DNA of 64,000 bases from positions 13,325-77,324 of the forward strand of contig DAOVJY010000002.1 of the NCBI GenBank assembly GCA_030632085.1. The letters run 5' to 3'. A program made the position numbers and the translations under genes. This document shows positions 1-64,000 of this stretch, one piece after another. How positions within the stretch are numbered: the stretch's first letter is position 1; each line of letters opens with the position of its first letter. The notes beneath the pieces were generated by a model, which saw only the letters and a list, made by a program, of their open reading frames with translations, made no database searches and was not told where the DNA came from. Origin of the DNA: Candidatus Omnitrophota bacterium (GTDB lineage: Bacteria; Omnitrophota; Gorgyraeia; JAGLLT01).

Positions 1-600
1 AGAGATTATAACAGAAAAGGTAAATATAAAGTTGCGGTTATTGATTGTGGAGTTAAATATAATATTTTAAGAGAGTTAGCCCAACGAGATTGTCAACTTA
101 AACTCTTTCCCGCAAAAACTAAAGCCGCGGAAATTCTTAAAATAAAACCGGACGGTGTCTTTTTGTCTAACGGCCCCGGTGACCCTGAGGGGGCAGCCTA
201 TGTGCCTGAAACCGTAAAGCAACTCCTGGGTAAAGTACCGTTATTTGGAATTTGCCTGGGCCAGCAGATGCTGGGCCTGGCCTTAGGCGGCAAGACCTAT
301 AAATTAAAATTCGGTCATCACGGAGCCAATCATCCCGTAAAAGATTTAAAGACTAATAAAATAGCGATAACAGTGCAAAATCATAACTTCTGCGTAGACA
401 TAGATTCACTTAATAAAAACGATATTGAAGTAACCCACATAAATCTAAACGATAATACCTTAGAAGGTATAAAACATAAAAAAATATCCGCCTTTTCTGT
501 GCAATTTCATCCTGAAGCTTCACCAGGGCCGAATGATGCTAAATATATATTTGACGATTTTATAAAATTAATGAGGAAGCATAGTGCCAAAAAGAAATGA
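1..600 (+). CDS. carA: carbamoyl-phosphate synthase small subunit (glutamine amidotransferase), 5' end cut by window edge
   Basis: Frame 1 is open from nt 1 ([36 protein letters not shown]...). The class I GATase motifs [15 protein letters not shown] and HHGANHPV are present, and the gene ends with a stop at 598-600. The ORF-track start at 163 is an internal Met. Confidence 0.9.
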
Positions 601-2224
601 CTTTAAAAAAATATTAATTATAGGAGCCGGCCCGATTATAATCGGCCAGGCATGTGAATTTGATTATTCCGGTTCTCAAGCCTGTAAAGTTTTAAAAAAT
701 GAAGGTTATAAGGTTATTTTATTAAATAGCAACCCGGCGACTATTATGACCGATCCGGATATGGCCGATAGGACTTATATTGAGCCGGTAACAGCTGATA
801 TGGTTGAGGAGATTGTAAAAAAAGAAAGACCGGATGCTATCTTACCTACTTTAGGTGGCCAAACAGGCCTCAATGTAACCGTAGAGGCTGCAAAAAGAGG
901 TATTTTTAAAAAATATAATGTTGAGGTTATAGGTGCCAATATAAAATCTATAAAAAAAGCTGAGGATAGAGAGCTCTTTAGGAGAGCTATGAAAAAAATT
1001 GGCTTGGATATGCCTCAAAGCGGTAAGGCTAATACTTTAAGAGAAGCTGAGGCGGTGGCTGAGAGAATAGGATATCCTTTAATTATTAGACCGGCTTTTA
1101 CTTTAGGCGGGCTCGGTGGCGGAATTGCTAATAATAAAGAAGAATTTAAGGAGCTTGTAAAAAGCGGCATAGAAGCTAGTATGATAAATGAGATTTTAGT
1201 TGAAGAATCTATATGCGGCTGGAAAGAATATGAAATGGAAGTTATGAGAGATGTTAACGATAATGTGGTTATCATCTGTTCTATTGAGAATTTTGATGCC
1301 ATGGGAGTGCATACTGGGGATTCAATAACAGTAGCTCCTATCCAGACCCTAACGGATAAAGAATATCAGAAAATGCGCGATGCTTCTATTGCCTGTATAA
1401 GAGAGATAGGAGTAGAAACAGGTGGTTCAAATATACAGTTTGCGGTTGATCCTGAGAATGGCCGCATGGTGGTTATTGAAATGAATCCCAGAGTTTCGCG
1501 TTCATCGGCCCTGGCTTCTAAGGCGACAGGTTTCCCGATTGCTAAAATTGCCGCCAAGCTGGCTGTGGGTTATACTTTAGATGAGATTCCCAATGATATT
1601 ACTCAAAAAACTCCATCATGCTTTGAGCCCACGATTGATTACTGTGTGGTTAAAATACCTAGATTTACATTTGAGAAGTTTAAGAAAGCTGACGATACTC
1701 TGACTTCATCCATGAAGTCAATTGGGGAGACTATGGCAATTGGCAGGACTTTTAAAGAATCCCTGCAAAAAGCCCTGCGTTCTTTAGAGACCGGCGTCAG
1801 CGGCCTGATAGATATTGAAAATGATATTTCCAAAAAAGAACTCCTTGAATTATTGTCCAGGCCTAACTGCCAGAGAATCTTTTATATTAAAAAAGCCTTG
1901 AAAGAAGGAATATCTTTAGATGAAATTTATAAATATTCAAAAATAGATAAATGGTTTTTGGCCAACATACTTGATATTGTGAAAATGGAAGAAAATATCA
2001 TTAAAAGCAGAAAGAAAAAAGGTAAGGCCTTAATTAAAATAGTAAGAGAAGCCAAAAGGTACGGGTTTTCCGATAAACAACTGGCAGCTTTACTTAAAAA
2101 GACGGAAATCTGGATATATAAATTCAGAAAAGATAACGGTATAACTCCGAAGTTCAAACTGGTTGATACCTGCGCGGCGGAGTTTGAGGCCTATACACCT
2201 TACTATTACTCTACATATGAATAG
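584..2224 (+). CDS. carB: carbamoyl-phosphate synthase large subunit, N-terminal half only (first ATP-grasp plus oligomerisation domain); split or truncated carB
   Basis: 546 aa with [53 protein letters not shown] and a terminal [18 protein letters not shown], then a TAG stop, with purF starting 12 nt later. Full-length CarB is about 1070 aa and continues past this point into a second ATP-grasp half. Confidence 0.85.
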
Positions 2225-2235
2225 GGGAATAAGAT

Positions 2236-3606
2236 ATGTGCGGAATATTCGGCATTGCGAATCATAAAGACGCGGCTAAATTAACCTACTTGGGGCTTTA
2301 TGCCCTGCAGCACCGCGGGGAAGAAAGCGCGGGCATTGTCACCAGGCATTGTAAAAAGCTTCTCAGTTATAAAGGCATGGGTTTAGTCGGTGATATTTTC
2401 AACAAAGATGTTCTTAAAAATCTTAAAGGTGATATTGCCGTCGGCCATACAAGATATTCTACTACCGGCTCAACAACAACTAAAAATATTCAACCATTCT
2501 ATATTAAACACAAGAAAGAAAATCTGACTATTGCTCACAATGGTAATCTCATTAATACAGCTGAACTTCATGGGCAATTAGAGAAGAATGGGGCGATCTT
2601 TCAGACAACAATGGATTCTGAAATTATAGCCCATCTGTTTACTCATAGTAATGAAAAGAACTATAAGAAACTTATCAGTAATATGCTTTGCCAACTTCAA
2701 GGGGCTTATTCTTTAGTTATGCTTTTGAATGATGTTCTAATAGGGGCCAGAGATCCTTTTGGCTGGAGGCCGCTATGTATAGGTAAATTGAATGAGAGTT
2801 ATGTATTAGCCAGCGAAACCTGCGCTCTTGATTTGATTCAGGCTGAGTATATACGCGATGTTGAGCCGGGAGAAATTGTTTTTATCAGTAAAAAAGGCAT
2901 TGAATGCCTGAAGCCTCCCAAAGAGCACAAAAAGTCTTTTTGCGTATTTGAATATATTTATTTTTCAAGGCCGGACAGCAATATCTTTGGTAGTAATGTT
3001 TACTTAACCAGAAAACAGCTCGGCAGGCAATTAGCTAAAGAGCATCCTGTAGATTGTGATCTGGTGATGTCAATTCCAGACTCAGGTAATTACGCTGCCG
3101 TAGGTTATGCCGAGGCCTTAAAGAAACCTTGTGAAGTGGGGATGATTAGGAATCATTATGTTGGCCGTACTTTTATTCAACCCTCACAATTTATAAGAGA
3201 TTTTAAAGTGAAGGTAAAACTCAATCCCATAAAAGAGGTTTTAAAAGGTAAAAAAATCGCGGTTATTGAAGATTCCATTGTAAGAGGTACAACCAGTAGA
3301 GCTAGAATAAAGGCTCTAAGGGATGCCGGAGCTAAAGAAATTCATATGCGGGTAACATGCCCACCGTTAAAATATCCTTGCTTTTTTGGAATAGACTTTC
3401 CAACGAAAAAAGAACTTATTGCCTCAAATCAAACCATAAAAGAAATAGCTAAACACCTGGGCTTGGACTCACTTGAATATATTAGTTTAGAAGGCATGCT
3501 GAAATCAATGAAGCAGCCAGATAACGATTTTTGTACAGCTTGTTTTAATGGAAAGTATCCGGTAAAACTGCCAAAAAAGTTGTCAAAATATATTCTGGAA
3601 AAATAA
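2236..3606 (+). CDS. purF: amidophosphoribosyltransferase
   Basis: N-terminal MCGIFGI (Ntn Cys nucleophile), PRTase motif in VIEDSIVRGTTS, and C-terminal Cys residues (CTACFNG) typical of Fe-S-containing PurF. Confidence 0.93.
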   Translation: MCGIFGIANHKDAAKLTYLGLYALQHRGEESAGIVTRHCKKLLSYKGMGLVGDIFNKDVLKNLKGDIAVGHTRYSTTGSTTTKNIQPFYIKHKKENLTIAHNGNLINTAELHGQLEKNGAIFQTTMDSEIIAHLFTHSNEKNYKKLISNMLCQLQGAYSLVMLLNDVLIGARDPFGWRPLCIGKLNESYVLASETCALDLIQAEYIRDVEPGEIVFISKKGIECLKPPKEHKKSFCVFEYIYFSRPDSNIFGSNVYLTRKQLGRQLAKEHPVDCDLVMSIPDSGNYAAVGYAEALKKPCEVGMIRNHYVGRTFIQPSQFIRDFKVKVKLNPIKEVLKGKKIAVIEDSIVRGTTSRARIKALRDAGAKEIHMRVTCPPLKYPCFFGIDFPTKKELIASNQTIKEIAKHLGLDSLEYISLEGMLKSMKQPDNDFCTACFNGKYPVKLPKKLSKYILEK

Positions 3607-3671
3607 GTTTTTATTTAACAATAGACAAAATAACATTTTTTACCTATAATATAAACACTCAATATAAAAGT

Positions 3672-3703
3672 ACCTTCTGTTATGTTTTGCAGAAGGTTTT
3701 ATT
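3672..3703 (+). terminator. rho-independent terminator after purF
   Basis: Stem accttctg / cagaaggt (8 bp) around the loop ttatgttttg, followed by ttttatt. Confidence 0.5.
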
Positions 3704-3755
3704 GCTTATAAGGAGTTTTAAATATTAAGGTGGAATTTATTACCAGAAGAATAAT

Positions 3756-5594
3756 ATGAAAAATAAAATTAGTTATGATGTTATTGTGGTGGGAGCGGGG
3801 CATGCCGGTTGTGAGGCGGCTTTAGCTTCTGCTCGTCTTAAATTAAATACCGCTCTGGTTACATTTAATATAGATAAAATAGCGCTTTTAAGTTGTAATC
3901 CGGCGGTAGGCGGCCTGGGCAAAGGCCAGCTGGTTAAAGAAATCGACGCCCTGGGCGGTGAAATTGCCAAGGCGGCTGATAGTGCCGGTATTCAGTTTAA
4001 AAAACTTAATGCTTCTAAGGGGCCGGCTGTCTGGTCCAGTCGGGCTCAGGTGGACATGAATGATTACCCCGCGTATATGAGGCGGATAGTTGAGAAGCAA
4101 GATAACCTCACGCTTATTGAAGGGGAGGCTACAGGTTTTATTATTAAGGCGGATAAAATACAAGGCATAAAGCTAGATAAAAATAGAACTCTAAAAGCAA
4201 AAAAGGTTATTTTAGCCTGTGGAACTTTTTTAAACGGCCTGATGCACATTGGTATGGAGAGTTTTGAAGGCGGCAGAATAGAGGAGCCGGTCTCGGCTAA
4301 GAAGATTTCAAAAGAGTTAAAAAAAATCGGCCATAAATTGCTTCGCTTTAAAACCGGCACCTGTGCCAGGTTAGACAGGGCTACTATAGATTTTTCAAAG
4401 TGCACTACTCAGGAAGGTGATAAACCACCCCTGCCATTTTCTTTATCTAATGAAAAATTAATTAAGAAACAAGTTACCTGTTATATAACTTATACTAATG
4501 AAAAAACTCACAAGATAATCAGAAATGATTTAGAGCGTTCGCCTTTATTTTCAGGCAAAATTACCGGAACAGGGGTAAGGTATTGCCCTTCATTAGAAGA
4601 TAAAGTGGTGAAGTTTCCGCATCATAAGCGCCATCAGATTTTTTTAGAGCCGGAGACTAAGGAAAATATTCAGTATTATCCCAACGGTTTGTCAACCAGT
4701 TTGCCCCGGGATGCCCAGGAAGCCTTTATTCGTTCGGTTCCGGGCTTAAAAAATGTAAAGATAAACCGCTATGGTTATGGAATTGAACATGATGCCTTCG
4801 ACTCAACTCAGCTTTACCCAACTCTAGAATCAAAATTAGTTAAGGGGCTTTATTTAGCCGGTCAGATTAATGGGACAACCGGCTATGAAGAAGCTGCCGC
4901 CCAAGGAATTATCGCCGGTATTAACGCTGTTTTATCCATAAGCAAAAAAGAACCCTTGGTATTAGATAGGGCTTCAAGTTATATTGGGGTGTTAATTGAT
5001 GATTTGGTAACTAAAGGTACTAACGAACCTTACAGGATGCTGACTTCAAGAGTAGAATACCGCCTTATTTTAAGGGAAGATAATGCCGACCTGCGCCTTA
5101 GGAAAATAGGTTATAAGGTTGGTTTAATTAGTAAAAATGAATATAGTAAAATTTTAAAAAAAGAAAAAGAAATAATAGCGGTTATAAAATTTTTAAAAAC
5201 AGAGAAAATGCGTCATAGAACCGGCAAAATAACTCTCTATCAGGATTTAAAACGTCCCGAGGTAAAAATAAAAGACATTAAAAAGAAGTATAAACTAACT
5301 TTTTCCGATGCCGCCTTAAGGCAGGTAGAAATCGCTGCTAAATATGAGGGTTTTATTAAGAGGCAGGAGGCACAAGTAAAGGCTTTTGAGGATTTAGAGA
5401 AAATTAAAATACCAACAAATATAAATTATAAAAAAGTACCTTCTTTATCTTTAGAGATTATTGAAAAACTAACATATTTTAAACCCCTAACATTGGGTCA
5501 GGCTAATCGTATCTCAGGGATTACCCCGGCGGCTATTACCGTATTAATGGTTTATTTGAAAAAGAAAAAACATGTTTCCAAAGGCAAGATATAA
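3756..5594 (+). CDS. mnmG: tRNA uridine 5-carboxymethylaminomethyl modification enzyme MnmG/GidA
   Basis: 612 aa with N-terminal YDVIVVGAGHAGCEAA FAD-binding motif and GidA-family similarity throughout (GLYLAGQINGTTGYEEAAAQG). Confidence 0.95.
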   Translation: MKNKISYDVIVVGAGHAGCEAALASARLKLNTALVTFNIDKIALLSCNPAVGGLGKGQLVKEIDALGGEIAKAADSAGIQFKKLNASKGPAVWSSRAQVDMNDYPAYMRRIVEKQDNLTLIEGEATGFIIKADKIQGIKLDKNRTLKAKKVILACGTFLNGLMHIGMESFEGGRIEEPVSAKKISKELKKIGHKLLRFKTGTCARLDRATIDFSKCTTQEGDKPPLPFSLSNEKLIKKQVTCYITYTNEKTHKIIRNDLERSPLFSGKITGTGVRYCPSLEDKVVKFPHHKRHQIFLEPETKENIQYYPNGLSTSLPRDAQEAFIRSVPGLKNVKINRYGYGIEHDAFDSTQLYPTLESKLVKGLYLAGQINGTTGYEEAAAQGIIAGINAVLSISKKEPLVLDRASSYIGVLIDDLVTKGTNEPYRMLTSRVEYRLILREDNADLRLRKIGYKVGLISKNEYSKILKKEKEIIAVIKFLKTEKMRHRTGKITLYQDLKRPEVKIKDIKKKYKLTFSDAALRQVEIAAKYEGFIKRQEAQVKAFEDLEKIKIPTNINYKKVPSLSLEIIEKLTYFKPLTLGQANRISGITPAAITVLMVYLKKKKHVSKGKI

Positions 5595-6495
5595 AAAATT
5601 TTCAGATTATTTAAAGGAGCGTTTTAACGAACGTGTTTATAAGGTGAGTGTGGATGCCGGTTTTTCGTGTCCTAATAAAGATGGCAAGTTTTCAGATGAG
5701 GGTTGTATCTTTTGTGATAATAGAACCTTTAATGCTTATTTCGGAAATCAACGAATACCCATAAAAGAACAAATCTCAAACGGCATAAAGTTTGGCAGTT
5801 CCCGCTATAGAGCAAAAAAGTTTTTAGTTTATTTTCAGGCGAATACTAATACCTATGCTTCAATAGATGAGTTAAAGAAAATATATGATTCTATAAATGA
5901 GTTTGATGATGTCGCGGGCCTTATGATTGGAACCAGGCCTGATTGCATAGATAATGAAATTTTAGATTTAATTGAAAGCTATAGTACTAAATATGAAGTC
6001 TGGCTGGAGTATGGTTTACAGAGCATGCACGACCAGACCTTAAAATTAGTTAACAGAAACCATACCTATAAAGATTTCCTTAAAACTTATAATTTAACAA
6101 AGAATAGAAATATTAAAGTTTGCCCCCATGTTATTTTAGGCTTGCCGCATGAAACAACCGCGGAAATGCTTGAAACTGCCAAAGAGATGGCGCGGCTTAA
6201 ACCGGATGCCATCAAAATACATCCCTTACATATAGTAAAAGATACTAATTTAGAAAAACTCTATAAAGAAGATAAATTTAAAATGTATTCATTGGGTGAA
6301 TACTATGATTTATTAATTAATTTTTTAAGATACCTGCATCCTGAGACTATAATCGCCCGCTTAACCGCGGATTGCCCCAGGAAATTACTAATAGAACCCC
6401 AATGGCTTGAAGAAAAAGCAAGATTTATCCAGCTCTTAGATAAAGAGATGGACGAAAGAGGAATTTTTCAGGGAGATTTATATAAAGGGATGTAG
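5572..6495 (+). CDS. radical SAM protein, TIGR01212 (YhcC-like) family
   Basis: 307 aa. Cys cluster CPNKDGKFSDEGCIFCDN near the N-terminus and overall similarity to the TIGR01212 family. It overlaps the mnmG 3' end by 23 nt. Confidence 0.75.
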   Translation: MFPKARYKKFSDYLKERFNERVYKVSVDAGFSCPNKDGKFSDEGCIFCDNRTFNAYFGNQRIPIKEQISNGIKFGSSRYRAKKFLVYFQANTNTYASIDELKKIYDSINEFDDVAGLMIGTRPDCIDNEILDLIESYSTKYEVWLEYGLQSMHDQTLKLVNRNHTYKDFLKTYNLTKNRNIKVCPHVILGLPHETTAEMLETAKEMARLKPDAIKIHPLHIVKDTNLEKLYKEDKFKMYSLGEYYDLLINFLRYLHPETIIARLTADCPRKLLIEPQWLEEKARFIQLLDKEMDERGIFQGDLYKGM

Positions 6496-6514
6496 AGCAT
6501 ATTTTATAAATTTC

Positions 6515-6543
6515 TTGACTTGCGTGTATTTATAGTATACAAT
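6515..6543 (+). promoter_or_regulatory. sigma70-like promoter of the RHH/RelE operon
   Basis: TTGACT, 17 nt, TACAAT, located 30 nt upstream of the antitoxin start. Confidence 0.4.
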
Positions 6544-6574
6544 GTATTACAAATGAATACAAAGGAGAAAAAAT

Positions 6575-6793
6575 ATGAGCACATCAGTATCAGTAAGAAT
6601 TCCAGAAAAATTAGCTAAAGAGCTGGAGTCAGTAGTTAAAATTACAGAGAGATCCAAGTCTTTTCTTATTCAAAAAGCTCTAGAGACCTACCTCGCGGAA
6701 CAAGCCGACTTGCAGATTGCGTTGGATAGGCTCCACGATACCACTGATTCGATTGTTTCAATCAGTCAAATGAGGAAAGAACTTGAAATATAA
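6575..6793 (+). CDS. ribbon-helix-helix (CopG/RelB-like) type II antitoxin
   Basis: 72 aa. The N-terminal VSVRIPEKLAKELESVV RHH beta-strand/helix pattern is present, and the gene overlaps the downstream RelE/ParE toxin gene. Confidence 0.75.
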   Translation: MSTSVSVRIPEKLAKELESVVKITERSKSFLIQKALETYLAEQADLQIALDRLHDTTDSIVSISQMRKELEI

Positions 6794-7043
6794 AATTGCA
6801 TTTAAGAAATCAGTTAGCAAGGATTTAAAAAATATAGGTAAAGAGCAATCCAAAAGGATACTAAATAAAATAGAAAAAGAGTTGCCTCTTGCGGCTAATA
6901 AATATCCGGAGCTTAAAGGGAGATTTAAGGGATTACGCAAGGTTAGAGTGGGTGATTATAGAATAGTTTATACTGTTATTAAAGATATCGTTTTAATTGT
7001 AAGAGTGGGACATAGAAAAGAAATATATGGGAAAAATAGATAG
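6783..7043 (+). CDS. RelE/ParE family type II toxin
   Basis: 86 aa. KGLRKVRVGDYRIVYTVIKDIVLIVRVGHRKEIY is the classic RelE/ParE C-terminal signature, and the gene overlaps the antitoxin gene. Confidence 0.85.
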   Translation: MKYKIAFKKSVSKDLKNIGKEQSKRILNKIEKELPLAANKYPELKGRFKGLRKVRVGDYRIVYTVIKDIVLIVRVGHRKEIYGKNR

Positions 7044-7110
7044 GTGCATTAGGTGCATTAGTTATTTTATAGTAGTATAATTGTATTAAATATGTTAAAG
7101 CGGAGAATAA

Positions 7111-8688
7111 ATGAAAGATAATAATTCAATTGAAAATGACTGGGTAGCTATACTGGATTTTGGTTCACAGTATACGCATTTAATTGCCAGAAGAGTACGT
7201 GAATTTAAAGTTTACTCTGAGATAATACCCTTTAATATTAAGGCTAGAGACTTAGCGAAACGAAATCCCAAGGCTATTATCCTTTCCGGAGGCCCCGCCA
7301 GTGTTACCGCTAAAAAAAGTCCTATGTGTGATAGAGGAATTTTTGAATTAGGTATTCCCGTCTTAGGTATTTGTTACGGGGCTCAGTTGATGAGTAAGGT
7401 TTTTGGGGGCAAAGTAGTCGGAGCCAAAAAAAGAGAATACGGTAAGGCTATTTTTAAACCTAAAGTTAATAAAAGCCTTTTTAAAACTATCAATAAAAGT
7501 CAAAATGTCTGGATGAGTCACGGGGACAGGATTAAAAAATTACCCCACGGTTTTAAAGTAATAGGTGTTACCGCTAATTCTCCGGTAGCGGCTATGGCTG
7601 ATGAGAAAAAGAAGTTTTATGGACTGCAGTTTCATCCGGAAGTAGTTCATACTCCCAACGGAAAGACTATTATAAAGAATTTTGTAAAAGATATCGCTAA
7701 ATGTAAGCCTAACTGGAGCATGCAGTCTTTTACAAAAGAAACAATCAAGAAAATCAGAGAAGATGTCGGTAAGGATAAGGTTCTCTGCGGTATGTCGGGC
7801 GGAGTTGATTCCTCAGTTTTAGCTTTGTTACTTCATAAGGCTATAGGCAAAAACCTAATCTCCATTTTTATAGATCACGGTTTGGGTAGAAAAGATGAAG
7901 CCAAACAGGTAGAAAAAAGATTTAAAAAATATTACAAGTTAAATTTGAAAGTTGTTAATGCTCAGAATGATTTTTTAAAGGCCCTAAGAAACGTAACTGA
8001 TCCCGAGAAGAAAAGGAAGATTATCGGAAAAATCTTTATTAAGGTTTTCGAGAAAGAGACCAATACGCTTACGGGCACAAGAAAGATGGGTAAAATAAAA
8101 TATCTGGCTCAAGGCACTCTTTATCCTGATGTAATTGAGTCTATCTCACCTACAGGCGGACCCTCAGCCACTATTAAAAGCCATCATAATGTGGGAGGGT
8201 TACCTAAAAAATTAAATTTCAAGTTAATTGAACCTTTGAGGGATTTATTTAAGGATGAAGTTAGATTAGTCGGAAAAGAACTTAAGATGCCGGATGAAAT
8301 AATCCATAGACAGCCTTTTCCGGGGCCCGGCCTGGCAGTTAGAATTGTTGGAGCGGTTACTAAAGAAAGATGTAACATCCTAAGAGAGGCCGACTGGATT
8401 TTAAATGATGAAATAAAAAAAGCGGGATTTTATAGAAAGCTCTGGCAGTCATTTTGTGTTTATCTTCCCGTAAAGTCGGTTGGTGTTATGGGTGATGAAA
8501 GAACGTATGAGGATGCTATCGCTATAAGGGCGGTAGTTAGTGAAGATGCCATGACGGCCAATTGGGCCCATTTGCCATATAGCCTGCTTGAGAAGATATC
8601 TAACAAGATAATAAATGAAGTAAAAGGTATTAACCGCGTAGTTTATGACATTTCCTCTAAACCGCCAAGTACTATAGAGTGGGAGTAA
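7111..8688 (+). CDS. guaA: GMP synthase (glutamine-hydrolysing)
   Basis: 525 aa with GATase domain (GICYGAQLM), ATP-PPase SGGVDSSV P-loop and C-terminal dimerisation domain ending EWE. Confidence 0.95.
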
Positions 8689-8695
8689 GAAGCTG

Positions 8696-8723
8696 GATTA
8701 AGAATTAAGGATTAAGGATTAAG
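8696..8723 (+). repeat. tandem heptad repeat (G/A)ATTAAG x4
   Basis: gattaag aattaag gattaag gattaag sits directly after the guaA stop. The same module recurs at 39310-39337. Confidence 0.8.
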
Positions 8724-9035
8724 TAAAAGCAAAAATAAAGACAAGAGGAAGAATTAAGAGGAGAGCGCAGAGCGTTTAGGAAAAACTAAAAAGATCATTA
8801 TTTGTAAACTTGCTATATGCTATTTGCTAAACGCTAAAAAATAGGGTTATTGTTTTCAATTAAAGTCTTTTTGGGATCGGCTGGTAAAAGAATTGCAATA
8901 TCCACCGTGCTCCATTTCGTAGGTGGTACAGGTTGGTGGTATAGGGTGCATAGAAAATCATTGACAGTCGATAAAAATATAAGTAAACTATTGCTATAGC
9001 TAGTATATTTCGCTTAAGGTACAGAGGTGTTTCTT

Positions 9036-9067
9036 GGGCAGGCAGATAAGTACTGCCTGCTTTTTTA
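9036..9067 (+). terminator. rho-independent terminator
   Basis: gggcaggcag / ctgcctgc stem followed by ttttttatt, about 350 nt downstream of guaA. It may terminate an unannotated small RNA. Confidence 0.55.
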
Positions 9068-9108
9068 TTAACCGGTGATTTTATTTTTGTGAAAAAAGGT
9101 GATAATTA

Positions 9109-9942
9109 ATGAATAAAATAATTGCTAAAAAAAAGATATCAGAAGATATTATTCAGCTTACGTTTGAAAATAAGGAACTGGCTGAGGCCAGAAAGCCGGG
9201 TCAATTCTTAATACTAAGAGTACATGATAAAGGGGAGAGAATCCCCTTAACTATTATGGATTCTGACTCCATTAAAGACACAATAGATATTGTTTTTCAG
9301 GTGGTAGGTAAAACCACTACTCTGCTTTCTGAATTAAAAGTGGATGATAAAATTTTAGATGTTGCCGGCCCATTAGGCAATCCCACTTTAATTAAGAACT
9401 TCGGCCGCTGTGTGCTTATCGGCGGAGGAGTAGGTACGGCGGTTTTATTCCCGGTTTTAAAAGCCTTAAAAGAAGCGGGCAATACGGTAATAGCCATAAT
9501 CGGCGCCCGGAATAAAGATTCTCTTATTTTAATTGAAGAAGTAAAAGCTATTTCTGATGAGTTAATAATTATCACTGATGACGGTACAGCCGGCATTAAA
9601 GGGTTGGTGACCGATGCCCTGAAAGAAGTTATTGCCCGGGGAGATGAGATTAATTATGTTTATGCCGTCGGCCCGGTTATCATGATGAAGTTTGTGGCTT
9701 TAACTACAAAAGAAGACAACATTAAAACAGAAGTAAGTTTAAACCCCATTATGATAGATGGTACAGGCATGTGCGGCGGCTGCCGGGTGCTAATTTCCGG
9801 CAAGGAAAAGTTTGCTTGTGTCCATGGGCCGGATTTTGATGCCCATCAGGTTGATTTTGACCTTTTAATCCAGCGGCTTAAGATGTTTAAAGATAAAGAG
9901 CATAAATCTATGGAATGCCATTGTAAAAACAAGGAAAAATAA
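9109..9942 (+). CDS. nfnA: ferredoxin-NADP(+) reductase-like FAD/NAD-binding subunit with C-terminal 2Fe-2S (NfnA/SudB/PyrK-like)
   Basis: 277 aa. PyrK-like fold with C-terminal GTGMCGGCRV...CVHGP cluster motif. It sits immediately upstream of a GltD-like partner. Confidence 0.7.
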   Translation: MNKIIAKKKISEDIIQLTFENKELAEARKPGQFLILRVHDKGERIPLTIMDSDSIKDTIDIVFQVVGKTTTLLSELKVDDKILDVAGPLGNPTLIKNFGRCVLIGGGVGTAVLFPVLKALKEAGNTVIAIIGARNKDSLILIEEVKAISDELIIITDDGTAGIKGLVTDALKEVIARGDEINYVYAVGPVIMMKFVALTTKEDNIKTEVSLNPIMIDGTGMCGGCRVLISGKEKFACVHGPDFDAHQVDFDLLIQRLKMFKDKEHKSMECHCKNKEK

Positions 9943-9945
9943 GAG

Positions 9946-11370
9946 ATGCCCAAGCCTAACGAAAAAGTTCATATGCTTACTCAGGATGTCCAAAAGAGAA
10001 AGAATAATTTTGATGAAGTAGCTCTCGGCCTTACTGAAGAACTAGCCGTAAATGAAGCTCAAAGATGCTTAAACTGTAAAAAGCCTCTTTGTATGCAAGG
10101 CTGTCCGGTAGGTATTAATATACCTGAGTTTATTATGCTTATTAAAGAGCGTAATTTTTTAGAGGCGGCCAGAGTAATAAAGAAGGAAAACCTGCTTCCG
10201 GCTATATGCGGCAGGGTTTGCCCGCAGGAAGACCAGTGCGAGAAGGCTTGTGTGCTTGATAGGACAGGCAAGGCTATTGCTATCGGCTATCTGGAAAGGT
10301 TTGCAGCCGATTATGAAATGAAAAATAGTCCGCAAAAAAGAGAAAATGGAGCCATCAGCCATCAGCCATCAGCCATCAGCCCACAGCAATGTAAAATTGC
10401 TGTAATCGGTTCCGGCCCATCCGGCCTTACATGTGCCAGCGAACTTAGAAAGAAAGGCTATCAGGTAACACTTTTTGAAGCCTTTCATAAGCCGGGCGGT
10501 GTTTTAATGTATGGTATTCCGTCATTCAGGCTGCCCAAAGATATTGTTAATTATGAAATAGATAATCTGCGAAAAATGGGAGTTGAAATAAAGGTAAACA
10601 GTGTTATAGGCAGGTTGAAAACAGTAGATCAGCTTATTAAGGATGAAGGCTACAGCGCGGTTTATATAGCCACGGGAGCCGGCCATCCTGTTTTTATGGG
10701 TATCGCGGGAGAAGAGCTTAATTATATCTATTCTTCAAATGAATTTTTAACCCGGGTTAATTTAATGGAAGCCTATAAGTTTCCGGAAGTGGATACACCT
10801 GTTGTTTTGGGTAAGAAAGTTGCTGTAATCGGCGGCGGCAATACAGCTATGGATTCAGCCAGGTGCGCGCTGCGCATGGGTACTGAAAAAGTGTACTGTA
10901 TTTACAGGCGTTCTGAGAAAGAGATGCCGGCCAGAGTTGAGGAGATTGAGCATGCCAAGGAAGAGGGTATAGAATTTATGTTTCTTACCGCGCCGGTTAA
11001 ATATATAGGTGATAGCGATAATAATGTTAAAAAAGCAGTTTGCATAAAAATGGAATTAGGCGAGCTGGATGATTCAGGAAGAAGAAGGCCGATTCCCATT
11101 GAAGGCAGCGAATTTGAAATTGAGGTAGATTCGGTAGTTGTTGCCATTGGCACTAATGCTAATCCTCTAATTTCTGATACGACTAAGAATATGGAAGTCA
11201 ATAAATGGGGTTATATTGTGACTGATGAGGCAGGCAGGACTACCAAAAAACGAGTCTACGCCGGAGGGGATATTGTAACCGGTTCAGCCACAGTTATTAA
11301 GGCTATGGGAGCCGGTAAAGAAGCCGCCCATGTAATAGATGAGGATTTGAAAAATCTTGATAGAAAATGA
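9946..11370 (+). CDS. nfnB: glutamate synthase small-chain-like NADPH oxidoreductase subunit (NfnB/SudA/GltD family)
   Basis: 474 aa. Two N-terminal 4Fe-4S Cys clusters (CLNCKKPLCMQGCP, CGRVCPQEDQCEKAC) and FAD/NAD Rossmann motifs (IAVIGSGPSGL, VAVIGGGNTAMD). Confidence 0.85.
   Translation: MPKPNEKVHMLTQDVQKRKNNFDEVALGLTEELAVNEAQRCLNCKKPLCMQGCPVGINIPEFIMLIKERNFLEAARVIKKENLLPAICGRVCPQEDQCEKACVLDRTGKAIAIGYLERFAADYEMKNSPQKRENGAISHQPSAISPQQCKIAVIGSGPSGLTCASELRKKGYQVTLFEAFHKPGGVLMYGIPSFRLPKDIVNYEIDNLRKMGVEIKVNSVIGRLKTVDQLIKDEGYSAVYIATGAGHPVFMGIAGEELNYIYSSNEFLTRVNLMEAYKFPEVDTPVVLGKKVAVIGGGNTAMDSARCALRMGTEKVYCIYRRSEKEMPARVEEIEHAKEEGIEFMFLTAPVKYIGDSDNNVKKAVCIKMELGELDDSGRRRPIPIEGSEFEIEVDSVVVAIGTNANPLISDTTKNMEVNKWGYIVTDEAGRTTKKRVYAGGDIVTGSATVIKAMGAGKEAAHVIDEDLKNLDRK
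10352..10386 (+). repeat. in-frame heptanucleotide tandem repeat (gccatca x3) inside nfnB
   Basis: gccatcagccatcagccatcagcccaca encodes AISHQPSAISPQQ in the linker between the ferredoxin and FAD domains. Confidence 0.7.
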
Positions 11371-11608
11371 TATCAATAAACGGGCGGACACAAGGCCCGC
11401 CCCTACGATATCTGATATTATTTGTGCGTTTAAATCAAAATGTTCCGTCGGATATTTAAAATATATAAAACAAAATAATCTTGATATTTCCGGACAAATA
11501 TGGCAGCGGTCGTTTTATGACCATGTTATCAGAAATGAACGTTCGCTAAATGCTGTAAGAGAATATATTTCGAATAATCCTGAAAACTGGGAAGAGAATA
11601 TCTCATGA
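11357..11608 (+). pseudogene. REP-associated tyrosine transposase (RAYT / IS200-like, COG1943), C-terminal fragment
   Basis: 83 aa ending WQRSFYDHVIRNERSLNAVREYISNNPENWEE, the catalytic-Tyr helix and C-terminus of RAYT/IS200 TnpA. The N-terminal HUH half is missing (full length is about 150-180 aa). Confidence 0.65.
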
Positions 11609-12111
11609 AAGATAACAAATTTGTATTCCAATCAATAGGAATTATTCATTCTCCGCATAAAAAAATTTCCAAAATCCCCATACAACCTGTTTTTTGTAAT
11701 GACATTGAAGGTACAGTTATATTGAATAATAAATATGCTGACGGATTAAAAGATTTGCAAGGATTCTCTCATATCTATTTGTTCTATTATTTCAATCATT
11801 CACAGAAAACGTGTTTACGTTTAAAGCCATATCTGTCAGATCGTGAACATGGTATTTTTGCTACACGCGCTCCACACCGTCCTAATAAATTAGGAATGAG
11901 CCTTGTGCGGTTGGATAGAATTGAAGATAATATTCTTTATGTCAGAGATCTTGATATATTAGATGGCACACCTTTGCTTGACATCAAACCATACATACAA
12001 AGGTTCGATTCAAGGGAAGATGTCAAATCAGGGTGGCAAGATACTATCTTAGATGATGCTGCATCCGTGCGAGGTTTGAGAGACTTTAAGAGACAGAAAG
12101 GAAAAAGTTAA
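11605..12111 (+). CDS. tsaA: tRNA (adenine37-N6)-methyltransferase TrmO/TsaA (YaeB, UPF0066) family
   Basis: 168 aa with IGIIHSP, GFSHIYLFYYF, RAPHRPNKLGMSLVRL and LDGTPLLDIKPY motifs. Confidence 0.8.
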   Translation: MKDNKFVFQSIGIIHSPHKKISKIPIQPVFCNDIEGTVILNNKYADGLKDLQGFSHIYLFYYFNHSQKTCLRLKPYLSDREHGIFATRAPHRPNKLGMSLVRLDRIEDNILYVRDLDILDGTPLLDIKPYIQRFDSREDVKSGWQDTILDDAASVRGLRDFKRQKGKS

Positions 12112-12205
12112 CAAATCGTTTCACCTGACATTTTTCCGCTCCGTAAAAACCGGTGAGTTCAACCACTATAAGTAAATAATAAAAAAAATAATAGAAAGAT
12201 AAAAC

Positions 12206-12234
12206 TTGACATATATGCATAAATAAGGCATAAT
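12206..12234 (+). promoter_or_regulatory. sigma70-like promoter of vapBC with overlapping ATGCAT palindromes
   Basis: TTGACA, 17 nt, CATAAT. tatgcat...atgcata palindromes overlap the -10 and are a plausible autoregulatory operator. Confidence 0.4.
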
Positions 12235-12270
12235 AATGCATATAAATTATATGATGAAAGGAGATCAAAT

Positions 12271-12462
12271 ATGAGAACGACATTAAACATAAAAGATGAT
12301 TTAATTAAAAAAGCCTCTAAACTTACAGGTATAACGGAGAAAACCAATCTGGTTAAATTAGGGTTGGAAGCACTTATCGCGGCAGAAAGCAGAAAAAGGT
12401 TAGCTAAATTAGGTGGGACTGAAAAGAGGTTGAATAATATTTCACGCAGGAGAATCAATTAA
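12271..12462 (+). CDS. vapB: VapB-family type II antitoxin
   Basis: 63 aa. MRTTLNIKDDLIKKA N-terminus is typical of VapB antitoxins. The gene overlaps the PIN toxin gene by 1 nt (TAATG). Confidence 0.8.
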   Translation: MRTTLNIKDDLIKKASKLTGITEKTNLVKLGLEALIAAESRKRLAKLGGTEKRLNNISRRRIN

Positions 12463-12824
12463 TGATCCTTGTTGATACATCCGTGTGGGTTTCCCATTTG
12501 CGCGATGGTAATTCTAAACTTGAACAGTTGTTGAATAATGGAGATGTGCTTTGTCACTCATTTATCGTTGGAGAGCTTGCGTGCGGTAATATTAAAAATA
12601 GAAGCGAGATATTGTCTTTGTTAAATACACTCCCTAAAGCTGATATTTTGGATGACGAGGAGGTTTTGATGTTCATTGAAAAAAATAATTTAATGGGTAA
12701 AGGACTTGGCTTAATTGATATTCATCTTCTCGCATCCACAATGTTAAGTGAAGCTGCCTTATGGACATTAGATACTAAGTTAAAACATAAAGCTCATATA
12801 CTAGGTGTATCCTGCGAATATTAA
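12462..12824 (+). CDS. vapC: PIN-domain toxin VapC
   Basis: 120 aa. MILVDTSVWVSHL with the acidic residues conserved, and IDIHLLAS. Confidence 0.85.
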   Translation: MILVDTSVWVSHLRDGNSKLEQLLNNGDVLCHSFIVGELACGNIKNRSEILSLLNTLPKADILDDEEVLMFIEKNNLMGKGLGLIDIHLLASTMLSEAALWTLDTKLKHKAHILGVSCEY

Positions 12825-12959
12825 TAAATAACAACTCGTTTTAGCGGATCCCGTTTCGCGCCAAAACTTGTACTTGAACGTTTCGCGGCGGCGCGCCGAT
12901 CTCAACGTTATGTTAAGAAATAATAAAAAAATTATTTGTACATTTTTTGTAAAAAAATC

Positions 12960-13013
12960 TTGACAGTATAAATCTGTTATGTTAAGGTCATATTTGCACA
13001 ATGGTGTGCAAAT
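12960..13013 (+). promoter_or_regulatory. TTGACA box plus perfect palindrome ATTTGCACA-N4-TGTGCAAAT upstream of the GltB-domain gene
   Basis: 9-bp perfect inverted repeat with a 4-nt spacer at 12992-13013, 77 nt upstream of the start codon. TTGACA lies at 12960-12965. Confidence 0.35.
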
Positions 13014-13089
13014 AGAGACAAAGTATGTCTTTACCAAGAATGGTAGAGGTATGCTTTTTTTGTTTTTAGGACAAACAAGGAGGTAAGTT

Positions 13090-14730
13090 ATGGTTCAATG
13101 GCGAAAAACAAACGATGCTATTGGCAGTATCAACCGCGGTGATCCTTGCGAATCAGGTCTTTGTACCTTATGCCGCGCAGACTGCATGGGTAAATGTGAG
13201 ACTTGGTTGGCGAGTTTAAGAGGCCGCAAACTTCTTTATCCTAGAGATTTCGGTAGAATTACCTCGGGTAGCTCTAACACCTGCCACGTGGGTGTTTCCT
13301 ATAATTCCCTCAGAATTCAAGGATATCTTTACGGTGCTAATAACCTTCCCGAAGGTATTACTAATAGCGCTGATGATTGTGTTTTTCCAAACGTATCTAT
13401 AGAAACAGAATTTGGTTCTGATGTAAAAACCAAAATTAAAGTTCCTATGATGACAGGTGCTTTAGGTTCTACGTTTATTGCCGCTAAATACTGGGATTCA
13501 TTTGCTATAGGAGCCTCATTGGTGGGTTTTCCTATCGTAGTTGGTGAAAACGTAGTAGGTATTGATAAGCAAGCTGTTATTGAAAACGGTAAAATTGTAA
13601 AAGCCCCTGAGCTTGACAGGCGTGTTGATACTTACCTGCGTTATTATGACGGATATGGCGCCATTATCGTTCAGATGAATGTTGAAGACACAAGAAACGG
13701 TGTGGCTGAATATATTATTAATAAATACGGTGATAAAGTTATCATGGAACTTAAATGGGGCCAGGGAGCCAAAGATATCGGCGGCGAAATCCAGGTAACT
13801 GACTTGGAATACGCCAAATTCCTAAAAGACAGAGGTTATGTTGTTGATCCTGATCCAACTCTGCCGGAAGTACAGGAAGCTTTTAAAAACGGAGCTATAA
13901 AAGCCATAGCCCGGCACAGTCGTTTAGGTTATACGGATAATCCGTCAGTAGATGAAACTAAAAAGACTTTTATGGATTCAGTTAAACAATTAAGAGAGCT
14001 CGGTTATAAGAGAATATCTCTTAAAACCGGTTCTTACGGCATGGAAGCTTTAGCTATGTCTATAAAATACGCCTCAGAAGCTAAACTCGACCTACTTACA
14101 ATTGATGGTTCCGGCGGTGGCACGGGTATGAGTCCTTGGAATATGATGGAGACTTGGGGTGTGCCTTCAATTCTTTTACATTCTAAGGCTTATGAATATG
14201 CTAAACTCTTAGAAGATAAAGGTACGAAAGTAGTTGATATGGCTTTTGCCGGCGGTTTAGCCAGAGAAGACCATATCTTTAAAGCTTTAGCTTTAGGCGC
14301 GCCATACACCAAATTGGTTTGTATGGGTAGATCCTTGATGATTCCCGCTTTCTTGGGTTCAAACATCGAAGGCGTCATAAACCCTGAAAATAAGGAAAAA
14401 TTAAACGGTAACTGGGATAAACTACCCAAGTCAATTGCAGACTTAGGTAACAGCCCAGAGCAGATATTTGCCGGCTATGCGGAGATTGAAAAGAAAGTCG
14501 GTAAAGATGAAATGAAGAATATTCCTTTCGGTGCCATTGCGGTGTGGACTCTGGCTGATAAATTAGGTGCCGGTTTGCAGCAGCTTATGGCTGGTGTCAG
14601 AAAGTTTAAGACCGAAGGTATTAGCCGAGGGGAAATTTTCTCAGCTAACAGAGAAACAGAAGAAGCTACGAAGGTACCTTACATTACTGATGTGGAGGAT
14701 GATAAAGCTAAAAAAATCATCAGTTCATAA
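13090..14730 (+). CDS. glutamate synthase-related FMN-binding domain protein (archaeal-type GltB domain) with N-terminal Cys-rich motif
   Basis: 546 aa. TIDGSGGGTGMSPWNMMETWGVP and VCMGRSLMIPAFLG match the GltS FMN/TIM-barrel domain signature. N-terminal CESGLCTLCRADCMGKCE. Confidence 0.7.
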   Translation: MVQWRKTNDAIGSINRGDPCESGLCTLCRADCMGKCETWLASLRGRKLLYPRDFGRITSGSSNTCHVGVSYNSLRIQGYLYGANNLPEGITNSADDCVFPNVSIETEFGSDVKTKIKVPMMTGALGSTFIAAKYWDSFAIGASLVGFPIVVGENVVGIDKQAVIENGKIVKAPELDRRVDTYLRYYDGYGAIIVQMNVEDTRNGVAEYIINKYGDKVIMELKWGQGAKDIGGEIQVTDLEYAKFLKDRGYVVDPDPTLPEVQEAFKNGAIKAIARHSRLGYTDNPSVDETKKTFMDSVKQLRELGYKRISLKTGSYGMEALAMSIKYASEAKLDLLTIDGSGGGTGMSPWNMMETWGVPSILLHSKAYEYAKLLEDKGTKVVDMAFAGGLAREDHIFKALALGAPYTKLVCMGRSLMIPAFLGSNIEGVINPENKEKLNGNWDKLPKSIADLGNSPEQIFAGYAEIEKKVGKDEMKNIPFGAIAVWTLADKLGAGLQQLMAGVRKFKTEGISRGEIFSANRETEEATKVPYITDVEDDKAKKIISS

Positions 14731-14757
14731 ACACTGTTTCTTAAGTAAATAGATAAG

Positions 14758-14790
14758 AAGGGACGTTTTAGAATGTCCCTTCTTTCTTTA
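14758..14790 (+). terminator. rho-independent terminator
   Basis: aagggac / gtccctt stem, loop gttttagaat, followed by ctttcttta. Confidence 0.6.
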
Positions 14791-14895
14791 TAGACTATGA
14801 ACTTGACGTTTGAAGCTATAAGTAGTAGTATATTTATGAATTAATCGGGTTTAATAATAAAAATAGTAAAAAAATAATTCACATTTAATTTATAT

Positions 14896-15681
14896 ATGAA
14901 AGAATATAGATTTAAACATTTATACGGGCCTGTGTCTTCCTGGAGATTAGGCAGGTCTTTAGGGGTTGATTTACTTCCCGGCGGCTGTAAAACATGTACT
15001 TTTGATTGTGTATATTGTCAATTAGGACAAATTAAAGAATATACCACTCAAAGGCGGGTTTTTGTAAGAACCAAGGGAGTTATTAATGAGATTAAGTCTT
15101 TGCCTGATATCCCTATAGATTATTTTACTTTTTCCGGCCAGGGCGAACCCGCGTTGGCGGCAAACTTGGGTGAAACTGCCCGAGCCATAAAGGAAATTCG
15201 CGGTGAACCGGTGGCGGTTATCAGTAACAGTTCTTTTATTCACGATGCCGGTTTTAGGGAAGAGTTAGCTGTGGTTGATTACGCGTTATTAAAATTCGAT
15301 GCTCATAATCAACAAACTCTGGAAGCTATAAACCGCCCTTGTAAAAATATTAGGTTTGATGATATTTTTAGCGGTATAATAAAATTCAGGCAAATATATA
15401 AAGGCATTTTGGCTCTGCAAATAATGTTTATTGAAAGTAATAAAAATAGCGCCCATGAGTTTGTCAAGCTTTTAGAATTAATTAAACCCGATGAAGTACA
15501 TTTAAATACACCCTTAAGGCCGAGCGCGATTAAACCGTTATCTGAAGATGAAATGAAAGAAATAAAAACGGTTTTTAAGGATTTACCTTATAAAGTAAGC
15601 TCTGTTTATGAAATTGAAAAAATTAAAGTTGAGCCAATTTCCGAAGAAGATACATTAAAAAGAAGGCCGAATAAATTTTAA
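14896..15681 (+). CDS. radical SAM protein (small, about 260 aa)
   Basis: GPVSSWRLGRSLGVDLLPGGCKTCTFDCVYCQ contains CxxxCxxC, followed by a GQGEP glycine-rich SAM motif. Confidence 0.75.
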   Translation: MKEYRFKHLYGPVSSWRLGRSLGVDLLPGGCKTCTFDCVYCQLGQIKEYTTQRRVFVRTKGVINEIKSLPDIPIDYFTFSGQGEPALAANLGETARAIKEIRGEPVAVISNSSFIHDAGFREELAVVDYALLKFDAHNQQTLEAINRPCKNIRFDDIFSGIIKFRQIYKGILALQIMFIESNKNSAHEFVKLLELIKPDEVHLNTPLRPSAIKPLSEDEMKEIKTVFKDLPYKVSSVYEIEKIKVEPISEEDTLKRRPNKF

Positions 15682-15693
15682 GGGAGCGTTGTA

Positions 15694-15906
15694 ATGTTGG
15701 AATGCAGAATTGAAGAAAACAGAAAGAATTGCCCCTGTACTTATGAGCCTTGTTCAAGGAAAGGTATGTGTTGTCAGTGTATCATCTATCATAAAAGGAT
15801 GGGAGAGCTTCCCGCGTGTTATTTTCCGCCTGATGTGGAGAAAACAGGTGAACGTTCTATAAAAAAGTTTGTAGAATTAATTAAAGAAAGAGGCCAGTGG
15901 TGGTAA
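15694..15906 (+). CDS. small Cys-rich protein (7 Cys in 70 aa), function unknown
   Basis: [33 protein letters not shown]. Lies 12 nt downstream of the radical SAM gene and overlaps the next gene start. Confidence 0.45.
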
Positions 15907-16685
15907 GCGATAATAATATTACATTAAGAAAAGATGTAGCTGTAAAAGCAGCCCTTGAAGCCGGAGAAATGCTTAAAAAAAACTTTGGGCATGTAACTGA
16001 TATAAAAACGAAGTCTGATAGAAACCTGGTAAGTGATTTAGATTTAAAAGCGGATGAGATTATCACCCGCGTTATTGAGGAAAAGTTTGAGTCTGATAAT
16101 ATTCTCTCTGAAGAAAAACCTATTCCGGAATTAGAAGCGGGCTTTACCTGGATAATTGACCCCATAGACGGCACTCATAATTATATCCGCAATATTGCTA
16201 TTTTCGGTGTTTCTATCGGTATAGCTTATGATGATAAGGTTGTCGCCGGAGTTATATATATGCCGACAACCAATGAGTTATACTGGGCCCAAAGAGATAA
16301 GGGTGCTTATTGTAATGATAAAAGGATAAGAGTTTCTCAGAGAGATATCAGGCAGGCGACTATATTCTTTGATTCAGGTATCAGGTATGAACCTGATGCT
16401 ATTTTAAAGTCTTTAGGCAGCTTGGCCGATAAAGTGTTTAATGTCAGAATGTTGGGTTCAACCGTTAGAGGCCTAACTTATATAGCCGAAGGAAAAGCCG
16501 AACTGGAAGTTGAATATACCGATCAAGTCTGGGATTATGCCGCCGGGTTACATATTATTGAAGAAGCCGGAGGCAGAGTAACTGATTTTAAAGGTAACGA
16601 ATGGAATATAAACACAAAAGAATATATTGCCTCAAACGGTGTTATTCATGATGAAGTTTTAAATACGCTTAATGATAATAAATAA
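15897..16685 (+). CDS. suhB: inositol monophosphatase family protein (SuhB-like)
   Basis: 262 aa with WIIDPIDGT and the metal-binding motifs of the IMPase family. Confidence 0.9.
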
Positions 16686-16691
16686 CGCTTT

Positions 16692-17372
16692 ATGAATATA
16701 GAAGCTATAAAATCCAATTACGAAGAAATAAAAAGTGAACTACCGGACAACGTAAAAATAGTTGTTGCCGCTAAGACAAGAGGCCTTGATGAGCTTAAAG
16801 CGGTGATTGAAGCCGGAGCCCGTATTATCGGAGAAAATTATGTTCAGGAAGCCCGAGAAATAAAAGAGGCTTTGGGTAAAAAAAGTAATTCGCTAAAGTG
16901 GCACATGATTGGCCATTTGCAAACAAATAAAGTAAAAGCCGCGGTTGAAATTTTTGATATGATTGAAACCCTGGATTCTCTGAAGCTGGCCGCGGAAATA
17001 GATAAAAGGGCTAAAGAGATTAATAAAATAATGCCGGTTTTAATTGAAGTTAATAGCGGCGAGGAAGATCAAAAGACAGGCCTTAAACCGGAAAAAACGG
17101 TTGAATTTATAAAAGATATCAGTCTTCTTAAAAATATAAAGGTTTCAGGGCTTATGACTATGGGCCCCCGTTTTGGTGACCCAGAAGACTCAAGACAATT
17201 TTTTAAGAAAACTAAGAATTTATTTAATGAAATAGCGGCGGAAAAAATAAATAATGTTCAAATGAAATATCTTTCTATGGGAATGAGTAACACATATAAG
17301 ATTGCTATAGAAGAAGGCAGCAATATGATCAGGCCGGGGAGTATTATTTTTGGTGAAAGGGATTATTCCTAA
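16692..17372 (+). CDS. yggS: YggS-family pyridoxal phosphate homeostasis protein
   Basis: 226 aa. N-terminal fold-type III PLP barrel (VAAKTR, GENYVQEA, HMIGHLQTNKVK). Confidence 0.9.
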   Translation: MNIEAIKSNYEEIKSELPDNVKIVVAAKTRGLDELKAVIEAGARIIGENYVQEAREIKEALGKKSNSLKWHMIGHLQTNKVKAAVEIFDMIETLDSLKLAAEIDKRAKEINKIMPVLIEVNSGEEDQKTGLKPEKTVEFIKDISLLKNIKVSGLMTMGPRFGDPEDSRQFFKKTKNLFNEIAAEKINNVQMKYLSMGMSNTYKIAIEEGSNMIRPGSIIFGERDYS

Positions 17373-17399
17373 AGAATTTAAAAACGAGAGGGACAATTT

Positions 17400-19295
17400 A
17401 TGTCAAAGGACGTATTAAAGATTATTCGAGAAAAATGTTCAGAGGAAAACTTAAGTAAGCTTGAAGCATTAAACAACCAAACTCTTTTGGAGTTTATAGC
17501 TGAATATTTAGAACTCTGTAATCCTGATACAATTTTTGTAAGGACGGATTCAGAGGAAGATACAGATTATATTAGAAAAAAAGCATTAGAGCTTAAAGAG
17601 GAATTGCCTTTAACCACCAAAGGCCATACGATTCACTTTGATGGCTATAACGACCAGGCCAGAGATAAAAAGAATACTAAATTCCTGGTTGATGAAAGCA
17701 CGGAGTTATCCAGGGGAATTAATCAGGTAGCTAAAGAAGAAGGTTTAAAAGAAGTTAAATCATATTTAAAAAATCTTATGAGCGGTAAAGAGGCCTATGT
17801 TTGCTTTTATTGTCTGGGCCCGAATGATTCCGAGTTTTCAATATCGGCGGTACAAATAACCGATTCCAGCTATGTAGCCCATTCGGAAGATATACTTTAT
17901 AGAGGTGGTTATGAAGAATTTAAAAAATTAAACGATAAGGATAGTTTTTTTAAATTTGTTCATTCAGCCGGTGCTTTAGAGAATGGTGTTAGTCGCGATA
18001 TAGACAAAAGAAGAGTTTATATTGATTTATCAAATAACATAGTTTACAGCACTAATACCCAGTATGGAGGCAATACCATCGGTTTAAAAAAACTAGCTAT
18101 GAGGTTAGCCATAAAAAAAGCTTCAGATGAAGGTTGGCTAACAGAACATATGTTTGTTATGGGCACTATAGGAAAAAATGGTAGAAAAACATATTTTACC
18201 GGCGCTTTTCCCAGTGCCTGCGGCAAGACATCTACATCCATGCTTGAAGGTGAAAAGATTGTAGGTGATGATATTGCTTACTTAAGAAAAATTGGTAATG
18301 AGATCAGAGCGGTCAATGTTGAAAGAGGTATGTTTGGTATTATCAAGGATGTCAATTCCGAGGATGATCCGCTTATCTGGAGGGCGTTACATGATCCCGG
18401 TGAAATAATTTTCTCAAATATTTTAATGACGCCTGAAAAGACACCTTATTGGCTGGGCAAAGACGGCGATGTGCCTTCTGAGGGCATAAATTATTCCGGT
18501 AAATGGCAGCCGCAGAAAAAAGATGATGCTAATAATGAAATAACACCTTCTCATAAAAATGCCAGGTATACCATCAGGCTGGCTGAATTGGGTAATCGTG
18601 ATGAAAAGGCGGATGCTCCTGAAGGTGTCAAAGTTGAAGGTGTAATTTACGGCGGCAGAGATTCTAATACTTCCGTTCCGATAGAAGAGGCTTTTAATTG
18701 GAAACACGGTATATTAACTAAAGCGGCTACCCTGGAATCTGAGACTACGGCGGCTACCCTGGGACAGGAAGGGGTAAGAGTGTTTAACCCCATGTCTAAC
18801 CTGGATTTTCTTTCTATTCCTTTAGGCAGATACATAGAGAATAATATTAAGTTTGTTAAAGGGTTAAATAATCCTCCAAAAATCTTCTCAGTTAATTATT
18901 TTCTTAAAGATAAAGAGGGTAAATACATAAGCGGCATGCACGATAAGCATGTCTGGCTTAAATGGATGCAACTAAGAGTATACGGTGAAGTTGAAGCTAT
19001 AAAAACTCCATCGGGATATATTCCGTTTTATGAAGATCTTAAGCAACTCTTTAAAGAGGTTTTGAATAAGGAATACGCCCGGGAGGTCTATAATGAACAG
19101 TTTAAAATAAGAGTTCCTGAAAATGTGGCTAAGATTGACAGGATATTGGTTATCTATAAAGAACAGGTGGATGATACGCCTGAAGAGATTATTAAAGAAT
19201 TAGAACTGCAAAGGGAGAGATTCTTTAAGTTAGCCGATGAGCTGGGAGATCATGTAACTCCTGATATTTTAAAAGAAAACCAGAATTTGGTATAA
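17400..19295 (+). CDS. pckG: phosphoenolpyruvate carboxykinase (GTP)
   Basis: 631 aa. Kinase-1a P-loop FPSACGKTS and GTP-type PEPCK similarity throughout. Confidence 0.93.
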   Translation: MSKDVLKIIREKCSEENLSKLEALNNQTLLEFIAEYLELCNPDTIFVRTDSEEDTDYIRKKALELKEELPLTTKGHTIHFDGYNDQARDKKNTKFLVDESTELSRGINQVAKEEGLKEVKSYLKNLMSGKEAYVCFYCLGPNDSEFSISAVQITDSSYVAHSEDILYRGGYEEFKKLNDKDSFFKFVHSAGALENGVSRDIDKRRVYIDLSNNIVYSTNTQYGGNTIGLKKLAMRLAIKKASDEGWLTEHMFVMGTIGKNGRKTYFTGAFPSACGKTSTSMLEGEKIVGDDIAYLRKIGNEIRAVNVERGMFGIIKDVNSEDDPLIWRALHDPGEIIFSNILMTPEKTPYWLGKDGDVPSEGINYSGKWQPQKKDDANNEITPSHKNARYTIRLAELGNRDEKADAPEGVKVEGVIYGGRDSNTSVPIEEAFNWKHGILTKAATLESETTAATLGQEGVRVFNPMSNLDFLSIPLGRYIENNIKFVKGLNNPPKIFSVNYFLKDKEGKYISGMHDKHVWLKWMQLRVYGEVEAIKTPSGYIPFYEDLKQLFKEVLNKEYAREVYNEQFKIRVPENVAKIDRILVIYKEQVDDTPEEIIKELELQRERFFKLADELGDHVTPDILKENQNLV

Positions 19296-19310
19296 ACAAG
19301 GAGATATTTT

Positions 19311-20204
19311 ATGCAGGCTCTTATGAAAGTTGAGCTTGAGGGCCTCAAGCTCTTTAAGAGGGGAAAGGTAAGAGATATTTATGATTTAGATGACGCTCTT
19401 CTATTTGTGGCCAGTGATAGGATATCGGCCTTTGATGTGGTCATGCCTAACGGTATTCCGGATAAAGGCAAGGTTCTTACTCAGATATCAGTGTTCTGGT
19501 TTGAATATACTAAAGATTTAATTGATAATCATATTATCGCGACTGATATTGATAGGATAATTGATTATGATAAACGACTAGAGCCTTACAGAAATATATT
19601 GGACAAGCGGTCAATGTTGGTTAAAAAGACGGAACCTTTGAGTGTTGAGTGTGTAGTTAGAGGTTATTTGGCCGGTTCCGGCTGGAAGGACTATAAGAAG
19701 AGCCGGAGTATTAACGGCATAAAGCTTCCCGAGGGCTTAAAAGAGTCGGATAAATTGCCTGAAGTAATATTTACACCTTCAACTAAAGCGGAAACAGGGC
19801 ATGATGAAGCCATAAACGAAGAACAAACTAAAAAATTAATAGGAGCTGAGTCCTTTGAATTTGTAAGCTCTAAGAGTATTGAGATATATAAAAAAGCGGA
19901 CGACTTTGCGCGCTCTAAAGGGATAATTATCGCGGATACTAAATTTGAATTTGGTAAATTAGGTGATAAATTAATTTTAATAGATGAAATTTTTACTCCT
20001 GATTCATCTCGTTTCTGGCCTCTGGATGATTATGAGCCCGGTAGGAGCCAAAAAAGTTTCGATAAACAATTTACCAGAGATTACCTGGATACGTTAGATT
20101 GGGATAAAATGCCCCCGGGCCCTGTTTTGCCTGAGAAAATAGTTACGAAAACAAGGGAAAAATACCTTTTAATTCTTCAAATGATTACGGGAAAAACCCT
20201 TTAA
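19311..20204 (+). CDS. purC: phosphoribosylaminoimidazole-succinocarboxamide synthase (long form)
   Basis: 297 aa. [25 protein letters not shown] is the SAICAR synthetase signature. Confidence 0.93.
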
Positions 20205-20296
20205 ATTATCACTATCGATTTATTTCAAATAGCAGTTTTTTTATGGTAAACTTATAAAAAGGTTGTTTTGTTGCGAGTTTATTCGGAGGTGAAAAG

Positions 20297-20989
20297 ATGA
20301 GAGTTATTATAGTTGGTATGGGTAGTATTGGCACCCAGTTAGCTAAAGATTTATGCCAGAGAATTAAAATGGAGTTGGTGTTAATAGATGCCAATGAAGA
20401 AAAATGTGAAGATCTTTCAAGGGATTTTGATGCTTTGGTTTTGCATGGTGACGGTACGGAGCTGGAGCTTTTAAATAAAGCTGACGCCAGGAAGGCTGAC
20501 GCTTTAGTAGCTACAACCGAGTCAGATGCCCTTAATACTGTAGTCGGCATGATGGCCAAGAAACTTAATGTGCCCAAAATTGTGGTTAAATTAAATGATA
20601 TTAACTTAAGAACAGCTTGTAAAGAAATAGGTATTGATTATATTATTTCGCCTACTATTTCAGCGGCAACCGAAATATCCAGCATACTGCACGGATATGA
20701 TATATTAGATTTTTCGCTTTTAATCAGAGGCGGGACCAGACTCATAGAATTAAGCCCGGGGGATACAGCCGGTAAAAAAATTAAAGATATTAATTTACCG
20801 GAAGGGTCTCTTATTATTTCTATTATCAGAGAAAATTCAGCTGTGGTTCCTGAAGGTAAATCTGAAATATTGGAAGATGATATACTCCTAATTCTTGCTG
20901 AAAGCGAAAAAGTGCTTGAAGAGCTTAAAGATATTTTCGGTGAATTAAAGAAAGCAAGAAGAACAAAAGAGAATCATCAAAAATTTTAA
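20297..20989 (+). CDS. trkA: Trk potassium uptake NAD-binding subunit
   Basis: 230 aa. N-terminal IIVGMGSIG Rossmann fold plus TrkA-C domain. Confidence 0.85.
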   Translation: MRVIIVGMGSIGTQLAKDLCQRIKMELVLIDANEEKCEDLSRDFDALVLHGDGTELELLNKADARKADALVATTESDALNTVVGMMAKKLNVPKIVVKLNDINLRTACKEIGIDYIISPTISAATEISSILHGYDILDFSLLIRGGTRLIELSPGDTAGKKIKDINLPEGSLIISIIRENSAVVPEGKSEILEDDILLILAESEKVLEELKDIFGELKKARRTKENHQKF

Positions 20990-20995
20990 AGATAT

Positions 20996-22459
20996 ATGCT
21001 AAGAAAATATATTAAGCCCATAGACTTTAAGTTGGTCTTTTTTTATCTGGCGGAGCTGGTAGGTATTTTGGGCTTTATTTTAATCATCCCTTTTGCCGTC
21101 TCTTTATTCTTCAGAGAATTTTCTATGGCTTTTTTGCTGGGCTTTATGATGCTGGTATTTTACGTGATAGGTTTCACGGGCAGGAAATTCCAGCTGGTTT
21201 ATAAAAGAAAACCTATCTTAAGGGACGCTCTTATTGTTACCGCTTTAGTATACCTTGTATATAGCTTTTTGGGCGGCCTGGCTTTTATTCTCGTTCCCGG
21301 GCACGGGTATATGGATGGTGTTTTTGAGGTTATGTCGGGCTTGACGACTACAGGCCTTACTATGTATAATCCGGAAAGCTTACCCAGGACTTTGGTTTTT
21401 TTTCGTTCGTATACGCAGTGGTTGGGCGGTTTGGGAATTATTATCATTTCTTTAGCTCTTCTTTTTAGGCCGGGGGGAGCACCTTTTAAACTTTATACCT
21501 CCGAGTTTGGCGAAGAAAATATTATTGGCAGCGTTGTCAAAACATCGAGAACGGTTATTAAGATATATGCCATATTAACCGCCTGCGGGTTTATAGGGTT
21601 TTTAGCGGCCGGCATGGGTTTATATGACGGGCTTATTCATATCATGAGCGCCATTTCTACCGGCGGGTTTTCTGTTTATAGCGATTCTATAGGCTATTAT
21701 AGCAATCCGGTAATCAGCATGACTGTTTGTTTGGTTATGTTTTTAGGTGCGGTTAGTTTCCCCTTGTATTATAAAGTAATCAAAGGGGGGTTAGGAAACT
21801 TTTTTAAAGATGTCCAGGTAAGAGCTCTTTTTGTAATTATTATTCTTTCCTCTATCTTGTTTTTCTTAAGTTTTGGATTTTATTATAAAAACATAGTTCC
21901 GGCTATATTTCAGAGTGTAACCTCGATTACCCAAACCGGTTTTAATACAGTTGGTACCGCGGCTTTATGTGATAAAAGTAAGTATGTAACTATTCTTTTG
22001 ATGATTGTCGGTGGAAGTACGTGTTCCACTACCGGTGGTATTAAAATTTTAAGGTTTATTATCCTTTTAAGCTCTTTAAGATGGCTGGTCTGGAAGAACT
22101 CTTTACCCGAAGAGTCTAAAATATGCCTTAAGGTGGCCGGTGTTGAAATATCTTCAAATACTCTCAGCGTGGTCATGGGCCTGGTTACGGCTTATATGCT
22201 TATTTTATTTTTCTCAACCATAGCCCTTATGTATATTGAAGATTTCAGCTTTGTAGATTCATTTTTTGAAGTAGCCTCCGCTCAGGGCACCGTTGGCCTC
22301 TCCGTTGGTATTACCAGGCCCAGCATGCATTTTCTTGGTAAAATACTTTTTATCTTTAATATGTGGGTAGGCCGTCTTGAAATTATTCCGGTTTTGATTT
22401 TATTATCTCCTATGACCTGGCTTAAGAGCGCCAAAAAACAAGAGCGCCCCGAAATATAG
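20996..22459 (+). CDS. trkH: Trk/Ktr potassium transporter membrane subunit
   Basis: 487 aa polytopic membrane protein with repeated selectivity-filter-like GLTTTG, STGGFS and TQTGFN motifs. Confidence 0.88.
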   Translation: MLRKYIKPIDFKLVFFYLAELVGILGFILIIPFAVSLFFREFSMAFLLGFMMLVFYVIGFTGRKFQLVYKRKPILRDALIVTALVYLVYSFLGGLAFILVPGHGYMDGVFEVMSGLTTTGLTMYNPESLPRTLVFFRSYTQWLGGLGIIIISLALLFRPGGAPFKLYTSEFGEENIIGSVVKTSRTVIKIYAILTACGFIGFLAAGMGLYDGLIHIMSAISTGGFSVYSDSIGYYSNPVISMTVCLVMFLGAVSFPLYYKVIKGGLGNFFKDVQVRALFVIIILSSILFFLSFGFYYKNIVPAIFQSVTSITQTGFNTVGTAALCDKSKYVTILLMIVGGSTCSTTGGIKILRFIILLSSLRWLVWKNSLPEESKICLKVAGVEISSNTLSVVMGLVTAYMLILFFSTIALMYIEDFSFVDSFFEVASAQGTVGLSVGITRPSMHFLGKILFIFNMWVGRLEIIPVLILLSPMTWLKSAKKQERPEI

Positions 22460-22473
22460 GTAGTTGATATTTT

Positions 22474-23388
22474 ATGAATAATAATAAAACTTCAAATAAT
22501 TTTTACGCTTTAGGCAAGCGCGGGGCCTGGGTAGGTATAATCGGCAATGTTTTCTTATCTTTTATTAAAATTCTAGCCGGTATCTTAGGTAAAAGTTATA
22601 GCCTTGTTTCCGACGGACTTCATTCTTTATCCGACATTACCTCATCTTTAGCTGTTTTATTTGGGATGATTGTAGCCGCTAAGCCTAAGGACAAAAGGCA
22701 TCCATACGGCCACGGCAAAGCTGAGTCAATTACTTCACTTACAATGGCGGTTATGTTAATCATTTTTGGTTTAATGCTCGGCTATAAAGTTATTTTTTCA
22801 TATTTTAGGAGTGCAATATTTATAGAACCCGCTTCTTATACACTCTGGATAGCTGTTTTTTCGGTTGTGGCGAAGGAAACTATGTATCGTTATAAGATAT
22901 GTTTGGGAAAGAGAATAAAAAGTACTTCTTTAATTGCTGATGCCTGGCATCATAGATCAGATGCTTTTTCTTCAGCTGTAGTTGTTATAGCTTTAGTGCT
23001 TACAATTTATGGTGGCGAAAGATGGGCCTTTATGGACCGACTGGGAGCTTTGATTGTCTCCGTCATGATTTTATATATAGGCATTAAAATATATCTAAGA
23101 GCTTCCTCGGAACTTATGGATGAAAGTGTTGACCTTGAGATAAAAAGAGAAGTTAAAAAACTTGCTTCAACTATTAAAGAAGTAAAGTATATAGAAACGC
23201 TTTTAGTTAGAAAGGCGGGATTAGATTTTTTAGTTGATATACATATAGAGGTTGACGCTAATCTCAATGTTTTAGAATCCCACGGTATTGCCAAGCTGGT
23301 AAAAAGTAAAATACTGCAAGAAATGCCGCGAGTAAAATCTGTTTTGGTCCATGTTGAGCCATACGAAGCAAAAGGAGGTAAGAAATGA
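22474..23388 (+). CDS. cation diffusion facilitator family transporter
   Basis: 304 aa. Six TM segments with HSLSD and ADAWHHRSD metal-site motifs and a C-terminal cytoplasmic domain. Confidence 0.88.
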   Translation: MNNNKTSNNFYALGKRGAWVGIIGNVFLSFIKILAGILGKSYSLVSDGLHSLSDITSSLAVLFGMIVAAKPKDKRHPYGHGKAESITSLTMAVMLIIFGLMLGYKVIFSYFRSAIFIEPASYTLWIAVFSVVAKETMYRYKICLGKRIKSTSLIADAWHHRSDAFSSAVVVIALVLTIYGGERWAFMDRLGALIVSVMILYIGIKIYLRASSELMDESVDLEIKREVKKLASTIKEVKYIETLLVRKAGLDFLVDIHIEVDANLNVLESHGIAKLVKSKILQEMPRVKSVLVHVEPYEAKGGKK

Positions 23389-23750
23389 AATTTCTAATTT
23401 TCATGAGCTTATACTTTATAGTGATGGGGGTAATTATGATTTTATTTCCCGGGAAGCTTAAGAAAAAATTCAGCTATTTATTGTCTTGGAAAAGCTATAA
23501 GCCCCTGGGAGCGGTTGCCGCCTTAGTGGGCCTTATCCTTTTTATTGTTAGCGGCAACAGTAAAATGGGGCTTTTTGTAGTCCTGATAGGTATTTTATCA
23601 TTAACTAAAGGTTTATTTTTTATATTTGCCGCTCACGATAAAGCCAAATTTATTATTAATTGGAGCGCGTCATTAACAGATGATTATTATCGCGTCTGGG
23701 GTGTGATTGTTTTTGCTATGGGTATGTTTCTAATTTTCTCCGTTGTATAA
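23385..23750 (+). CDS. small hypothetical membrane protein (3-4 TM helices)
   Basis: 121 aa, hydrophobic. Overlaps the CDF gene stop by 4 nt. Confidence 0.45.
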   Translation: MKFLIFMSLYFIVMGVIMILFPGKLKKKFSYLLSWKSYKPLGAVAALVGLILFIVSGNSKMGLFVVLIGILSLTKGLFFIFAAHDKAKFIINWSASLTDDYYRVWGVIVFAMGMFLIFSVV

Positions 23751-23774
23751 TCTAAAAAAAATTATTAAAAAAAC

Positions 23775-23803
23775 TTGACGGAACTGCTATCTTCGTGTAT
23801 TAT
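23775..23803 (+). promoter_or_regulatory. sigma70-like promoter upstream of the fur-family gene
   Basis: TTGACG, 17 nt, TATTAT. The AT-rich tattattgttaatgg segment overlaps it and is a possible weak Fur-box-like site. Confidence 0.35.
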
Positions 23804-23839
23804 TGTTAATGGAAGTCATTTTCAATAAGGAGATTATTT

Positions 23840-24286
23840 ATGCGTGGGCATGGCAGATGGTTTCATGGAAGAATTAGAGGGTGCGGTTATCGCTTGACGC
23901 TTCCCCGGATGAAAATAATTGAGGTGTTGAATTCATCAAACGGCCATTTAAGCGCTGAAGACGTATTTGTGAAGGTTCACCGGATATATCCGGCTGTAGG
24001 TTTGACAACAGTTTATAGAACGCTGGAAATGTTGGTTGCTTCCGGCATTGTTGTTAAAATAGACGCGGGTGATGGTAAAGCGCGTTATAAGTTTAAAAAA
24101 ACTCTCGAAGAAGAGCCTCATTTTCACTTAATATGTAAAAAGTGCGGCAATATCATTGATGTTAAAGCTGATAAAGAGTTGGAAAAGAATATTCATAGGG
24201 CAAAAGAGGAATATATAAAAAGATATAGATTTAAAGTGGATAATCCGCAACTCCGTTTTTATGGATATTGCGAAAGTTGTAAATAA
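23840..24286 (+). CDS. fur: Fur-family metalloregulator (Fur/Zur/PerR)
   Basis: 148 aa. RLTLPRMKIIEVL...HLSAEDVF...GLTTVYRTLEMLVASGIV is the Fur DNA-binding domain. HFHLICKKCGNIIDV and the C-terminal CESCK are the structural Zn sites. Confidence 0.85.
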   Translation: MRGHGRWFHGRIRGCGYRLTLPRMKIIEVLNSSNGHLSAEDVFVKVHRIYPAVGLTTVYRTLEMLVASGIVVKIDAGDGKARYKFKKTLEEEPHFHLICKKCGNIIDVKADKELEKNIHRAKEEYIKRYRFKVDNPQLRFYGYCESCK

Positions 24287-24301
24287 GAAGGAGGTTTAGT
24301 T

Positions 24302-24634
24302 ATGCCAAGAGGAGATGGAACAGGCCCTAATAATCAGGGTCCGATGACAGGGAGAGGAATGGGTTATTGTGCCGGTTATGCAGTTCCGGGTTATGGTCAG
24401 GGCAGAGGCATGGGTTTAGGCCGTGGTTTTAGAGGTAGATTTTTTAGGGGAGCAATGCCCTATGGAGGCAGAGGCTGGGGTTATAATGCCTGGGTAGATA
24501 CTCCCTATGGCCCTATGATGCAGGCTTCCGCTAATCCTACGCCTGAAGAAGAAAAGGTCTTTTTAAAAGATCAGGCTAAAATGATGGAAGACGAACTAAA
24601 AGCCATAAAACAGCGTTTGTCTGAAATTAAATAA
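24302..24634 (+). CDS. DUF5320-like Gly/Arg/aromatic-rich protein
   Basis: 110 aa. MPRGDGTGPNNQGPMTGRGMGYCAGYAVPGYGQGRG..., with a C-terminal coiled-coil-like segment (EEEKVFLKDQAKMMEDELKAIKQRLSEIK). Confidence 0.6.
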   Translation: MPRGDGTGPNNQGPMTGRGMGYCAGYAVPGYGQGRGMGLGRGFRGRFFRGAMPYGGRGWGYNAWVDTPYGPMMQASANPTPEEEKVFLKDQAKMMEDELKAIKQRLSEIK

Positions 24635-24662
24635 GGCTTTTAATTTAAAGTGGAGAAAAGTT

Positions 24663-25052
24663 ATGAAAACAGTTATTTCAACTGAAGATGGGCAGGTTGC
24701 TGAGCATTTTGGCCGCTGCCCGCAGTTTACTGTTATAGAGTATACTGAGGGTAAATTGATTAAAGAAGAGGTGATTGCTAATCCCGGCCATCATCCGGGA
24801 TATCTACCGGCTTTTTTTAAAAAAATGCAGGTAGATAGTATTATCTGCGGCGGGATGGGCCAAAGAGCTAAAATGCTTTTTGATGAAGCTCAGATAAAAA
24901 CTATTACCGGAATAAGCGGGAGTATTAAAGAAGCAACGGATAGGCTCCTTAAAGGTGAGCTGAAACCATTAGATAATGTTTGTGATCCCGGAGCCGGTAA
25001 AGGCTACGGTGTGGAAAAAACTGAGTGTGAGCATGAAGAGTCGGGGGAATAA
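24663..25052 (+). CDS. NifX/NafY-like dinitrogenase FeMo-cofactor family (DUF134, PF02579) protein
   Basis: 129 aa. MKTVISTEDGQVAEHFGRCPQFTVIEY is the typical N-terminus of PF02579 proteins. Confidence 0.75.
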   Translation: MKTVISTEDGQVAEHFGRCPQFTVIEYTEGKLIKEEVIANPGHHPGYLPAFFKKMQVDSIICGGMGQRAKMLFDEAQIKTITGISGSIKEATDRLLKGELKPLDNVCDPGAGKGYGVEKTECEHEESGE

Positions 25053-25087
25053 AGGGAAGGAAGTTAATTCGGGCAAATAAATTTAAT

Positions 25088-25191
25088 ATCCCGCATTTCG
25101 CTAAAGCTCAAAGTTGCGGGATTTAATTCGGCCATATGATTTATGAGCACTATAGTTCCATAAATCATGGCCTCATTAAAGGAGGAGAAAG
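25088..25191 (+). promoter_or_regulatory. conserved 5' leader module (hairpins, TTAATTC, anti-SD CCTC-ATTAAAGGAGG)
   Basis: Hairpin atcccgca-N19-tgcgggat (25088-25122). ttaattc at 25123-29. Hairpin atgatttatg...cataaatcat (25136-25168). ggcctcattaaaggagg (25169-85) in which CCTC can pair with the SD GAGG. ATG at 25192. Confidence 0.5.
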
Positions 25192-25566
25192 ATGAAAGTA
25201 TGCTTAAGTTCTACGGGTGATAATTTAGATGCCCAAATAGATACACGCTTCGGCCGCTGCCGTTATTTTCTTTTTATCGACACTGATGGCATGGAAGTTG
25301 AGGCGATGGATAATGCTAATATTGCCTCGGCAGGCGGAGCCGGCATCAGGTCAGCCCAGTTGGTAGCTGATAAAGGGGCAGAAGTTCTTATAACCGGTAA
25401 TGTAGGCCCTAACGCCTTTGATGTTTTAAGTGCCGCCGGTATTAAAATTTATAGCGGCGCATCCGGCAGCATTAAAGACGCTTTAGAAAAATTGAAAACA
25501 GGTGGATTGAATGAGACCGGCGGCCCGGATGTAGGAAGTAAATTTGGTTTCGGAGGCGGCAAGTAA
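25192..25566 (+). CDS. second NifX/NafY-like DUF134 (PF02579) protein
   Basis: 124 aa. MKVCLSSTGDNLDAQIDTRFGRCRYFLFIDTDG, with a Gly-rich tail. Confidence 0.75.
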   Translation: MKVCLSSTGDNLDAQIDTRFGRCRYFLFIDTDGMEVEAMDNANIASAGGAGIRSAQLVADKGAEVLITGNVGPNAFDVLSAAGIKIYSGASGSIKDALEKLKTGGLNETGGPDVGSKFGFGGGK

Positions 25567-26169
25567 TTGGATATCAAAGCTGAAGAAAACCATAAGCGAT
25601 ATTTAGAAAGACTGGAGAAATCCAGGAGTTTTGGTTACGACCATTTAAAAATTCGCCATGGGATATTAAAAGAAGTACTGCCTTTAAAAGGAGTTATCGC
25701 AGACGTTGGTGCCGGCAAAGGCCATATGAGTCTGGCTTTAGCCAGCGCCGGTTATAATATTGACAGTATTGATATATCTTCTGAAGAACAGGAATTTGCT
25801 AAATTAAATTTGGCTTATTATAGGGTAATCGAGAGGGTAAAATTTCACATTGCTGATGCTGTGAACCTTTTTTATAAAGATAATTCTGTTGATTATATCT
25901 TCTGTGTTTGTGTAATGCACCATATTCAAAATTATAAAAAAGTAATTAATGAATTTTTTAGAATTATAAAACCAAAAGGAAAAATAATTATATCTGATTT
26001 TTCCATTAAGGGCCTGGAGCTTATCGCTCAAATGCATCAATCAGAAAATAGAGTTCACGAAACTACTATCGATAGCTTGAAGGTTGTTGAAGATTATTTA
26101 AATGAACAAAATAAACAGTTTAAGAAATTAAATCAGGATCATCAAGATACTTTAATAATTACTTCTTAA
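25567..26169 (+). CDS. class I SAM-dependent methyltransferase
   Basis: 200 aa. ADVGAGKGHMSLALASAG (motif I) and VDYIFCVCVMHH (motif II/III). Apparent TTG start. Confidence 0.7.
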   Translation: MDIKAEENHKRYLERLEKSRSFGYDHLKIRHGILKEVLPLKGVIADVGAGKGHMSLALASAGYNIDSIDISSEEQEFAKLNLAYYRVIERVKFHIADAVNLFYKDNSVDYIFCVCVMHHIQNYKKVINEFFRIIKPKGKIIISDFSIKGLELIAQMHQSENRVHETTIDSLKVVEDYLNEQNKQFKKLNQDHQDTLIITS

Positions 26170-26196
26170 GAAAAATATTATAAGGAGGCGATTTAA

Positions 26197-26427
26197 ATGC
26201 CATTTGGAGACGGTACAGGGCCAGGAGGCCAGGGAGCAGGTAGAGGAAGAGGAGCAGGTAGAGGCGGCGGTAGAGGCCGTATGGGTGGTAACAAGCCCGG
26301 CGCGGGGCCGAGCGGATATTGTGTCTGCCCAAATTCTAAATGTGATGGTAAACTTGTTCATCAAGCGGGTATACCATGTTATGAACTAACTTGTCCTAAA
26401 TGCGGGGCACGCATGGTAAGAGGATAA
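26197..26427 (+). CDS. DUF5320-like Gly/Arg-rich protein with C-terminal zinc ribbon
   Basis: 76 aa. MPFGDGTGPGGQGAGRGRGAGRGGGRGR... followed by CVCPNSKC...CPKCG. Confidence 0.5.
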   Translation: MPFGDGTGPGGQGAGRGRGAGRGGGRGRMGGNKPGAGPSGYCVCPNSKCDGKLVHQAGIPCYELTCPKCGARMVRG

Positions 26428-26671
26428 TTTCCGGGACTAAATCTTCGGAATTTCACAGCGTGAAATTCCAGAGGGTCTGACAATTTTGCGACTCTCGGCG
26501 GAATTAATTCATCCTGCCATTATGGAACTCATTAAGGAAATCAATAGACTCCTCGCTTAAATAAAGGTAAATTTTCTTCGACAATTTACCTTTAAGCTTC
26601 GGAGTTAATTCTGGTCTATCATTTACAACAATGAAGTTGGTGTAAATGATGCCCTCATTAAGGAGAGGTAA
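26428..26671 (+). promoter_or_regulatory. long structured leader: degenerate module copy, then palindrome AAAGGTAAATT-N9-AATTTACCTTT, TTAATTC, hairpin and anti-SD/SD
   Basis: Perfect palindrome GGAATTTCAC-AGC-GTGAAATTCC at 26445-26467. 11-bp perfect inverted repeat at 26563-26593 (spacer ttcttcgac). ttaattc at 26605-11. Hairpin 26618-26650. gccctcattaaggag at 26651-65. ATG at 26672. Confidence 0.5.
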
Positions 26672-28015
26672 ATGAAAAAGACGGATGTTTTGGTTGTTGG
26701 AGGAGGCCCGGCTGGCATTATAAGCGCGGTTACAGCCCGCAGGTATTATCCGGAAAAGGAAGTCAAACTGATTAAATCGGTAGATAAAGGAGTTATTCCC
26801 TGCGCCATACCTTATATGTTTTACAGTTTGAAAAGTCTTAAAGAAAATGCCCAGGGCAACGCGCCTCTTGAAAAGAATAATGTTGAAGTAATAGTTGATG
26901 AAGTTACAAAAATATCACCTGATAAAAAGTGTGTTACAACTAAAAAGGGAGAAGAGTATCAGTATGACAAGTTAATAATGGCGATGGGTTCAGAGCCCGT
27001 TATTCCTCCTATCTCCGGAGCGGACAAAGAGAACGTCTTTGCTATCTATAAAGATATGGAATACTTAGAAAAGCTTGCTGAGAAAATAAAAGGGTTTGAG
27101 AATGTGCTTATTGTGGGGGGAGGATTTATCGGAATAGAGTTTGCTGATGAACTGTCCTGCCGTAAAGAGTTTAACGTATCTTTAGTAGAGATGCTGCCTT
27201 CTATTTTGAGCCAGTCTTTTGATGCTGAATTTTCTGCTCCAGTCAAGGAAAGGCTGGAAAAAAAGGGCGTGAAGCTGTTAACAGGTGTAGTTTTAGAGGA
27301 AATTTTGGGTGAAGAAAAAGTTGAGGGAGTTAGATTATCAGGTAATAAAAAAATAGACGTAGATTGCGTTATTTTTGGTATTGGGGCTTCGCCCAACACT
27401 AAAGTAGCTCAGGAAGCTGGAATAGTTATAAATAAAGGCAAGGGAGTATGGGTTGATGAGTATATGAGGACGTCAGAGCCGGATATTTTTGCCGTTGGCG
27501 ACTGTGCCGGCAAAAGAGATTTCTTTACCCGTAAGGGGACGGCGATTTTACTTGCCTCAACAGCTACGGCAGAAGCTAGAATCGCGGGCGCCAGCTTATA
27601 TAAGTTAAAGTTGATTAGGGAGAATAAAGGGACCATTGCCATTTATTCCACCCGTATTGACGGCCTGGTTTTAGGGTCGGCGGGGATGACTGAAGATAGC
27701 GCTAAGAAGGAAGGGTTTGAAGTTGTAACCGGCCTGGTAGAAGGTGTTGATAAACATCCCGGGACTATGCCCGAGGCAAGCAAACTAATGGTTAAGCTTA
27801 TCTTTTCAAAGCAGTCGGGAATTATTTTGGGAGGACAGGTTGCCGGAGGTATGAGCTGCGGTGAGCTGATAAATGTTATCGGGGTTGCTATACAGCAAAG
27901 AGTTTCCTTGAATGAATTTGAAACTTTGCAGATGGCTACTCATCCATGTCTGACCGCGGCTCCCACAAAATATCCTTTAATCATCGCGGCCCAGAATGCT
28001 TCAAGTAAGATGTAA
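26672..28015 (+). CDS. FAD-dependent pyridine nucleotide-disulfide oxidoreductase, NADH oxidase/CoA-disulfide reductase family
   Basis: 447 aa. VLVVGGGPAGI FAD motif, redox Cys in GVIPCAIPY (the Nox/CoADR SxxxC-xxPY region), a second Rossmann fold VLIVGGGFIGIEFA, and GDCAG. Confidence 0.85.
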   Translation: MKKTDVLVVGGGPAGIISAVTARRYYPEKEVKLIKSVDKGVIPCAIPYMFYSLKSLKENAQGNAPLEKNNVEVIVDEVTKISPDKKCVTTKKGEEYQYDKLIMAMGSEPVIPPISGADKENVFAIYKDMEYLEKLAEKIKGFENVLIVGGGFIGIEFADELSCRKEFNVSLVEMLPSILSQSFDAEFSAPVKERLEKKGVKLLTGVVLEEILGEEKVEGVRLSGNKKIDVDCVIFGIGASPNTKVAQEAGIVINKGKGVWVDEYMRTSEPDIFAVGDCAGKRDFFTRKGTAILLASTATAEARIAGASLYKLKLIRENKGTIAIYSTRIDGLVLGSAGMTEDSAKKEGFEVVTGLVEGVDKHPGTMPEASKLMVKLIFSKQSGIILGGQVAGGMSCGELINVIGVAIQQRVSLNEFETLQMATHPCLTAAPTKYPLIIAAQNASSKM

Positions 28016-28021
28016 GTATTT

Positions 28022-29917
28022 TTGCGGCAGAAAATAGAGAGAATTATAAGAAAGCGCCGGATGATTAAGGCCGGTGTGGATAGGAAAGCGTTTATGAATA
28101 TTGCAATTTCAAGCGGCAAAGGCGGCACAGGTAAGACTTTTGTCGCTACCAATTTGGCTATTGTTCTAAAGAAACAGGATAATAAAGTTGCCTATCTGGA
28201 TTGTGACGTTGAAGAGCCCAACGGACATCTTTTTTTAAAGCCGGCAGTAATTACGGCTAAAGATATTCACATTACAGCACCGGCTGGCGTTGATAAAGAG
28301 AAATGCGATAACTGTAAAAAATGTGTTTCTGCCTGCGCCTTTAACGCCATTGCTTCGATTAAAGATAAAATTCTTTTTTTCAGGCAGTTATGTCATGCCT
28401 GCGGCGCTTGCCGAATAGCCTGCCCCAAAGACGCTATTATTTATGAAGAAAGAAAAATAGGTGTTTTAAATTCAGGAACCGCGGATAAAATAAATATTAT
28501 CTATGGGGAACTTCAGACGGGTGAAGGGGCTATGACTCCCCGGTTAATCAGTGAAGTTAAAAAACATATAAATTCTCAGGCCATTAATTTAATTGATACG
28601 GCTCCCGGCACATCCTGCCCCGTGGTTGAAGCTATTTCCGGTATGGATTTAGTGGTTTTAGTTACTGATCCGACTCCATTTGGAGTTAATGATCTTAAGC
28701 TCTCAGTAGATATGTGCCGTATGGTAGGCCATGAGCCTGTAGTTTTGGTCAATAGGGCTGATTATAAAAATAATGATTTAATTGAATATTGCGAAAAAGC
28801 TCAGCTTGATATTATTGGTGAGATACCGGATGACAGGCAGGTGGCTGAACTATATTCTGAGGGCAAGATGGCTGTCAAGTATTTAAAGGCCTATGATGAC
28901 CTATTTTCAAAGATAGGTGAAGAGATTATCCAAAGGGCGTTAAATAAAAAAATACCAAAAGTTTTAAAGAATCCGCAAAAGAGTAGTTTTACAAATAAAC
29001 TTAGCGCCATACCGGCCCAGGCAGAACCCATCCGAAGCAGATATGATGAAATTATAATTATCAGCGGCAAAGGCGGCACCGGCAAAACAACCATAGCCGG
29101 TGGTTTTGCCAGCTTAAGCAAAAACGCGCTTATAACTGATTGTGACGTTGACGCGGCAGACCTGCATATTCTTTTATCTCCTGAGATAAAAGAGGGATAT
29201 CTATTTTCAGGCGGTAAAAAAGCGGCAATTGATCAGGAGAAGTGTACTGCTTGCGGCAGATGTTATGAAGAGTGTCGTTTTGGTGCCGTTAAAAAAGAAG
29301 GCAGCGGTTTTATAATTGATCCTTTAAAATGTGAAGGCTGTAATACCTGTTCTTTGGTTTGTCCTCAAGATGCCATAAAATTAGAAGAGGCGGTTAACGG
29401 AGAGCTTTATGTTTCCGAAAGCCGTTTTGGTCCTATGGTGCACGCTAAACTCTACGCGGCTGAAGAAAATTCAGGTAAATTAGTCAGTCTTATCAGGCAG
29501 ATGGCCAGAGACAAAGTTGCAAATGTTTCCACCGCTATTTCTCTCAATGACGGCGCGCCCGGAACCGGTTGTCCGGTAATTGCCTCAATTAGCGGCGCGG
29601 ATTACGCGGTTGTGGTTACAGAGCCGACGGTTTCCGGAATTCATGATGCCGGCAGAGTTTTTGAACTCTGTACTTTTTTTAATATCAAGGCAGGTTTAAT
29701 TGTAAATAAGAGTGATATAAATTTAAACAAGGCTGAAGAATTGAAAGCTATAGCTTTGAAATCCAATGTGGACTTTTTAGGTATGGTGCCTTATGATAAA
29801 AGTACAACAGAGGCTCAAATGTTAAATAAAAGCGTAATTGAATATGATCAGGAATGCCCGGCGTCAAAACGCATTAGAGATATTTGGCAGGATTTAATTG
29901 AGAAGGTGAAAGTATGA
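28022..29917 (+). CDS. tandem-duplicated MinD/Mrp-type P-loop ATPase with inserted 2x[4Fe-4S] ferredoxin domains (COG1149-like)
   Basis: Two modules, each with a deviant Walker A (AISSGKGGTGKT, IIISGKGGTGKTT) and two CxxCxxCxxxCP ferredoxin motifs. The true start is probably Met-25 (MNIAISS at 28094). Confidence 0.8.
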   Translation: MRQKIERIIRKRRMIKAGVDRKAFMNIAISSGKGGTGKTFVATNLAIVLKKQDNKVAYLDCDVEEPNGHLFLKPAVITAKDIHITAPAGVDKEKCDNCKKCVSACAFNAIASIKDKILFFRQLCHACGACRIACPKDAIIYEERKIGVLNSGTADKINIIYGELQTGEGAMTPRLISEVKKHINSQAINLIDTAPGTSCPVVEAISGMDLVVLVTDPTPFGVNDLKLSVDMCRMVGHEPVVLVNRADYKNNDLIEYCEKAQLDIIGEIPDDRQVAELYSEGKMAVKYLKAYDDLFSKIGEEIIQRALNKKIPKVLKNPQKSSFTNKLSAIPAQAEPIRSRYDEIIIISGKGGTGKTTIAGGFASLSKNALITDCDVDAADLHILLSPEIKEGYLFSGGKKAAIDQEKCTACGRCYEECRFGAVKKEGSGFIIDPLKCEGCNTCSLVCPQDAIKLEEAVNGELYVSESRFGPMVHAKLYAAEENSGKLVSLIRQMARDKVANVSTAISLNDGAPGTGCPVIASISGADYAVVVTEPTVSGIHDAGRVFELCTFFNIKAGLIVNKSDINLNKAEELKAIALKSNVDFLGMVPYDKSTTEAQMLNKSVIEYDQECPASKRIRDIWQDLIEKVKV

Positions 29918-30768
29918 AAACCAATACTCATTGCATTCCATGTTTTTTAAGGCAGGCCAATGAAACCCTGGATAGAATTAGTGTTCCTGAAAACAAAAAA
30001 AGAGAAATCCTAAAAGCTGTCTCAGATGCTATTTTTAAAGTCCCCTTCGAGAAAAGTCCGCCGCATGTTGCCAGGAAGGTATATGAGGTTATAAGTGAAT
30101 TAACAGGCATTGAAGACGCCTATAAAAAAGAAAAAAAGCATGCCAATGAACTGGTTTTAAAGCTTTATCCTGAATTAAAAAAGAGAATAAATAATTCCGG
30201 CAACCCTCTATTTGAAGCTGTTCGCTTAGCGGCCATTGGAAATATAATAGACTTAGGCGTTAAATCAACTTTCAACCTGGAAGAAGAGTTAAAAGAAGAT
30301 TCAAATACAGAGTTTAAAATTTTTGACTTTGAAATATTTAAAGATAAATTAAGCAAAGCTAAAAATATTCTCTATATAGCTGATAATACCGGTGAAATTG
30401 TTTTTGATAAACTTCTAATTGAAGAGATCAAAAAACCGGTAACTATTGCCGTGCGGGGAAAACCTATAATCAACGACGCTACTTTGGAAGATGCTCTTAA
30501 TTGCGGCTTGGATAAAGTGGCTCATGTTATTTCCAGTGGTTCTGACGGCCCGGCTGCCATATTGGACAGTTGTAGCCGGGAATTTTTGGATATATTTGAT
30601 AAAGCCGATTTTATTATAAGCAAAGGACAGGGTAATTTTGAAGAATTATGCGATAGAGATGAACCCATTTTTTTTATTTTTAAAGCTAAATGCCCGGCTG
30701 TGGCCGATGATTTGCGAGTTAATGTAGGTGATATGATATTAAGTTACAAAACCCACCGGAAAAAATGA
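29914..30768 (+). CDS. DUF89 (ARMT1-like damage-control phosphatase) family protein
   Basis: 284 aa. N-terminal CIPCFLRQ motif and the DUF89 core. Confidence 0.7.
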   Translation: MKTNTHCIPCFLRQANETLDRISVPENKKREILKAVSDAIFKVPFEKSPPHVARKVYEVISELTGIEDAYKKEKKHANELVLKLYPELKKRINNSGNPLFEAVRLAAIGNIIDLGVKSTFNLEEELKEDSNTEFKIFDFEIFKDKLSKAKNILYIADNTGEIVFDKLLIEEIKKPVTIAVRGKPIINDATLEDALNCGLDKVAHVISSGSDGPAAILDSCSREFLDIFDKADFIISKGQGNFEELCDRDEPIFFIFKAKCPAVADDLRVNVGDMILSYKTHRKK

Positions 30769-31481
30769 AAATCAGAATTATAGCTGATAACTATACGCAG
30801 GATAGTAGATTTAAAGAGTGCTGGGGATTCTCAGTGCTTATAAATGATGATATTTTATTTGATACGGCTGATAGTGCTGAAACTTTTCTATATAACGCGA
30901 AACAGTTAGATGTTGACCTTTCAGCCATAAAAAAAGTAGTTATTTCACATGACCACTGGGATCATATTGGTGGGTTGGAATCTTTATTTAAAAAAAATCC
31001 TAACGTTGAACTTTATGGTTTAAAGGATTTTTCCGAAGATTTCAAAAATTTAGCCGATAAATATAACATAAAATTAATTGAATGTGAAGATTTTAAGGAA
31101 ATTGATCCAGGCGCTTATGTAAGCGGTTCATTTAAAACTATATATAAACAGAAAAAGCTTGTTGAACAAGCACTAATATTAAAAACTGTAAAAGGCCTTA
31201 TAATCATATTAGGTTGTTCCCACCCGGGAGTAGTTGAGATGGTAGAGGTTATAAAGAAGCATTTCAATGAGAAAATATACTACGTTATGGGAGGATATCA
31301 TTTAGGCTCAAAAACAGAGAATGAAATTGAAAATATAGCGTTAAAGCTGCAAAAACTGGGTGTTAATAAAGTTGCTCCTACACATTGTACGGGCCAAAAG
31401 GCAATTGATATTTTTAGTAAAATGTATAGCGATAATTTTTTACGCCTTAAAACAGGCCTGGAAATTGAATTTGATTTTTAA
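30765..31481 (+). CDS. MBL-fold metallo-hydrolase (COG1237-like)
   Basis: 238 aa. VISHDHWDHIGG metal-binding motif and GCSHPG. Confidence 0.75.
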   Translation: MKIRIIADNYTQDSRFKECWGFSVLINDDILFDTADSAETFLYNAKQLDVDLSAIKKVVISHDHWDHIGGLESLFKKNPNVELYGLKDFSEDFKNLADKYNIKLIECEDFKEIDPGAYVSGSFKTIYKQKKLVEQALILKTVKGLIIILGCSHPGVVEMVEVIKKHFNEKIYYVMGGYHLGSKTENEIENIALKLQKLGVNKVAPTHCTGQKAIDIFSKMYSDNFLRLKTGLEIEFDF

Positions 31482-31496
31482 GTGAAGACACAACTT

Positions 31497-31625
31497 ATAG
31501 AGCGGGAGCGAACATAAGTTGTATGTCTGAACTTACCCCGCAACTTTCTATTTCGGAGAAGTTCTTCGTAGCAAAAAAGTGCGGGGTTTAATTCGCACAG
31601 AAACTTACGCTCACTTTGTTTCGTA
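31497..31625 (+). promoter_or_regulatory. hairpin-rich intergenic region (three stable stem-loops), a candidate structured RNA or regulatory region
   Basis: agacacaacttat...ataagttgtatgtct (about 14 bp stem). ccccgca-N34-tgcgggg followed by tttaattcg (same architecture as 25088-25129). aaacttacg...cgtaagttt. Confidence 0.3.
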
Positions 31626-31689
31626 AGTTTAGCGCTCATTTAAAAAATAGCTTGAAATAACCCCCTATTTCTGTAACAATGTACTCTAA

Positions 31690-32256
31690 ATGAAAAAAGA
31701 ACGTATAGTTTTAGATACAAGTGTGTTTGTGAATCCGGAGTCAAAATATAAGTTCGGGCGCAAACCGACGACCGCGTTTTTGAATTTTCTTAAGCTCGCG
31801 GAGGGATCAAAGAAGTGCATTTTTTATATGCCCCCCTCAATATATGCTGAGCTTATGAATTTTATTGATTCAAGTAAAATACCGGCGAAACTTTTGTTAT
31901 TTATTCATAAAAAAGCTCCTAAAAAATATGAGTTGAGCATGCCGGCTATGTTCTTTTATGAACTGGTTGATGATATGAGAAAAAGGGTTGATAAAGGGTT
32001 GCGTCTGGCTGAGAAGGGGATACGTCAGGCTAAAGACGCGAAAAAGATAGATGAGGTTATAAAAAGAATAAGGCATGATTATCGGACGGCTTTAAGAACA
32101 GATACTATAGATTCCAAGGAAGATGTAGACCTGATTCTTTTGGCTAAAGAACTAAAGGCAACTTTGATTAGTGTTGATAATGGAGCTATCTTGTGGGCCC
32201 ATAAACTAGGCATTAAATGCCGTGAGGCTAAAGAGCTTAAAAGCTTATTAAAATAA
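31690..32256 (+). CDS. PIN-like domain protein, HARP (homolog of Aquifex protein-only RNase P) / MJ0950 RNA-ligase-partner family candidate
   Basis: 188 aa. N-terminal RIVLDTSVFVNPES and C-terminal LILLAKELKATLISVDNGAILWAHKLG acidic clusters resemble PIN_5/HARP proteins of about 190 aa. Confidence 0.5.
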   Translation: MKKERIVLDTSVFVNPESKYKFGRKPTTAFLNFLKLAEGSKKCIFYMPPSIYAELMNFIDSSKIPAKLLLFIHKKAPKKYELSMPAMFFYELVDDMRKRVDKGLRLAEKGIRQAKDAKKIDEVIKRIRHDYRTALRTDTIDSKEDVDLILLAKELKATLISVDNGAILWAHKLGIKCREAKELKSLLK

Positions 32257-32273
32257 CGTATAAGGAGTAAGTC

Positions 32274-32678
32274 ATGAGTGAAGAGAAAAAGGACGAACAG
32301 CAAAACATTGAGAATCAACCGGAAGTAAAAGAAGAGGTAAAGACGGAACAGTCAAAAGAAGAGGTAGCTAAAGAACCGCAAAAGCCGGAAGTAAAAAAAG
32401 AGGAAGTAAAACAAGAAGAAAAAGCTCCTGAAGTTGAGGTAAAACCGGCCGCGGAAGAAAAAATTGAGGAAAAGCCTCAGGAAGCAAAAGAGGCAGCTCC
32501 GGCAGTTCCGGTAGCTCCAACTGAAAGCAAAGAGAAGAAGAAAAAGAAAATAAACAATATGAGTTTGGATGAGCTGGATAAAAAGATCAAAGAAACAGAA
32601 GATAAAATGGGTAATCTAAATTCGAAGTACGCTCAATCCCTAAAAGAACAGAGAGAAAAACTTTCTAATAAAAGTTAA
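32274..32678 (+). CDS. Lys/Glu-rich low-complexity (probably disordered) protein
   Basis: 134 aa made of EVKxEE/KPE repeats. Good SD (aaggag) upstream. No recognisable domain. Confidence 0.45.
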   Translation: MSEEKKDEQQNIENQPEVKEEVKTEQSKEEVAKEPQKPEVKKEEVKQEEKAPEVEVKPAAEEKIEEKPQEAKEAAPAVPVAPTESKEKKKKKINNMSLDELDKKIKETEDKMGNLNSKYAQSLKEQREKLSNKS

Positions 32679-32774
32679 AAGTAAAACTAAAATTTTATCG
32701 CGGCAGAAGAAGGGTTAGAATAAAAATATTTACAGATAGATTGATTTCCGTGAATTATACCTAAAAAAAAGCAA

Positions 32775-32805
32775 AAGGGAGATATGGTTTTTATCTCCCT
32801 TTTTC
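32775..32805 (+). terminator. rho-independent terminator
   Basis: aagggagata / tatctccctt stem followed by ttttc. Confidence 0.6.
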
Positions 32806-32952
32806 ATTGAAAATAATAGTTAAATTTTGTATACTAATGATAGGCAAAACAAGAAATATTAAAAAACGCGGTTGGTTATATTTTGGCTCTTGCTCTATAG
32901 GTTTCTCACGGGAGCAAATTCACAAACTTAATAAAGATAAGAAGAAATATTT

Positions 32953-33753
32953 TTGAAAAAAAAGCAGGTTTTTTTTGAAAAGTTTGAAAATAACTTGTGG
33001 AAAGCGGGCTCAAGCCATATTGCCGGAATTGATGAAGCCGGGCTGGGCGCGTTAGCGGGGCCGGTTGTAGCCGCGGCAGTTATTTTTAAACCCGGTGAAG
33101 TAATCTTGGGAGTAAACGACTCCAAGCAGTTAACTCCCTTAAAAAGAGAAAAACTTTTTAAGGAGATTAAAAATAAAGCTCTTTGTTATTCAATAGGTAT
33201 TATTGATATTGAACTTATTAATAAAATAGACAATATTTTTACGGTTGGGCTTGAGGCCATGAAGAAATCTGTAATCAATCTTAGGGTTAAACCCGACCAT
33301 TTATTGGTTGACGGCAGACATATCCCTTCTGTAGAAATACCCCAAACCAGTATAGTCAGGGGTGACAGTAGAAGTTTTTCAATAGCTGCCGCTTCTATTT
33401 TAGCTAAGGTTTCCAGAGATAATTTGATGGCCGCGTATTCTAAAAAATTTAGGGATTATCAATTTTGTGAGCACAAAGGTTACGCTACGGCCGGGCACAT
33501 AAAGGCCATAAGGAATCTTGGCCCCTCTCCCATACACAGAACTTCCTATGATTTTGTGAAGGGCCTTTGCGGGGAGTTTTCCAAAGCATATTATTTTTAT
33601 GAACAGATTATTAAAGATAGTGGTGATTTATCAGAGTTAAACAGGGTAGTAATTAAAATTAAAGACAATAAACGGTTTTTAGGGATTGAAATAGCAAGGC
33701 TTAAAAAAAGAGTTAAAACCAAAATGAAATACCTAAAAGACAGGAGAGGTTGA
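32953..33753 (+). CDS. rnhB: ribonuclease HII with C-terminal extension
   Basis: 266 aa. GIDEAGLGALAGPVVAAAV plus the DSK and SIAAASILAK motifs. TTG start. About 60 aa extra at the C-terminus. Confidence 0.88.
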   Translation: MKKKQVFFEKFENNLWKAGSSHIAGIDEAGLGALAGPVVAAAVIFKPGEVILGVNDSKQLTPLKREKLFKEIKNKALCYSIGIIDIELINKIDNIFTVGLEAMKKSVINLRVKPDHLLVDGRHIPSVEIPQTSIVRGDSRSFSIAAASILAKVSRDNLMAAYSKKFRDYQFCEHKGYATAGHIKAIRNLGPSPIHRTSYDFVKGLCGEFSKAYYFYEQIIKDSGDLSELNRVVIKIKDNKRFLGIEIARLKKRVKTKMKYLKDRRG

Positions 33754-33754
33754 T

Positions 33755-34075
33755 ATGGCGGAAAATATAAGTGCTGACCAATTTGAAAGCGAAGTTTTAA
33801 AATCTGATAAACCGGTTTTGGTCGATTTTTGGGCCGAATGGTGCGGTCCTTGTAAAATGATGGATCCGGTGATTGATGAATTATCCCGGGAATTATTAGG
33901 CAAAGTCAAAGTTGTAAAGGTAAACGTTGATGAAGCCCGGACGATCGCGTCAGATTATGGAATCATGAGTATTCCCACTATTGCTCTTTTTAATGATTCT
34001 AAAGAAATCGCCCGTTTATCAGGAGCTATGCCAAAAGATCCTATTATCCATTGGCTTGAGTCTAATCTTAAATAA
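33755..34075 (+). CDS. trxA: thioredoxin
   Basis: 106 aa with WAEWCGPCK. Confidence 0.93.
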   Translation: MAENISADQFESEVLKSDKPVLVDFWAEWCGPCKMMDPVIDELSRELLGKVKVVKVNVDEARTIASDYGIMSIPTIALFNDSKEIARLSGAMPKDPIIHWLESNLK

Positions 34076-34080
34076 AAAAT

Positions 34081-34752
34081 ATGAAATCACTTTTTTTTAG
34101 GCCTCAAGCTGTTATTTTTGATATGGACGGGGTAGTCACCGATACTATGGGATTTCATTATAAAGCCTGGAAAAAGGCTCTGGCCGCATATGGGATTAAA
34201 GTTGGCCATTGTGATATCTATTTACGGGAAGGCCAGAAAGGTTTGGATACGGCTCTTGAAATGATGCAAGAGCAGAATATTGACTTTTCAGATGATAAGG
34301 CCCGGGAGATATTAAAGCTTAAAGAAGATATTTTTAAACAAATATCTCATCCAAAGTTAATGAGAGGTGCACCGGAGCTTTTAACGGATTTAAAAAAAGA
34401 GGGTTATAAGATGGCTTTGGTAACCGGAACAGCCAGAAGAGAAGTAGGCCATATATTACCTTCTAAGTTATTGAAACTATTTGATTTTACTCTTACGGGC
34501 AATGAAGTCAAAGCGGGTAAGCCCGATCCGGAGCCTTATAATCGGGCATTAGAGGTTCTTAAGTTACAACCCCGGGAAGCGGTTGTTATTGAAAATGCTC
34601 CCTTTGGTATTACTTCGGCTAAAGGTGCGGGTATATATTGTATAGCTGTTTGTACCTATTTAGAAGCAAAGTATCTTCAGGATGCCGATTTAATTTTAAA
34701 AAACCTCAAAGAAGTTGATAAAGTCCTCCTAAAAGCTCATCGCCATCATTAA
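34081..34752 (+). CDS. HAD-superfamily hydrolase (beta-phosphoglucomutase-like subfamily IA)
   Basis: 223 aa. VIFDMDGVVTDT motif I, later Lys and the DD motif. Confidence 0.85.
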   Translation: MKSLFFRPQAVIFDMDGVVTDTMGFHYKAWKKALAAYGIKVGHCDIYLREGQKGLDTALEMMQEQNIDFSDDKAREILKLKEDIFKQISHPKLMRGAPELLTDLKKEGYKMALVTGTARREVGHILPSKLLKLFDFTLTGNEVKAGKPDPEPYNRALEVLKLQPREAVVIENAPFGITSAKGAGIYCIAVCTYLEAKYLQDADLILKNLKEVDKVLLKAHRHH

Positions 34753-34879
34753 AATATTTAGTTTGGGTTTAAAAATAAATCATACTTGACTTTTAGGCGT
34801 CTTGGCTTTAAAATGATATCTTACCTTAATTATAGAAAAAAATACACATAATAAAATAGTAGCCGTTATATGTCATGGA

Positions 34880-35074
34880 TTGTGGGTGGCAGTATCAGCT
34901 GATGTCTTAAAAGGTAAGAAATGTACTTGTTTTTTTGCGATTAAAGATGATGTTATAAATGCCGGGGCTACATATCTGGATGAAGAGGTTGTTGTAGATG
35001 GTAATTTAATTTCATCCCGCAAACCTGAAGATTTGCCCGCTTTCTTAAGGGCTATTATTGATAAATTATCTTAA
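34880..35074 (+). pseudogene. DJ-1/PfpI family C-terminal fragment
   Basis: 64 aa. VLKGKKCTCFFAIKDDVINAGATYLDEEVVVDGNLISSRKPEDLPAF matches only the last third of DJ-1/PfpI. The N-terminal about 100 aa, including the nucleophile Cys, is missing, and the fragment starts with TTG. Confidence 0.6.
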
Positions 35075-35117
35075 TTTACGATGTGATTGATTAAGCTGCA
35101 AACGAAAGGAGACTGCA

Positions 35118-35600
35118 GTGGAGCTCAATAAAGCGATGGTAAGATTGCTCTCGAAACATAAAATTGTAATGGTTTCGAGCGCCTCAAAAGACGGCAAACC
35201 CAACGCTTCACTTAAAGGGATTGTAGAAGTCCTACCGGAGAAAGGGATAATATATTTTCTTGATTTGTATTCCCAAAAAACCAGGAATAATCTTTTGGAA
35301 AATCCGCAGGTTTCTATATCTATCGCGGATATTGATGGATTTGAAGGATATCAGTTTAAGGGTGTAGTTGAGCTGATGAATGACGGAGAGATGTTTAAAA
35401 AATATATTAAGAGATGGGAAAGGCAGAGAACGGTTTTATTAATCGAAAGAATGATAAAAAATGTTCAAAAAGGTTCCAGCCACGGACGCCATGAATTGTT
35501 TCTGCCTGAACCGAAATATCTGGTAAAAGTGCGCGTAACTGAAATTTATGATTTGTTACCCCACAGTGGTTCTCAGAGTAATAATAAAAAGAAAACTTGA
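35118..35600 (+). CDS. pyridoxamine 5'-phosphate oxidase-like FMN-binding split-barrel protein
   Basis: 160 aa. GTG start. KIVMVSSASKDGKPNASLKGIVEV is typical of the PNPOx-like family. Confidence 0.65.
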   Translation: MELNKAMVRLLSKHKIVMVSSASKDGKPNASLKGIVEVLPEKGIIYFLDLYSQKTRNNLLENPQVSISIADIDGFEGYQFKGVVELMNDGEMFKKYIKRWERQRTVLLIERMIKNVQKGSSHGRHELFLPEPKYLVKVRVTEIYDLLPHSGSQSNNKKKT

Positions 35601-35623
35601 AATATAAACGGAGATTTTTTGAG

Positions 35624-38600
35624 ATGGCAAGTAAAATGAAAACCATGGATGGTAACACAGCGGCCGCCTATATAGGCCATGCCACAAATGAAGTAATCGC
35701 AATATATCCCATAACTCCTTCATCCGGAGTGGGGGAAATGGCTGACGCGAAATCCGCCAAGGGAGAAGTTAATATTTGGGGCCAGGTACCAACTGTATCC
35801 GAGCTTCAGTCGGAAGCGGGTGCTGCGGGAACTGTACACGGCGCCTTGACAGCCGGCAGCATGACTACAACATTTACCGCTTCTCAAGGCCTGCTTTTAA
35901 TGATTCCTAACATGCATAAAATAGCAGGTGAACTTACACCTGCTGTTTTTTATGTGACCGCTAGAACTGTGGCCTCACATGCTTTATCCATTTTTTGTGA
36001 CCACTCTGATATTATGGCAGTGCGCTCGACCGGTTTTGCCATTCTTTCCGGTTCCAGTGTTCAAGAGGTTATGGATTTAGCCTTAGTGGCTCAAGCGGCT
36101 ACATTGGAATCCAGAGTTCCGTTTGTTTTTACCTATGACGGCTTCAGGACTTCACATGAAATTCAAAAGATAGAAGAAATTGATTTTGCGAGCATGAAAT
36201 CTCTTATAAAAAATGAATACTTAAGAAGCCATAGGCTCAGGGGACTTAATCCTGAAAGGCCGGTTTTAAGGGGTACTTCTCAGAATCCGGATGTTTTTTT
36301 TCAGGAAAGGGAAACCGTAAACGCGTATTATGATAAATGCCCTCAGATAGTTGAGGATGTAATGAAGAGATTTAAAGAAGTTGTCGGTAGGGAATATAAA
36401 CTTTTTGAGTATGTCGGAGCCCCGGACGCCGAGCGCGTCATTTTGATTATGGGTTCTGCCGCCGAGACGGTTCACGAGGCAGTTGATTATCTGGTTGCTC
36501 AAGGTGAAAAAGTAGGCGTTCTAAAGGTAAAATTGTTCAGGCCTTTCTCGATAGAGCATTTTATTAAGGCTTTACCTGCCAGCGTTAAGAAAATTGCTGT
36601 TTTGGATAGGACTAAAGAGCCTGGAGCTTTAGGCGAACCACTTTACCTTGACGCGCGCTCAGCTATTGGTGAAGCTATGGAAAAAGGTATAGCTACGCTT
36701 AAGGAGTATCCGGTAATTGTTGGCGGCAGGTATGGCTTGGGTTCTAAAGAGTTTACGCCGGCTATGGTAAGAGGTGTTTTTGATAACCTTTCTTTAGATA
36801 AAAACAAAATAAAGAATCATTTTACTGTTGGTATCAATGACGATTTAACTCATACAAGCTTGGAATATAATGCTGAATTCTCAACTGAAGACCCTGATAC
36901 TTTCAGGGGTATTTTTTACGGTTTGGGTTCAGATGGTACTGTGGGAGCTAATAAGAATTCAATTAAAATAATCGGTGAGTTGACTGATAATTATGTCCAA
37001 GGTTATTTTGTTTATGATTCCAAGAAAGCCGGTTCAAAAACAGTTTCACATTTAAGATTCGGCAAACATCTCATCAGAGGAACTTATCTGATAAGTAAAG
37101 CTAACTTTGTAGCTTGTCACAATTTTTCGTTTTTAGAGAAATATGATGTTTTAGGAGCAGCTGAAGATAAGGCTACTTTTCTTTTAGCCAGTCCTTTTTC
37201 AAAAGATGAGGTCTGGGATAAAATGCCTATAGAGGTGCAGAAACAGATAATTGATAAGAAATTAAAATTTTATGTAATTCAAGCTTATAAACTAGCCGGG
37301 GAAATCGGTCTTGGAGTGAGAATAAATGTAATAATGCAGACCGCTTTTTTTGCTATTAGTGAAGTAATTGATAAAAATAAAGCTGTTGAGGCTATTAAGG
37401 ACGCGATTATAAAGTCCTATGGGAAAAAGGGTGAAAGCGTGGTTAATATGAATAACCAGGCTGTAGATAAAGCCCTTGAAGCTATTGAAGAAGTTATTGT
37501 TCCCAAGGAAGCAACCAGTAAAATAAAAATACCGGCTGCGGTACCCGATGAGGCTCCTGAATTTGTAAAGAATGTAACAGCAAAAATAATCGTGGATAAA
37601 GGTGATGAGCTTCCGGTTTCCGCCTTTCCGAAGGATGGGACTTTTCCGACAGCGACATCGCAGTATGAAAAACGAAACATTGCTATAAACATTCCTGAAT
37701 GGGATCCTGAAATATGTATCCAGTGTGGCCAGTGTTCATTAGTTTGTCCGCACGCGGCTATCAGGATGAAGATGTATGATAAAAAGCTTTTAGATAAAGC
37801 TCCTGTTACTTTTAAGCATATGCAGGCAAAAGGAAAAGATTTAGAAGGCAAGGCATTAACTATACAAGTGGCTCCCGAGGATTGTACCGGTTGCGGTGCT
37901 TGTGTTAATATCTGTCCAATTACGCGAAAAGATAAAGACAATAAGCCTACAGGCAGAAAAGCGCTTAATATGGTACCTCAAATTGACAGGCGTCTAAAAG
38001 AAAAAGATAATTTCACATTTTTCTTATCGCTTCCGGATATGAAAGCTGAAGATTTACCAGTTGGTATAGGGACTTTAAAAGGTTCTCAGTTAATGAGGCC
38101 TTTATTTGAGTTTTCCGGTGCTTGTGCCGGTTGCGGTGAAACACCCTATGTAAAACTACTTTCTCAACTTTTTGGAGACAGGGCTTTAATTGCCAACGCG
38201 ACCGGCTGTACTTCAATTTACGGTGGTAATTTACCGACAACACCCTATTGCGTTAGAAATGATGGCAGGGGCCCCGCTTGGTCAAACTCTTTATTCGAGG
38301 ATAACGCTGAGTTTGGTTTTGGTATGCGCCTGGCTGTTGAACAGTTATCGGAAAAAGCCAAACTTCTTTTAAAAGATGTAGCTGAAAAAATATCTGATAA
38401 AAAATCGCTTATTGATGAAATTATAACAACCAGCCAGATAACTCATGATGAGATAGATAAACAAAGATTTAGAATTGAAGAATTAAGAGAAGCCCTAAAA
38501 AAATTCAGTAGTGAGGCGAAGGTAGCTGAGTTACTTGAAATACTGGATTACCTGGTGAAAAAATCAGTTTGGATTTTAGGTGGTGACGGCTGGGCTTATG

Positions 38601-39283
38601 ATATCGGCTATGGCGGTTTGGATCATGTGCTGGCTTGCGGAAAAAATGTAAATGTTCTGGTGCTGGATACGGAAGTATATTCAAATACAGGCGGGCAGAT
38701 GTCTAAAGCTACTCCTATGGGAGCTGTTGCTAAGTTCGCGGCTGCCGGCAAGCCGATATTTAAAAAAGACCTGGGTTTACTGGCTATGGCTTACGGTAAT
38801 ATTTATGTGGCCAGGATAGCTATGGGTGCTAATCCGGCTCAAGCGATAAAGGCTTTTGTTGAGGCTGAAAGTTACGACGGCCCTTCGATTATTATAGCTT
38901 ACAGTCACTGTATAGCCCACGGAATTAATATGACTAAAGGTATGGAGCAGCAGAAAAAAGCTGTCGCTTGCGGTTGCTGGCCGTTAATAAGATTTAACCC
39001 TGATCTTTTAAAAGAAGGTAAGAATCCTCTACAGCTTGATTCGAGGGAACCTAGTATACCTCTGGAGGATTACATTTATAATGAAAACAGATTTAAAACT
39101 CTTAAGAAATCCAACCCTCAAAGGGCTAAAGAATTATTAGACTTGGCTCAGCATGAGGTTAATTGCAGATTCAAGAGATATCAATATATGGCTAAGATGG
39201 ATTGTTCTCAAGAAACAAGTATAAAGTCATCAGTCATACCCTTTCGGGCACAGGCAAGTCACAAGCAAGAAGCAAATAGCTAA
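35624..39283 (+). CDS. nifJ: pyruvate:ferredoxin (flavodoxin) oxidoreductase, single-polypeptide NifJ/Por type
   Basis: About 1219 aa from the ATG at 35624 (the ORF-track start at 35597 is an upstream TTG). Ferredoxin-domain Cys motifs (CIQCGQCSLVCP, CTGCGACVNICP), TPP domain GGDGWAYDIGYGGLDH. The last about 20 codons are derived from the intergenic repeat module. Confidence 0.93.
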   Translation: MASKMKTMDGNTAAAYIGHATNEVIAIYPITPSSGVGEMADAKSAKGEVNIWGQVPTVSELQSEAGAAGTVHGALTAGSMTTTFTASQGLLLMIPNMHKIAGELTPAVFYVTARTVASHALSIFCDHSDIMAVRSTGFAILSGSSVQEVMDLALVAQAATLESRVPFVFTYDGFRTSHEIQKIEEIDFASMKSLIKNEYLRSHRLRGLNPERPVLRGTSQNPDVFFQERETVNAYYDKCPQIVEDVMKRFKEVVGREYKLFEYVGAPDAERVILIMGSAAETVHEAVDYLVAQGEKVGVLKVKLFRPFSIEHFIKALPASVKKIAVLDRTKEPGALGEPLYLDARSAIGEAMEKGIATLKEYPVIVGGRYGLGSKEFTPAMVRGVFDNLSLDKNKIKNHFTVGINDDLTHTSLEYNAEFSTEDPDTFRGIFYGLGSDGTVGANKNSIKIIGELTDNYVQGYFVYDSKKAGSKTVSHLRFGKHLIRGTYLISKANFVACHNFSFLEKYDVLGAAEDKATFLLASPFSKDEVWDKMPIEVQKQIIDKKLKFYVIQAYKLAGEIGLGVRINVIMQTAFFAISEVIDKNKAVEAIKDAIIKSYGKKGESVVNMNNQAVDKALEAIEEVIVPKEATSKIKIPAAVPDEAPEFVKNVTAKIIVDKGDELPVSAFPKDGTFPTATSQYEKRNIAINIPEWDPEICIQCGQCSLVCPHAAIRMKMYDKKLLDKAPVTFKHMQAKGKDLEGKALTIQVAPEDCTGCGACVNICPITRKDKDNKPTGRKALNMVPQIDRRLKEKDNFTFFLSLPDMKAEDLPVGIGTLKGSQLMRPLFEFSGACAGCGETPYVKLLSQLFGDRALIANATGCTSIYGGNLPTTPYCVRNDGRGPAWSNSLFEDNAEFGFGMRLAVEQLSEKAKLLLKDVAEKISDKKSLIDEIITTSQITHDEIDKQRFRIEELREALKKFSSEAKVAELLEILDYLVKKSVWILGGDGWAYDIGYGGLDHVLACGKNVNVLVLDTEVYSNTGGQMSKATPMGAVAKFAAAGKPIFKKDLGLLAMAYGNIYVARIAMGANPAQAIKAFVEAESYDGPSIIIAYSHCIAHGINMTKGMEQQKKAVACGCWPLIRFNPDLLKEGKNPLQLDSREPSIPLEDYIYNENRFKTLKKSNPQRAKELLDLAQHEVNCRFKRYQYMAKMDCSQETSIKSSVIPFRAQASHKQEANS

Positions 39284-39500
39284 TAGCTAAGAGCAAAGGG
39301 CAAACACAGGATTAAGGATTAAGAATTAAGGATTAAGTAAAAAACAAGATACAAAAAACAAGTACAAAGTCACAAGACACAAGTTGTAAGTCACATGACA
39401 TAAGTCACAAGTAAAAAACAAAAACAAAAGAACAAAAAGATAAGACACAAGAAATAAGTTATAAGTCATACCCTTTCGGGCACAGGCAAGACACAGGTCA
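39232..39500 (+). repeat. modular A/C-rich intergenic repeat locus 2 (modules D, A heptads, B decamers, C A/C tracts, D)
   Basis: agtcataccctttcgggcacaggcaag at 39232-58 (inside the PFOR 3' end) and again at 39464-90. Heptads gattaag/aattaag at 39310-37. aagtcacaag / aagacacaag decamers. caaaaacaaaagaacaaaaaga tracts. Almost T-free on the + strand. Confidence 0.8.
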
Positions 39501-39526
39501 CAAGAAACAAAAAAGTAAAGATGTCC

Positions 39527-39649
39527 CTTGCTTAAACAAAGGTAAATTCTCTTTGACAATTTACCTTTAAGCTTCGGGATTAATTCGGGCTTATCATTTA
39601 CGACAGCGAAGCTGACGTAAATGATGCCCTCATTAAGAGGAGGGTTTGT
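39527..39649 (+). promoter_or_regulatory. conserved cis-module copy 2: palindrome AAAGGTAAATT-N9-AATTTACCTTT, TTAATTC, hairpin, anti-SD/SD
   Basis: Inverted repeat at 39538-39568 with spacer ctctttgac (contains TTGACA). ttaattc at 39580-86. Hairpin 39593-39625 with compensatory changes relative to copy 1. gccctcattaagaggagg. ATG at 39650. Confidence 0.55.
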
Positions 39650-39838
39650 ATGAAAGCTGTAGTAATTAAAGATTTATGTACCGGTTGCGGCCTTTGTGTC
39701 AGCACCTGTCCTGATGTTTTTGAAATGGTTGGTGATGTAGCGGAAGTTAAAGGAGATGTTGTACCTGAAGCCGCCGAGGATACCGCGAAAGAGGCTACTC
39801 AGAATTGTCCTGTAGAGGCCATAACCATCGAAGAATAG
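39650..39838 (+). CDS. fdx: 4Fe-4S ferredoxin (single-cluster type)
   Basis: 62 aa. CTGCGLCVSTCP plus the distal Cys in NCPVEA. Confidence 0.85.
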   Translation: MKAVVIKDLCTGCGLCVSTCPDVFEMVGDVAEVKGDVVPEAAEDTAKEATQNCPVEAITIEE

Positions 39839-39845
39839 TTTATAT

Positions 39846-40174
39846 ATGTTAGAAGAGCTTCAATCAACTTTAAAGGATTACATTCAAGCCGGTCAGGTAC
39901 TTTCTTACCTGACCGCTTTTGTTAGCGGTTTTTTCCTGAGTTTTACCTCGTGCATATATTCTCTAATTCCGGTAACTTTAGGCTATATAGGGGCGACGGA
40001 TACGAATTGTCATCGAGCTTTTATGTTATCTCTAACTTATGTTTTAGGGATAAGCGCTATGGGGTTAGGGGCGTGCCGTACATGGTTATAATTGATAAAA
40101 CCGGGAAAATTAAATGGACGGGCCATATATTGGATAATACTGCCAGAACTATACTAAGAGAACTTTTTAGTTAG
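39846..40174 (+). pseudogene. remnant of a CcdA/DsbD-type thiol-disulfide transporter fused out of frame to a TlpA/ResA-like thioredoxin C-terminus
   Basis: Frame A (39846-40091) gives the CcdA TM1-2 signature FLSFTSCIYSLIPVTLGYIGA and then a stop. A different frame (to 40174) gives RGVPYMVIIDKTGKIKWTGHIL, the C-terminal GVP-T-F-ID-GKI motif of TlpA-like thioredoxins. TM3-6 and the CxxC region are missing. Confidence 0.6.
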
Positions 40175-40183
40175 GGGAATGAT

Positions 40184-41311
40184 ATGATAAAACCAAATCC
40201 TTTTACTCCGCAGTCGGGCTGGGAACCGAGATTTTTTGGAGGCCGGGAGGAAGAGCTGAATTTTTTTGAAAAGGTACTCTCTCAAAGCATAAGAGACCAG
40301 GCCAATCATGTGGTCATTTTAGGAGAGTGGGGTACGGGAAAGACCTCACTATCTAAACAACTGAAGAAGATAGCTCAATCTCAGGGGTACCCGACGGCTT
40401 TTTGTCCTTTAAGTAACATAAGTTCCAAGTCGGCCTTAAAAGACACTATCAACCTTATAGCTCAGGAGATGCTTCTAGGCCTTCCTAAGGACTCAACAGC
40501 CATAGGTATGGAAAACATTTTAAATGAGTTAGGTAAATTACAGCCACAGGTTAAGTTTACTAAGTTTTTGGTAAATTTATGGCAAGTCATAGAAGCTAAG
40601 ATGGCGGTGGTGTTTATTGATGATGTGCAGAATTTAGATATTAATTCCGGGGTTATTGATACCCTGCGTTCTGTTTTAAGCAGGGATGAAGTAATAAAAA
40701 GTACTAATTATTTGTTTGTTTTATTGTCAACGCCCAGGGGCTGGCAGGATTTTATAGATAAACATAATCCGGTAGGCCGTTTTTTTAGAAAAAGAATATA
40801 TTTGGAGAACCTCAATCAGACGGAAACAAGTGAAATAATTGATAAAACATTAAATGAAACCGAAATTAGTTTCGGTGAAAACATTAAAAAGGATGTTTAT
40901 GATAATACTAAAGGACATCCTTATGAATTACAGCTTTTATGCAGTAATCTATATGATGATCAGCTCCAAGATACTATTACTAATGAGATTTTTAACAAGG
41001 CTTTAAAAAATACTTTACGGGAATTAGGTAAAGATTATTTTGAAGCTCTTTACAGAAGAGCGAGTGATAGAGAGAAAGAGGTCTTGTCTATTTTAGTGGA
41101 AAAAAATAAACCTCTTAGTATATCAGACATTCGCTCAATAATGATAATCGAGAAAAGAAAGGCCGGCTTTCCTATCGCGAATATTAAAAATTTTCTCTAT
41201 CGTCTCTACGAAAAAGAGATTATAAAAAGAAGAGATACGGGTGAGTTTGAAATAATAGATCCTATGTTTACTAAATACCTGGAGATTTTTGAATTGAAAA
41301 AAGGAGTATAA
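40184..41311 (+). CDS. AAA+ ATPase of the archaeal-ATPase (PF01637-like) family, orphan
   Basis: 375 aa. NPFTPQ...FFGGREEELNFF N-terminus, Walker A ILGEWGTGKTSL, Walker B VVFIDDVQNL, and a C-terminal winged-helix-like region. Confidence 0.65.
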   Translation: MIKPNPFTPQSGWEPRFFGGREEELNFFEKVLSQSIRDQANHVVILGEWGTGKTSLSKQLKKIAQSQGYPTAFCPLSNISSKSALKDTINLIAQEMLLGLPKDSTAIGMENILNELGKLQPQVKFTKFLVNLWQVIEAKMAVVFIDDVQNLDINSGVIDTLRSVLSRDEVIKSTNYLFVLLSTPRGWQDFIDKHNPVGRFFRKRIYLENLNQTETSEIIDKTLNETEISFGENIKKDVYDNTKGHPYELQLLCSNLYDDQLQDTITNEIFNKALKNTLRELGKDYFEALYRRASDREKEVLSILVEKNKPLSISDIRSIMIIEKRKAGFPIANIKNFLYRLYEKEIIKRRDTGEFEIIDPMFTKYLEIFELKKGV

Positions 41312-41315
41312 AAGC

Positions 41316-41771
41316 ATGACTGACCTTGAAGATAAAATTAAAAAAGATACAATAGAAGCCTTGAAAAATAAGGACGGAGTAAAAGTGACAACTTTAAGAA
41401 TGCTCCAAGCGGCTATCCAGCGCAAAGCTATTGAAAACAGGAAAGAAGAATTAAAAGAAGAAGATGTTTTACAGGTTTTAAAAAAGCAAGTGAAGCAAAT
41501 TAAAGATTCTATTGAAGCTTTTACTAACGGTAACAGAAATGATTTGGTTGAAAAAGAAAAAGTGTCCTTAAGCATCCTTAAGGATTATTTGCCTCCTCAG
41601 GCAAGCCTTGAAGAAATAAAAGAGGTAGTTTTAAAAATTAAAGATGAAATAAATCCTCAGTTGCCCGCTGATTTCGGCAAGGTTATGAAAGAAGCTATGG
41701 CTGTTTTAAAAGGAAAAGCAGACGGCAAAGATGTAAGTGTGATAATAAAACAACTTCTTTTAAAAAAATAA
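41316..41771 (+). CDS. yqeY: GatB/YqeY domain protein
   Basis: 151 aa. Helical GatB_Yqey family (LKNKDGVKVTTLRMLQAAIQ...ISILKDYLPPQAS). Confidence 0.85.
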   Translation: MTDLEDKIKKDTIEALKNKDGVKVTTLRMLQAAIQRKAIENRKEELKEEDVLQVLKKQVKQIKDSIEAFTNGNRNDLVEKEKVSLSILKDYLPPQASLEEIKEVVLKIKDEINPQLPADFGKVMKEAMAVLKGKADGKDVSVIIKQLLLKK

Positions 41772-41775
41772 ATAG

Positions 41776-42546
41776 ATGAAAACGCTCAAATTTATAGGCA
41801 CAGCCGGTGCCAGATTCGCAATGCTGAGACAGTTGAGGGCTTCAGGTGGTTTGTGGCTTAAGTGGGAGGAGACTAATTTGTTAATAGATCCGGGGCCCGG
41901 CTCTCTCGTGGGATGTTTAAAGTCGCGTCCTAAATTAAATCCTCTGGATTTAGATGGTATTATTTTAACCCATCGCCATCTGGATCATTCAGGAGATATT
42001 AATGTGATGATAGAAGCTATGACCGAAGGGGGTCATAAAAAAAAGGGTATAGTTGTTGCTCCTTATGATGCTCTGGAGATTGATCCGGTAATCTTAAGGT
42101 ATAACCGTAATTATGTTGACAAGATAGAAATTTTAAAGGAAAATGAGACCTATAAAATTAAAGAGGTTTCATTTCAGGCCGCGATAGAGCATGTTCATGG
42201 CTGTGAGACTTACGGCCTTAATTTTAAGGCTGGTAAAAAAGTCCTTCTTTCTATCATAACTGATACTCAGTATTTTGAAGGTATTGAAAAATATTACCCG
42301 GGGGATATCCTGGTGGTAAATATTTTGTTATTTAATGAAAAAAATCATGTAAAGCATCTTAGCTTAGCTGATGCCAGATTAATTTTAAAAAATAGTAATT
42401 GCCGGGTTTTTATCATGACTCATTTTGGTATGAAGATGCTTAAGAATAAACCCCATGAAATCGCCCGTGAGCTTCAAGATGAATTTAAAGATAAACAAAT
42501 TATCGCCGCCTATGACGGCATGACTTTTGATTTAGAAAAGCGTTAA
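41776..42546 (+). CDS. MBL-fold metallo-hydrolase
   Basis: 256 aa. THRHLDHSGD metal-binding motif. Confidence 0.7.
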   Translation: MKTLKFIGTAGARFAMLRQLRASGGLWLKWEETNLLIDPGPGSLVGCLKSRPKLNPLDLDGIILTHRHLDHSGDINVMIEAMTEGGHKKKGIVVAPYDALEIDPVILRYNRNYVDKIEILKENETYKIKEVSFQAAIEHVHGCETYGLNFKAGKKVLLSIITDTQYFEGIEKYYPGDILVVNILLFNEKNHVKHLSLADARLILKNSNCRVFIMTHFGMKMLKNKPHEIARELQDEFKDKQIIAAYDGMTFDLEKR

Positions 42547-42667
42547 AAATAAGTCACAAAAGATAAGTCATAAGTCACATGACACAAGTCACAAGACAAA
42601 TAGCTAAGAGCAAAAAACAAAAGAACGAAAAACAAAAAACTAAAAAAAACAAGAAATTGAACTACTC
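42547..42667 (+). repeat. modular A/C-rich intergenic repeat locus 3
   Basis: aagtcacaaaagataagtcataagtcacatgacacaagtcacaagac, then aaatagctaagagc, then caaaaaacaaaagaacgaaaaacaaaaaactaaaaaaaacaag. Same modules and order as locus 2. Confidence 0.8.
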
Positions 42668-42760
42668 CTTGCTTAAACAAAGGTAAATTATCAAAGAGAA
42701 TTTACCTTTAAGCTTCGGAGTTAATTCTCCGCCTAAGGCGGATCATTAAGGAGTATAACA
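42668..42760 (+). promoter_or_regulatory. conserved cis-module copy 3 (palindrome with inverted spacer, TTAATTC, GC hairpin, ATCATTAAGGAG)
   Basis: aaaggtaaatt (42679-89), atcaaagag, aatttaccttt (42699-709). The spacer is the reverse complement of copy 2's. ttaattc at 42721-27. Hairpin tccgcctaaggcgga. tcattaaggag. ATG at 42761. Confidence 0.55.
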
Positions 42761-43921
42761 ATGGAATTTTCCAAAAGAGCGCAAGTCATAATGGCCTCTC
42801 CGACTTTAGCCATTACTTCCAAGGCTAAAAAAATGAAGGCGGATGGAGAAGATGTGGTAAATTTTGCCGCCGGGGAACCGTTTTTTGATACACCCGATCA
42901 AATCAAACAGGCAGCTATCGAGGCCATTCAAGAAGGTTTTACTAAATATACGCCGGCAGCCGGAGCACCATTTTTAAAGAGGGCTATTTGTCAGAAGTTT
43001 AGGAATGATAACGGTATTGATTATGATGAAAATCAAATTGTTGTTTCCTGCGGAGCTAAACATTCTTTGTTTAACATTATGGAAATTCTCTGCGATGAAA
43101 AGGATGAGGTTATTTTTTCCGCTCCTTACTGGGTAAGTTACCCGGAGATGGTAAGGTTTGCGGGGGGCCAACCCATAATAATAAAGACATTAGAAAAAAA
43201 CGATTTTAAATTTAAAGCGGATACCTTAAGAAAATATATTACTAATAAAACTAAAATACTTATTTTAAACAGTCCTTCCAACCCCACGGGAGCGATGTAT
43301 ACTCGAGACGAATTAGAGGAAATTGCCGAAGTGGCTGTAAAGAATAATCTTTATGTTATCAGTGATGAAATATATGAAAAGATAATTTATGGTAGCAAAA
43401 AACATGTTTCTATCGCTTCTTTAGGTAAGGACATTTATAAGCGAACTATTACGGTAAATGGTGTTTCAAAGACTTATTCTATGACAGGATGGCGTATTGG
43501 TTATTTAGGGGCACCTGAAGCTATAGCTTCCAAGATTAAGAATTTGCAGAGTCATTCAACTTCAAATCCCGCTTCTATCAGCCAGAAAGCGGCTTACGCG
43601 GCTTTAAGTTGTGATGAGTCTATAATCGGAAATATGGTTTCTGAATTTAATGTAAGGCGCAAGTTAATGGTTAAAGGCCTTAATTCGGTTAAGGGATTTT
43701 CATGTAAATCACCCGACGGGGCTTTTTATTGTTTTTGCAATACAAGAGAAACTAATATGAATTCTATGGATTTGGCTAATAAGCTTTTAAAGGAACAAAA
43801 AATAGCGGTTATTCCCGGTATAGCTTTTGGCCAGGAGTATTATTTAAGATTCAGTTTTTCGTGTGACACTGAACAGATTGAAAAAGGGATATCCAGATTG
43901 AGGGAGGCATTCGCGAGCTAA
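42761..43921 (+). CDS. aspC: aspartate/aromatic aminotransferase (class I PLP)
   Basis: 386 aa. Overall AAT-like similarity with PLP-Lys in the NGVSKTYSMTGWRIGY region and NSPSNPTG. Confidence 0.88.
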   Translation: MEFSKRAQVIMASPTLAITSKAKKMKADGEDVVNFAAGEPFFDTPDQIKQAAIEAIQEGFTKYTPAAGAPFLKRAICQKFRNDNGIDYDENQIVVSCGAKHSLFNIMEILCDEKDEVIFSAPYWVSYPEMVRFAGGQPIIIKTLEKNDFKFKADTLRKYITNKTKILILNSPSNPTGAMYTRDELEEIAEVAVKNNLYVISDEIYEKIIYGSKKHVSIASLGKDIYKRTITVNGVSKTYSMTGWRIGYLGAPEAIASKIKNLQSHSTSNPASISQKAAYAALSCDESIIGNMVSEFNVRRKLMVKGLNSVKGFSCKSPDGAFYCFCNTRETNMNSMDLANKLLKEQKIAVIPGIAFGQEYYLRFSFSCDTEQIEKGISRLREAFAS

Positions 43922-43922
43922 G

Positions 43923-45179
43923 ATGGGAAAAACTATTGCTGAGAAAATTTTAAGTAATCACGCGGAGAGGGATTTGAAGGCCGGCGATTTGGCTATATGC
44001 AAGGTTGATTTTTGTTTTGGCCAGGATGGTACAAGCGGGCTTATAATTGATTCATTTAGTGAGCTTAAAAATAGTAAAGTGGCGGAGAAAGATAATTTTT
44101 GCATGGTTATTGACCACTCGGCACCGAGTCCGAACGAAAGGGTCTCGGAAATTCATAATAAGATGCGCAGCTTTGCTCAAAAGCACAAGATTAATATGTA
44201 TGATATCGGTTGCGGCGTTTGTCATCAGGTAATTCCCGAGGGGGGCCATGTTACATGCGGCGATCTAATTGTTGGAGCTGATTCTCATACCTGTACCTAC
44301 GGAGCTTTGAACGCGTTTTCAACGGGTATGGGCTCAACTGATTTAAGCATTATTGTTGCCAGCGGTAAAACCTGGTTCAAGGTGCCCGAAACGGTTAAAA
44401 TGATGATTGACGGTGAGCTTGCCAAAGGAGTTTACTCCAAGGATATAATTTTACATATCACAGGAGATGTTAAATCCGATGGCTGCACTTATAAAGCTAT
44501 TGAATTTTCCGGAGAAACTATCAAAAACTTAAGTATGGACGCGCGCTTTACCATATCCAATATGGCTATTGAAGTAGGAGCTAAAGCGGGTATTATGGGG
44601 GCCGATGAGAAGACTTTTGACTGGCTGGAGAAGCATTGCCGGAAACCTTGTAAGCCGGTGAGAAGCGATGATGACGCGATTTATAGCCAGATAAAAGTAT
44701 ACGATGCTTCAAAGATAGTTCCGATGGTAGCTAAACCACACACAGTCGATAATACGGCTACAGTTGAAGAAGTTAGCGGCCTAAAAATTAATCAGGGTTA
44801 TATTGGCACTTGTACTAATGGCCGCCTGGAAGACTTAAGGATCGCGGTTTCCATATTAAAAAATAAAAAGGTGCATCCTGATGTAAGATTTTTGGTCGCG
44901 CCGGCATCGAATAATATATATTTGGAGGCTCTTGCCGAAGGCCTGATTTCATGCTTAATTGAGTCCGGAGCCACGATTCTACCCCCGGGTTGCGGTCCCT
45001 GCGTGGGAACCCATCAGGGGGTTCCTTCCGATGGTGAGGTGGTTATTTCAACGGCTAACAGAAATTTTAAAGGCCGCATGGGTAATCCCAAAGCCTTTAT
45101 ATATTTAGCTTCACCGGCGACTGTGGCTGTGAGTGTAATTAATGGAAAGATAACGGATCCCAGGGGTTATGTAAAATGA
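43923..45179 (+). CDS. aconitase-family hydro-lyase large subunit (archaeal-type LeuC/HacA, about 420 aa)
   Basis: 418 aa. [22 protein letters not shown] and the Fe-S Cys ligands GTCTNGR and PGCGPCVG. Confidence 0.85.
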
Positions 45180-45679
45180 GATTAAAAAGCCGGGCCATTA
45201 GACTCAAACAGGATAATGATGTTAATACTGATTATATAATTTCAGGCCGGTATAAATTCCAAATTCAGGATCCTAAGGAATTAGCTAAATATGTTTTTAA
45301 TGATCTGGAACCGGATTTTTTAAAAAGAACCGGCGGCAGAAGTATTATTATAGCCGGTTCTAATTTCGGCTGCGGTTCATCAAGAGAACAAGCACCTTTG
45401 GCTCTAAAATACGCGGGCATAAAAGCGATTATTGCCAAAAGTTTTGCTCGTATTTTTTATCGTAACGCTTTCAATCTGGGTATTATACTTATTGAAGCTG
45501 AGACTGACGATATTGCCGATATGGACGAACTGGAATTAGATTTAGACGCGGGTACATTAAAAAATACAACTAAAGACTTTGAAGTTAAATTTAACCCTTT
45601 ACCTGAATTTATGGAAGAGGTTATCAGAGACGGTTCAATAGTAAAGTACTTTAATAAACATGGAGGATTTCAGTTTTGA
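45176..45679 (+). CDS. aconitase-family small subunit (LeuD/HacB-like)
   Basis: 167 aa. Swivel-domain motifs [17 protein letters not shown] and [17 protein letters not shown]. Overlaps the large-subunit gene by 4 nt. Confidence 0.85.
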
Positions 45680-46758
45680 GTAAATATAAAATTACACTTA
45701 TACCGGGAGACGGCATAGGGCCTGAAGTCAGTGAAGCCGCTAAAAGATGTATTGACGCGACTAAAGTAGATATTGAATGGGAAATTGTTGAAGCGGGCAG
45801 CGCGGTTATTGAAAAAGAAGGAACTCCTTTGCCGGATAGTGTTATTGAGTCGATAAAGAAAAATAAAATTGCTCTAAAAGGGCCAATAGTAACCCCGGTG
45901 GGTACCGGTTTTCGTTCGGTTAATGTGGCGTTGAGACAGAGGCTTGATTTATACAGTTGTCTCAGGCCATGCAAAAGTTATGCAGGGCTTAATATACCCT
46001 ATAGTGACGTTGATTTAGTGATTGTAAGAGAAAATACGGAAGACCTCTATGCCGGTATAGAGTTTGAAGAAGGCCGGAAGGAAACTTTGGAGCTTATTGA
46101 AAAAATAGAGCAATTATCATCTAAGAAAATACTCAAAGATTCCGGTGTAAGCATAAAGCCCATTTCAGAGACGGCAACAAAGAGAATCGTAAAGTTCGCT
46201 TTTGAATATGCCCTAAAAAATAACAGAAAGAAAGTGACGGCTGTTCATAAGGCCAACATTATGAAATTTTCCGACGGTTTATTCTTAAGAGTGGCCCAAG
46301 AGGTTGCCGGGGAATATGAAGGCCGTGTGGAATTCACTGAAAATATAGTTGACAATTTATGCATGCAGCTTGTTTTGAGGCCGCATAATTTTGATGTTTT
46401 GGTTTTACCTAATCTTTACGGAGACATTATTTCCGATTTATGCGCCGGCTTAGTGGGAGGCTTAGGTTTAGCTCCGGGGGCAAATATCGGTGACGATTGT
46501 GCTGTTTTTGAGGCTACGCATGGCTCAGCTCCGAAATATACGGGTTTAAATAAAGTTAATCCTGTGGCCATGATTCTCTCCGGTGTTTTAATGCTAAAGT
46601 ATCTTAAAGAAGACGCGGCGGCAGATAAGCTTGAGAACGCGGTTAAAGAGATTATCTCTGAGGGTAAATCAGTTACTTATGACTTAAAAAAAGATAGGAA
46701 TGATCCTTCGGCTGTCGGAACCAGCCAAATGGCGGATGCGATAATTGAGAAGTTATAA
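45676..46758 (+). CDS. isocitrate/isopropylmalate dehydrogenase family NAD(P)-dependent beta-decarboxylating dehydrogenase
   Basis: 360 aa. The [13 protein letters not shown] region and the [10 protein letters not shown] motif. Confidence 0.85.
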
Positions 46759-47024
46759 GGCTATCAGCTGGCAGCTAAACAAGTCACAAGTCATACCCTG
46801 GTGGGCACAGGCAAGACATAAGTCACAAGTAAAAAAATAAAAACAAACAAATAAGATGCAAGAAACAAGTGCAAAGTCATACCCTGGTGGGCACAGGCAA
46901 GACATAAGTCACAAGATAAATAGCTAAGAGCCAAGAGCTTAGAGCTAAGAGCAAAAAACAAAAACAAAAGAACAAAAAGACAAAAAGCTGAAGGCTAATA
47001 GCTGAAAGCAGAGAGCTGATAATT
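46759..47024 (+). repeat. modular A/C-rich intergenic repeat locus 4 with two identical 41-nt direct repeats
   Basis: agtcataccctggtgggcacaggcaagacataagtcacaag at 46789-46829 and again at 46875-46915 (100% identical). aaatagctaagagc. caaaaacaaaagaacaaaaaga. It runs up to the mdh ATG, with no palindrome or leader module. Confidence 0.85.
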
Positions 47025-47948
47025 ATGAAAATTGGCATTATTGGAGCGGGAAATGTTGGCTCGACTTTAGCTTTTAAAATTTTAAATGATAATCTGGCTG
47101 ATGTAGCTTTAGTTGATATAAACGCTGATTTAGCCATAGGCAAAGCCCTTGATTTAAATGATGCGTCAGGCGTTTTCGGGTTAGACAAAAAAGCTGTTGG
47201 CAGTGACTCTTATCAAGTAATTGAAGACGCGGATTTGATTGTTGTTACCGCCGGCTTTCCCAGAAAACCGGGAATGAGCCGGGAAGACCTGCTTCTGAAG
47301 AACGCGGGTATAATTAAAGAGGTTATAACCAAAATAAAAAAAGTTAATTCGAAGGCTATAATTATCATGGTGACTAATCCTTTGGATGTAACAACTTACC
47401 TGGCTTATAAGGTAAGCGGTTTTGATAGAAAAAGGGTTTTTGGGATGGCTGGCGTTCTTGATTCAGCCAGGCTGGCAGTTATCCTTTCGGAAGAACTAAA
47501 AAAAGATTTAGCCGATATAAATTCAATGATTTTAGGTACTCACGGTGATTCTATGGTGCCCTTAAAAAGTAAAATTATTATTGAAGATAAAAATGTTCTG
47601 GAAATAATCGACGAACCCGCGGTTGACGCTCTCCTGGAAAAAGCCAAAACTCAGGGCGGCAGGATAGTTGCTCATCTTAAAGGCGGCAGTGCTTACTACG
47701 CTCCGGCTACGAGCGTTTATAAAATGATTGATGTAATTGTAAATGACAAAAAAGAAATTCTTCCTGTTTCGGTTTATTTAGAAGGTGAATACGGCCTTAG
47801 CGATGTTTGCCTGGGTGTGCCGGTGAGACTTTCAAAAAATGGAATAGAGGAAATAATCGAGGTTGACTTGACGCAGGCGGAAAATAACAAGCTAAAAAGC
47901 GCCAATGAGGTTATAAAATCCGGAATAGCTAAAGTTATGAATGTTTAA
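47025..47948 (+). CDS. mdh: malate dehydrogenase (LDH-like MDH family)
   Basis: 307 aa. KIGIIGAGNVGS Rossmann fold, GFPRKPGMSR, NPLDV, and the HGDSMVP catalytic His region. Confidence 0.9.
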   Translation: MKIGIIGAGNVGSTLAFKILNDNLADVALVDINADLAIGKALDLNDASGVFGLDKKAVGSDSYQVIEDADLIVVTAGFPRKPGMSREDLLLKNAGIIKEVITKIKKVNSKAIIIMVTNPLDVTTYLAYKVSGFDRKRVFGMAGVLDSARLAVILSEELKKDLADINSMILGTHGDSMVPLKSKIIIEDKNVLEIIDEPAVDALLEKAKTQGGRIVAHLKGGSAYYAPATSVYKMIDVIVNDKKEILPVSVYLEGEYGLSDVCLGVPVRLSKNGIEEIIEVDLTQAENNKLKSANEVIKSGIAKVMNV

Positions 47949-47950
47949 AA

Positions 47951-48880
47951 GTGCATATAAAAAAACATTTTTTTAATTTTATATTAAAAGCGCCGCTGAT
48001 AATCCTGGCGCTTTTATTGTCGAGTTGCCGGGGCGCAAATTATATTACTCAAAGCCAATTGCTTTTAGGTACGACGGTTTCCATTAGTGTTGGGGCTCAT
48101 GATGTTGTTTTGGCAGATAAAGCGTTGATTGCCGCTTTTGGTGAAATAAAGCGTATAGAAAATGTTATGAGCTATTTTAAAAAAGACAACTTGCTTAATA
48201 AATTGAATTCTCAAGCTTCAATTAAGCCCGTTGAAATATCAGATGAACTTTTTTATTTAATTGAAACTTGTCAGAAGTTTTCAGAATTTACCGGTGGCGC
48301 TTTTGATATAACGGCAACTTCATTAGATGAAGCTGATGGATATAAACAAATTGTTTTAGATATAGACAAAAAAACAGTATTTTTTAAAAACAAAAAGGCG
48401 CGAATAGATTTAGGAGCGGCTGCCAAAGGTTATGCCGTTGATAGAGCCATAACGGTTTTGCGTTCATACGGGTTTAATAATGCCTTAGTAAATGCCGGCG
48501 GGGATATATATGCTTCAGGTAATTATAAGGGCGGCAAATGGGCCATAGGAATAAGAAATCCTTCAAAAAAAGATAAAATAAAGGATAAAATATATTTAAC
48601 TAATATGGCTGTGGCAACTTCGGGTAATTACCTGAGAGCGCATATTATTAGAACAAAAGATAAAAATTTAAAATCAAATGTGGTATCAGCCACTGTTATA
48701 GCCTCAAGTTGTCTTGAGGCCGATATCTTGGCGACTGCTGTGTTTGTAGATCCCGATGCGGCTTTAAAAACCGCGGAAAGCCTCAAGGGTATAGAAATTT
48801 TACTTATTAAAAATATGGATCAAAAGCTTAAAGAAACAAAAACCAGCGGATTCATGAAATATAAAGTTAATAAAAGGTAA
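47951..48880 (+). CDS. apbE: FAD:protein FMN transferase (ApbE family lipoprotein)
   Basis: 309 aa. Signal/lipobox-like N-terminus (LALLLSSC), DLGAAAKGYAVD and ATSGNY motifs. Confidence 0.85.
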   Translation: MHIKKHFFNFILKAPLIILALLLSSCRGANYITQSQLLLGTTVSISVGAHDVVLADKALIAAFGEIKRIENVMSYFKKDNLLNKLNSQASIKPVEISDELFYLIETCQKFSEFTGGAFDITATSLDEADGYKQIVLDIDKKTVFFKNKKARIDLGAAAKGYAVDRAITVLRSYGFNNALVNAGGDIYASGNYKGGKWAIGIRNPSKKDKIKDKIYLTNMAVATSGNYLRAHIIRTKDKNLKSNVVSATVIASSCLEADILATAVFVDPDAALKTAESLKGIEILLIKNMDQKLKETKTSGFMKYKVNKR

Positions 48881-48882
48881 GT

Positions 48883-49263
48883 ATGTTTGAGTCATTTAAA
48901 ATTTATAAAGATAATCGGATCAATGGCCGCGTGGGAAGACTTAATCGTCAAGCCTACTGTTATTTATTATTGCCAGCTGATAAAGCCATTGACGAAAAAG
49001 CAAAAAAACGATTAAATGTAATTAGTAAGTTTACAAATTTAGGTTCCGGGTTTAAAATAGCTATGGAAGATTTAGAGATAAGAGGTGCCGGTAGTCTTTT
49101 GGGCCGGCAACAGCATGGATATATATCTTTAATAGGTTTCGATCTTTATTGCCGCCTTTTAAAAGATTCGATTAAAAAGTTAACCAAAAATGAAAATTTG
49201 AAAAATAGAGATAAACTAATTCGGACATATGTTAATTCTCCCCGCCGCGGCGGGGATCATTAA
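48883..49263 (+). pseudogene. mfd: internal fragment of transcription-repair coupling factor Mfd (helicase C-terminal region)
   Basis: 126 aa. NLGSGFKIAMEDLEIRGAGSLLGRQQHGYISLIGFDLYCRLLKDSI matches the DLGAGF-IA-DLEIRGAG-LLG-QSG-I-GF-LY-LL block of Mfd at about residues 900-960 of 1150. Both the N-terminal 900 aa and the C-terminal D7 domain are absent. Confidence 0.65.
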
Positions 49264-49275
49264 GGAGAAAACTCT
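49232..49275 (+). promoter_or_regulatory. conserved leader module copy (TTAATTCTCC, GC hairpin, GGATCATTAAGGAG) upstream of the surA-like gene
   Basis: ttaattctcc, then ccccgccgcggcgggg (49240-55), then atcattaaggag. Nearly identical in architecture to 42721-42753. Confidence 0.5.
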
Positions 49276-50232
49276 ATGAAGAAGATTGTAATACTTATAC
49301 TGTTAGGCATAGTTTTATTTTATTCCGTTTGCCTTAAGGCTGAGATTGTTGATGGTATAGTAGCGGTGGTAAATAATGAAGTAATTACCCAAACAGAGCT
49401 AAATGATATCCTGCTGCCCGTATATACCCAGTATAAATCTACCTACAGCGATGAAGAGCTTTTAAAAAAAATAGATGAAGCCAAGAAAAATATTCTTTAT
49501 CAGTTAATCGAAGATAGGCTTATTTTGCAGGAAGCTCGGAAGATAGGTATGCCGGCAACGGATGAAGAAGTTAATGAAAGGCTGCAGCAGATTAAGTCAC
49601 AGTTTGCTAATAGCGAAGAGTTTAAAAGTATCCTGGCTTCTCAGGGGTTAACTGTAGCCGATTTAAAAGAAAAATATAAAGAGCAAATCATGATCAAGAA
49701 GATGATTAATAGGGAAGTCCGTTCAAGAGTAAATGTTACTCCTATAGAAGTCGCTCTTTTTTATGAAAAAAATAAAAATGATTTTAATGTTTCGGCTCAA
49801 GCGAAAGTGATGACCATTATGATTCGTAAGAATGAAGAAAGCCCGGAAACCAATAGCGATAGTCTCAAGAAGATTAAAATGATTGAGTTTAAGATAGCGG
49901 AAGGTGAAGATTTTTCTAAATTGGCCAGAGAATATTCTCAAGATCCTTCAGCGGTAGAAGGGGGAGATATGGGATATATTAACAAGGGCCAGATGATGAA
50001 GAAAATTAATGAGGTAATTTTTAGTTTAGAACCCGGTGAAATTTCAGAAACCATAGAAACTCCCGTAGGCTATCATATTTTTAAGATTATTGAGGTTAAA
50101 GAAGCGGGCATTGAAAGTTTTGACGAAGCCAGGCCGCAGATTGAAAATTATCTTTTTCAAGAAAAAGCCAAAGAACGTTTTGATGAATGGATGAACGGTT
50201 TAAAAGAAAATGCCTATATCTCGGTTAAATAA
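49276..50232 (+). CDS. surA: periplasmic chaperone/peptidyl-prolyl isomerase, SurA-like (SurA_N plus parvulin domain)
   Basis: 318 aa. Signal peptide, N-terminal SurA-type chaperone region, parvulin PPIase domain (GDMGYINKGQM...GYHIFKI). Confidence 0.8.
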   Translation: MKKIVILILLGIVLFYSVCLKAEIVDGIVAVVNNEVITQTELNDILLPVYTQYKSTYSDEELLKKIDEAKKNILYQLIEDRLILQEARKIGMPATDEEVNERLQQIKSQFANSEEFKSILASQGLTVADLKEKYKEQIMIKKMINREVRSRVNVTPIEVALFYEKNKNDFNVSAQAKVMTIMIRKNEESPETNSDSLKKIKMIEFKIAEGEDFSKLAREYSQDPSAVEGGDMGYINKGQMMKKINEVIFSLEPGEISETIETPVGYHIFKIIEVKEAGIESFDEARPQIENYLFQEKAKERFDEWMNGLKENAYISVK

Positions 50233-51235
50233 TAAAGTTATTGCTATTACTTCGGGTGACCCGGCGGGTATCGGGCCGGAATTAATATTGAGGAGTTTAT
50301 CCTCCATTAAGGCGAGAGGAATAAAATTCATAATTATCGGTGATAAAATTGTTTTCGATAATGCCGGAAATAAATTAAAAAACAAAATTAGGCATCTGTG
50401 TAAGTATGAAACAGTTAGCAAAAGTGATTTAAAAAATCTAAGAAAAAGTGTTAATCTTTTTGATTTAAATATTATTGGCAAGAAGAAATACTTCCTTGGA
50501 AAAGCCACTAAACTTTGCGGTACAGCCGCGGCTGAATACGTTTTAGAAGCTGATCGGCTAATTAAGGAAAATCTTGTTCACGCCCTGGTAACAGCTCCCA
50601 TAAATAAAAACGCCGTAAATTTAGCCGGATACAATTGGAGGGGGCATACAGAAATTCTAGCCCGGCTTTCCGGAACTAAAAACTTCGCGATGAGTTTTAT
50701 CGCCGGGCAGTTTAAAGTTGTTCTCATGACGACGCACATACCCCTTTCTAAAGTAGCACAAAACCTAAAAAGTACGGATATATGCGAGAAGATTGAACTA
50801 ACCGAAAAATATCTTAAGAAGTATTTTAGAATAAAGAACCCTACTATTGGTGTCTGCGGGCTTAATCCGCACGCTTCAGATAACGGTCTTTTTGGAGATG
50901 AGGAGAAAATGATTATAAAGCCGGCAGTAGCCGCGGCTCGCAGGAAGAAAATAAACGTCCTGGGCCCGACTTCCGCTGAGAAACTTTTTTATGATGCCTA
51001 CAATGGAAAAATTGATGCCTTGATTGCGATGTACCATGATCAAGCCTTGATTGCTTTAAAGATGATTTTACGTGATCAGGCCGTAAATTTAACTCTGGGA
51101 TTACCTTACATAAGGACTTCCTGTTCTTCGGGTACGGCTTATGATATCGCTTCAAAATTCATCGCTAAAGAAACTACGATGACAGCGGCTATAAAATTAG
51201 CTATTGAATTGTCCGCCGCAAATAAGAAGGCATAA
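50210..51235 (+). CDS. pdxA: 4-hydroxythreonine-4-phosphate dehydrogenase
   Basis: 341 aa. ITSGDPAGIGPEL and GLNPHASDNG with HD..L metal-site motifs. Confidence 0.9.
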   Translation: MPISRLNNKVIAITSGDPAGIGPELILRSLSSIKARGIKFIIIGDKIVFDNAGNKLKNKIRHLCKYETVSKSDLKNLRKSVNLFDLNIIGKKKYFLGKATKLCGTAAAEYVLEADRLIKENLVHALVTAPINKNAVNLAGYNWRGHTEILARLSGTKNFAMSFIAGQFKVVLMTTHIPLSKVAQNLKSTDICEKIELTEKYLKKYFRIKNPTIGVCGLNPHASDNGLFGDEEKMIIKPAVAAARRKKINVLGPTSAEKLFYDAYNGKIDALIAMYHDQALIALKMILRDQAVNLTLGLPYIRTSCSSGTAYDIASKFIAKETTMTAAIKLAIELSAANKKA

Positions 51236-51236
51236 T

Positions 51237-52094
51237 ATGGCAGGTCGTAAAGCTACAGTTGATTTACTTAATGAATATAAGATTAGGCCCCGGAAATCAT
51301 TGGGCCAGAATTTTTTAATTGATGATAATATAAACAGATTTATTGTTAAAACTTTACAGCTGCAAAAGAAAGATTTGGTATTGGAAATTGGCGCCGGCTT
51401 AGGTGAGTTGGTGAATCTTATGAAAGACGAAGCCGGTTTAATTCTTGCTCTTGAAATCGACAGAGGCTTGAATGTTCTTCTGAAAGAAAGATTTGAAGCC
51501 GAGAAGACAGTCAGGGTTCTTGATAAAGATATACTTAAATGTAATTTGGACGATTTAATTAAGAAGTATAATTTTAAACAATTAATTGTCGTGGGAAATT
51601 TACCTTACTATATAAGTAGTCCTATAATTTTTCAGCTCATAAAATACCGGCAAGTAATTAAAAAAACAATTATTATGCTTCAAAAAGAGGTAGCTGAACG
51701 CCTGGTAGCCAAGGTGGGCGGAAAAGATTATGGTATATTAAGTTGTTTTTTGAATTATTATGGTGAGCAAAAAATTATTAAAAAAGTCAAAAATAGTTGT
51801 TTTTTTCCAAGACCAAAGGTGGATTCGGCAATAATTGAACTTTCTTTTTACAAGAAACCCTTGATTGAGGTGGAGAACGAGGATTTTTTTAAAAAAATTG
51901 TTAAAACGGCATTTTCCCAACGTAGAAAAACTATAACGAATACGCTTAGCCTGCTTAATAAACCGTCTTTATCTAAGCCGGAGTTATCCTCTATGCTGGA
52001 AGATATGAAAATCAACCCCGCTCACCGGCCCGAGCGGTTATCAGCCGCTGAATTTGCCCGGATAGCTAACCGGCTCTACTCAGCCTGCCTTTAA
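51237..52094 (+). CDS. rsmA: 16S rRNA (adenine1518/1519-N6)-dimethyltransferase RsmA/KsgA
   Basis: ATG at 51237 directly after the pdxA stop (the ORF-track start at 51204 is an upstream TTG). LGQNFLID, EIGAGLGEL, VVGNLPYYISSPI. Confidence 0.9.
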   Translation: MAGRKATVDLLNEYKIRPRKSLGQNFLIDDNINRFIVKTLQLQKKDLVLEIGAGLGELVNLMKDEAGLILALEIDRGLNVLLKERFEAEKTVRVLDKDILKCNLDDLIKKYNFKQLIVVGNLPYYISSPIIFQLIKYRQVIKKTIIMLQKEVAERLVAKVGGKDYGILSCFLNYYGEQKIIKKVKNSCFFPRPKVDSAIIELSFYKKPLIEVENEDFFKKIVKTAFSQRRKTITNTLSLLNKPSLSKPELSSMLEDMKINPAHRPERLSAAEFARIANRLYSACL

Positions 52095-52206
52095 AAGCTT
52101 ATTTTTACCTTCCTTAGCCTATAGAGCTTATTAAAAGCGTATAAAGTATATAGATATTGACTTTATAGAGTTAGTGTGTTATTTTACTAAAAAAAGGTTA
52201 TAAAAT

Positions 52207-52479
52207 ATGGACGTAAAATATGTTGCCGAACTTGCCAAGATTAAATTGACCCCTGAAGAAGCTGAGAAGCTTCAGCTTCAACTGGATAACATTCTATGTT
52301 TCTTTAAGGATTTGGAAAATTTAAATACTGAAAATATTGAACCGCTTAGCCATGTTTTGGATGTTAAGAATGTTTTTAGAGAAGATGTTCCCAGGGATTC
52401 GATTAGTAAGCAGGATATTCTTAATTTAGCTCCCCAAAAAGATGATGATTTCATCAAAGTACCCAAGGTAGTAGGTTAA
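52207..52479 (+). CDS. gatC: Asp/Glu-tRNA amidotransferase subunit C
   Basis: 90 aa. [14 protein letters not shown]...[15 protein letters not shown]. Confidence 0.9.
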
Positions 52480-53921
52480 TGGAACTTTATAAACTATCAA
52501 CTGTAGAACTTTCCGAGAAGTTAAAAAATAAAGAGATTGATTCCGCTGTTTTATATACTCGTCTTGTTGAGCGTATAAAGAGTGTTGAAGGTAAAATGAA
52601 CGCCTTCGCGCGCTATTATGAAAAACCCTGCCATTTAATAAAAAATAAAGATAATTACGCGGTTAATAAAGGACTTTACGGCTTGCCTGTAGCTATTAAA
52701 GATAATATTTGCATTAAAGGTAAAGAAACCACTTGTTCTTCAAAAATATTACAGGGCTTTAAAGCACCTTATGATGCTACAGTTATATCCAGGCTTAAAG
52801 GCGCCGGGGCGAGTTTTATTGGCCAGACCAATATGGATGAATTTGCTTTTGGTTCTTCAACGGAAACTTCTTTTTATGGGCCAACCCATAATCCTTGGGA
52901 TTTAGAAAGAGTTCCCGGAGGTTCCAGCGGCGGCTCCGCGGCCGCGGTGGCTGCCGATGAGGCAATAGTTGCCTTGGGCTCTGATACGGGCGGTTCCATC
53001 AGGCAACCGGCTGCCATGTGCGGTATTGTAGGTTTAAAACCCACTTATGGACGCGTTTCCCGATACGGACTTATCGCCTTCGCATCCAGCCTGGATCAGA
53101 TAGGAACTTTAAGTAAAACGGTAGAAGATGCCGCTCTTATTATGAATATTATTTCAGGTAAAGATGAACTTGATTCTACAAGTTGTGACGTAGAAGTGCC
53201 TGATTTCTTAGAAGTTATAAAAGGTGATATTAAAGGCCTTAAAGCGGGTATTCCTAAAGAGTATTTTATTGAAGGCTTGGATGATGAAGTTAAAACGATA
53301 GTTAAAGAAGCTATCGAGACTCTTAAAAAACTGGGCGTGGAAGTTGAGGAAATTTCATTGCCTCACACTAAATACGCGGTTAGTACATATTATCTGATTG
53401 CTCCGGCGGAAGCCAGCTCTAACTTAGCGCGTTTTGACGGTGTGCAGTACGGTATCAGGCAGAGCGCTTCTGACTTGGCGGATATGTATAAAAATACGAG
53501 AGCCGAAGGTTTTGGTCAGGAGGCTATAAGAAGAATAATTCTGGGAACATATTCCTTGAGTAGCGGATATTATGAGGCTTATTATCTTAAAGCACTCAAA
53601 GCTCGAGCGGTTATAGCCAATGATTTTAAGGAAGCTTTTAAGAAAGTTGATTTCATCTTAACTCCGACTGCTCCTACGACCGCTTTTAAGATAAATGAGA
53701 AAATTAATGATTCGCTTCAGATGTATTTGTCTGATATTTATACGATACCGGTTAATTTAGCCGGCATTCCGGCTATGTCGGTTCCTTGCGGATTTGATTC
53801 AAAGAAATTGCCGGTCGGCTTGCAGATAATAACTAAAGCCTTTGATGAAGCAACCATATTTAAAGTAGCCTATAGTTATCAGCAAAATACTTTATGGCAT
53901 AAAGAAAAACCCAAATTATGA
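52479..53921 (+). CDS. gatA: Asp/Glu-tRNA amidotransferase subunit A (amidase)
   Basis: 480 aa. Amidase signature [13 protein letters not shown]...[12 protein letters not shown]. Confidence 0.95.
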
Positions 53922-55345
53922 AATATAAAACGGTTATCGGACTTGAAGTTCATGTGCAGCTGGCCTCAAAGACTAAAATATTTTGCGGCTGCAGGACCAA
54001 CTTTGGAGCTGAGGCGAATACACAGATTTGCCCTGTTTGTTTAGGGCTTCCCGGTTCTTTGCCTGTTTTCAATAGAAAGGTTTTGGAATTAAGCCTGAAG
54101 GCCGCCATAACTTTAAATTGCACGATAGCTGAGACTATGAAGTTTGATAGGAAGAACTATTTTTATCCCGACTTGCCCAAGGCTTATCAGATCTCTCAAT
54201 TTGATATGCCCTTGGCGGTAAAAGGTTACTTGGATATCGAATTAAATGGTGGGAATAAAAGAATAGAGATTACCAGGGTTCATTTGGAAGAAGATGCCGG
54301 CAAGCTTATTCATACCCAAAAAGAAAGCCTGGTTGATTTTAATCGTTGCGGCACACCGCTGATAGAAATAGTTTCAGAACCGGATTTAAATAATCCCGAA
54401 GAAGCTTACAGCTATCTGAAGAAATTAAAAAGTATTCTTAATTACCTGGAAGTTTCAGACTGCAATATGCAGGAAGGTTCTTTGAGGTGTGATGCCAATA
54501 TTTCTTTAATGCCCCAAGGTAGTAATAAGTTGGGTACTAGAGCGGAAGTTAAAAATTTAAATTCTTTTAAAGCGGTTAAAGACGCCTTAACGTATGAAGT
54601 TACACGCCAACAAGCCGAGCTTGAAGAGGGGCGGAAAATTTTTCAAGAGACAAGATTGTGGGATGATACCGCCAAAAAGACAATTTCTATGCGCTCAAAA
54701 GAAGAAGCGCACGACTACCGCTATTTTCCCGAACCTGACTTGCCGAAATTTTTAATACAAACATCAATGATAAATGATATAAAAAAAAGCTTACCTGAAT
54801 TGGGGCACGAAAAGAAAGATAGGTTTGTAAAAGATTATTCTTTATCCGAATACGACGCTGACATTTTAACATCCTCAAAGGCTATGGCTGAGTATTATGA
54901 AAGGTGCCTTAAGATTCTAAATGAACCTAAAGAGGTGGCTAACTGGTTAATCGGCCCGGTGCTTTCTGAGCTTAAGAATCTTAATGAAGCCTTTGATTCC
55001 ATAAAACTTGATCCGCGAGAATTAATAGAAATGATTAAATTAATAAAAGAAAATAAAGTTAATGTTAACACTGCCAAAGAAGAAATATTACCGGAAATAA
55101 TTGAAAATTATAAAAAGACAGCCGATGTCCTTAAAGAAAAAGATATCTTACAGGTATCTGATGAGGCAGAGTTAAGTGCTTTTATAAAGCAGGTAATTAG
55201 TGAAAACGAAAAATCAATCAACGATTACCAACAAGGCAAAAAAAGTGCTATAATGTATCTAGTGGGACAGGTAATGCGGCTTTCAAAAGGTAAAGCCAAT
55301 CCCAAAAAAGTAAAAGAAATGTTAGAAAAAAAATTGGAGAACTAA
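53918..55345 (+). CDS. gatB: Asp/Glu-tRNA amidotransferase subunit B
   Basis: 475 aa. [10 protein letters not shown] and CDANISL motifs plus a C-terminal YqeY-like domain. Confidence 0.95.
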
Positions 55346-55349
55346 AATC

Positions 55350-56654
55350 ATGCCCAGGCGCAGGTCTATAATTTGGATAGTCATCTTTTCGTTAATATTT
55401 TTTGCAGTAGGGCTTAAGGGAGGTATATGTCTGGATGAAACTCAAAAAACACAAGTTGATGGTAGCCAGGAAGAGCTTTTTAAATGTTTAGAGCTTTTTT
55501 CAGGTGCCATTTCGTTAATTCAATCTAAATATGTTGACGAGGTTGATTCCAGAGAACTTATTTACGGTGCTTTAAAAGGTATGCTTTATTCACTCGACCC
55601 ATACAGTCAATTTTTAGATCCGGACGCGTACAATGACATGCAGGTGCAAACTGAAGGGGAGTTTGGCGGTTTGGGCATAGAGATTGCCATAAAGGATAAT
55701 ATTCTTACGATTATCAGCCCTATTCATGGCACCCCGGCTGAGAGAGCCGGAGTTATGGCGGGAGATAGGATAATTAAAATTGACAACGAAAGTACGGAAT
55801 CGATAACCCTACATGAAGCTGTCAAGAAATTGCGCGGTAAGCCTAAGACAGAAGTGACTCTCAGCGTTTTCAGGGAAAAGACAGGTAAGATATACGATAT
55901 TCCAATAATAAGGGATATTATTAAGATAGACAGCATAAAAGATGTACAGATGGTGGATGAGAAAATAGGTTATATAAGACTGGTTGAATTTCAGGAGAAT
56001 TCACCCGCCGAGTTTAAAAAAGCAATTATAAAGTTGAAAAAAGAAAACATGGATTCTTTGGTACTTGATTTAAGGAATAATCCCGGAGGCCTTTTAGATA
56101 GCGCCGTTCAGATTGCTGATATGCTTTTGCCGGCAGATGTAGTTATCGTTAGCACTAAAGGCAGAGACAGCGAAAAGGGATATGTTTTTAGTTCCAAAGA
56201 AAAATCTTTATTGGCTGATAATCAACCTATCGTTGTTCTAATCAATGAAGGTTCGGCCAGTGGTTCGGAGATTTTAGCCGGCGCCCTACAGGATTATAAT
56301 CGAGCTGTCCTTTTAGGCCAGAAGACATTCGGCAAGGGGTCTGTTCAGAGTGTTATCCCTATGAGCGATGGTTCAGCCGTAAGAATTACCACCAGTAAAT
56401 ATTATCTACCCAGCGGGCGCTCTATTCATGAAGAGGGTGTTAGCCCCGATATAGAAGTGGAAGAAATAACTATGGAGTTAAGCTCTGAAGAAAAATCGAA
56501 ACGCCTTTTTGATGAAATAGAAAAAGAAAACGATGAAGAACTTTCCGCGGAAAAATTGCAAGAATATGATTATCAACTTAAAAGAGCTATAGATTTAATT
56601 AAAGGCTTAAAAGTTTACGGCAAGAGAAATACAGAAATTGAAAAACAAAACTAA
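55350..56654 (+). CDS. ctpA: carboxy-terminal processing protease (S41)
   Basis: 434 aa. Signal-anchor N-terminus, PDZ domain, and the S41 catalytic region GSASGSEI...GQKTFGKGSVQ. Confidence 0.9.
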   Translation: MPRRRSIIWIVIFSLIFFAVGLKGGICLDETQKTQVDGSQEELFKCLELFSGAISLIQSKYVDEVDSRELIYGALKGMLYSLDPYSQFLDPDAYNDMQVQTEGEFGGLGIEIAIKDNILTIISPIHGTPAERAGVMAGDRIIKIDNESTESITLHEAVKKLRGKPKTEVTLSVFREKTGKIYDIPIIRDIIKIDSIKDVQMVDEKIGYIRLVEFQENSPAEFKKAIIKLKKENMDSLVLDLRNNPGGLLDSAVQIADMLLPADVVIVSTKGRDSEKGYVFSSKEKSLLADNQPIVVLINEGSASGSEILAGALQDYNRAVLLGQKTFGKGSVQSVIPMSDGSAVRITTSKYYLPSGRSIHEEGVSPDIEVEEITMELSSEEKSKRLFDEIEKENDEELSAEKLQEYDYQLKRAIDLIKGLKVYGKRNTEIEKQN

Positions 56655-57429
56655 TAAAATATTTTTTTGGATAATTTTAGTTTGTTTATTGCCTCTTTTT
56701 TTGATAGGTTGCCGGGATAAGCAGCCTGAACAACAGGCAAAGACTAAACAAAAAGAAGAAAAGGTTGAGTTTAAAGCAAGGGTTGCCATTGTAATTGATG
56801 ACTGGGGTTACAGTAAAAAATTATTCAATAAAACAGTTGCGCTGAAAACACCGGTAACTTTTTCCGTTTTGCCAAATTTAGATTATTCTTCTTATATTGC
56901 TTCAAAGGCGCATCTGGCGGGGTATGAAGTTATACTTCATTTGCCTATGGAGTCTTATAGCTTAATTGCCGCAGAGGAAGAATATCTTAAAGCCGGCATG
57001 AGTGACCGGGAAATATCTGATTATTTGGATAAATCTTTAGCAAGCGTGCCTTACGCTGATGGTGTTTCAAATCACCAGGGTTCAAAGGCAACCGAAGATA
57101 AAGAGCTTATGCGGCAGTTTTTTGATATTTTATCCAAGAAGGATTTATTTTTTCTGGATAGCTTTGTAACTTGTAATTCTCACGCTCTGGAAGTTGCTCT
57201 AAGTAAGGGAATTAAAAGTTTAGAACGCGCGGTTTTTCTTGATAATGAAAGCGATTTTGATTACATTAAAGGCCAGTTTAAACAGCTTCAGGAAATAGCT
57301 TTGGAAGAGAGCCGGGCAGTTGGCATTTGTCACGCCAGAAAGGCAACTATTGAAGTCCTGGAAAAACTTATTCCTGAAGCTAAAGAGAATAATATTGAGT
57401 TCGTTTTTTTATCCGAATTATTAAAATAG
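56638..57429 (+). CDS. divergent polysaccharide deacetylase family protein (YibQ-like, PF04748)
   Basis: 263 aa. Lipoprotein-like N-terminus (LIGC) and VAIVIDDWGY motif. Confidence 0.8.
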   Translation: MKNKTNKIFFWIILVCLLPLFLIGCRDKQPEQQAKTKQKEEKVEFKARVAIVIDDWGYSKKLFNKTVALKTPVTFSVLPNLDYSSYIASKAHLAGYEVILHLPMESYSLIAAEEEYLKAGMSDREISDYLDKSLASVPYADGVSNHQGSKATEDKELMRQFFDILSKKDLFFLDSFVTCNSHALEVALSKGIKSLERAVFLDNESDFDYIKGQFKQLQEIALEESRAVGICHARKATIEVLEKLIPEAKENNIEFVFLSELLK

Positions 57430-57441
57430 GATAACAAGTTA

Positions 57442-58455
57442 ATGAAAATACTTGGAATTGAAACTTCATGCGATGAGACGGCAGCCGCGGTTGTTTCCAA
57501 TGGTAAAATAGTTCTTTCTAATACGGTTTTATCCAGTCTGGATTTTCATAAGGAGTTCGGTGGAGTCATACCGGAGATTGCCCAGCGTTTTCATATGAAG
57601 TTTATTGATAAGGTGGCTCTCAAGGCGCTTAAGGCAGCTAAAATAAAAACAGACGAACTGGATGCTATAGCTGTTACTTATGGCCCCGGTTTAGTGGGGG
57701 CCTTGTTGGTGGGCGTATCTTTTGCTAAGAGCTTAAGTTATTCATTAAATAAGCCTTTAGTTGGAATTAATCATCTGCAGGCTCATATTTATTCCGTTTT
57801 AATGAGTCATAAAGGAATAAAATTACCTTGTGTGGGGTTAGTGGTTTCCGGGGGGCATACTAACCTGGTTTTAGTGAAAGATTTTTTAAATTACAAAACC
57901 TTGGGCCAGACACAGGATGATGCCGCCGGGGAAGCATTTGATAAGGTGGCCAAGATTTTAGGCCTGGGTTATCCGGGAGGCCCGATAATAAATAAACTAT
58001 CACGGAAAAAAAGAAAAGAAAAAATTTATTTTCCCAGGGCTTATCTTTCTAAAGACTCTTTGGATTTCAGTTTTTCAGGACTTAAAACCGCTGTTTTGTA
58101 TTACAGAAAAAAGATAAGAAATAAAAAGCTGAGCAAGCAGCAGCAGATAGATATCGCGGGTGCTTTTCAGGACGCGGTAGTTGATGTATTAGTTGATAAG
58201 GCGGTTTTAGCCGCGAAAAAATATAAAGTTAAAAATATAGTTGTTGGAGGCGGGGTAAGCCGAAACAGTTCATTGAGGGAGAAGCTAGCGGAAAAAGCCG
58301 CTTTAGAAGGATGTAAGGCTTATTTTCCGTTAGATGTTTATTGTCAGGATAACGCGGCTATGATTGCCGGCTTAGCCTATCATAAAGTAATAAGAAAAGA
58401 AGTTTCTGATTTGGATTTACAGGCCGAAACTTCTTTAGCGATAGATAAAAAATAG
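57442..58455 (+). CDS. tsaD: tRNA N6-adenosine threonylcarbamoyltransferase
   Basis: 337 aa. ILGIETSCDETAAAV, HLQAHI and VVSGGHT motifs of Kae1/TsaD. Confidence 0.93.
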   Translation: MKILGIETSCDETAAAVVSNGKIVLSNTVLSSLDFHKEFGGVIPEIAQRFHMKFIDKVALKALKAAKIKTDELDAIAVTYGPGLVGALLVGVSFAKSLSYSLNKPLVGINHLQAHIYSVLMSHKGIKLPCVGLVVSGGHTNLVLVKDFLNYKTLGQTQDDAAGEAFDKVAKILGLGYPGGPIINKLSRKKRKEKIYFPRAYLSKDSLDFSFSGLKTAVLYYRKKIRNKKLSKQQQIDIAGAFQDAVVDVLVDKAVLAAKKYKVKNIVVGGGVSRNSSLREKLAEKAALEGCKAYFPLDVYCQDNAAMIAGLAYHKVIRKEVSDLDLQAETSLAIDKK

Positions 58456-58463
58456 GAAATGAG

Positions 58464-59153
58464 GTGATGCTTATGAGTACCTTAGATTATCTTTGCCCAC
58501 TTGTTTTTTCGTTGATTTTATGCGGTTGTATCGGGCTTGAAAGAGAGTCTCACGGTAGAGCGGCCGGACTTAGAACGCACATACTTGTGGGCATAAGTTC
58601 GACTTTGATTGTCTTATCATCTATTTACATGGCCCAATCCCGTACGTATGGCATTGCCATTGATCCGGGCAGGGTAGCGGCCGGAGTTGTAACCGGTATT
58701 GGTTTTATCGGTGCCGGCACAATCATAAGGTTCAGGGCTTCAATTAAGGGGCTTACAACCGCCGCCAGCATATGGGCCGCGGCCGCGGTAGGCCTGGCCA
58801 TTGGTTCCGGATTTTATTTAGGCGCCCTGGTAACTACAGCCTTAATTCTCTTTTCCCTGGTCTTTTTAGGAAAAATTGAGAAAATGTTTATTAAGAAAAC
58901 TTATTATAAAAGTTTAGTTGTCATAAGTTCCGCGGAGGTTGGCAATCTTAAACTGATCAAGCAGGTTCTAGATAGTTATGAAGCTGATATAAAAGATTTT
59001 GAAATTTCCGTATCGAAAAAAAATGAACAGGTAAACCTATGTTTTGATTTAAAAATTGATGATAATATTGAAGAAGAATTGGTTACCGCTGTCGCGAGAA
59101 TTAAAGGTGTTGTTAGCGCCAGCTGGTTTAATAAACAAGAGGAGGTGAATTAA
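58464..59153 (+). CDS. mgtC: MgtC/SapB family membrane protein with C-terminal ACT-like domain
   Basis: 229 aa. ERESHGRAAGLRTHILVGISS and GIGFIGAGTII are MgtC hallmarks. Confidence 0.8.
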   Translation: MMLMSTLDYLCPLVFSLILCGCIGLERESHGRAAGLRTHILVGISSTLIVLSSIYMAQSRTYGIAIDPGRVAAGVVTGIGFIGAGTIIRFRASIKGLTTAASIWAAAAVGLAIGSGFYLGALVTTALILFSLVFLGKIEKMFIKKTYYKSLVVISSAEVGNLKLIKQVLDSYEADIKDFEISVSKKNEQVNLCFDLKIDDNIEEELVTAVARIKGVVSASWFNKQEEVN

Positions 59154-59155
59154 AA

Positions 59156-59698
59156 ATGTTTAAGGGTTCTAGAGAGAACGCCGAAGGCAAAAAATCTAAG
59201 GTCCTCGACGTTGATGCCAGCATGCAAGGGAGCCTTGTTTTCAAAGATGCTGTGGATTTGAAAATTAGCGGTCAATTTGAAGGCAGCCTGGATGTAAAGG
59301 GGAATCTTACCGTTGGGGAAAATGCTTCGGTAAATGCCGAAGTTAAAGGCGAGAATATAACCGTCTCAGGTAAGATAGTCGGTGATATAATTACCAGCTC
59401 TAAACTTACTCTCACCAGAACGGCGAGAATAATAGGGGATATTAAAACGCCGGTTTTAAAAGTAGAAGAAGGGGCTGTTTTGCAGGGGAACTGCCAGATG
59501 ATTTCCAATGAGGAACCGTCAGGTAAAAAAAAAGAAATTCTAAACACTGAGCAGCTCGCGGAATATCTTGAAGTCGAATTTGACGAGGTTGATGAGTGGA
59601 TAAAAAATCGAAAGATACCGGCCTTTAAGGAAAATAACGAATGGAAGTTTGATAAGGCAAAAATTGATGCCTGGGTTGTCTCGGAGAAAATAAAGTAA
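59156..59698 (+). CDS. bactofilin (DUF583) fused to a C-terminal excisionase-family HTH_17 DNA-binding domain
   Basis: Residues about 25-120 form bactofilin beta-helix repeats (KISGQFEGSLDVKGNLTVGENASVNAEVKGENITVSGKIVGDI...). The C-terminus LNTEQLAEYLEVEFDEVDEWIKNRKIPAFKENNEWKFDKAKIDAWV matches the excisionase-type HTH (TIGR01764/PF12728) consensus. Confidence 0.75.
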   Translation: MFKGSRENAEGKKSKVLDVDASMQGSLVFKDAVDLKISGQFEGSLDVKGNLTVGENASVNAEVKGENITVSGKIVGDIITSSKLTLTRTARIIGDIKTPVLKVEEGAVLQGNCQMISNEEPSGKKKEILNTEQLAEYLEVEFDEVDEWIKNRKIPAFKENNEWKFDKAKIDAWVVSEKIK

Positions 59699-59775
59699 TT
59701 AAATTGAGGGCAATTATTAGTAATTAAGCAAAGAAATAGTTAAGCTGATAATAAAAAGAAAAATATAATTAGATT

Positions 59776-60120
59776 ATGTTTGAAGAAAAACTTTTAAGTT
59801 TAAAAGCGGCGGCGGAATATCTAGGTATCACCGAGAAACGCCTCAAAGAACTTTCAGACCACGGAGTTATTCCCGCATATAGGATTGCCGGTTTATATTT
59901 ACGTTTTAAAAAGAGCCAGCTTGGGAAGTTAAAAGGGAAAATGAGTAATATTCAGAATCAGTATTCTCAATATCAGCAGACCAGAAGTTCATTTACCAGA
60001 GATGTAGTCTATACAACCAAGGATAGGTTAAGGGATTTCTGGCATTTTTATGATTTTTACATTATCAGTGTGGTATTGATAGCCGGGATTTTATTTATTA
60101 TTTTTAGACATACTTTATAA
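59776..60120 (+). CDS. membrane-anchored excisionase-family HTH_17 protein
   Basis: 114 aa. N-terminal LSLKAAAEYLGITEKRLKELSDHGVIPAYRIAGLYLRFKKSQL (HTH_17) and a C-terminal TM helix (IISVVLIAGILFIIF). Confidence 0.55.
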   Translation: MFEEKLLSLKAAAEYLGITEKRLKELSDHGVIPAYRIAGLYLRFKKSQLGKLKGKMSNIQNQYSQYQQTRSSFTRDVVYTTKDRLRDFWHFYDFYIISVVLIAGILFIIFRHTL

Positions 60121-60141
60121 AAGGTAAATTTTATACTAACG

Positions 60142-61365
60142 TTGATGGATTATCAAAATATCTATTTTATTAGCGCGATAATATTGGGCTTCTATATGGC
60201 CTGGAACATCGGTGCCAACGATATGGCGAACGCGATGGCCAGCTGTGTTGGAGCTAAAGCGGTTACTTTAAAACAGGCCGTTTTTATAGGGGCTATTCTA
60301 TGTTTTTTTGGAGCTACCTTAGTGGGTGGCCATGTAGCTGATACAATAAAAAAAGGTATTGTCGATACTTCCGCCATCGCTGATTTAGACATTATAATAA
60401 AAGGTTTATTGGCTACGTTATTAGCCGCCGGCATTTGGATTACTTTTGCTACCTGGTTTGCCTGGCCGGTTTCCACTACGCATTCTATCATAGGAGCTTT
60501 AGTCGGTTTTGGTTTATTCGCGATTGGGCCTCAGTCGATTAATTGGAGTAAGCTTATCGGAGTTGTGATTAGCTGGGTTAGCTCCCCTGTTTTTGCCGGA
60601 CTGACGGCTTTTGTTTTTTTTAAAATTATTCATAGGTTTATTTTATCCGTTGATGAGAGCGAAAAAGCGACAGTTAAAATCGGGCCTATCTTTATAGGCA
60701 TGACTTTTTTTCTGGTGGTAATGTCTTTATTATTAAAGAGCCCATTGGGTAAACTTTTGGAAATTGGGTTAGCTGACGGATTATTGTATGCTTTGACGGC
60801 GGCCGTTATAAGCGGAGCCCTCGGGTTTTTGTTTATCAGGAAAGTGGTCGCGAAAGGTTACAAAGTAGAAGATGTCTTTAGGGTTTTACAAATTATGACA
60901 TCATGCTATATCGCGTTTTCTATAGGAGCTAACGATGTTGCTAATGCTGTTGGCCCGGTAGCCGGTATCCTGGGTATTATAAAAGACCAGAGCCTTCAAT
61001 GTAAAGTGCAGGTACCTGTAAATCTTTTGGCTATGGGAGGAGTTGGTATTATTTTAGGTATGGCTACATGGGGTTACAAGGTTATCGGTACTGTGGGCAG
61101 TAAAATTACAGAGTTGACTAATTCAAGAGGATTTTCTATTGATTTTTCGGCGGCTACCAGTGTGCTTATAGCTTCAAAAATGGGTATGCCGGTTTCAACC
61201 ACACACGCGGTGATCGGGGCGGTTTGCGGTGTGGGGCTGGCCCGCGGTTTAGACGCGGTTGATTTTAGAATTGTGAAGAAGATTTTTGTCTCGTGGATAG
61301 CCACCATACCGGCGGCGGCAATTACATGTATACTGCTATATAAATTGTTTATGTGGCTTTTTTAA
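60142..61365 (+). CDS. pit: inorganic phosphate transporter, PiT family
   Basis: 407 aa. Duplicated GANDMANA / GANDVANA signatures. Confidence 0.9.
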   Translation: MMDYQNIYFISAIILGFYMAWNIGANDMANAMASCVGAKAVTLKQAVFIGAILCFFGATLVGGHVADTIKKGIVDTSAIADLDIIIKGLLATLLAAGIWITFATWFAWPVSTTHSIIGALVGFGLFAIGPQSINWSKLIGVVISWVSSPVFAGLTAFVFFKIIHRFILSVDESEKATVKIGPIFIGMTFFLVVMSLLLKSPLGKLLEIGLADGLLYALTAAVISGALGFLFIRKVVAKGYKVEDVFRVLQIMTSCYIAFSIGANDVANAVGPVAGILGIIKDQSLQCKVQVPVNLLAMGGVGIILGMATWGYKVIGTVGSKITELTNSRGFSIDFSAATSVLIASKMGMPVSTTHAVIGAVCGVGLARGLDAVDFRIVKKIFVSWIATIPAAAITCILLYKLFMWLF

Positions 61366-61427
61366 ATGAACACGCAATTTATGAAAGCAATAAACATAAA
61401 TTGCTTATTAAACGGAGGTGATGGTTT

Positions 61428-62096
61428 ATGTTTGGAAGAATTCCAATTTTATCTGTTCTAAGAAAATCTCCCTTTGATGATTTTGTTGAACACGCTTCTA
61501 AGGTTAATGAATGTATTCATATCTGGAAACAAGCGGTCAGTGCCTATTTAGAAAAGAAATATGATATCTTCGGGGAACTTTCCAATAAGGTCCAGCTCTT
61601 AGAACATGAAGCTGATTTAATAAAAGGTAAAATAAGCGCCCATTTGCCTAAAGGTATTTATATGCCTGTTTTTAAATCCGATTTCATGATGTGCCTTAAG
61701 GAACAGGATGCCGTTTTGGATCACGCGGAAGATACGGTTATCTGGCTCAGTTTCAAAAAGGTGGACATGTCTTTTATTAAAGATGAGTTACTGCAGCACA
61801 CCCAGAAAGTTACCGAGACCGTAGAAACGCTGGAAAAAGTAGCCCTAAGGCTAAAAGAGTTTTTTAGAACCTATAAAAACGCCACCAGAGAAGAAATGAA
61901 AGAACTCATTAAGGAGGTTCACCGTCAAGAGTGGGAATCTGACAGGATAGAAAAAGCGCTCACTAAAAAAGTTTTTAACTCCGGCAAAGACACTCTTTCA
62001 ATTTACTTTATGGTTAAAGCTATAAGTTTATCCGCCAGTATCGCGAACCACGCGGAAAACGCGGGTGATAGAATTAGAGCTATGATAGCTAAGTAA
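61428..62096 (+). CDS. DUF47/TIGR00153 (PhoU-like) Pit accessory protein
   Basis: 222 aa helical protein. Adjacent to pit, as is conserved for this family. Confidence 0.85.
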   Translation: MFGRIPILSVLRKSPFDDFVEHASKVNECIHIWKQAVSAYLEKKYDIFGELSNKVQLLEHEADLIKGKISAHLPKGIYMPVFKSDFMMCLKEQDAVLDHAEDTVIWLSFKKVDMSFIKDELLQHTQKVTETVETLEKVALRLKEFFRTYKNATREEMKELIKEVHRQEWESDRIEKALTKKVFNSGKDTLSIYFMVKAISLSASIANHAENAGDRIRAMIAK

Positions 62097-62165
62097 AGTA
62101 CGCATAGCCTTTCTTGACGTTATCTTTAATTGGCTGTATAATATAACCTAAAAGGGTTAGAAAAA

Positions 62166-63878
62166 TTGATTGATAACAGTAGACTCATAAAAGACAGTAT
62201 TCGCAACACAGGCTTGCTTACTGATGACCAGATTAGACAAGCCCTTGAATTTCAACTTAAAAGTAAAGATTGCTTTAGTCATATATTGGCTAAAATGGGG
62301 TTTATCGTTAATGAAGATGTGGTTAGCAGCCTACCTGATCAAATTGGACTTGTGCCCGTTTCTTTAAAAGATATAAAAGTTGATAATAAGGCCGTAAAAA
62401 AAGTTTCTTCATCTTTTGCTTATCAACATAGAATCCTACCTATAAATTTTCAAGACGACGTTTTAACCATAGTCACAGATGACCCGCTTAATTTTTTAGC
62501 TTTGGAGAATTTAAATAAAATATTAGGGTTAAAGATGAAAGCTATCCTTGTGACGGAAAGCGAACTCAAGGAGAAACAGAATTTATATTACGGAGATAAG
62601 AAAGAAGAAGAGAAGGCCTTAGATAATGTTGTCCAAACTATTGATACTGAAAAGGAATATTATGGCAAGGGCGAAGAAGCTGGATTTGCTTATGCTACCG
62701 GTGAAGAAGACGCTCCTATTATTCGTTTAGTAGGTTTAATACTAAGTGAGGCTGTAAAAAATAGGGCCAGTGATATTCATGTTGAACCCCTGGAGAAAGA
62801 ATTTAGGGTTCGCTATAGAATAGACGGCCTTTTGCATGAAGTACCCGCTCCGCCAAAACATTTACAAGGTTCAGTTATTAGTCGAATAAAACTTATGGCC
62901 GGCATAGATATTGCTGAGAAACGGCTGCCCCAGGACGGGCGTATCCGAGTTCGGCTTTTAGATAAAGATTTGGATTTGCGCGTTTCAACCTTGCCCGGAA
63001 TTTACGGCGAATCGGTAGTTATGAGAATTCTTGATAAGGCGAGTTTACTTATCGGTTTGGAAGAAATCGGTTTTCTTACTGAAGATAGAAAGAAATTTGA
63101 AGAGTTAATTGAACTGCCCAACGGTACACTCTTGGTTACCGGCCCTACGGGGTCGGGGAAAACCACTACCCTTTATGCCGCGCTTAATTATCTTAATAAA
63201 CCTAATAAAAAAATAATTACTATTGAAGATCCGGTTGAATATCAGATAAAAGGTATTAATCAGGTTCAAATAAGGCCCCAAATTGGTTTGACCTTTTCCT
63301 CGGGATTAAGAGCCATGCTTAGGCAGGCCCCCGATGTGATTCTTGTGGGTGAAATTCGCGACAAAGAGACGGCTTCAATTGCTATTCAGGCGGCGCTTAC
63401 CGGCCACCTGGTATTTTCTACACTGCATACTAATGATGCTCCGGGAGCGGTTACCCGATTGATTGATATGGGCATAAAAGGCTACCTGGTAGCTTCGACT
63501 CTGCAGGCGGTATTAGCTCAGAGATTAGTCAGGAGGATATGTCCCAACTGCAAAAAACCTTACACTCCAAAACCGGAAGAAATCAAGGCTATGGGATTAA
63601 AGGAAAAGGATTTGGTGGGAGCTGAATTCATGATGGGTGAGGGTTGTCCGGAATGCAGTAATACAGGCTTTAGGGGAAGGCAGGCAATTTTTGAAATGCT
63701 GATTGTAAACGACACAATAAGAGAAATGATTTTTGAGAAAAAATCAAGTTCTGAGATAAAAAATAAAGCCGTTCAACTGGGTATGAAAACTTTAAAAGAA
63801 AACGGCAAGATAAAAGCCCTTAAGGGTGTGACAACCATTTCAGAGGTTATACGTGTGGCCCAGATGGATGAATTATAA
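62166..63878 (+). CDS. pilB: type IV pilus assembly ATPase PilB / GspE-family secretion ATPase
   Basis: 570 aa. T2SE_Nter domain, Walker A LVTGPTGSGKTTT, His/Asp boxes, and tetracysteine CPNCKK...CPEC. TTG start. Confidence 0.82.
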   Translation: MIDNSRLIKDSIRNTGLLTDDQIRQALEFQLKSKDCFSHILAKMGFIVNEDVVSSLPDQIGLVPVSLKDIKVDNKAVKKVSSSFAYQHRILPINFQDDVLTIVTDDPLNFLALENLNKILGLKMKAILVTESELKEKQNLYYGDKKEEEKALDNVVQTIDTEKEYYGKGEEAGFAYATGEEDAPIIRLVGLILSEAVKNRASDIHVEPLEKEFRVRYRIDGLLHEVPAPPKHLQGSVISRIKLMAGIDIAEKRLPQDGRIRVRLLDKDLDLRVSTLPGIYGESVVMRILDKASLLIGLEEIGFLTEDRKKFEELIELPNGTLLVTGPTGSGKTTTLYAALNYLNKPNKKIITIEDPVEYQIKGINQVQIRPQIGLTFSSGLRAMLRQAPDVILVGEIRDKETASIAIQAALTGHLVFSTLHTNDAPGAVTRLIDMGIKGYLVASTLQAVLAQRLVRRICPNCKKPYTPKPEEIKAMGLKEKDLVGAEFMMGEGCPECSNTGFRGRQAIFEMLIVNDTIREMIFEKKSSSEIKNKAVQLGMKTLKENGKIKALKGVTTISEVIRVAQMDEL

Positions 63879-63890
63879 AGAAAGGTACAT

Positions 63891-64000
63891 ATGCTAGCGG
63901 TTAATAATCTTCTTTCAGAGTGCATTAATAAAAACGCGTCAGATCTTCATATCACTTTAGGTAAACCTCCGATTTTACGTCTTAACGGCGGTTTAATTCC
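63891..64000 (+). CDS. pilT: twitching motility ATPase PilT, N-terminus (runs off the window)
   Basis: MLAVNNLLSECINKNASDLHITLGKPPILRLNGGLI is the canonical PilT N-terminus. Confidence 0.8.
   Translation, partial: MLAVNNLLSECINKNASDLHITLGKPPILRLNGGLI

Follow-up and report, generated by a model that had tools for sequence, protein, structure and literature searches.

The ten genes at positions 23840 to 31481 of a 64-kb window, the whole stretch of Candidatus Omnitrophota DNA analysed here, form an operon-like cluster that is real and is kept across many phyla of anaerobes. We put somewhat better than even odds (about 0.55) on the reading that it is a Fur-repressed operon for an extended machine of the ORP (orange protein) type that would hold and move iron-sulfur, or metal-sulfide, species in an anaerobe. 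An earlier sequence-only reading had proposed the ten-gene cluster. All ten open reading frames are present, and the family assignments hold with the corrections given below. Its interpretation survives as a coherent conserved neighbourhood and not in its claims about novelty, a leader motif and co-directional genes.

Layout and conservation of the cluster

The features of the cluster are as follows.

23775-23803, plus strand: sigma70-type promoter (-35 TTGACG at 23775-23780, 17-nt spacer, -10 TATTAT at 23798-23803)
23804-23824, plus strand: predicted Fur-box-like palindromic operator, TGTTAATGGAAGTCATTTTCA, abutting the -10 box, 15 nt ahead of the Fur ATG
23840-24286, plus strand: Fur-family metalloregulator, 148 aa, N-terminal extension MRGHGRWFHGRIRGCGYR (PF01475, 104.6 bits)
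24302-24634, plus strand: DUF5320 protein, 110 aa (PF17253, 93.5 bits)
24663-25052, plus strand: NifXa, PF02579 protein, 129 aa (73.5 bits; motifs EHFGRC, GHHPG, CDP)
25086-25191, plus strand: two-hairpin repeat, copy 1 (hairpin 1, GGGAUUUAAUUC, hairpin 2, CCUCAUUAAAGGAGG, then AUG; fold z = -3.3)
25192-25566, plus strand: NifXb, PF02579 protein of ORP/Orp8/MTH1175 (IssA-core) type, 124 aa (90.9 bits)
25567-26169, plus strand: class-I SAM-dependent methyltransferase, 200 aa (Methyltransf_31/11/25; TTG start abuts the NifXb stop)
26197-26427, plus strand: ZnR76, 76 aa (DUF5320-type N-terminus MPFGDGTGP, Gly/Arg linker, CxCPxC..H..PC..CPxCG knuckle)
26553-26671, plus strand: two-hairpin repeat, copy 2, directly ahead of the flavoprotein gene (fold z = -5.1; nhmmer 5e-32)
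26672-28015, plus strand: CoADR/CoA-persulfide-reductase-like FAD flavoprotein, 447 aa (Pyr_redox_2, 213.5 bits; redox Cys44)
28094-29917, plus strand: fused Orp3-Orp4-like double P-loop (MinD/NifH-class) ATPase (alternative starts 28076, 28022)
29914-30768, plus strand: DUF89/ARMT1-type metal-dependent phosphatase, 284 aa (PF01937, 240.7 bits)
30765-31481, plus strand: COG1237-type MBL-fold protein, 238 aa (Lactamase_B)
31535-31640, plus strand: degenerate two-hairpin repeat past the last gene (fold z = -3.7)

The shared orientation of the ten genes carries no weight as evidence because all plausible genes of the window lie on the plus strand. The junctions are short or overlapping as had been claimed, with 4-nt overlaps between the ATPase stop and DUF89 start and between the DUF89 stop and MBL start, except for two long gaps of 139 nt (25053-25191) and 244 nt (26428-26671), both rich in hairpins. 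In the sister genomes, L002 and L004, synteny is shared over the whole region, unrelated genes included. The single coding strand, the long gaps and the region-wide synteny would all suit a reading in which the genes stand together in a compact unidirectional genome and the cluster is an artefact.

Co-occurrence was counted around the ATPase gene in 78 distant loci, taking as a partner any gene no more than 5 kb away on its strand. NifX-like genes were found in 56 of the loci, DUF5320 in 39, MBL in 30 and ZnR76 in 25, followed by methyltransferase (21), DUF89 (19), flavoprotein (17) and Fur (9), and all eight partner families are present in L070 and L075. The housekeeping genes that flank the cluster in the window were near the ATPase in 0 of 78. 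Each of the eight partner families is enriched near the ATPase. Ratios of inner to outer density ranged between 2.8-fold and 27-fold, with 27-fold for DUF5320, 18-fold for MBL, 16-fold for ZnR76 and 6.4-fold for DUF89; the flavoprotein (2.9-fold) and methyltransferase (2.8-fold) are weakly enriched, and thioredoxin, the control, gave 1.0. In the reciprocal test, with ZnR76 as anchor, the cluster was found again in Aureabacteria, Nitrospirota, Dehalococcoidia and Clostridia. The proposed co-occurrence across anaerobes is thus borne out from both anchors, and the neighbourhood is coherent because its families recur in distant loci, not because its genes are co-directional. The absence of any functional unit is contradicted by the co-occurrence, the enrichment and the reciprocal test, and is barely credible: the families recur jointly in dozens of phylogenetically distant loci, where other window neighbours never do, and several members are joined by domain fusions.

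Promoter, operator and regulator

The sigma70-like promoter reported ahead of the Fur gene is present and matches the consensus at 10 of 12 positions, and a TTGACA-17-TAtaaT arrangement also precedes orthologous Fur genes in several phyla. The search for a Fur or PerR box at 23775-23840 was positive. The palindrome (family consensus TGATAATGGAAACCATTATCA) has arms GATAAT/ATTATC spaced as in the classical 19-bp Fur box, with which its 19-bp core agrees at 16 of 19 positions. In a matrix scan of the window it scored 23.5 against a shuffle maximum of 18.4, and no other site exceeded the shuffled sequences; it still ranked first (19.6 against a maximum of 16.3) when the matrix was built without this lineage. 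The top matrix sites in two loci outside the training set, L086 and L087, precede Fur or DUF5320. The same scan found no Fur box ahead of 25192, nor before 26672, where a search had also been suggested. As the conserved palindrome follows the promoter at once, the regulator could shut off its own promoter and with it the downstream genes. Where a Fur gene is present (9 distant loci), it lies directly upstream of a protein with a DUF5320-type N-terminus, which is DUF5320 in 8 and ZnR76 in L073.

The regulator retains HLSAED, HxH and CxxC...CxxC and falls under every NCBIfam equivalog cut-off (Fur, PerR and Zur). Its second NCBIfam match is clostridial PerR (2.1e-23), and PerR 2FE3 (1e-15) is among its solved relatives. 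On this lead the module would serve redox or oxidative-stress repair: the regulator would sense peroxide or redox state as PerR does, the flavoprotein, whose matches include NADH oxidases and peroxidases, would clear oxidants or bring thiols back to the reduced state, and the ATPase and PF02579 proteins would mend Fe-S clusters after oxygen. In Desulfovibrio, redox potential does control the orp operons, acting through OrpR (PMC8359166). The regulator is, however, closer to Fur (113 bits, against 83 for PerR), its best solved relative being the Fur 9IRE (1.7e-23). The PerR box is TTATAAT-N-ATTATAA, and the arms and Fur-box spacing of the operator are unlike it. Rubrerythrin, peroxiredoxin and superoxide reductase genes do not recur in the neighbourhoods, thioredoxin shows no enrichment, and many clusters, those of both sister genomes among them, lack the flavoprotein. 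We consider a repair module unlikely.

The ATPase, the PF02579 proteins and the ORP complex

The ATPase had been read as 631 aa and is likelier 607 aa (ATG 28094) or 613 aa (annotated GTG 28076); the ATG gives MNIAISSGKGG, the consensus of its homologues, of which there are more than 2,000. Its halves have CbiA/ParA P-loops and one 2x[4Fe-4S] ferredoxin insert each, four Fer4 motifs in all. The deviant Walker A SGKGGTGKT is invariant in both halves, as are the 16 ferredoxin cysteines and C43, C181, C356 and C499. In the AF2 model (pLDDT 90.4, pTM 0.90), each half superposes on MinD, FleN, NifH, Cfd1 and ApbC with TM of 0.6-0.7.

The core of the cluster, two ferredoxin-inserted MinD-like ATPases with PF02579 proteins, corresponds to the Desulfovibrio ORP complex, which comprises the Orp3/Orp4 ATPases and the PF02579 proteins Orp5/Orp8. 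There, Orp3, Orp4 and Orp8 co-purify, and MrpORP, an Fe-S protein like Orp3/Orp4, passes Fe-S clusters to them (PMC6345978). PF02579 proteins of this kind have been grouped with IssA/ORP (PMC5524996). The core was therefore already described, contrary to the earlier claim of novelty, which stands for the remaining members: beyond the Desulfovibrio complex this cluster has the Fur head, DUF5320, the 76-aa knuckle protein, the CoADR-like flavoprotein, DUF89 and MBL, and the searchable literature holds no description of these in such a cluster. NifXa stands alone as a protein and is homologous to the C-terminal (Di-Nase) domain of MrpORP (NF041136, residues 265-364, 1.4e-24), with TM1816 and PH0822 as solved relatives. 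Those of NifXb are MTH1175 (1EO1, 1.1e-21), TM1290 (8e-21) and the D. gigas orange protein (2WFB, 6e-19). An Mrp/NBP35 ATPase, the known maturation partner, is not encoded in the window. Homologous clusters do contain true MrpORP genes, with Mrp-NifX proteins in L018 and L083 exceeding the MrpORP equivalog cut-off, as well as NifU_N and Mrp/ApbC genes (L085, L087) and a conserved small 2x[4Fe-4S] ferredoxin gene. In published work, growth of Methanococcus voltae on pyrite, where the cells show thioferrate-like signals, raised members of a homologous cluster by 2.3-5x, namely the IssA-like Mvol_0689 and Mvol_0693 together with Mvol_0691 and Mvol_0692 (Fe-S 'cobyrinic acid a,c-diamide synthase'). 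The Fe-S reading is strengthened by this co-induction and by MrpORP, NifU_N and Mrp/ApbC in the homologous clusters.

A MinD-like ATPase could instead be a spatial regulator in a cell-division or positioning module, the other genes being accessory. The halves are structurally nearest MinD, FleN and FlhG, and the ORP complex is 'putatively' involved in cell division, with MrpORP at a cell pole (PMC6345978). MinC/MinE, FtsZ and flagellar partners occur in none of the neighbourhoods, the partners that recur bind metalloclusters or are redox proteins, and a metal sensor stands at the head. Moreover, each half has a 2x[4Fe-4S] insert and invariant extra cysteines, and we know of no positioning ATPase with such features, which leaves a positioning role highly improbable.

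The orange protein related to NifXb bears a non-covalent S2MoS2CuS2MoS2 cluster (PMC6345978), PF02579 is the NifX/NafY FeMo-cofactor-binding fold, and a gene for cation-diffusion-facilitator efflux (22474-23388) sits just ahead of the cluster, which such a gene also adjoins in two other loci. The PF02579 proteins might thus bind Mo/W-S or Mo-Cu-S clusters in a Mo/W/Cu thiometallate module for buffering, detoxification or cofactor supply. We find this decidedly unlikely: in the 82 neighbourhoods examined, molybdate/tungstate transport and molybdopterin genes do not recur and NifU_N, Mrp/ApbC, ferredoxin and radical SAM genes do; the regulator is Fur-type rather than ModE-type, and MrpORP and Orp3/Orp4 are Fe-S proteins. 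No DUF134 protein is encoded in the window, that name having been applied loosely to the PF02579 proteins; genuine DUF134 regulators head the equivalent clusters of Bacteroidales and Dehalococcoidia.

Small Gly/Arg-rich proteins, accessory enzymes and repeats

The DUF5320 protein consists of an N-terminus MPRGDGTGP..GPMTGRGMGYCAG, conserved in 50 ORFs of the loci compared, a cationic Gly/Arg/aromatic middle and a C-terminal coiled coil. ZnR76 had been called its paralog; it shares the N-terminus and itself has no Pfam match. Its family counts at least 941 clusters with an MPxGDGTGP N-terminus, a minority of whose members pass the DUF5320 threshold; 31 ZnR76-type ORFs occur in the loci compared, none in L002 or L004. 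Natural fusions of PF02579 with DUF5320 (L029, L083, L038) exceed both Pfam cut-offs, and the ZnR76 knuckle is joined to a PF02579 domain in L027 and L043 and to DUF134 in Bacteroidales. The middle of DUF5320 (G 0.29, cationic 0.13, aromatic 0.17, pI 10.9) is similar to the C-terminal tail of IssA, an archaeal iron-sulfur storage protein (G 0.21, cationic 0.10, aromatic 0.20, pI 10.7), a likeness of composition and not homology. The fusions and composition point to a putative split IssA-like module for Fe-S handling.

In the ORP-type machine that we favour, the PF02579 proteins would hold labile Fe-S material, and the cationic segments of DUF5320 and ZnR76 would neutralise the anionic Fe-S polymer or clusters as the IssA tail does, so that the pair would be a 'split IssA'. 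ATP-gated dimer closure and the ferredoxin clusters of the ATPase may serve in the loading, reduction or transfer of clusters. The flavoprotein would supply reduced thiol or resolve CoA persulfide, mobilising sulfur, and DUF89, MBL and the methyltransferase might process a small-molecule ligand. Scarcity of the Fur co-repressor metal, probably Fe(II), would raise expression. IssA itself is induced when iron and sulfide are plentiful (PMC5524996), a pattern that does not sit well with a simple Fe(II)-dependent repression by Fur.

Cys44 of the flavoprotein aligns with the catalytic Cys of CoA-persulfide and CoA-disulfide reductases; its solved relatives are the CoA-persulfide reductase 8A56 (7e-50, closest) and Pyrococcus CoADRs. 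Orthologues scoring above 660 bits adjoin ATPases in 11 loci, and fusions to rhodanese are seen in L027, L043 and L049. The methyltransferase gene neighbours the ATPase gene, preceding it, in 13 loci, and the top NCBIfam match of its product, under cut-off, is the DVU_1556-family MTase. Solved relatives of the DUF89 protein are PH1575 (2G8L, 2e-42) and AF1104, and those of the MBL protein are 7DCK (3e-39), TM1679 and 2P4Z, none of them characterised.

The leader motif said to be shared within the cluster is real, and is a dispersed, modular, lineage-specific repeat rather than a cluster-specific regulatory signal. In hairpin 2, 96% of cells are paired and 7 of 14 pairs are altered on both sides. 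Copy 2 is 87% identical to a copy at 39530-39637, and elsewhere in the window the repeat also stands ahead of two genes, one for a ferredoxin and one for an aminotransferase. The degenerate copy is the probable end of the transcription unit and is followed by a promoter-like site at 31652-31680.

Gene content and conservation of the cluster

All ten ORFs proposed by the sequence-only reading are present on the + strand at 23840-31481, and their family assignments hold: a Fur-family regulator, DUF5320, two PF02579 proteins, a class-I SAM methyltransferase, a pyridine-nucleotide-disulfide oxidoreductase, an ATPase, DUF89/ARMT1 and an MBL-fold protein. The remaining gene encodes a 76-aa protein (ZnR76) with a DUF5320-like start and a Cys knuckle at its end.

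Features of the cluster in the window, in gene order
23804-23824, before the Fur gene: palindromic operator
from 23840, +: Fur-family regulator
24302-24634, +: DUF5320 protein
24663-25052, +: NifXa, first PF02579 protein
25192-25566, +: NifXb, second PF02579 protein
between NifXb and ZnR76, +: methyltransferase
26197-26427, +: ZnR76
26672-28015, +: CoADR-like flavoprotein
28094-29917, +: double ATPase with ferredoxin inserts
following the ATPase, to 31481, +: DUF89 and MBL proteins

Their shared direction, offered earlier as evidence for a unit, says nothing here because every plausible gene of the 64-kb window lies on the + strand. GC skew is likewise positive across 1-64000, consistent with a long leading-strand segment. 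The junctions are short or overlapping except at two long gaps, of 139 nt (25053-25191) and 244 nt (26428-26671). The ATPase gene stands, though not at the 631 aa first assigned to it; ATG 28094, giving 607 aa, is the most likely start, and homologues begin MxIAISSGKGG. No convincing intrinsic terminator was found within the cluster, counts being no higher than in shuffles. An identical ATPase sequence is present on a 286-kb metagenomic scaffold, and the closest named genomes are Candidatus Omnitrophota at 92-93% identity.

Two sister genomes (L002 and L004, 71-72% ATPase identity) are syntenic over the whole region from PEPCK to PFOR. This synteny is uninformative, and the ATPase was therefore used as the anchor for distant loci. 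The anchored set comprised 80 loci, one genome per species, whose six-frame ORFs were searched with one-round profiles made from the window proteins.

ATPase partners in the 78 distant loci, many of them on short contigs: loci with a same-strand hit within 5 kb of the ATPase; hit density within 5 kb relative to 5-10 kb
PF02579: 56 loci (at least two copies in 44); 10-fold
DUF5320: 39 loci; 27-fold
MBL: 30 loci; 18-fold
ZnR76 family: 25 loci; 16-fold
Methyltransferase: 21 loci; 2.8-fold
DUF89: 19 loci; 6.4-fold
Flavoprotein: 17 loci; 2.9-fold
Fur: 9 loci; 9 versus 0
Thioredoxin (control): density ratio 1.0

For the other neighbours in the window (TrkH, PIN_5, RNase HII and two unnamed proteins) the corresponding number of loci is 0. 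Enrichment is weak for the flavoprotein and the methyltransferase, both of which are dispensable in some lineages. A near-complete arrangement recurs in Omnitrophota (L061, L070, L072, L075), Planctomycetes (L029, L071), Spirochaetales (L006) and Bacillota (L035). In a reciprocal test anchored on ZnR76 relatives, the cluster was regained in four more lineages (L085-L088). Two of these loci are headed by Fur (Aureabacteria L086 and Thermodesulfovibrionales L087), and Dehalococcoidia L085 has a plain DUF134 regulator at its head (5757-6230). In Clostridia L088, two PF02579 genes and a ZnR76 gene are consecutive, with a DUF5320 gene close by. Since Fur- and DUF134-headed equivalents both occur, the two heads seem interchangeable.

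The ZnR76 and flavoprotein genes are missing from both sister genomes. A lineage-specific insertion at 26170-28021, carried by an intergenic repeat, would account for this difference but is ruled out by the 92-93% relatives L005 and L020 and by many distant loci, which have both genes beside the ATPase. Because these nearer relatives and distant loci carry both genes, the sisters must have lost them.

Several further arrangements were seen around these loci. In Bacteroidales, the head gene of the equivalent clusters encodes a DUF134 regulator to which a zinc ribbon and a ZnR76-type CxCPxC..H..PC..CPxCG knuckle are fused (L045 8307-8957, L047 167-793, L051 5130-5732, L059 8303-8890). A small ferredoxin gene (~57-60 aa, 2x[4Fe-4S]), missing from the window's cluster, lies between NifXb and ZnR76 in many others (L070 1958-2137, L072 6628-6819, L029 5727-5903, L071 9158-9328, L086 7807-7974). 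In Desulfovibrio (L040 8661-11734) and Maridesulfovibrio (L042 8612-11719), a divergent DUF89 gene sits beside a COG1149 ATPase pair without PF02579 neighbours; the link between DUF89 and the ATPase is thus not confined to the full cluster. Directly upstream of the Fur promoter in the window (22474-23750) are a cation-diffusion-facilitator (CDF) efflux gene and an overlapping 121-aa membrane-protein gene. A CDF gene also adjoins the cluster in L032 and L073, and this adjacency may be a weak metal-homeostasis link.

The ATPase core, the PF02579 proteins and DUF5320

Strict anaerobes depend heavily on Fe-S proteins, for which storage, traffic and repair are poorly known. The orange protein (ORP) complex of Desulfovibrio has been under study since 2011 and its function is not settled. 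The archaeal protein IssA is, to our knowledge, the only Fe-S storage protein described.

Homologues of the ATPase number more than 2,000. Fused forms are frequent among them, and most other loci encode the two units as separate adjacent genes. As one chain of 607-613 aa, the protein carries two Pfam CbiA/ParA and four Fer4 domains. Invariant across 57 homologues are the deviant Walker A motif SGKGGTGKT in both halves, 16 ferredoxin Cys and four additional Cys, of which C43 and C356 lie in DCDV and C181 and C499 in PGTxCPV. The AlphaFold model is confident (pLDDT 90.4, pTM 0.90). Each half resembles MinD, FleN, NifH, Cfd1 and ApbC, and a search of solved structures with the ATPase returned no whole-chain relative, just MinD and ferredoxin pieces.

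NifXb belongs to the ORP/MTH1175/TM1290 type, with matches to the orange protein 2WFB (6e-19) and to MTH1175 (1e-21). NifXa scores 73.5 bits against PF02579 and matches the C-terminal domain of MrpORP at 1.4e-24; against the MrpORP model NF041136 it aligns to positions 265-364 only, with 87 bits versus a 450-bit cut-off. No Mrp/NBP35 ORF was found in the 64-kb window. Mrp-PF02579 proteins are encoded in nine homologous clusters, and the two tested (L018 and L083) scored 535 and 557 bits against the NCBIfam MrpORP cut-off of 450. NifU_N and Mrp/ApbC genes inside L085 and L087 add further Fe-S context.

These proteins were compared with the ORP proteins of D. vulgaris Hildenborough: Orp3/DVU2103, Orp4/DVU2104, Orp5/DVU2105, Orp8/DVU2108 and Orp9/DVU2109. 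The MinD-like Orp3 and Orp4 each contain two [4Fe-4S] motifs, Orp5 and Orp8 belong to PF02579, and Orp9 (MrpORP), in which Mrp/NBP35 is fused to PF02579, passes Fe-S clusters to Orp3-Orp4-Orp8 (PMC6345978). The window cluster likewise has a pair of MinD-like P-loop ATPase units that each carry two [4Fe-4S] ferredoxin motifs, single-domain PF02579 proteins of which one is of the ORP (Orp8) type, a domain of the MrpORP C-terminal type, and a distribution limited to anaerobes. Unlike the ORP cluster, it places both ATPases in one chain and lacks the Mrp half. It is also one unidirectional unit with a Fur-type regulator and a sigma70-type promoter, whereas Desulfovibrio has two divergent operons with sigma54, the activator OrpR and IHF. 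Relative to the ORP literature searched, the cluster adds conserved DUF5320, ZnR76, CoADR-like flavoprotein, DUF89, MBL and methyltransferase genes. The core is that of the Desulfovibrio ORP complex. For a physical complex of the proteins the evidence is indirect, consisting of conserved adjacency and domain fusions. The sequence-only reading of a coherent, Fe-S-related module is borne out in part; the core, already known as the ORP complex, cannot be called undescribed.

The DUF5320 protein scores 93.5 bits against PF17253 (gathering threshold 27). ZnR76 falls under this threshold and shares the N-terminal motif with DUF5320. The DUF5320 family comprises at least 5,949 clusters, none of them functionally named. 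IssA (PF2025 of Pyrococcus furiosus) consists of a PF02579 domain and a cationic, aromatic, Gly-rich tail proposed to wrap anionic thioferrate, and its particles are homomeric, without partner proteins (PMC5524996). The window cluster resembles IssA in its PF02579/IPR003731 globular domain, NifXb being closest to MTH1175, the model for IssA's domain, and in its iron/sulfur context. It also has a cationic, aromatic, Gly-rich disordered segment of matching composition: DUF5320 middle regions have medians of G 0.29, R+K 0.13, aromatic 0.17 and pI 10.9, compared with G 0.21, R+K 0.10, aromatic 0.20 and pI 10.7 for the IssA tail. In contrast to IssA, the tail-like segment lies on the separate DUF5320 and ZnR76 proteins, which add an MPxGDGTGP N-terminus and a coiled coil or Cys knuckle, and the ATPase and other partners are conserved. 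The PF02579 chains of the window lack an IssA-type tail; NifXb ends in ~20 residues (GGPDVGSKFGFGGGK), and the end of NifXa is acidic and Cys-containing.

Natural fusions, found in other genomes and not in the window, connect these families directly. PF02579 and DUF5320 are joined above both Pfam thresholds in L029 and in L083, where the protein also has a ferredoxin domain. By inspection, L038 contains a similar PF02579-tail-ferredoxin ORF, and in L027 and L043 PF02579 is joined to the ZnR76 knuckle via a Gly/Arg linker.

Published proteomics of M. voltae grown on pyrite offers what may be an experimental echo of the cluster. The IssA-like proteins Mvol_0689 and Mvol_0693, together with two Fe-S proteins encoded between them and annotated as 'cobyrinic acid a,c-diamide synthase' (Mvol_0691 and Mvol_0692), increased 2.3-5x in cells whose EPR signals were thioferrate-like and which showed signs of perceiving Fe(II) limitation. 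Its authors took only the PF02579 proteins as storage candidates and did not treat the four proteins as one unit. As in the window, PF02579 'IssA-like' proteins accompany two Fe-S-motif CbiA-family ATPases, which they flank; unlike the window cluster, Mvol_0689-Mvol_0693 belongs to an archaeon, for which DtxR is the iron regulator under discussion.

The nearest relatives of the flavoprotein are CoA-persulfide reductase and archaeal CoADRs, whose catalytic Cys aligns with its redox Cys; it scores 236 bits against the CoADR equivalog TIGR03385 (cut-off 579). It shares with CoADRs, CoA-persulfide reductases and NADH oxidases (8A56, 4FX9, 6PFZ) the FAD/NAD(P)H two-dinucleotide-binding fold, the dimerisation domain and a single redox Cys. 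Its local motif is VIPCAIPY and not SFANCGLPY. It has no rhodanese domain, which is present on the homologue in three other clusters. DUF89 passes PF01937 with 240.7 bits, scores 188.8 against 440 for the equivalog NF040824 (damage-control phosphatase, subfamily I) and has PH1575 and AF1104 as its closest structures; those of the MBL protein are uncharacterised COG1237-type.

Probable Fur control and a proposed mechanism

The sequence-only reading had proposed a search for a Fur/PerR box in 23775-23840 and before 26672. In the first of these regions a conserved palindrome was found at 23804-23824. The layout before the Fur genes is constant across loci: TTGACA is separated by 17 nt from a -10 box, the palindrome TGATAATGGAAACCATTATCA comes next, and AATAAGGAG leads on to the start codon. 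The 19-bp operator core agrees with the classical Fur box GATAATGATAATCATTATC at 16/19 positions, with identical outer GATAAT/ATTATC arms and spacing. It was the sole site of the 64 kb to exceed the shuffle range (23.5 versus a maximum of 18.4), and a matrix rebuilt without the window's lineage still ranked it first (19.6 versus 16.3). Two loci outside the training set had their best sites exactly at the expected positions: in L086, one at 15 nt ahead of the Fur ATG and another within the Fur-DUF5320 gap; in L087, before DUF5320 and before a CGGC-Fur pair. A second Fur box before 25192, before 26672 or elsewhere in the window can be rejected, no other site lying above the shuffle range. Since no comparable site precedes 25192 or 26672, the cluster, if it is one transcript, is controlled from its head.

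The regulator scores 104.6 bits against PF01475 and, in alignments to 9IRE, 8J6W and 2W57, has C99xxC102, C143xxC146, an H-x-H before LIC, and HLSAED. It is under every NCBIfam Fur/PerR/Zur equivalog cut-off, the best being 113 versus 220 bits for Bacillus-type Fur (PerR, 83 versus 180). The domain, the structural Zn Cys pairs, HxH and the promoter-overlapping operator resemble those of autoregulated Fur-family repressors with a 19-bp Fur box. Unlike these, the regulator carries an unusual N-terminal extension and the regulated genes are not uptake genes. The extension (WFHGRIRGCGYR) is common to cluster-associated Fur proteins and has the form ...W(W)HG(R/K)FRGCGYR (window 23840-23900, L087 629-700, L070 153-225). 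It begins like DUF5320 in L087 (MPWRDGTGP) and L070 (MPRRDGAGP), with the pattern MPxRDG(T/A)GP. This suggests that the regulator and the small proteins under its control have a motif for interaction or sensing in common.

Literature searches brought up nothing relevant on DUF5320, COG1149, PF02579 neighbourhoods, COG1237/7DCK/TM1679 or DUF89 in such a setting. Within the literature that could be searched, there is no description of the Fur head, of the conserved extension or of the link that the fusions make between DUF5320 and PF02579/IssA.

From the observed neighbourhood, promoter-overlapping operator, fusions and ORP/MrpORP-type identities, we infer the following steps. Fur would repress the unit with metal bound, probably Fe(II). 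On de-repression, the PF02579 proteins would hold labile Fe-S material, which the cationic segments of DUF5320 and ZnR76 would neutralise as proposed for the IssA tail. The fused SIMIBI-type ATPase could use ATP-dependent closure, together with its ferredoxin clusters, to drive loading, reduction or transfer, and its four extra invariant Cys may form a bridging cluster. The CoADR-like flavoprotein would supply or resolve thiol or persulfide, while DUF89, MBL and the methyltransferase would act on a ligand. IssA itself is induced when iron-replete (PMC5524996), which fits awkwardly with simple Fur repression.

The most far-reaching reading is tentative, and we give it roughly a one-in-four chance. 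DUF5320, ZnR76, the tail-less PF02579 proteins and the double ATPase would together form a widespread, anaerobe-specific, ATP-driven machine for Fe-S storage and mobilisation, a multi-subunit 'split IssA'. The dedicated Fur paralogue, with an MPxRDGTGP-WWHGRFRGCGYR extension mimicking the DUF5320 N-terminus, would read the loading state of this machine and not only free Fe(II), and CoA persulfide/thiol chemistry (the CoADR-like flavoprotein, DUF89 and CoaE neighbours) would give the sulfur or thiol ligand.

The cluster and its dozens of relatives bring the ORP complex, IssA-type storage and DUF5320 into one conserved genetic unit and add a metal-sensor head and natural domain fusions. The relatives span Omnitrophota, Planctomycetota, Spirochaetota, Nitrospirota, Chloroflexota, Bacillota, Bacteroidota and archaea. 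If the split-IssA reading is true, it would unite the so far separate literatures on the ORP complex and thioferrate, and thioferrate-like Fe-S storage would be far commoner than now thought.

An intergenic repeat and probable gene remnants

The 139- and 244-nt gaps end alike, with hairpin 1, GGGAUUAAUUC, hairpin 2, then UCAUUAAAGGAGG and AUG. This two-hairpin repeat gave folding z-scores of -3.3 to -5.8. Across nine copies, 96% of the cells of hairpin 2 are paired and both sides are altered in 7/14 pairs, with a covariation score of 0.63 versus 0.20 for shuffles and at most 0.13 for slid partners. Because the hairpin covaries, the repeat is structural and not a conserved protein operator.

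Further copies of the two-hairpin repeat
39528-39652, window: before a ferredoxin gene
42663-42763, window: before an aminotransferase gene
31535-31640, window: degenerate, after the MBL gene
7849-7951, 8341-8405 and 8800-9010, sister L002
8063-8141, 8900-8996 and 21588-21674, sister L004

The sequence-only reading had taken the copies inside the cluster, as shared leader motifs, for a sign of a module. The element is real, but it also precedes the ferredoxin and aminotransferase genes and gives no support for a shared regulon. A cluster-specific riboswitch or operator is rejected on several grounds: Rfam at gathering thresholds matched nothing in the window, the repeat stands before other genes and lies at other junctions in the sister genomes (where hairpin 1 is tandem-triplicated once, in L002), it occurs in 0/78 distant loci, and it is not a Fur site. 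The repeat would instead be a lineage-specific modular intergenic element acting at the RNA level, most likely as a 5' stabiliser or an intercistronic processing/translation cassette.

Intergenic DNA of the window also contains tandem heptad arrays, (AAGTCAC)n, (GGATTAA)n, (CAAAAAA)n and (AGCTAAG)n, at 39344-39458, 42549-42598, 8695-8723, 39308-39337, 42611-42646 and 46922-46986. They make up A/C-rich tracts that immediately precede two of the two-hairpin repeat copies.

Two probable gene remnants were noted elsewhere in the window. The stretch 39849-40183 lies between the ferredoxin gene (39650-39838) and an AAA_16/ATPase_2 gene (40184-41311); its translation starts as a DsbD/CcdA-type membrane protein (N-terminal ~81 aa) and finishes as the C-terminal end of a thioredoxin-like protein. 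In sister L002 the ferredoxin gene is immediately followed by a DsbD_2 gene (238 aa as called), of which only the start falls inside the locus examined. The stretch looks like a deletion or insertion remnant. At 34880-35074, a 64-aa ORF (62 aa called in L001) corresponds to the C-terminal fragment only of a DJ-1/PfpI protein; the sister genomes have a full 169-aa DJ-1/PfpI gene at the equivalent position, and the ORF is probably a truncated gene.

Follow-up and report, generated by a model that had tools for sequence, protein, structure and literature searches.

What is the short leader that recurs in front of several genes of a Candidatus Omnitrophota genome, and how did it come to stand there? 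In the window—the whole 64-kb stretch of DNA analyzed—five open reading frames are preceded by TTAATTC, a hairpin, and TCATTAA(A)G(A)GGAG, as the original prediction had described. All five belong to one family of hairpin cassettes, modular and present in many copies across the phylum Candidatus Omnitrophota; the family is real and conserved in structure. The cassette finds no match in Rfam even at E ≤ 1 and a literature search returned no earlier description; as far as searched, it has not been described previously.

Anatomy and spread of the cassette

The cassette is a module of 45–120 nt, mostly built of two hairpins (usually ~90–120 nt), which lies directly 5′ of the Shine–Dalgarno sequence (SD) of many genes unrelated to one another, and likewise before some tRNA genes, throughout this uncultivated phylum. 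Its layout reads P1–UYAAU–UC–P2–UC–AUURA, then GGAG. P1 is a long hairpin, typically of 54–64 nt, with the base YYCC/GGRR, an asymmetric internal loop, and an apical AAAAUU/AAUUUU stem capped by the loop YUCUUCGAY. Directly 3′ of it, UYAAU and AUURA form the 5-bp helix P2a, which encloses P2 across a tandem UC/UC pyrimidine mismatch; P2 itself varies from 15 to 44 nt, the commonest class being 42–43 nt. The right end is hence ...UCAUURA, and the GGAG directly 3′ of it is the SD of the downstream gene, 5–8 nt from the start codon across the family and 6–9 nt at the five window sites. For two cassettes, this GGAG represents nucleotides 1–4 of a tRNA-Ser instead.

Species genomes scanned with a degenerate pattern yielded at least 119 cassette loci, nearly all from Omnitrophota among the matches listed, and P1 was undetectable in 20 of the 117 pattern matches among those listed. 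Most instances were ascertained with this pattern, which requires GGAG. A covariance model, CM R1, was scanned over the window, 710 kb of related loci, and 515 kb of viral contigs; it gave 144 matches in the related loci and none in the viral contigs, which bear the linear motif by chance. In the window, the model recovered all five leaders and three further copies that the original prediction had missed (Table 1): one decayed tandem unit and an inverted pair that has a common P1 and no SD, an arrangement also found in other genomes. While the five leaders stand, the conserved unit, with its upstream P1, is much longer than the motif first recognized. TCATTAAGGAG occurs seven times in the window at ≤1 mismatch versus 1.7 expected, and TTAATTC by itself is not enriched there (41 versus 32 expected). 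The motif does not represent the general ribosome-binding-site context: a TCATT 5′ of the SD is present at only five of ~66 gene starts of the window (~8%).

Table 1. Cassette copies and an orthologous "empty" site in the window. Scores are those of CM R1.
Feature	Positions	Strand	P1	P2	P2a strands and UC mismatches	SD	Start codon; downstream gene	Bits; E
Copy 1	25089..25185	+	25089-25121 (UCCCGCA...UGCGGGA)	25130-25172 (43 nt)	UUUAAU 25122-27; UC 25128-29; UC 25173-74; AUUAAA 25175-80	GGAGG 25181-85	25192; Nitro_FeMo-Co (Pfam)	53.6; 1e-10
Decayed tandem unit, upstream of copy 2	26429..26539	+				lost		19.6; 0.012
Copy 2	26549..26665	+	26549-26604 (CUCC...GGAG)	26612-26654 (43 nt)	UUAAU 26605-09; UC 26610-11; UC 26655-56; AUUAA 26657-61	GGAG 26662-65	26672; Pyr_redox_2, Nox-like	77.1; 3e-16
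Inverted pair	31475..31646	both	common, 31535-31586 (CCCCGCA...UGCGGGG)			none		
Inverted pair, minus-strand unit	31586->31475	-			UAAGU/ACUUA	none		47.5; 3e-9
Inverted pair, plus-strand unit	31535-31646	+				none		34.9; 3e-6
Copy 3	39524..39644	+	39524-39579 (UCCC...GGGA)	39587-39629 (43 nt)	UUAAU 39580-84; UC 39585-86; UC 39630-31; AUUAA 39632-36	GAGGAGGG 39637-44	39650; 4Fe-4S ferredoxin (Pfam)	86.7; 2e-18
Copy 4	42665..42753	+	42665-42720 (CUCC...GGAG)	42728-42742 (short, UCCGCCuaaGGCGGA)	UUAAU 42721-25; UC 42726-27; UC 42743-44; AUUAA 42745-49	GGAG 42750-53	42761; class I/II aminotransferase (Pfam)	41.6; 7e-8
Copy 5	49232..49267	+	none	49239-49256 (UCCCCGCCgcGGCGGGGA)	UUAAU 49232-36; UC 49237-38; UC 49257-58; AUUAA 49259-63	GGAG 49264-67	49276; SurA-like PPIase	18.4; 0.023
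"Empty" site, 62-nt spacer ending ...GCUUAUUAAAC-GGAGG	61366..61427	+						

Copies 2–4 have a block of 76–118 nt in common at 80–86% identity, P1 included, and the genes downstream are unrelated. The near-verbatim match of two shorter copies (42721-53 and 49232-67) was confirmed, the latter overlapping the 3′ end of a decayed open reading frame (48883-49263). In the decayed tandem unit, a mini-hairpin (GGGACUAAAUCUUCGG...) is inserted into P1, whose 3′ half is identical to that of the related locus L090, and P1 is followed by GGAA-TTAATTC-N18-TCATTAAGGAa. The two units of the inverted pair end in the tails UCACUUAAAAA and UCAUUUAAAAA; for such partners lacking an SD, a role as leader is not obvious. 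The gene behind copy 1, first taken for DUF134, is assigned to Nitro_FeMo-Co by Pfam.

Conserved fold and position of the SD

The fold is carried by covariation. At the Y/R position of P2a, the matches listed hold 61 U-A, 55 C-G, 3 U.G, and 2 C.A pairs, where the scan pattern permitted all four combinations, and matches that were not ascertained by the pattern add A-U as a third pair type. Among the 144 model matches, double-sided changes occur in 41 of 42 pairs, and 91.2% of cells are paired versus 67.1% in shuffles and 34–46% with slid partners. Within the window, the compensatory A-U to G-C difference at two positions between 26618-50 and 39593-625 is real, and the fold of copy 1 has a minimum free energy z of −3.5. 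The structure is overwhelmingly kept in relatives, supporting the proposed leader family with selection on its secondary structure.

The SD lies outside every conserved helix and is single-stranded in the consensus fold. The anti-SD helix proposed for CCUC is not supported: its CC(C) pairs with the GG(G) just 3′ of TTAATTC, forming the basal clamp of P2, and CCUC is not conserved because this clamp covaries freely in relatives (GCAC/GUGC, GACC/GGUC, GUCC/GGAC). G.U pairs are in modest excess over A.C (165 versus 119), with about equal numbers in P2 and upper P1. Typical functional RNAs differ in this respect, and the ratio is compatible with a hairpin at the DNA level or with recently copied palindromes. 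YUCUUCGAY, UC/UC, and UYAAU are conserved phylum-wide, and such constancy of loop and internal-loop sequences points to a specific partner acting in trans, one that a purely passive stabilizer could do without.

Genomic position and differences between relatives

An SD and an open reading frame follow 108 of 152 matches, and even among the 53 that fail the search pattern, 24 adjoin the start of a correctly oriented gene. The upstream neighbor is co-directional in 61 cases—P1 beginning <40 nt past its stop codon in 24 of these—and divergent in seven. A position as leader or intercistronic spacer also agrees with the finding of no positioned −35/−10 upstream of P1 or in the window spacers, where canonical promoters can be recognized elsewhere in the window. 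Downstream genes across the phylum are diverse and often highly expressed, including those for RRF, L21, S15, IF3, GroES, SSB, EF-Ts, LexA, transaldolase, PilT, transporters, and r-proteins. For the two cassettes that adjoin tRNA-Ser genes, presentation of an SD would be of no benefit.

Orthologous sites differ in cassette content. At the "empty" site of the window, traced by BLAST synteny and gap-tolerant alignment, the relative L143 (RS_5_28) carries ~150 extra nt—a mini-P1 and a full cassette (745-906)—and homology picks up again at ATTAA/GGAGG; conversely, the copy 2 cassette is absent from the close relative L056. Other cassettes persist: copy 1 has its ortholog in L056 (7894-7991), and copy 5 in Ca. 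Kappaea (L065). At this surA site, the window copy lacks P1, whereas Ca. Kappaea bears P1-spacer-P1-P2(42 nt)-SD, which represents module swapping. Further, copies are near-identical inside individual MAGs other than the window genome, and tandem decayed units, nested insertions, inverted pairs, and mosaics are all seen.

Candidate explanations

The best explanation, which we put forward tentatively, is a structured module, akin to REPs or "mobile promoters," that would propagate itself and serve as 5′ leader or intercistronic element, constitutively and not as an SD-sequestering switch. The cassette would be transcribed as 5′ leader or intercistronic spacer. Its two very stable hairpins might lock the upstream RNA, so that the strong SD would always be presented unpaired at the helix foot and, thereby, insulated from upstream sequence; they might also shield the RNA from exonucleases, form a processing site, or both. 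The E. coli ompA 5′ UTR has a comparable pair of hairpins, the second beside an exposed SD, and the RNase III sites of phage T7 reuse a ~20-bp intercistronic hairpin with internal loop many times. These are single-gene or single-phage solutions; for the cassette, cleavage and stabilization are putative.

Among repeats, the REP/BIME and REPIN elements of Proteobacteria—mobilized by RAYT—are likewise abundant, mosaic, and modular intergenic hairpins in tandem and inverted order, homogeneous per genome; they are transcribed within operons, as the cassette presumably is, and able to stabilize mRNA. REPs, however, are 20–40 nt long with GTAG at the 5′ end, each family being species-specific and placed mostly 3′ of genes, whereas the usually ~90–120-nt cassette has two distinct hairpins, phylum-conserved motifs, and a nucleotide-exact register with the downstream SD or tRNA 5′ end, and no RAYT was found. 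Putative mobile promoters are homologous upstream regions of 50–100 nt with ≥80% identity before non-homologous genes of one genome (Matus-Garcia et al. 2012, PMC3488235). Copies 2–4 fall under this operational definition. It is a descriptive category without defined structure, while the cassette has a covariation-supported fold, no recognizable promoter, and conservation far beyond recent copies at 80% identity. The MITE-like transcribed repeats BOX (pneumococcus), Correia (Neisseria), and ERIC (enterobacteria) share the modular (A-B-C-like) build, the hundreds of copies, the frequent location near gene starts, and the folding into stable RNA hairpins; they can also change expression or undergo RNase III/RNase E processing. 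They differ by genus or family restriction and by terminal inverted repeats and/or TA target duplications, none of which was seen in the cassette.

Possible, if on balance unlikely, is that the cassette primarily represents a repeat at the DNA level, mobile or domesticated, which would belong with non-autonomous hairpin elements such as the REP/REPIN-RAYT or IS200/IS605-PATE type, any influence on expression being incidental. P1 and P2, as single-stranded DNA, would be recognized by a tyrosine (HUH) transposase; the pairing of TYAAT with ATTRA at the P2 foot would specify where the right end is cleaved, and the element would insert just 5′ of GGAG. On its right side, the cassette stops precisely at ATTRA|GGAG at both tRNA-Ser genes, and so it does when the filled site of L143 is compared with the empty one of the window, the gene there having retained a GGAGG of its own. 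IS200/IS605 ends and PATEs likewise bear subterminal hairpins at each end, neither terminal inverted repeats nor target duplications, a short guide sequence at the foot of the hairpin that pairs with the cleavage site, and insertion beside a short specific sequence. At the right end of IS608, a guide 5′ of the hairpin foot pairs with a site 3′ of the hairpin, which the cassette may recall. In the cassette, however, this pairing is an ordinary antiparallel helix extension, and target, transposase, and activity as a single strand are putative. The near-identical copies within one genome, the REPIN-like tandem, nested, and inverted arrangements, and the near parity of G.U and A.C in stems also fit such a repeat, as does the location of all window copies except one on the strand with a GC skew of +0.15 to +0.20, the lagging-strand template. 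Against it, no transposase gene was seen beside any copy in the partial annotation examined, REP families are species-specific where TYAATTC/TCATTRA and the loop sequences are conserved phylum-wide, the cassettes are strongly biased in position and orientation to the 5′ side of genes, and they persist at orthologous sites.

We consider it improbable that a global factor specific to the phylum, be it an RNA-binding protein or the Nus/antitermination machinery, has the cassette as its cis-target, although a protein-binding leader, as proposed originally, is possible. P1 would resemble a nut site, with a single-stranded part similar to boxA followed by a boxB-like hairpin of fixed loop. Hundreds of operons, along with some tRNAs, would depend on the factor for a modification of RNA polymerase, processing, or translation. 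Such recognition is suggested by unpaired sequences whose conservation is independent of the pattern (YUCUUCGAY on the invariant AAAAUU/AAUUUU, the 5′ internal loop UCGUAAGA or UUGCUUAAACAA, and the UC/UC mismatches), by cassettes preceding both mRNAs and tRNAs, and by the many housekeeping, highly expressed targets. UUGCUUAAACAA resembles E. coli boxA, GCUCUUUAACAA; the likeness is partial, however, at ~5/9 positions for the family consensus. Moreover, P1 is dispensable in some copies, many cassettes are operon-internal, and a candidate protein was not found.

Still less probable is a DNA-level promoter contained in the cassette, for instance an alternative-sigma promoter, or an activator site located within the palindrome of P1, TYAATT serving as −10. 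It would account for use by protein and tRNA genes and by divergent pairs with a common P1; the P1 loop (TTCGAYA/TTGACA) is −35-like, and the spacers upstream of copies 2–4 lack a canonical sigma-70 promoter. Yet the TTGACA-like loop lies 21–22 bp from TYAATT, the supposed −10 has Y at its critical second position, no sigma-54, ECF, or sigma-28 consensus fits on inspection, and canonical TTGACA-N17-TATAAT promoters serve other genes of the window. In addition, covariation throughout P1 and P2a points to a single strand that folds across any such start site.

Finally, a switch in which CCUC pairs with GGAG(G), such as an RNA thermometer regulating redox or central-metabolism genes, is very improbable and contradicted by the comparative data: the minimum free energy fold of copy 3 pairs GCCCUC with GAGGGU and three window copies have CCUC, but most members carry GUGC, GGUC, GGAC, or others instead, no conserved alternative pairing sequesters the SD—as ROSE and fourU thermometers, likewise short structured leaders ending at the SD, do—and the functionally diverse targets, with tRNA-Ser among the neighbors, do not support such a regulon. 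The original prediction is hence partly supported.

For the portable constitutive leader, which we favor, the comparative patterns suggest that the cassette spreads and is homogenized within genomes in the manner of REP/BIME elements or mobile promoters, and that it may be retained wherever expression benefits or suffers no harm.

The leader cassette in the window

Sequence inspection confirms the five leaders of the original prediction: TTAATTC, a hairpin and TCATTAAGGAG, closely followed by the start codon. Small deviations are an extra A within TCATTAAGGAG in copy 1 and the ending ...AAGAGGAGG in copy 3 (copies are numbered as in the table). A generic ribosome-binding context is excluded, as TCATT precedes the Shine–Dalgarno sequence (SD) at only these 5 of the window's roughly 66 gene starts. 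With at most one mismatch, TCATTAAGGAG occurs 7 times in the window versus 1.7 expected; TTAATTC by itself shows no enrichment there (41 versus 32 expected). The compensatory differences between 26618-50 and 39593-625 are borne out—A–U to G–C twice, plus U·G to C–G once—and 42721-53 and 49232-67 are indeed nearly identical. Pfam supports the predicted gene labels for all but one: the gene at 25192 is Nitro_FeMo-Co, not DUF134.

Copies 2 to 4 have a block of 76–118 nt in common, at 80–86% identity. This block is P1, a long imperfect hairpin directly 5' of TTAATTC, whose outermost pairs are CUCC/GGAG in two of these copies and UCCC/GGGA in the third. P1 and the second hairpin, P2, appear in the minimum free energy folds of all copies, the z-scores of copies 1 to 4 ranging from −3.3 to −5.3.

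The window is a section of a 286-kb metagenome scaffold, and its Nox protein finds its best matches in Candidatus Omnitrophota/Omnitrophica MAGs (closest 94% identity, others about 65–69%). All genuine-looking ORFs of at least 120 aa lie on the plus strand (1-64000), with a GC skew of +0.15 to +0.20 throughout; this co-orientation with the leading strand is unusually strict.

Coordinates of the cassettes and associated features (plain numbers, window positions; L-numbers, loci of related genomes)
Feature	Position	Remarks
Copy 1	gene start 25192	Nitro_FeMo-Co; distinct P1, UCCCGCA...UGCGGGA
Copy 2	gene start 26672	Nox-like; common block at 26549
Copy 3	gene start 39650	ferredoxin; common block at 39524
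Copy 4	gene start 42761	aminotransferase; common block at 42665
Copy 5	gene start 49276	SurA-like; without P1
Decayed tandem unit	26429-26539	P1 broken by small hairpin (GGGACUAAAUC...)
Inverted pair	31475-31646	one P1 shared by the two units; without SD
Mini-element	~26435-26480; L065:520-575	also in L092, L103, L179
Cassettes at tRNA-Ser genes	L134:4432-4639; L146:3734-3916	tRNA-Ser(gct), tRNA-Ser(cga) (ARAGORN)
ORF upstream of surA	48883-49263; L065:629-2554	126 aa in window, 641 aa in Ca. Kappaea; weak RecG_dom3_C match
Heptamer arrays	8695-8723; 39308-39337; 39344-39458; 42549-42655; 46922-46986	
Spacer with 22-nt counterpart in Ca. Kappaea	46759-47024	266 nt
D4 repeat	39210-39275; 39442-39507; 46767-46832; 46853-46918	~66 nt
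Gene of 76-aa protein	26197-26427	18-nt tandem repeat at 26225-26265
L20_leader match	14699-14794	sub-threshold, probably spurious
Cassettes in bins not labelled Omnitrophota	L064, L074, L089, L096, L113, L130 and others; L105/L177/L178; L067/L155; L081; L108; L124	

A conserved fold in relatives

In the closest relative, L056, a cassette precedes the orthologue of the copy-1 gene and none precedes Nox, where the upstream gene stops 9 nt ahead of the start codon. The cassettes of L056 and L059 (67% identity) read TCAATTC...TCATTGAGGAG versus TTAATTC...TCATTAAGGAG in the window. These paired T-to-C and A-to-G variants indicate that 5'-UYAAU pairs with AUURA-3'; this helix, P2a, closes P2 across a UC/UC mismatch.

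A scan of one genome per species for GGRR-TYAATTC-N14-44-TCATTRAGGAG, searched as its reverse complement and admitting all four Y/R combinations, gave at least 119 loci. Among the matches listed, the Y/R pair is U–A in 61, C–G in 55, U·G in 3 and C·A in 2; the closing pair of P2 is G–C (89), A–U (13) or C–G (10); GGRR occurs as GA (74), GG (17), AG (16) or AA (14), and a YYCC matching it stands at the start of P1 in 97 of 117 instances. Four structure-less matches listed, from Acidobacteria, Shapirobacteria, Acholeplasmataceae and Aenigmatarchaeota, are chance; the remainder belong to Omnitrophota-labelled MAGs and SAGs or to otherwise labelled bins, several of them multi-copy, all labels being unverified. 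Genuine cassettes also come from bins with the labels Planctomycetia, Nitrospirota, Ratteibacteria, Smithella, Victivallales and Methanosarcinales; in its similarity to the window, one "Planctomycetia" bin, L130, is roughly on a par with the Omnitrophota-labelled L143. Such bins may be mislabelled or contaminated, or the element may be more widespread in the PVC group.

A covariance model of the cassette, R1, was built on 11 homogeneous sequences and a hand-drawn structure, and its E-values derive from a shortened calibration. On the window, with filters off, R1 recovers the five predicted copies (86.7, 77.1, 53.6, 41.6, and 18.4 bits) and three more units, namely the decayed tandem unit and the inverted pair, whose minus-strand member carries a further compensatory P2a variant, UAAGU/ACUUA. 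In 100 related loci (710 kb; 8-kb pieces selected by the pattern, which includes GGAG) it finds 144 matches at E ≤ 0.01. The linear motif TTAATTC-N14-44-TCATTAAGGAG was rejected as a marker: its 53 single matches in viral contigs include no cassette by the model, R1 giving 0 matches in 515 kb of these contigs, and the linear motif alone is therefore uninformative.

In the 144-sequence alignment, which is fitted to the model and thus favours structure, standard pairs fill 91.2% of cells versus 67.1% in 500 shuffles, none of which reaches the observed value, and compensatory cells number 1262 versus 402. Sliding the partners by 1–3 columns leaves 34–46% standard pairs, and 41 of the 42 pairs show changes on both sides. 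The fold is secure despite the fitted alignment, because the Y/R counts are independent of the pattern and many positions show three to four Watson–Crick types. G·U pairs (165) are only modestly commoner than A·C (119), and in P2 and upper P1 their numbers are roughly the same, a balance that does not single out sense-strand RNA, as opposed to DNA, as the target of selection. Independently, 47 R1 matches outside the search pattern keep YYCC/GGRR, U-N-A-A-U-UC ... UC-A-U-U-N-A with A–U as a third pair type, an invariant apical P1 stem AAAAUU/AAUUUU and a P1 loop YUCUUCGAY.

The predicted pairing of CCUC with the SD does not stand. The CC(C) that precedes UCAUUAAGGAG forms the 3' strand of the basal clamp of P2 (alignment columns 189–192 with 324–327) and covaries with the nucleotides after UUAAUUC; in most members CCUC is replaced by GUGC, GGUC, GGAC, and so on, and GGAG lies unpaired outside every conserved helix of the consensus. 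An RNA thermometer, which needs the SD or start codon paired with a conserved anti-SD, therefore retains next to no probability.

Rfam 15 has no match on the leaders at gathering score or E ≤ 1, and none in the window at gathering score. The sole match at E ≤ 1, an L20_leader (27.3 bits versus a gathering score of 58.7, E 0.34), is unrelated and probably spurious; it overlaps a terminator-like hairpin behind a gene ending at 14730. In the Omnitrophota literature on UTRs, noncoding RNA, Shine–Dalgarno sequences, intergenic regions, and riboswitches, we found no account of the cassette.

Genomic context and turnover

An SD-like sequence and an ORF follow 108 of 152 R1 matches. Among 53 matches outside the pattern, 24 adjoin a gene start in correct orientation, 11 are tandem upstream units with another cassette next, 12 are inverted partners (a few being reverse-strand echoes of the palindromic P2) and 8 are other; an SD is systematically missing from the inverted partners, whose tails are rich in A/U. 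Of the upstream neighbours, 61 run in the same direction and 7 diverge; for 24 of the 61, less than 40 nt separate their stop codon from the start of P1. Hence, many cassettes are intercistronic. Two full cassettes adjoin tRNA-Ser genes, with the junction UCAUUAA/GGAGAGG..., in which GGAG represents tRNA positions 1–4, so that UCAUURA is where the cassette proper ends. In relatives, the downstream genes include RRF, L21, S15, IF3, GroES, SSB, EF-Ts, LexA, transaldolase, PilT, transporters, and many more, a diversity at odds with the suggested regulon of redox and central-metabolism genes.

Other functions were rejected for parts of the cassette. P1 lacks the U-tract of an intrinsic terminator, and a terminator scan found none at cassettes. 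An upstream ORF through P2, which in copies 2 and 3 runs from an AUG in the 3' strand of P2 to a UGA that overlaps the main AUG, is not conserved, as it fails in copy 1. The TAA/TGA of UCAUURA would act as a stop in one frame only and is so used in copy 5 alone, where the upstream gene has decayed.

The cassette turns over between relatives, and near-identical copies precede unrelated genes of one genome. At the surA site, Ca. Kappaea (L065, about 80% DNA identity) carries P1–spacer–P1–P2 (42 nt)–SD, and the window only UUAAUUC–P2 (18 nt)–SD, into which a decayed upstream ORF runs, ending at TAA within the cassette's UCAUUAAGG; about 1.5 kb appears to have been lost internally from this ORF. 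In L143 (about 71% identity), a mini-P1 and a full cassette stand where the window has a 62-nt spacer. The flanking sequences match on both sides, with homology regained from ATTAA/GGAGG on, which leaves the gene its own SD. A mini-element of GGGACUAA(A/G)UC and a short hairpin recurs within or beside P1 in several genomes and, in the window, breaks up P1 of the decayed unit, a distribution that suggests nested insertion of small palindromic units.

Other repeats occur in the long spacers. Arrays of 7-nt tandem repeats (GGATTAA, AAGTCAC/AAGACAC, AGCTAAG, CAAAAAA; TRF) are found there, two such spacers standing immediately ahead of cassettes 3 and 4; the spacer that is 266 nt in the window and only 22 nt in Ca. 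Kappaea marks them as lineage-specific expansions. Inside such spacers lie four copies of a second dispersed repeat (family D4, 64–82% identity to the reference copy), whose core AAGUCAUACCCUUUCGGGCACAGGCAAG forms a small hairpin CCC-UUUC/UGGU-GGG. Within a Fur / DUF5320 / Nitro_FeMo-Co / MinD-Fer4 cluster, a gene of 90% DNA identity to L056 encodes a Gly/Arg-rich protein of 76 aa that has CxxC...CxxC at its C-terminus and no Pfam match.

Possible roles and significance

The cassette is thus a structure-conserved, phylum-wide, multi-copy and modular element whose position is fixed to the nucleotide relative to the SD or the 5' end of a tRNA. Our leading reading, tentative as it is, takes it for a transcribed 5' leader or intercistronic spacer of constitutive action, which would keep the RNA upstream folded and thereby leave a strong SD unpaired at the helix foot, whose stable hairpins would protect or process the RNA, and which might spread like REP/BIME or "mobile promoter" sequences (PMC3488235). 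Putative mobile promoters are 50–100 nt long, at least 80% identical and located upstream of non-homologous genes of one genome (PMC3488235); similarly, the cassette repeats D5 (76 nt, 80–84% identity) and D6 (118 nt, 86%) precede the non-homologous Nox, ferredoxin and aminotransferase genes. An ompA-type stabiliser is a hairpin at the extreme 5' end of a transcript that prolongs its half-life; P1 is preceded by a weak U(−2)A(−1) only.

A rather unlikely reading is that the cassette is a DNA-level remnant of a hairpin transposon, of the type REP/RAYT or IS200/IS605-PATE, which would have inserted 5' of GGAG. Like PATEs, it bears hairpins at both ends (P1 and P2) with no terminal inverted repeats or target-site duplication visible; PATEs are cleaved as single strands by TnpA at a site paired with a guide and insert next to a fixed tetra- or pentanucleotide, and the right boundary ATTRA/GGAG is invariant at an SD site and at tRNA sites, a circumstantial likeness. 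The mosaic arrangement in extragenic space, tandem (11/53) or inverted (12/53), recalls BIMEs, and the inverted pair of the window with its shared P1 has a REPIN-like organisation. However, REPs are short imperfect palindromes with a 5' GTAG, whereas the cassette lacks GTAG, starts with YYCC after the weak UA and usually comprises two unlike hairpins in about 90–120 nt. No RAYT (Y1/HUH transposase) gene was seen in partial Pfam tables of 8–20-kb loci. MITEs such as BOX, Correia and ERIC carry terminal inverted repeats and target-site duplications, whereas the cassette ends YYCC.../...TCATTRA, flanked by (T)A and GGAG, are no inverted repeats of each other and the filled/empty site shows no target duplication. 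The readings set out in this section are not mutually exclusive; a domesticated mobile leader would combine transcribed leader and transposon remnant.

Distinctly unlikely, in our estimate, is that the cassette serves as target of a dedicated global factor, possibly in a nut-like manner. In nut sites, a boxA of consensus GCUCUUUAACAA is followed by a hairpin, boxB; the internal loop of type-2 P1 reads UUGCUUAAACAA, against a family consensus of UCGUAAGA.

A non-canonical promoter is very doubtful. No positioned sigma-70 −35/−10 lies in the cassettes or at a fixed distance upstream, including the spacers before copies 2 to 4; canonical TTGACA-N17-TATAAT promoters are plain before other window genes. 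The TTGACA-like P1 loop is separated by 21–22 bp from TYAATT, in which a pyrimidine occupies the second position. By inspection, sigma-54, ECF and sigma-B-like promoters do not fit in spacing and critical bases.

For annotation, the covariance model could improve gene starts and operons in MAGs, and the cassette could serve as marker for binning and for detecting mislabelled bins; its repeats may also explain assembly breaks. It represents a rare case of a dispersed repeat in nucleotide register with the ribosome-binding site and conserved phylum-wide, tying REP/MITE-type genome dynamics to translation-initiation regions, and is a candidate for a new RNA–protein or single-strand-DNA-transposase system.

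Omnitrophota are abundant, uncultivated, ultra-small bacteria, and we know of no work on their gene expression. Since the cassette stands before about 1 gene in 10 of the window, before ribosomal protein and translation-factor genes in relatives, and before two tRNA-Ser genes, it would be a dominant trait of their transcriptome architecture. It is an unlikely but far-reaching possibility that it acts as a phylum-specific but general signal for gene expression, a standard RNA "start module," which either a factor dedicated to it in Omnitrophota or the machinery for transcription or processing would read, and which would be propagated by guide pairing of UYAAU with AUURA. In each genome it would then mark hundreds of mRNAs along with some tRNAs, for instance for nut-like antitermination or for precise cleavage after AUURA that would leave the SD or tRNA at the 5' end. 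If true, global gene control would have a further, new layer in this uncultivated phylum.

Follow-up and report, generated by a model that had tools for sequence, protein, structure and literature searches.

What function, if any, does an exact inverted repeat have that stands three times ahead of a start codon in one stretch of an Omnitrophota genome? The window (the whole 64-kb stretch of DNA that was analysed) holds three matches to AAAGGTAAATT-N9-AATTTACCTTT, all on the + strand and all with 0 mismatches (up to 3 were allowed), at 26563-26593 (site 1), 39538-39568 (site 2), and 42679-42709 (site 3). They start 109, 112, and 82 nt before the ATG codons at 26672, 39650, and 42761, respectively, and share a 5′ flank, (c/t)GCTTAAA(C/T)A, and a 3′ flank, AAGCTTCGG(A/G)(G/A)TTAATTC. 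Three exact palindromes with shared flanks had been reported in a sequence-only reading of this DNA, and this is borne out: 0.01 matches are expected by chance, and 0 of 100 shuffles reached three. The spacers are TTCTTCGAC at site 1, CTCTTTGAC at site 2, and ATCAAAGAG at site 3, the last being the reverse complement of the site 2 spacer except for one base and, with no exception, that of CTCTTTGAT, which forms the loop in other copies.

The 11-bp dyad described in that reading is exact as a core but runs further, into the helices GCTTA/TAAGC (P2) and ACTCC/GGAGT or GTCCC/GGGAT (P1). Interrupted by a bulge of 4 nt and by a small internal loop, it carries on into P2 and P1, so the feature is ~58 nt long: a strand-asymmetric hairpin (P1-P2-bulge-P3), here called HP1, whose upper stem (P3) is the palindrome. 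Our preferred reading, to which we assign a probability of roughly 0.6, is that HP1 would be a modular, mobile mRNA-leader hairpin that sets the expression of the gene downstream. Searches with Rfam 15 gave no gathering-score match in the 64-kb window and no relevant match at E ≤ 10 in 25000-26750. HP1 looks undescribed, as we found neither an Rfam family nor a paper for it. Omnitrophota are uncultured, and we know of no information on how they control gene expression.

The hairpin and its leader in the window

At site 1, the palindrome falls within an HP1 at 26548..26605 on the + strand (minimum free energy [MFE] fold z = -5.6; covariance model score 88.3 bits on + and 22.1 on -). P1 pairs 26548-26552 (ACTCC) with 26601-26605 (GGAGT), P2 pairs 26555-26560 with 26592-26597, the bulge ATAA occupies 26561-26564, and P3 pairs 26565-26573 with 26583-26591; the apex (26574-26582) consists of a U.C mismatch, UC/GA, and the triloop UUC. 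A second hairpin, HP2, and the translation start follow at 26605..26674 (+). Its closing helix, TTAAT (26605-26609) with ATTAA (26657-26661), surrounds the inner hairpin ATCATTTAC...GTAAATGAT and is followed by the Shine-Dalgarno (SD) sequence GGAG (26662-26665) and the ATG at 26672 of an FAD-dependent oxidoreductase gene.

Site 2 has the same arrangement on the + strand, with HP1 at 39523..39580 (z = -5.4; 91.7 bits on +). P1 here is 39523-39527 (GTCCC) with 39576-39580 (GGGAU), a compensatory change when set against sites 1 and 3; P2 is 39530-39535 with 39567-39572, the bulge 39536-39539, P3 39540-39548 with 39558-39566, and the apex 39549-39557 (CTCTTTGAC). HP2 and the start (39580..39652, +) comprise TTAAT 39580-39584 with ATTAA 39632-39636, the SD GAGGAGG at 39637-39643, and the ATG at 39650 of a 62-aa ferredoxin gene immediately 3′ of PFOR.

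Site 3 carries an HP1 with a flipped apical loop at 42664..42721 (+; z = -5.5; 86.7 bits on + and 33.2 on -). Its parts are P1 (42664-42668 with 42717-42721), P2 (42671-42676 with 42708-42713), the bulge (42677-42680), P3 (42681-42689 with 42699-42707), and an apex at 42690-42698 (ATCAAAGAG) made of an A.G mismatch, UC/GA, and the triloop AAA. A short HP2 with the start lies at 42721..42763 (+), its closing helix TTAAT 42721-42725 with ATTAA 42745-42749 surrounding TCCGCC-TAA-GGCGGA; the SD GGAG (42750-42753) and the ATG at 42761 of the aspartate aminotransferase gene (aspC) follow.

The leader module TTAATTC-hairpin-(C)TCATTAAGGAG thus lies 3′ of the palindrome at 3/3 window sites, and it also occurs without a palindrome at 25123, 31588 (degenerate), and 49232, and as a relic at 26504. 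The first of these belongs to a leader at 25089..25194 (+) ahead of a NifX-like gene (ATG 25192), in which a minimal first hairpin, TCCCGCA...TGCGGGA (25089-25121), is followed by TTAATTC (25123), HP2, and CTCATTAAAGGAGG; it scores 15.6 bits to the covariance model. An ortholog of this gene (in L020) has a full palindrome-type hairpin. Two relic modules in series lie 5′ of site 1 at 26430..26545 (+): the 3′ half of a "type B" hairpin with a loop insertion, ending in GACAATTTTGCGACTCTCGGCGGAATTAATTC, and then a degenerate HP2 ending in CTCATTAAGGAA. The leader module stands alone at 49232..49278 (+), as TTAATTC-TCCCCGCCGCGGCGGGGA-TCATTAAGGAG with its ATG at 49276, and there overlaps the 3′ end of the upstream ORF.

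Pairing and placement across copies

Some 60 further copies of HP1 in Omnitrophota genomes and metagenomes keep the pairing, with arms changed by compensatory substitutions. In a set of 47 distinct copies, P3 pairing stands at 95.5%. Both partners vary in 7 of the 11 P3 pairs, and the basal pairs show 3-5 pair types; P1 is 95% paired and has two covarying pairs (UA/CG 20:17 and CG/UA 31:14). The covariation score of these 47 copies was matched by 0/500 shuffles, and sliding the partners drops pairing to 23-57%. RNAalifold returned the same P1-P2-P3 fold from a partly independent copy set, with compensatory change in 13 of 21 pairs. P1 covaries even within one genome, as CTCC/GGAG and TCCC/GGGA in the window, and as TCCC/GGGA and CCCC/GGGG on the Ga0082335 contigs. 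P2 occurs as GCTTA/TAAGC, GTCTA/TAGAC, GCGTA/TACGC, and AGCTA/TAGCT; these covarying copies were recovered by model search rather than pattern search, and the conservation of P2 and of the flanks was partly imposed by the pattern used to collect copies. Fold z-scores ranged from -5.4 to -7.3 in five of the six regions tested, the sixth (L079) having -3.8.

The hairpin is strand-asymmetric: the covariance model scores the window sites at 87-92 bits on + vs. 18-33 bits on -, and G.U pairs on the + strand outnumber A.C mismatches 35:20, a modest excess. The same covariation would arise from a hairpin in single-stranded DNA.

Placement is equally regular. HP1 was seen only in the sense orientation, and in essentially all copies it is followed on the same strand by HP2, an SD, and a start codon. 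It abuts HP2 directly, with no linker, and the HP2 closing helix (TTAAT...ATTAA) ends at the SD. The collected loci include 41 distinct TTAAT-TC-hairpin-TC-ATTAA-SD modules, and the closing helix itself has compensatory variants (TAAAT/ATTTA, TAAGT/ACTTA, TCAAT/ATTGA, and TTAAAT/ATTTAA). Compensatory pairing, a constant sense orientation, and a constant gene-relative position, which are among the features by which structured cis-regulatory RNAs are recognised, are found. Relative to the upstream stop codon, HP1 lies at anything from 0 to >600 nt, and its register to the downstream start is fixed. In 41/43 copies the closest ORF on the 5′ side shares the strand of HP1, P1 begins 0-9 nt past the upstream stop codon at seven loci, and HP1 is intercistronic in classical operons: S4 to RpoA, ATP synthase a to c (AtpB to AtpE), MraZ to the next gene, and L21 to L27 (gap 126 nt). 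On a contig of an Omnitrophota phage it sits 9 nt 3′ of the scaffolding gene and directly 5′ of the major head protein gene. Of 49 copies, only four have a strong sigma-70 promoter within 150 nt upstream, and its distance varies; a scan to 150 nt found none 5′ of any of the three window sites.

An intrinsic terminator was considered and rejected. Such a terminator has a GC-rich stem running straight into a U-tract and belongs to the end of the upstream gene. The tail here, UUAAUUC, is itself paired in HP2, and a terminator scan called none of the three sites; the distance to the upstream stop is variable and the register to the downstream start fixed; and HP1 precedes cistrons of which more product is typically needed (AtpE, the major head protein).

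The genes served include those for RpoA, L27, L21, AtpE, GlnA, CspA, MetE, TrpD, Apt, PilT, a pilin-like protein, FolE, PhoH, PhoU, LexA, CdhD, a ferredoxin, AspC, and others. As these are unrelated housekeeping genes, HP1 is not tied to a specific regulon, and a regulon of functionally related genes, suggested earlier, does not fit so diverse a set. High expression is only a tendency, since the list includes the low-abundance regulators LexA and PhoU. Placement ahead of some typically abundant products fits a leader role, though the gene list overall is mixed.

We infer from these patterns that HP1 acts in RNA rather than in single-stranded DNA. In the leader reading, HP1 (P1, P2, the 4-nt bulge, P3, a short apical helix, and the triloop) would form in the sense-strand mRNA of the downstream gene, as one interchangeable module of a two-hairpin leader whose second hairpin, closed by UUAAU/AUUAA, leads into the SD and start codon. 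This leader would sit in 5′ UTRs and, very often, between cistrons of one operon; transcription through HP1, the positions of 5′ ends, and any processing are assumed here. Most likely the leader determines how much product the downstream cistron gives. Stable local structure 5′ of the ribosome-binding site may insulate and present the SD; alternatively, the leader might act as a stabiliser or processing site by which mRNA ends are protected or defined.

Intercistronic RNase III processing hairpins are familiar from phage T7 early mRNA and the Escherichia coli rplL-rpoB spacer, where irregular hairpins of >20 bp with internal loops lie just 5′ of the next ribosome-binding site and decouple the stability and translation of neighbouring cistrons. 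Unlike HP1, these sites do not make up a repeat family with conserved sequence that recurs across many genes and genomes. The copies compared here define a conserved, covariation-supported leader architecture ahead of many unrelated genes, including cistrons within the alpha, atp, and rplU-rpmA operons. If the leader reading is right, it would be a natural portable cassette of ribosome-binding site and insulator, and cistron output could be retuned by exchanging modules. In practice, HP1 is a marker by which Omnitrophota sequence and host-phage links can be recognised in metagenomes, and gene callers can use it to place start codons precisely.

Turnover and mobility

HP1 comes and goes between close relatives. 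In a ~98% identical strain (L160), a small GC hairpin stands in place of the HP1 of site 2. The window-specific segment, 39205..39574 (+), consists of an A/C-rich low-complexity spacer and most of the site 2 hairpin; it stands in for ~50 nt with the small GC hairpin in that strain and also recasts the last ~26 codons of the PFOR ORF, and the flanking genes are 98.2% (PFOR) and 97.4% (ferredoxin) identical in DNA. No hairpin stands ahead of the 94% ortholog of the site 1 gene (L152-L154), and presence/absence differences are also seen among 89% and 88% orthologs. Unrelated small GC hairpins can take the place of HP1 at the same gene. The aspC copy, by comparison, is kept as far as an 88% ortholog, with compensatory stem changes and an unaltered loop in a spacer that is otherwise unalignable. 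The sequence-only reading had named, as telling against it, a set of only three copies without conservation at orthologs; there are many copies, and that at aspC is conserved. Its phrase "mobile regulatory cassette" comes close to the data, HP1 being present or absent at orthologous sites and always ahead of the gene's ribosome-binding site.

Within a genome, the copies of one HP1 subfamily have near-identical arms, and several subfamilies coexist. Tandem copies occur in L118 and L104. In the window clade AGTTAAT stands on either side of the hairpin, a repetition that most other copies lack, and the recovered loci include no clean empty/filled pair with identical flanks. The window has three copies in 64 kb, and long contigs have ~1 strict copy per 100 kb. 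Assemblies break at HP1, which explains such breaks.

In the leader reading, recombination or transposition would spread and exchange the module, both inside a genome and from one genome to another, and its presence at a given gene would therefore be evolutionarily labile. A selfish miniature repeat (MITE- or REP-like), that is, mobile palindromic DNA tolerated in AT-rich spacers with no host function, is an unlikely account, with several observations in its favour. HP1 is dispensable at given loci (the site 1 ortholog, the site 2 strain), which also fits a selfish repeat, as do the near-identical arms per subfamily, the tandem copies, the assembly breaks, and the paired AGTTAAT. Such a repeat would not, however, be expected to keep a strict sense orientation and a fixed register to HP2 and the SD in essentially all copies, to be held at aspC over 88% protein divergence with compensated stems, or to sit ahead of a phage capsid gene; no transposase is linked to the hairpin on the contig fragments recovered, and copy number is low.

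Known repeats offer partial parallels. HP1 as a whole unit is an imperfect palindrome. REP/BIME and ERIC elements of Enterobacteria and BOX elements of Streptococcus pneumoniae are transcribed, hairpin-forming, modular (mosaic) intercistronic repeats with lineage-specific subfamilies, some copies of which stabilise the adjacent mRNA segment. REPs usually lie 3′ of genes as 3′ stabilisers and in either orientation, and they go with RAYT transposases of the IS200/IS605 type and a conserved cleavage motif of the 5′ GTAG kind, whereas HP1 is tied to a downstream start codon in a unit that includes the ribosome-binding site. Correia elements (CREE/NEMIS) of Neisseria are likewise short, palindromic, gene-adjacent, and variable in presence between strains. 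They are co-transcribed, form a hairpin in mRNA, and change the expression of neighbouring genes; they can also supply promoters, serve as IHF-binding sites, and undergo cleavage or protection by RNase III (PMC2649163). In contrast to their ~100-150 bp, defined terminal inverted repeats, TA target duplication, and hundreds of copies in both orientations, HP1 has ~58 nt, tens of copies at most, a strictly sense orientation, and a fixed register to a second hairpin and SD.

Switch, promoter, and DNA-element readings

The conserved sequence of HP1 (P2, the AAACA/AAGCA bulge, UUC, and the apical AAAUU-yUCnnnGAy-AAUUU) exceeds what a purely structural role needs, which hints at a specific partner such as a protein, a nuclease, or a tertiary contact. 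A bolder version of the leader reading, which we hold only tentatively and think improbable, would make HP1 and HP2 a phylum-wide plug-in expression module common to Omnitrophota and their phages, with its strongly conserved bulge, internal loop, and apical stem-loop read by a dedicated trans-acting partner. That partner might be a ribosome-associated protein or an endoribonuclease, or the RNA itself might supply the catalytic fold; it would process polycistronic mRNAs and boost chosen cistrons; as the cassette moves between genes, expression levels would be rewired by module exchange.

Less probable again is a regulated RNA switch or the site of a dedicated trans-acting factor, giving global post-transcriptional control of many genes. 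HP1 might be recognised by an RNA-binding protein or endoribonuclease, or it might be a sensor in which the CU-rich 5′ strand of P1 (ACUCCU) alternates between the decoy CGGAGU and the true SD. This reading is consistent with the way types A and B agree in the sequence of their bulge, their internal loop, and their apical stem-loop, and with an aspC loop that stays constant while its stems drift; no candidate factor was identified, and the replacement of HP1 by unrelated GC hairpins at the same gene argues against it. The MFE fold at site 3 and L079 indeed pairs this strand with the real SD instead of GGAGU, but the match to the SD is poor in the commoner UCCC/GGGA and CCCC/GGGG copies, so this alternative pairing is not general.

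A promoter cassette, in which the conserved blocks and a spacer TTGACA start transcription at HP2, is very unlikely. Like HP1, a promoter would keep the sense orientation and a constant distance to the start codon of well-expressed genes, and the TTGACA or TCGACA that the sequence-only reading pointed out does span the loop-arm junction in some copies, with GATTAAT as a -10-like sequence. Yet the -35-like hexamer varies freely in its first two bases, which come from the spacer; it is lost in flipped copies, and its spacing to any -10-like hexamer is 19-21 nt vs. the 16-18 nt of a sigma-70 promoter. A sigma-70 scan calls no site at the elements, the evident promoters of this genome are canonical TTGACA-17-TATAAT, copies lie 0-9 nt past stop codons in normally co-transcribed operons, and the covariation of P1 and P3 is left unexplained.

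The DNA operator of a dimeric transcription factor, as in the HrcA/CIRCE-like site proposed earlier, has very little to recommend it beyond a perfect dyad upstream of genes, with 11-bp arms that are identical in the three window copies and a constant 9-nt spacer. CIRCE is TTAGCACTC-N9-GAGTGCTAA, sequence-conserved and confined to groE/dnaK-type operons; HP1 shares none of these features, the consensus has no match in the window at up to 3 mismatches, and the genes served do not encode chaperones. Elsewhere the arms differ while pairing persists, one arm has a conserved asymmetric 4-nt bulge, P1 covaries across ~50-55 nt, beyond any operator, and copies serve unrelated targets, some inside operons just after stop codons.

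The least credible reading, a small invertible or recombinogenic switch whose spacer flips to change expression, draws on the reversed site 3 spacer and an independent flip at L114:9215 but fails because the spacer, a hairpin loop of 9 nt, is too short to be inverted by a recombinase, because only 2 of ~60 loci are flipped, and because the site 3 flip is fixed at aspC in three lineages (the window and 97% and 88% orthologs). An independent assembly of the same sample has the identical orientation at site 2. Flips of hairpin loops are a known mutational by-product (PMC6824564), and the flip in HP1 retains the apical UC/GA pairs; at site 3 it is probably an old hairpin-mediated loop inversion that left the structure unharmed. 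Small inversions of stem-flanked loops in plastids are similar, with two forms of equal folding energy in transcribed spacers thought to stabilise mRNA (PMC6824564). They are a mutational phenomenon rather than a functional class, and the site 3 flip differs in being stably inherited, not recurrent.

Strand-specific hairpin and its covarying arms

The pattern AAAGGTAAATT-N9-AATTTACCTTT occurs exactly three times in the window when three mismatches are allowed. All three matches are perfect and on the + strand (sites 1, 2 and 3 at 26563-26593, 39538-39568 and 42679-42709), with 0.01 expected by chance and none of 100 shuffles reaching three. The sequence-only reading had correctly described the sites, their spacers and common flanks, and how far they lie from the ATGs at 26672, 39650 and 42761. 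Window genes are all on the + strand, in DNA of about 38% GC with a positive GC skew over the whole length; one-strand genes and uniform positive skew in 64 kb make gene and replication orientation inseparable within the window. The same sequence is contained in scaffold_7 of ENA ERZ23498525 (286 kb), and the proteins it encodes match those of Candidatus Omnitrophota best.

Outside the 11-bp arms, skipping a 4-nt bulge on the 5' side (AAAC or AAAT) brings GCTTA into register with TAAGC (helix P2), and further out ACTCC pairs with GGAGT (helix P1). Site 2 has GTCCC/GGGAT instead of the latter, a compensatory difference inside the window itself. For all three window regions, the minimum free energy structure predicted by RNAfold is P1-P2-bulge-P3 (z = -5.4 to -5.6), with the palindrome as its upper stem (P3), and the "9-nt spacer" resolves into a 1-base mismatch, two pairs (UC/GA) and a triloop. 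We refer to this first hairpin, of about 58 nt, as HP1.

A first scan for relatives, with the arms alone and one genome per species, gave 96 loci. Most were chance AT-rich hairpins; seven, from four Omnitrophota MAGs (L013, L031 and L090; L020 and L069; L051; L079), match the window flanks base for base. A second scan of metagenome contigs with the flanks alone, leaving the arms free, added 42 loci, among which arm sequences are not conserved and pairing is retained (e.g., AGCTAAAATT/AATTTTAGCT, AACCAAAATT/AATTTTGGTT, AAGGGAAATT/AATTTCCCTT, CTGAGGAAAT/ATTTCCTCAG and AAGCAAAATT/AATTTTGCTT).

In an alignment of 47 distinct HP1 copies (A1), P3 columns pair in 95.5% of cases, with seven of 11 pairs changed on both sides, and P1 columns pair in 95%, with two pairs covarying strongly. 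The covariation score was reached by none of 500 shuffles, and the 88% pairing fell to 23-57% when the partners were slid by 1-3 columns. The lack of P2 variation in A1 is due solely to the search pattern, which prescribed this helix; the HP1 covariance model (R1) retrieved copies with the P2 variants GTCTA/TAGAC, GCGTA/TACGC and AGCTA/TAGCT. For a second alignment that takes in these divergent copies (A3), RNAalifold predicted the same fold, with compensatory change in 13 of 21 pairs.

HP1 is strand-specific: R1 gives it 87-92 bits on the + strand against 18-33 bits on the opposite one, and there are 35 G.U pairs to 20 A.C mismatches. Strand specificity, free arms with kept pairing, and covariation across a distance of about 50-55 nt are inconsistent with a two-half-site operator in double-stranded DNA; the HrcA/CIRCE-like operator suggested for the palindrome is not supported. 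Three structural candidates were also rejected. An extension of P1 by pairing of upstream TAATWT with TTAATTC forms in only 57% of cells and lacks covariation, and the TAA-rich signal 5' of P1 is better explained by stop codons of upstream genes. By inspection, the P1/P2 internal loop has no tandem G.A pairs of a K-turn. The loop and 3' arm of site 2 (CUCUUUGACAAUUU) resemble the E. coli rrn boxA; a boxA/nut-like antitermination signal was rejected as only UC...GA is kept across copies and the middle bases vary.

Two-hairpin leader and alternative first hairpins

P1 is followed, without a linker, by TTAATTC, a very variable second hairpin (HP2), (C)TCATTAA, the Shine-Dalgarno sequence (SD) and the start codon, with TTAATTC and CTCATTAAGGAG as the conserved blocks. 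TTAAT pairs with ATTAA, and compensated variants occur (TAAAT/ATTTA, TAAGT/ACTTA, TCAAT/ATTGA and TTAAAT/ATTTAA). The loci compared contain 41 distinct HP2 modules. The element is a sense-strand hairpin with RNA-type covariation, stacked on HP2, which runs up to the ribosome-binding site. An RNase E site in a single-stranded UUAAUU linker was discarded, as UUAAU is paired with AUUAA in this covarying helix.

The TTAAT-TC-hairpin-TC-ATTAA-SD module precedes about seven of the approximately 64 window genes and is commoner than the palindrome. It stands without a palindrome at 25123-25191 and at 49232-49275, the latter overlapping the last part of the preceding ORF. Degenerate copies, also without a palindrome, are at 26504-26545 and at 31588-31650, the second of them followed by a sigma-70-like promoter (31652-31680). 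In palindrome-less window leaders and in relatives, the first hairpin may be a small GC-rich stem-loop or an unrelated structure. Other alternatives are a "type B" hairpin, which differs in P2 and at the junctions and shares the apical AAAATT-yTCnnnGAy-AATTTT, and a hairpin with an insertion of about 65 nt in its loop. The same leader with various first hairpins indicates that the palindrome is one interchangeable version of HP1 in a two-hairpin leader.

The structured loop insertion of about 65 nt (ccccgtgggattcggagaattcccgggactaagtcctcggaatttaacagtgtgaaattccagaggg) is conserved in some first hairpins (window 26430-26510, L020:3330-3540, L020:4036-4174 and L090). The window copy has the 3' half only and adjoins the terminus of a small ORF (26197-26427) for an RGG-rich zinc ribbon; in L020 this small ORF comes after a leader. 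AGTTAAT is found on both sides of the hairpin at window 26539-26611 (AAGTTAATAG[ACTCC...GGAGT]TAATTC) and at the window-clade loci L013, L031, L090, L108 and L113, and is lacking in most other copies; it may be a target-site duplication or just reflect chained modules.

Genomic placement and proposed function

For 41 of 43 copies, the closest ORF upstream shares the strand of the element, and at seven loci P1 starts 0-9 nt past the stop codon of that ORF. Based on Pfam assignments, copies lie within operon junctions between ribosomal protein S4 and RpoA (8 nt after the stop), ATP synthase subunits a and c (8 nt), L21 and L27, and MraZ and the next gene. Just four copies have a canonical sigma-70 promoter upstream, at differing distances, and a promoter scan found none upstream of the three window sites. 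The downstream genes are functionally unrelated (RpoA, L21, L27, AtpE, GlnA, CspA, MetE, TrpD, Apt, FolE, PilT, a pilin-like protein, PhoH, PhoU, LexA, CdhD, ComM and Band-7; in the window a FAD oxidoreductase, the ferredoxin after PFOR, and AspC). This diversity, together with the placement, argues against a terminator, a promoter or the specific regulon that had been suggested, and the placement argues for an intercistronic or 5'-UTR element serving the downstream cistron. A cruciform-dependent promoter, with TTGCTT...ATTAAT joined by extrusion, is countered by TCGCTT in half of the copies and leaves P1 covariation unexplained. Core housekeeping genes in conserved operons flank the element, at odds with an integron attC site, and no conserved motif of sigma-54, sigma-B or sigma-H style promoters was seen by eye against consensus sequences.

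One copy is carried by a phage contig (L099, identical to L161, IMG/VR UViG 3300025669_004029; related contig L123) with portal, scaffolding and major head genes. Its type-A hairpin and leader (3007-3115) lie 9 nt past the head-scaffolding gene, with the gene for the major head protein immediately behind them, and may link phage and host in Omnitrophota. A strict version of the leader pattern had no match in viral contigs.

We infer that HP1 acts in the mRNA and sets how much the downstream cistron yields. One way would be to insulate and present the SD; alternatively, mRNA ends could be defined or protected after intercistronic processing. T7 intercistronic RNase III hairpins likewise define or protect mRNA ends after processing. 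The Correia elements of Neisseria work via this second route (PMC2649163). The strong sequence conservation of the bulge, internal loop and apical stem-loop suggests that these are read by a specific, putative partner.

No Rfam family reached its gathering score in the window, and none was found at E <= 10 around site 1; no Omnitrophota description of such a motif was found in full-text literature. We classify the element with transcribed intergenic hairpin repeats or structured leaders; it differs from these in keeping a fixed register with the ribosome-binding site and in being used by a phage.

Turnover between close relatives

A purely selfish repeat is a serious rival to a leader that sets downstream expression. 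Further copies exist beyond the three in the window, and conservation at orthologs is partial. At aspC (site 3), the hairpin and its flipped loop, ATCAAAGAG, recur in a 97% ortholog (L141), and 88% orthologs (L144-L147) have different, compensated arms and still ATCAAAGAG; 89% orthologs (L142, L143) have an unrelated hairpin in the same slot, in tandem, and 77% orthologs a plain 59-nt spacer. At site 1, 94% orthologs have the oxidoreductase gene 9 nt after a methyltransferase gene, and R1 had no match in 46 kb of syntenic sequence.

At site 2, the L160 strain is 98.2% identical to the window in PFOR DNA and 97.4% in ferredoxin DNA, and its 104-nt spacer between these genes contains a small GC hairpin. 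About 370 nt in the window, made up of a low-complexity A/C-rich stretch and the palindrome hairpin, substitute for about 50 nt of this spacer and rewrite the PFOR C-terminus. The final ~26 codons of the window PFOR ORF (35597-39283), at 39205-39283, lie within the inserted low-complexity segment; L160 PFOR stops 22 nt past the breakpoint, so the window protein ends in a longer tail of different sequence. A small GC hairpin is also present in an 88% ortholog, and the contig of an 89% ortholog terminates inside a palindrome-type element. Taken together, the three sites indicate that gain, loss and exchange of the module take very little evolutionary time; where it persists, it is constrained.

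The inverted spacer of site 3 is real, converting C.C + UC/GA + UUU to A.G + UC/GA + AAA with the apical helix unchanged. Among about 60 copies, flipped loops occur at only two loci, aspC and L114:9215 (ATCAAAGAT). In plastid transcribed spacers, flips of hairpin-bounded loops, of equal energy both ways, are a known mutational outcome (PMC6824564). Inheritance in three lineages at aspC marks the flipped loop as a fixed variant and not the invertible switch initially envisaged.

Several subfamilies coexist in single contigs (L114, L103, L020 and L111), so within-genome arm identity is not absolute, which may tell against concerted arm evolution with a trans-factor. Assemblies tend to break at the element, independent ones exactly there, as expected of a multi-copy repeat. 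A Logan contig (L140) begins right after the site 3 palindrome, and an NCBI MAG contig (L158) ends in P2 after PFOR. Tandem first hairpins occur at L118:2143-2294, L104:1481-1634 and L142:640-745, as two type-A units 93 nt apart or two type-C units, and recall mosaic repeat arrays.

Long intergenic tracts poor in T and G were observed at window positions 8689-8800, 39284-39520, 42547-42660 and 46759-47024, in L013 and, reverse-complemented, in L031. They are missing from the orthologous spacers of the close relatives L141 and L160 and so are recent expansions, and their C-rich, G-poor RNA would suit Rho loading. The tracts are made of few words (AAGTCACAAG, ATAAGTCA, AACAAAAGAAC, TAGCTAAGAGC and GGATTAAGGATTAAGAATTAAGGATTAAG), and their repeated AUUAAGGA words copy the pre-SD sequence of the leader.
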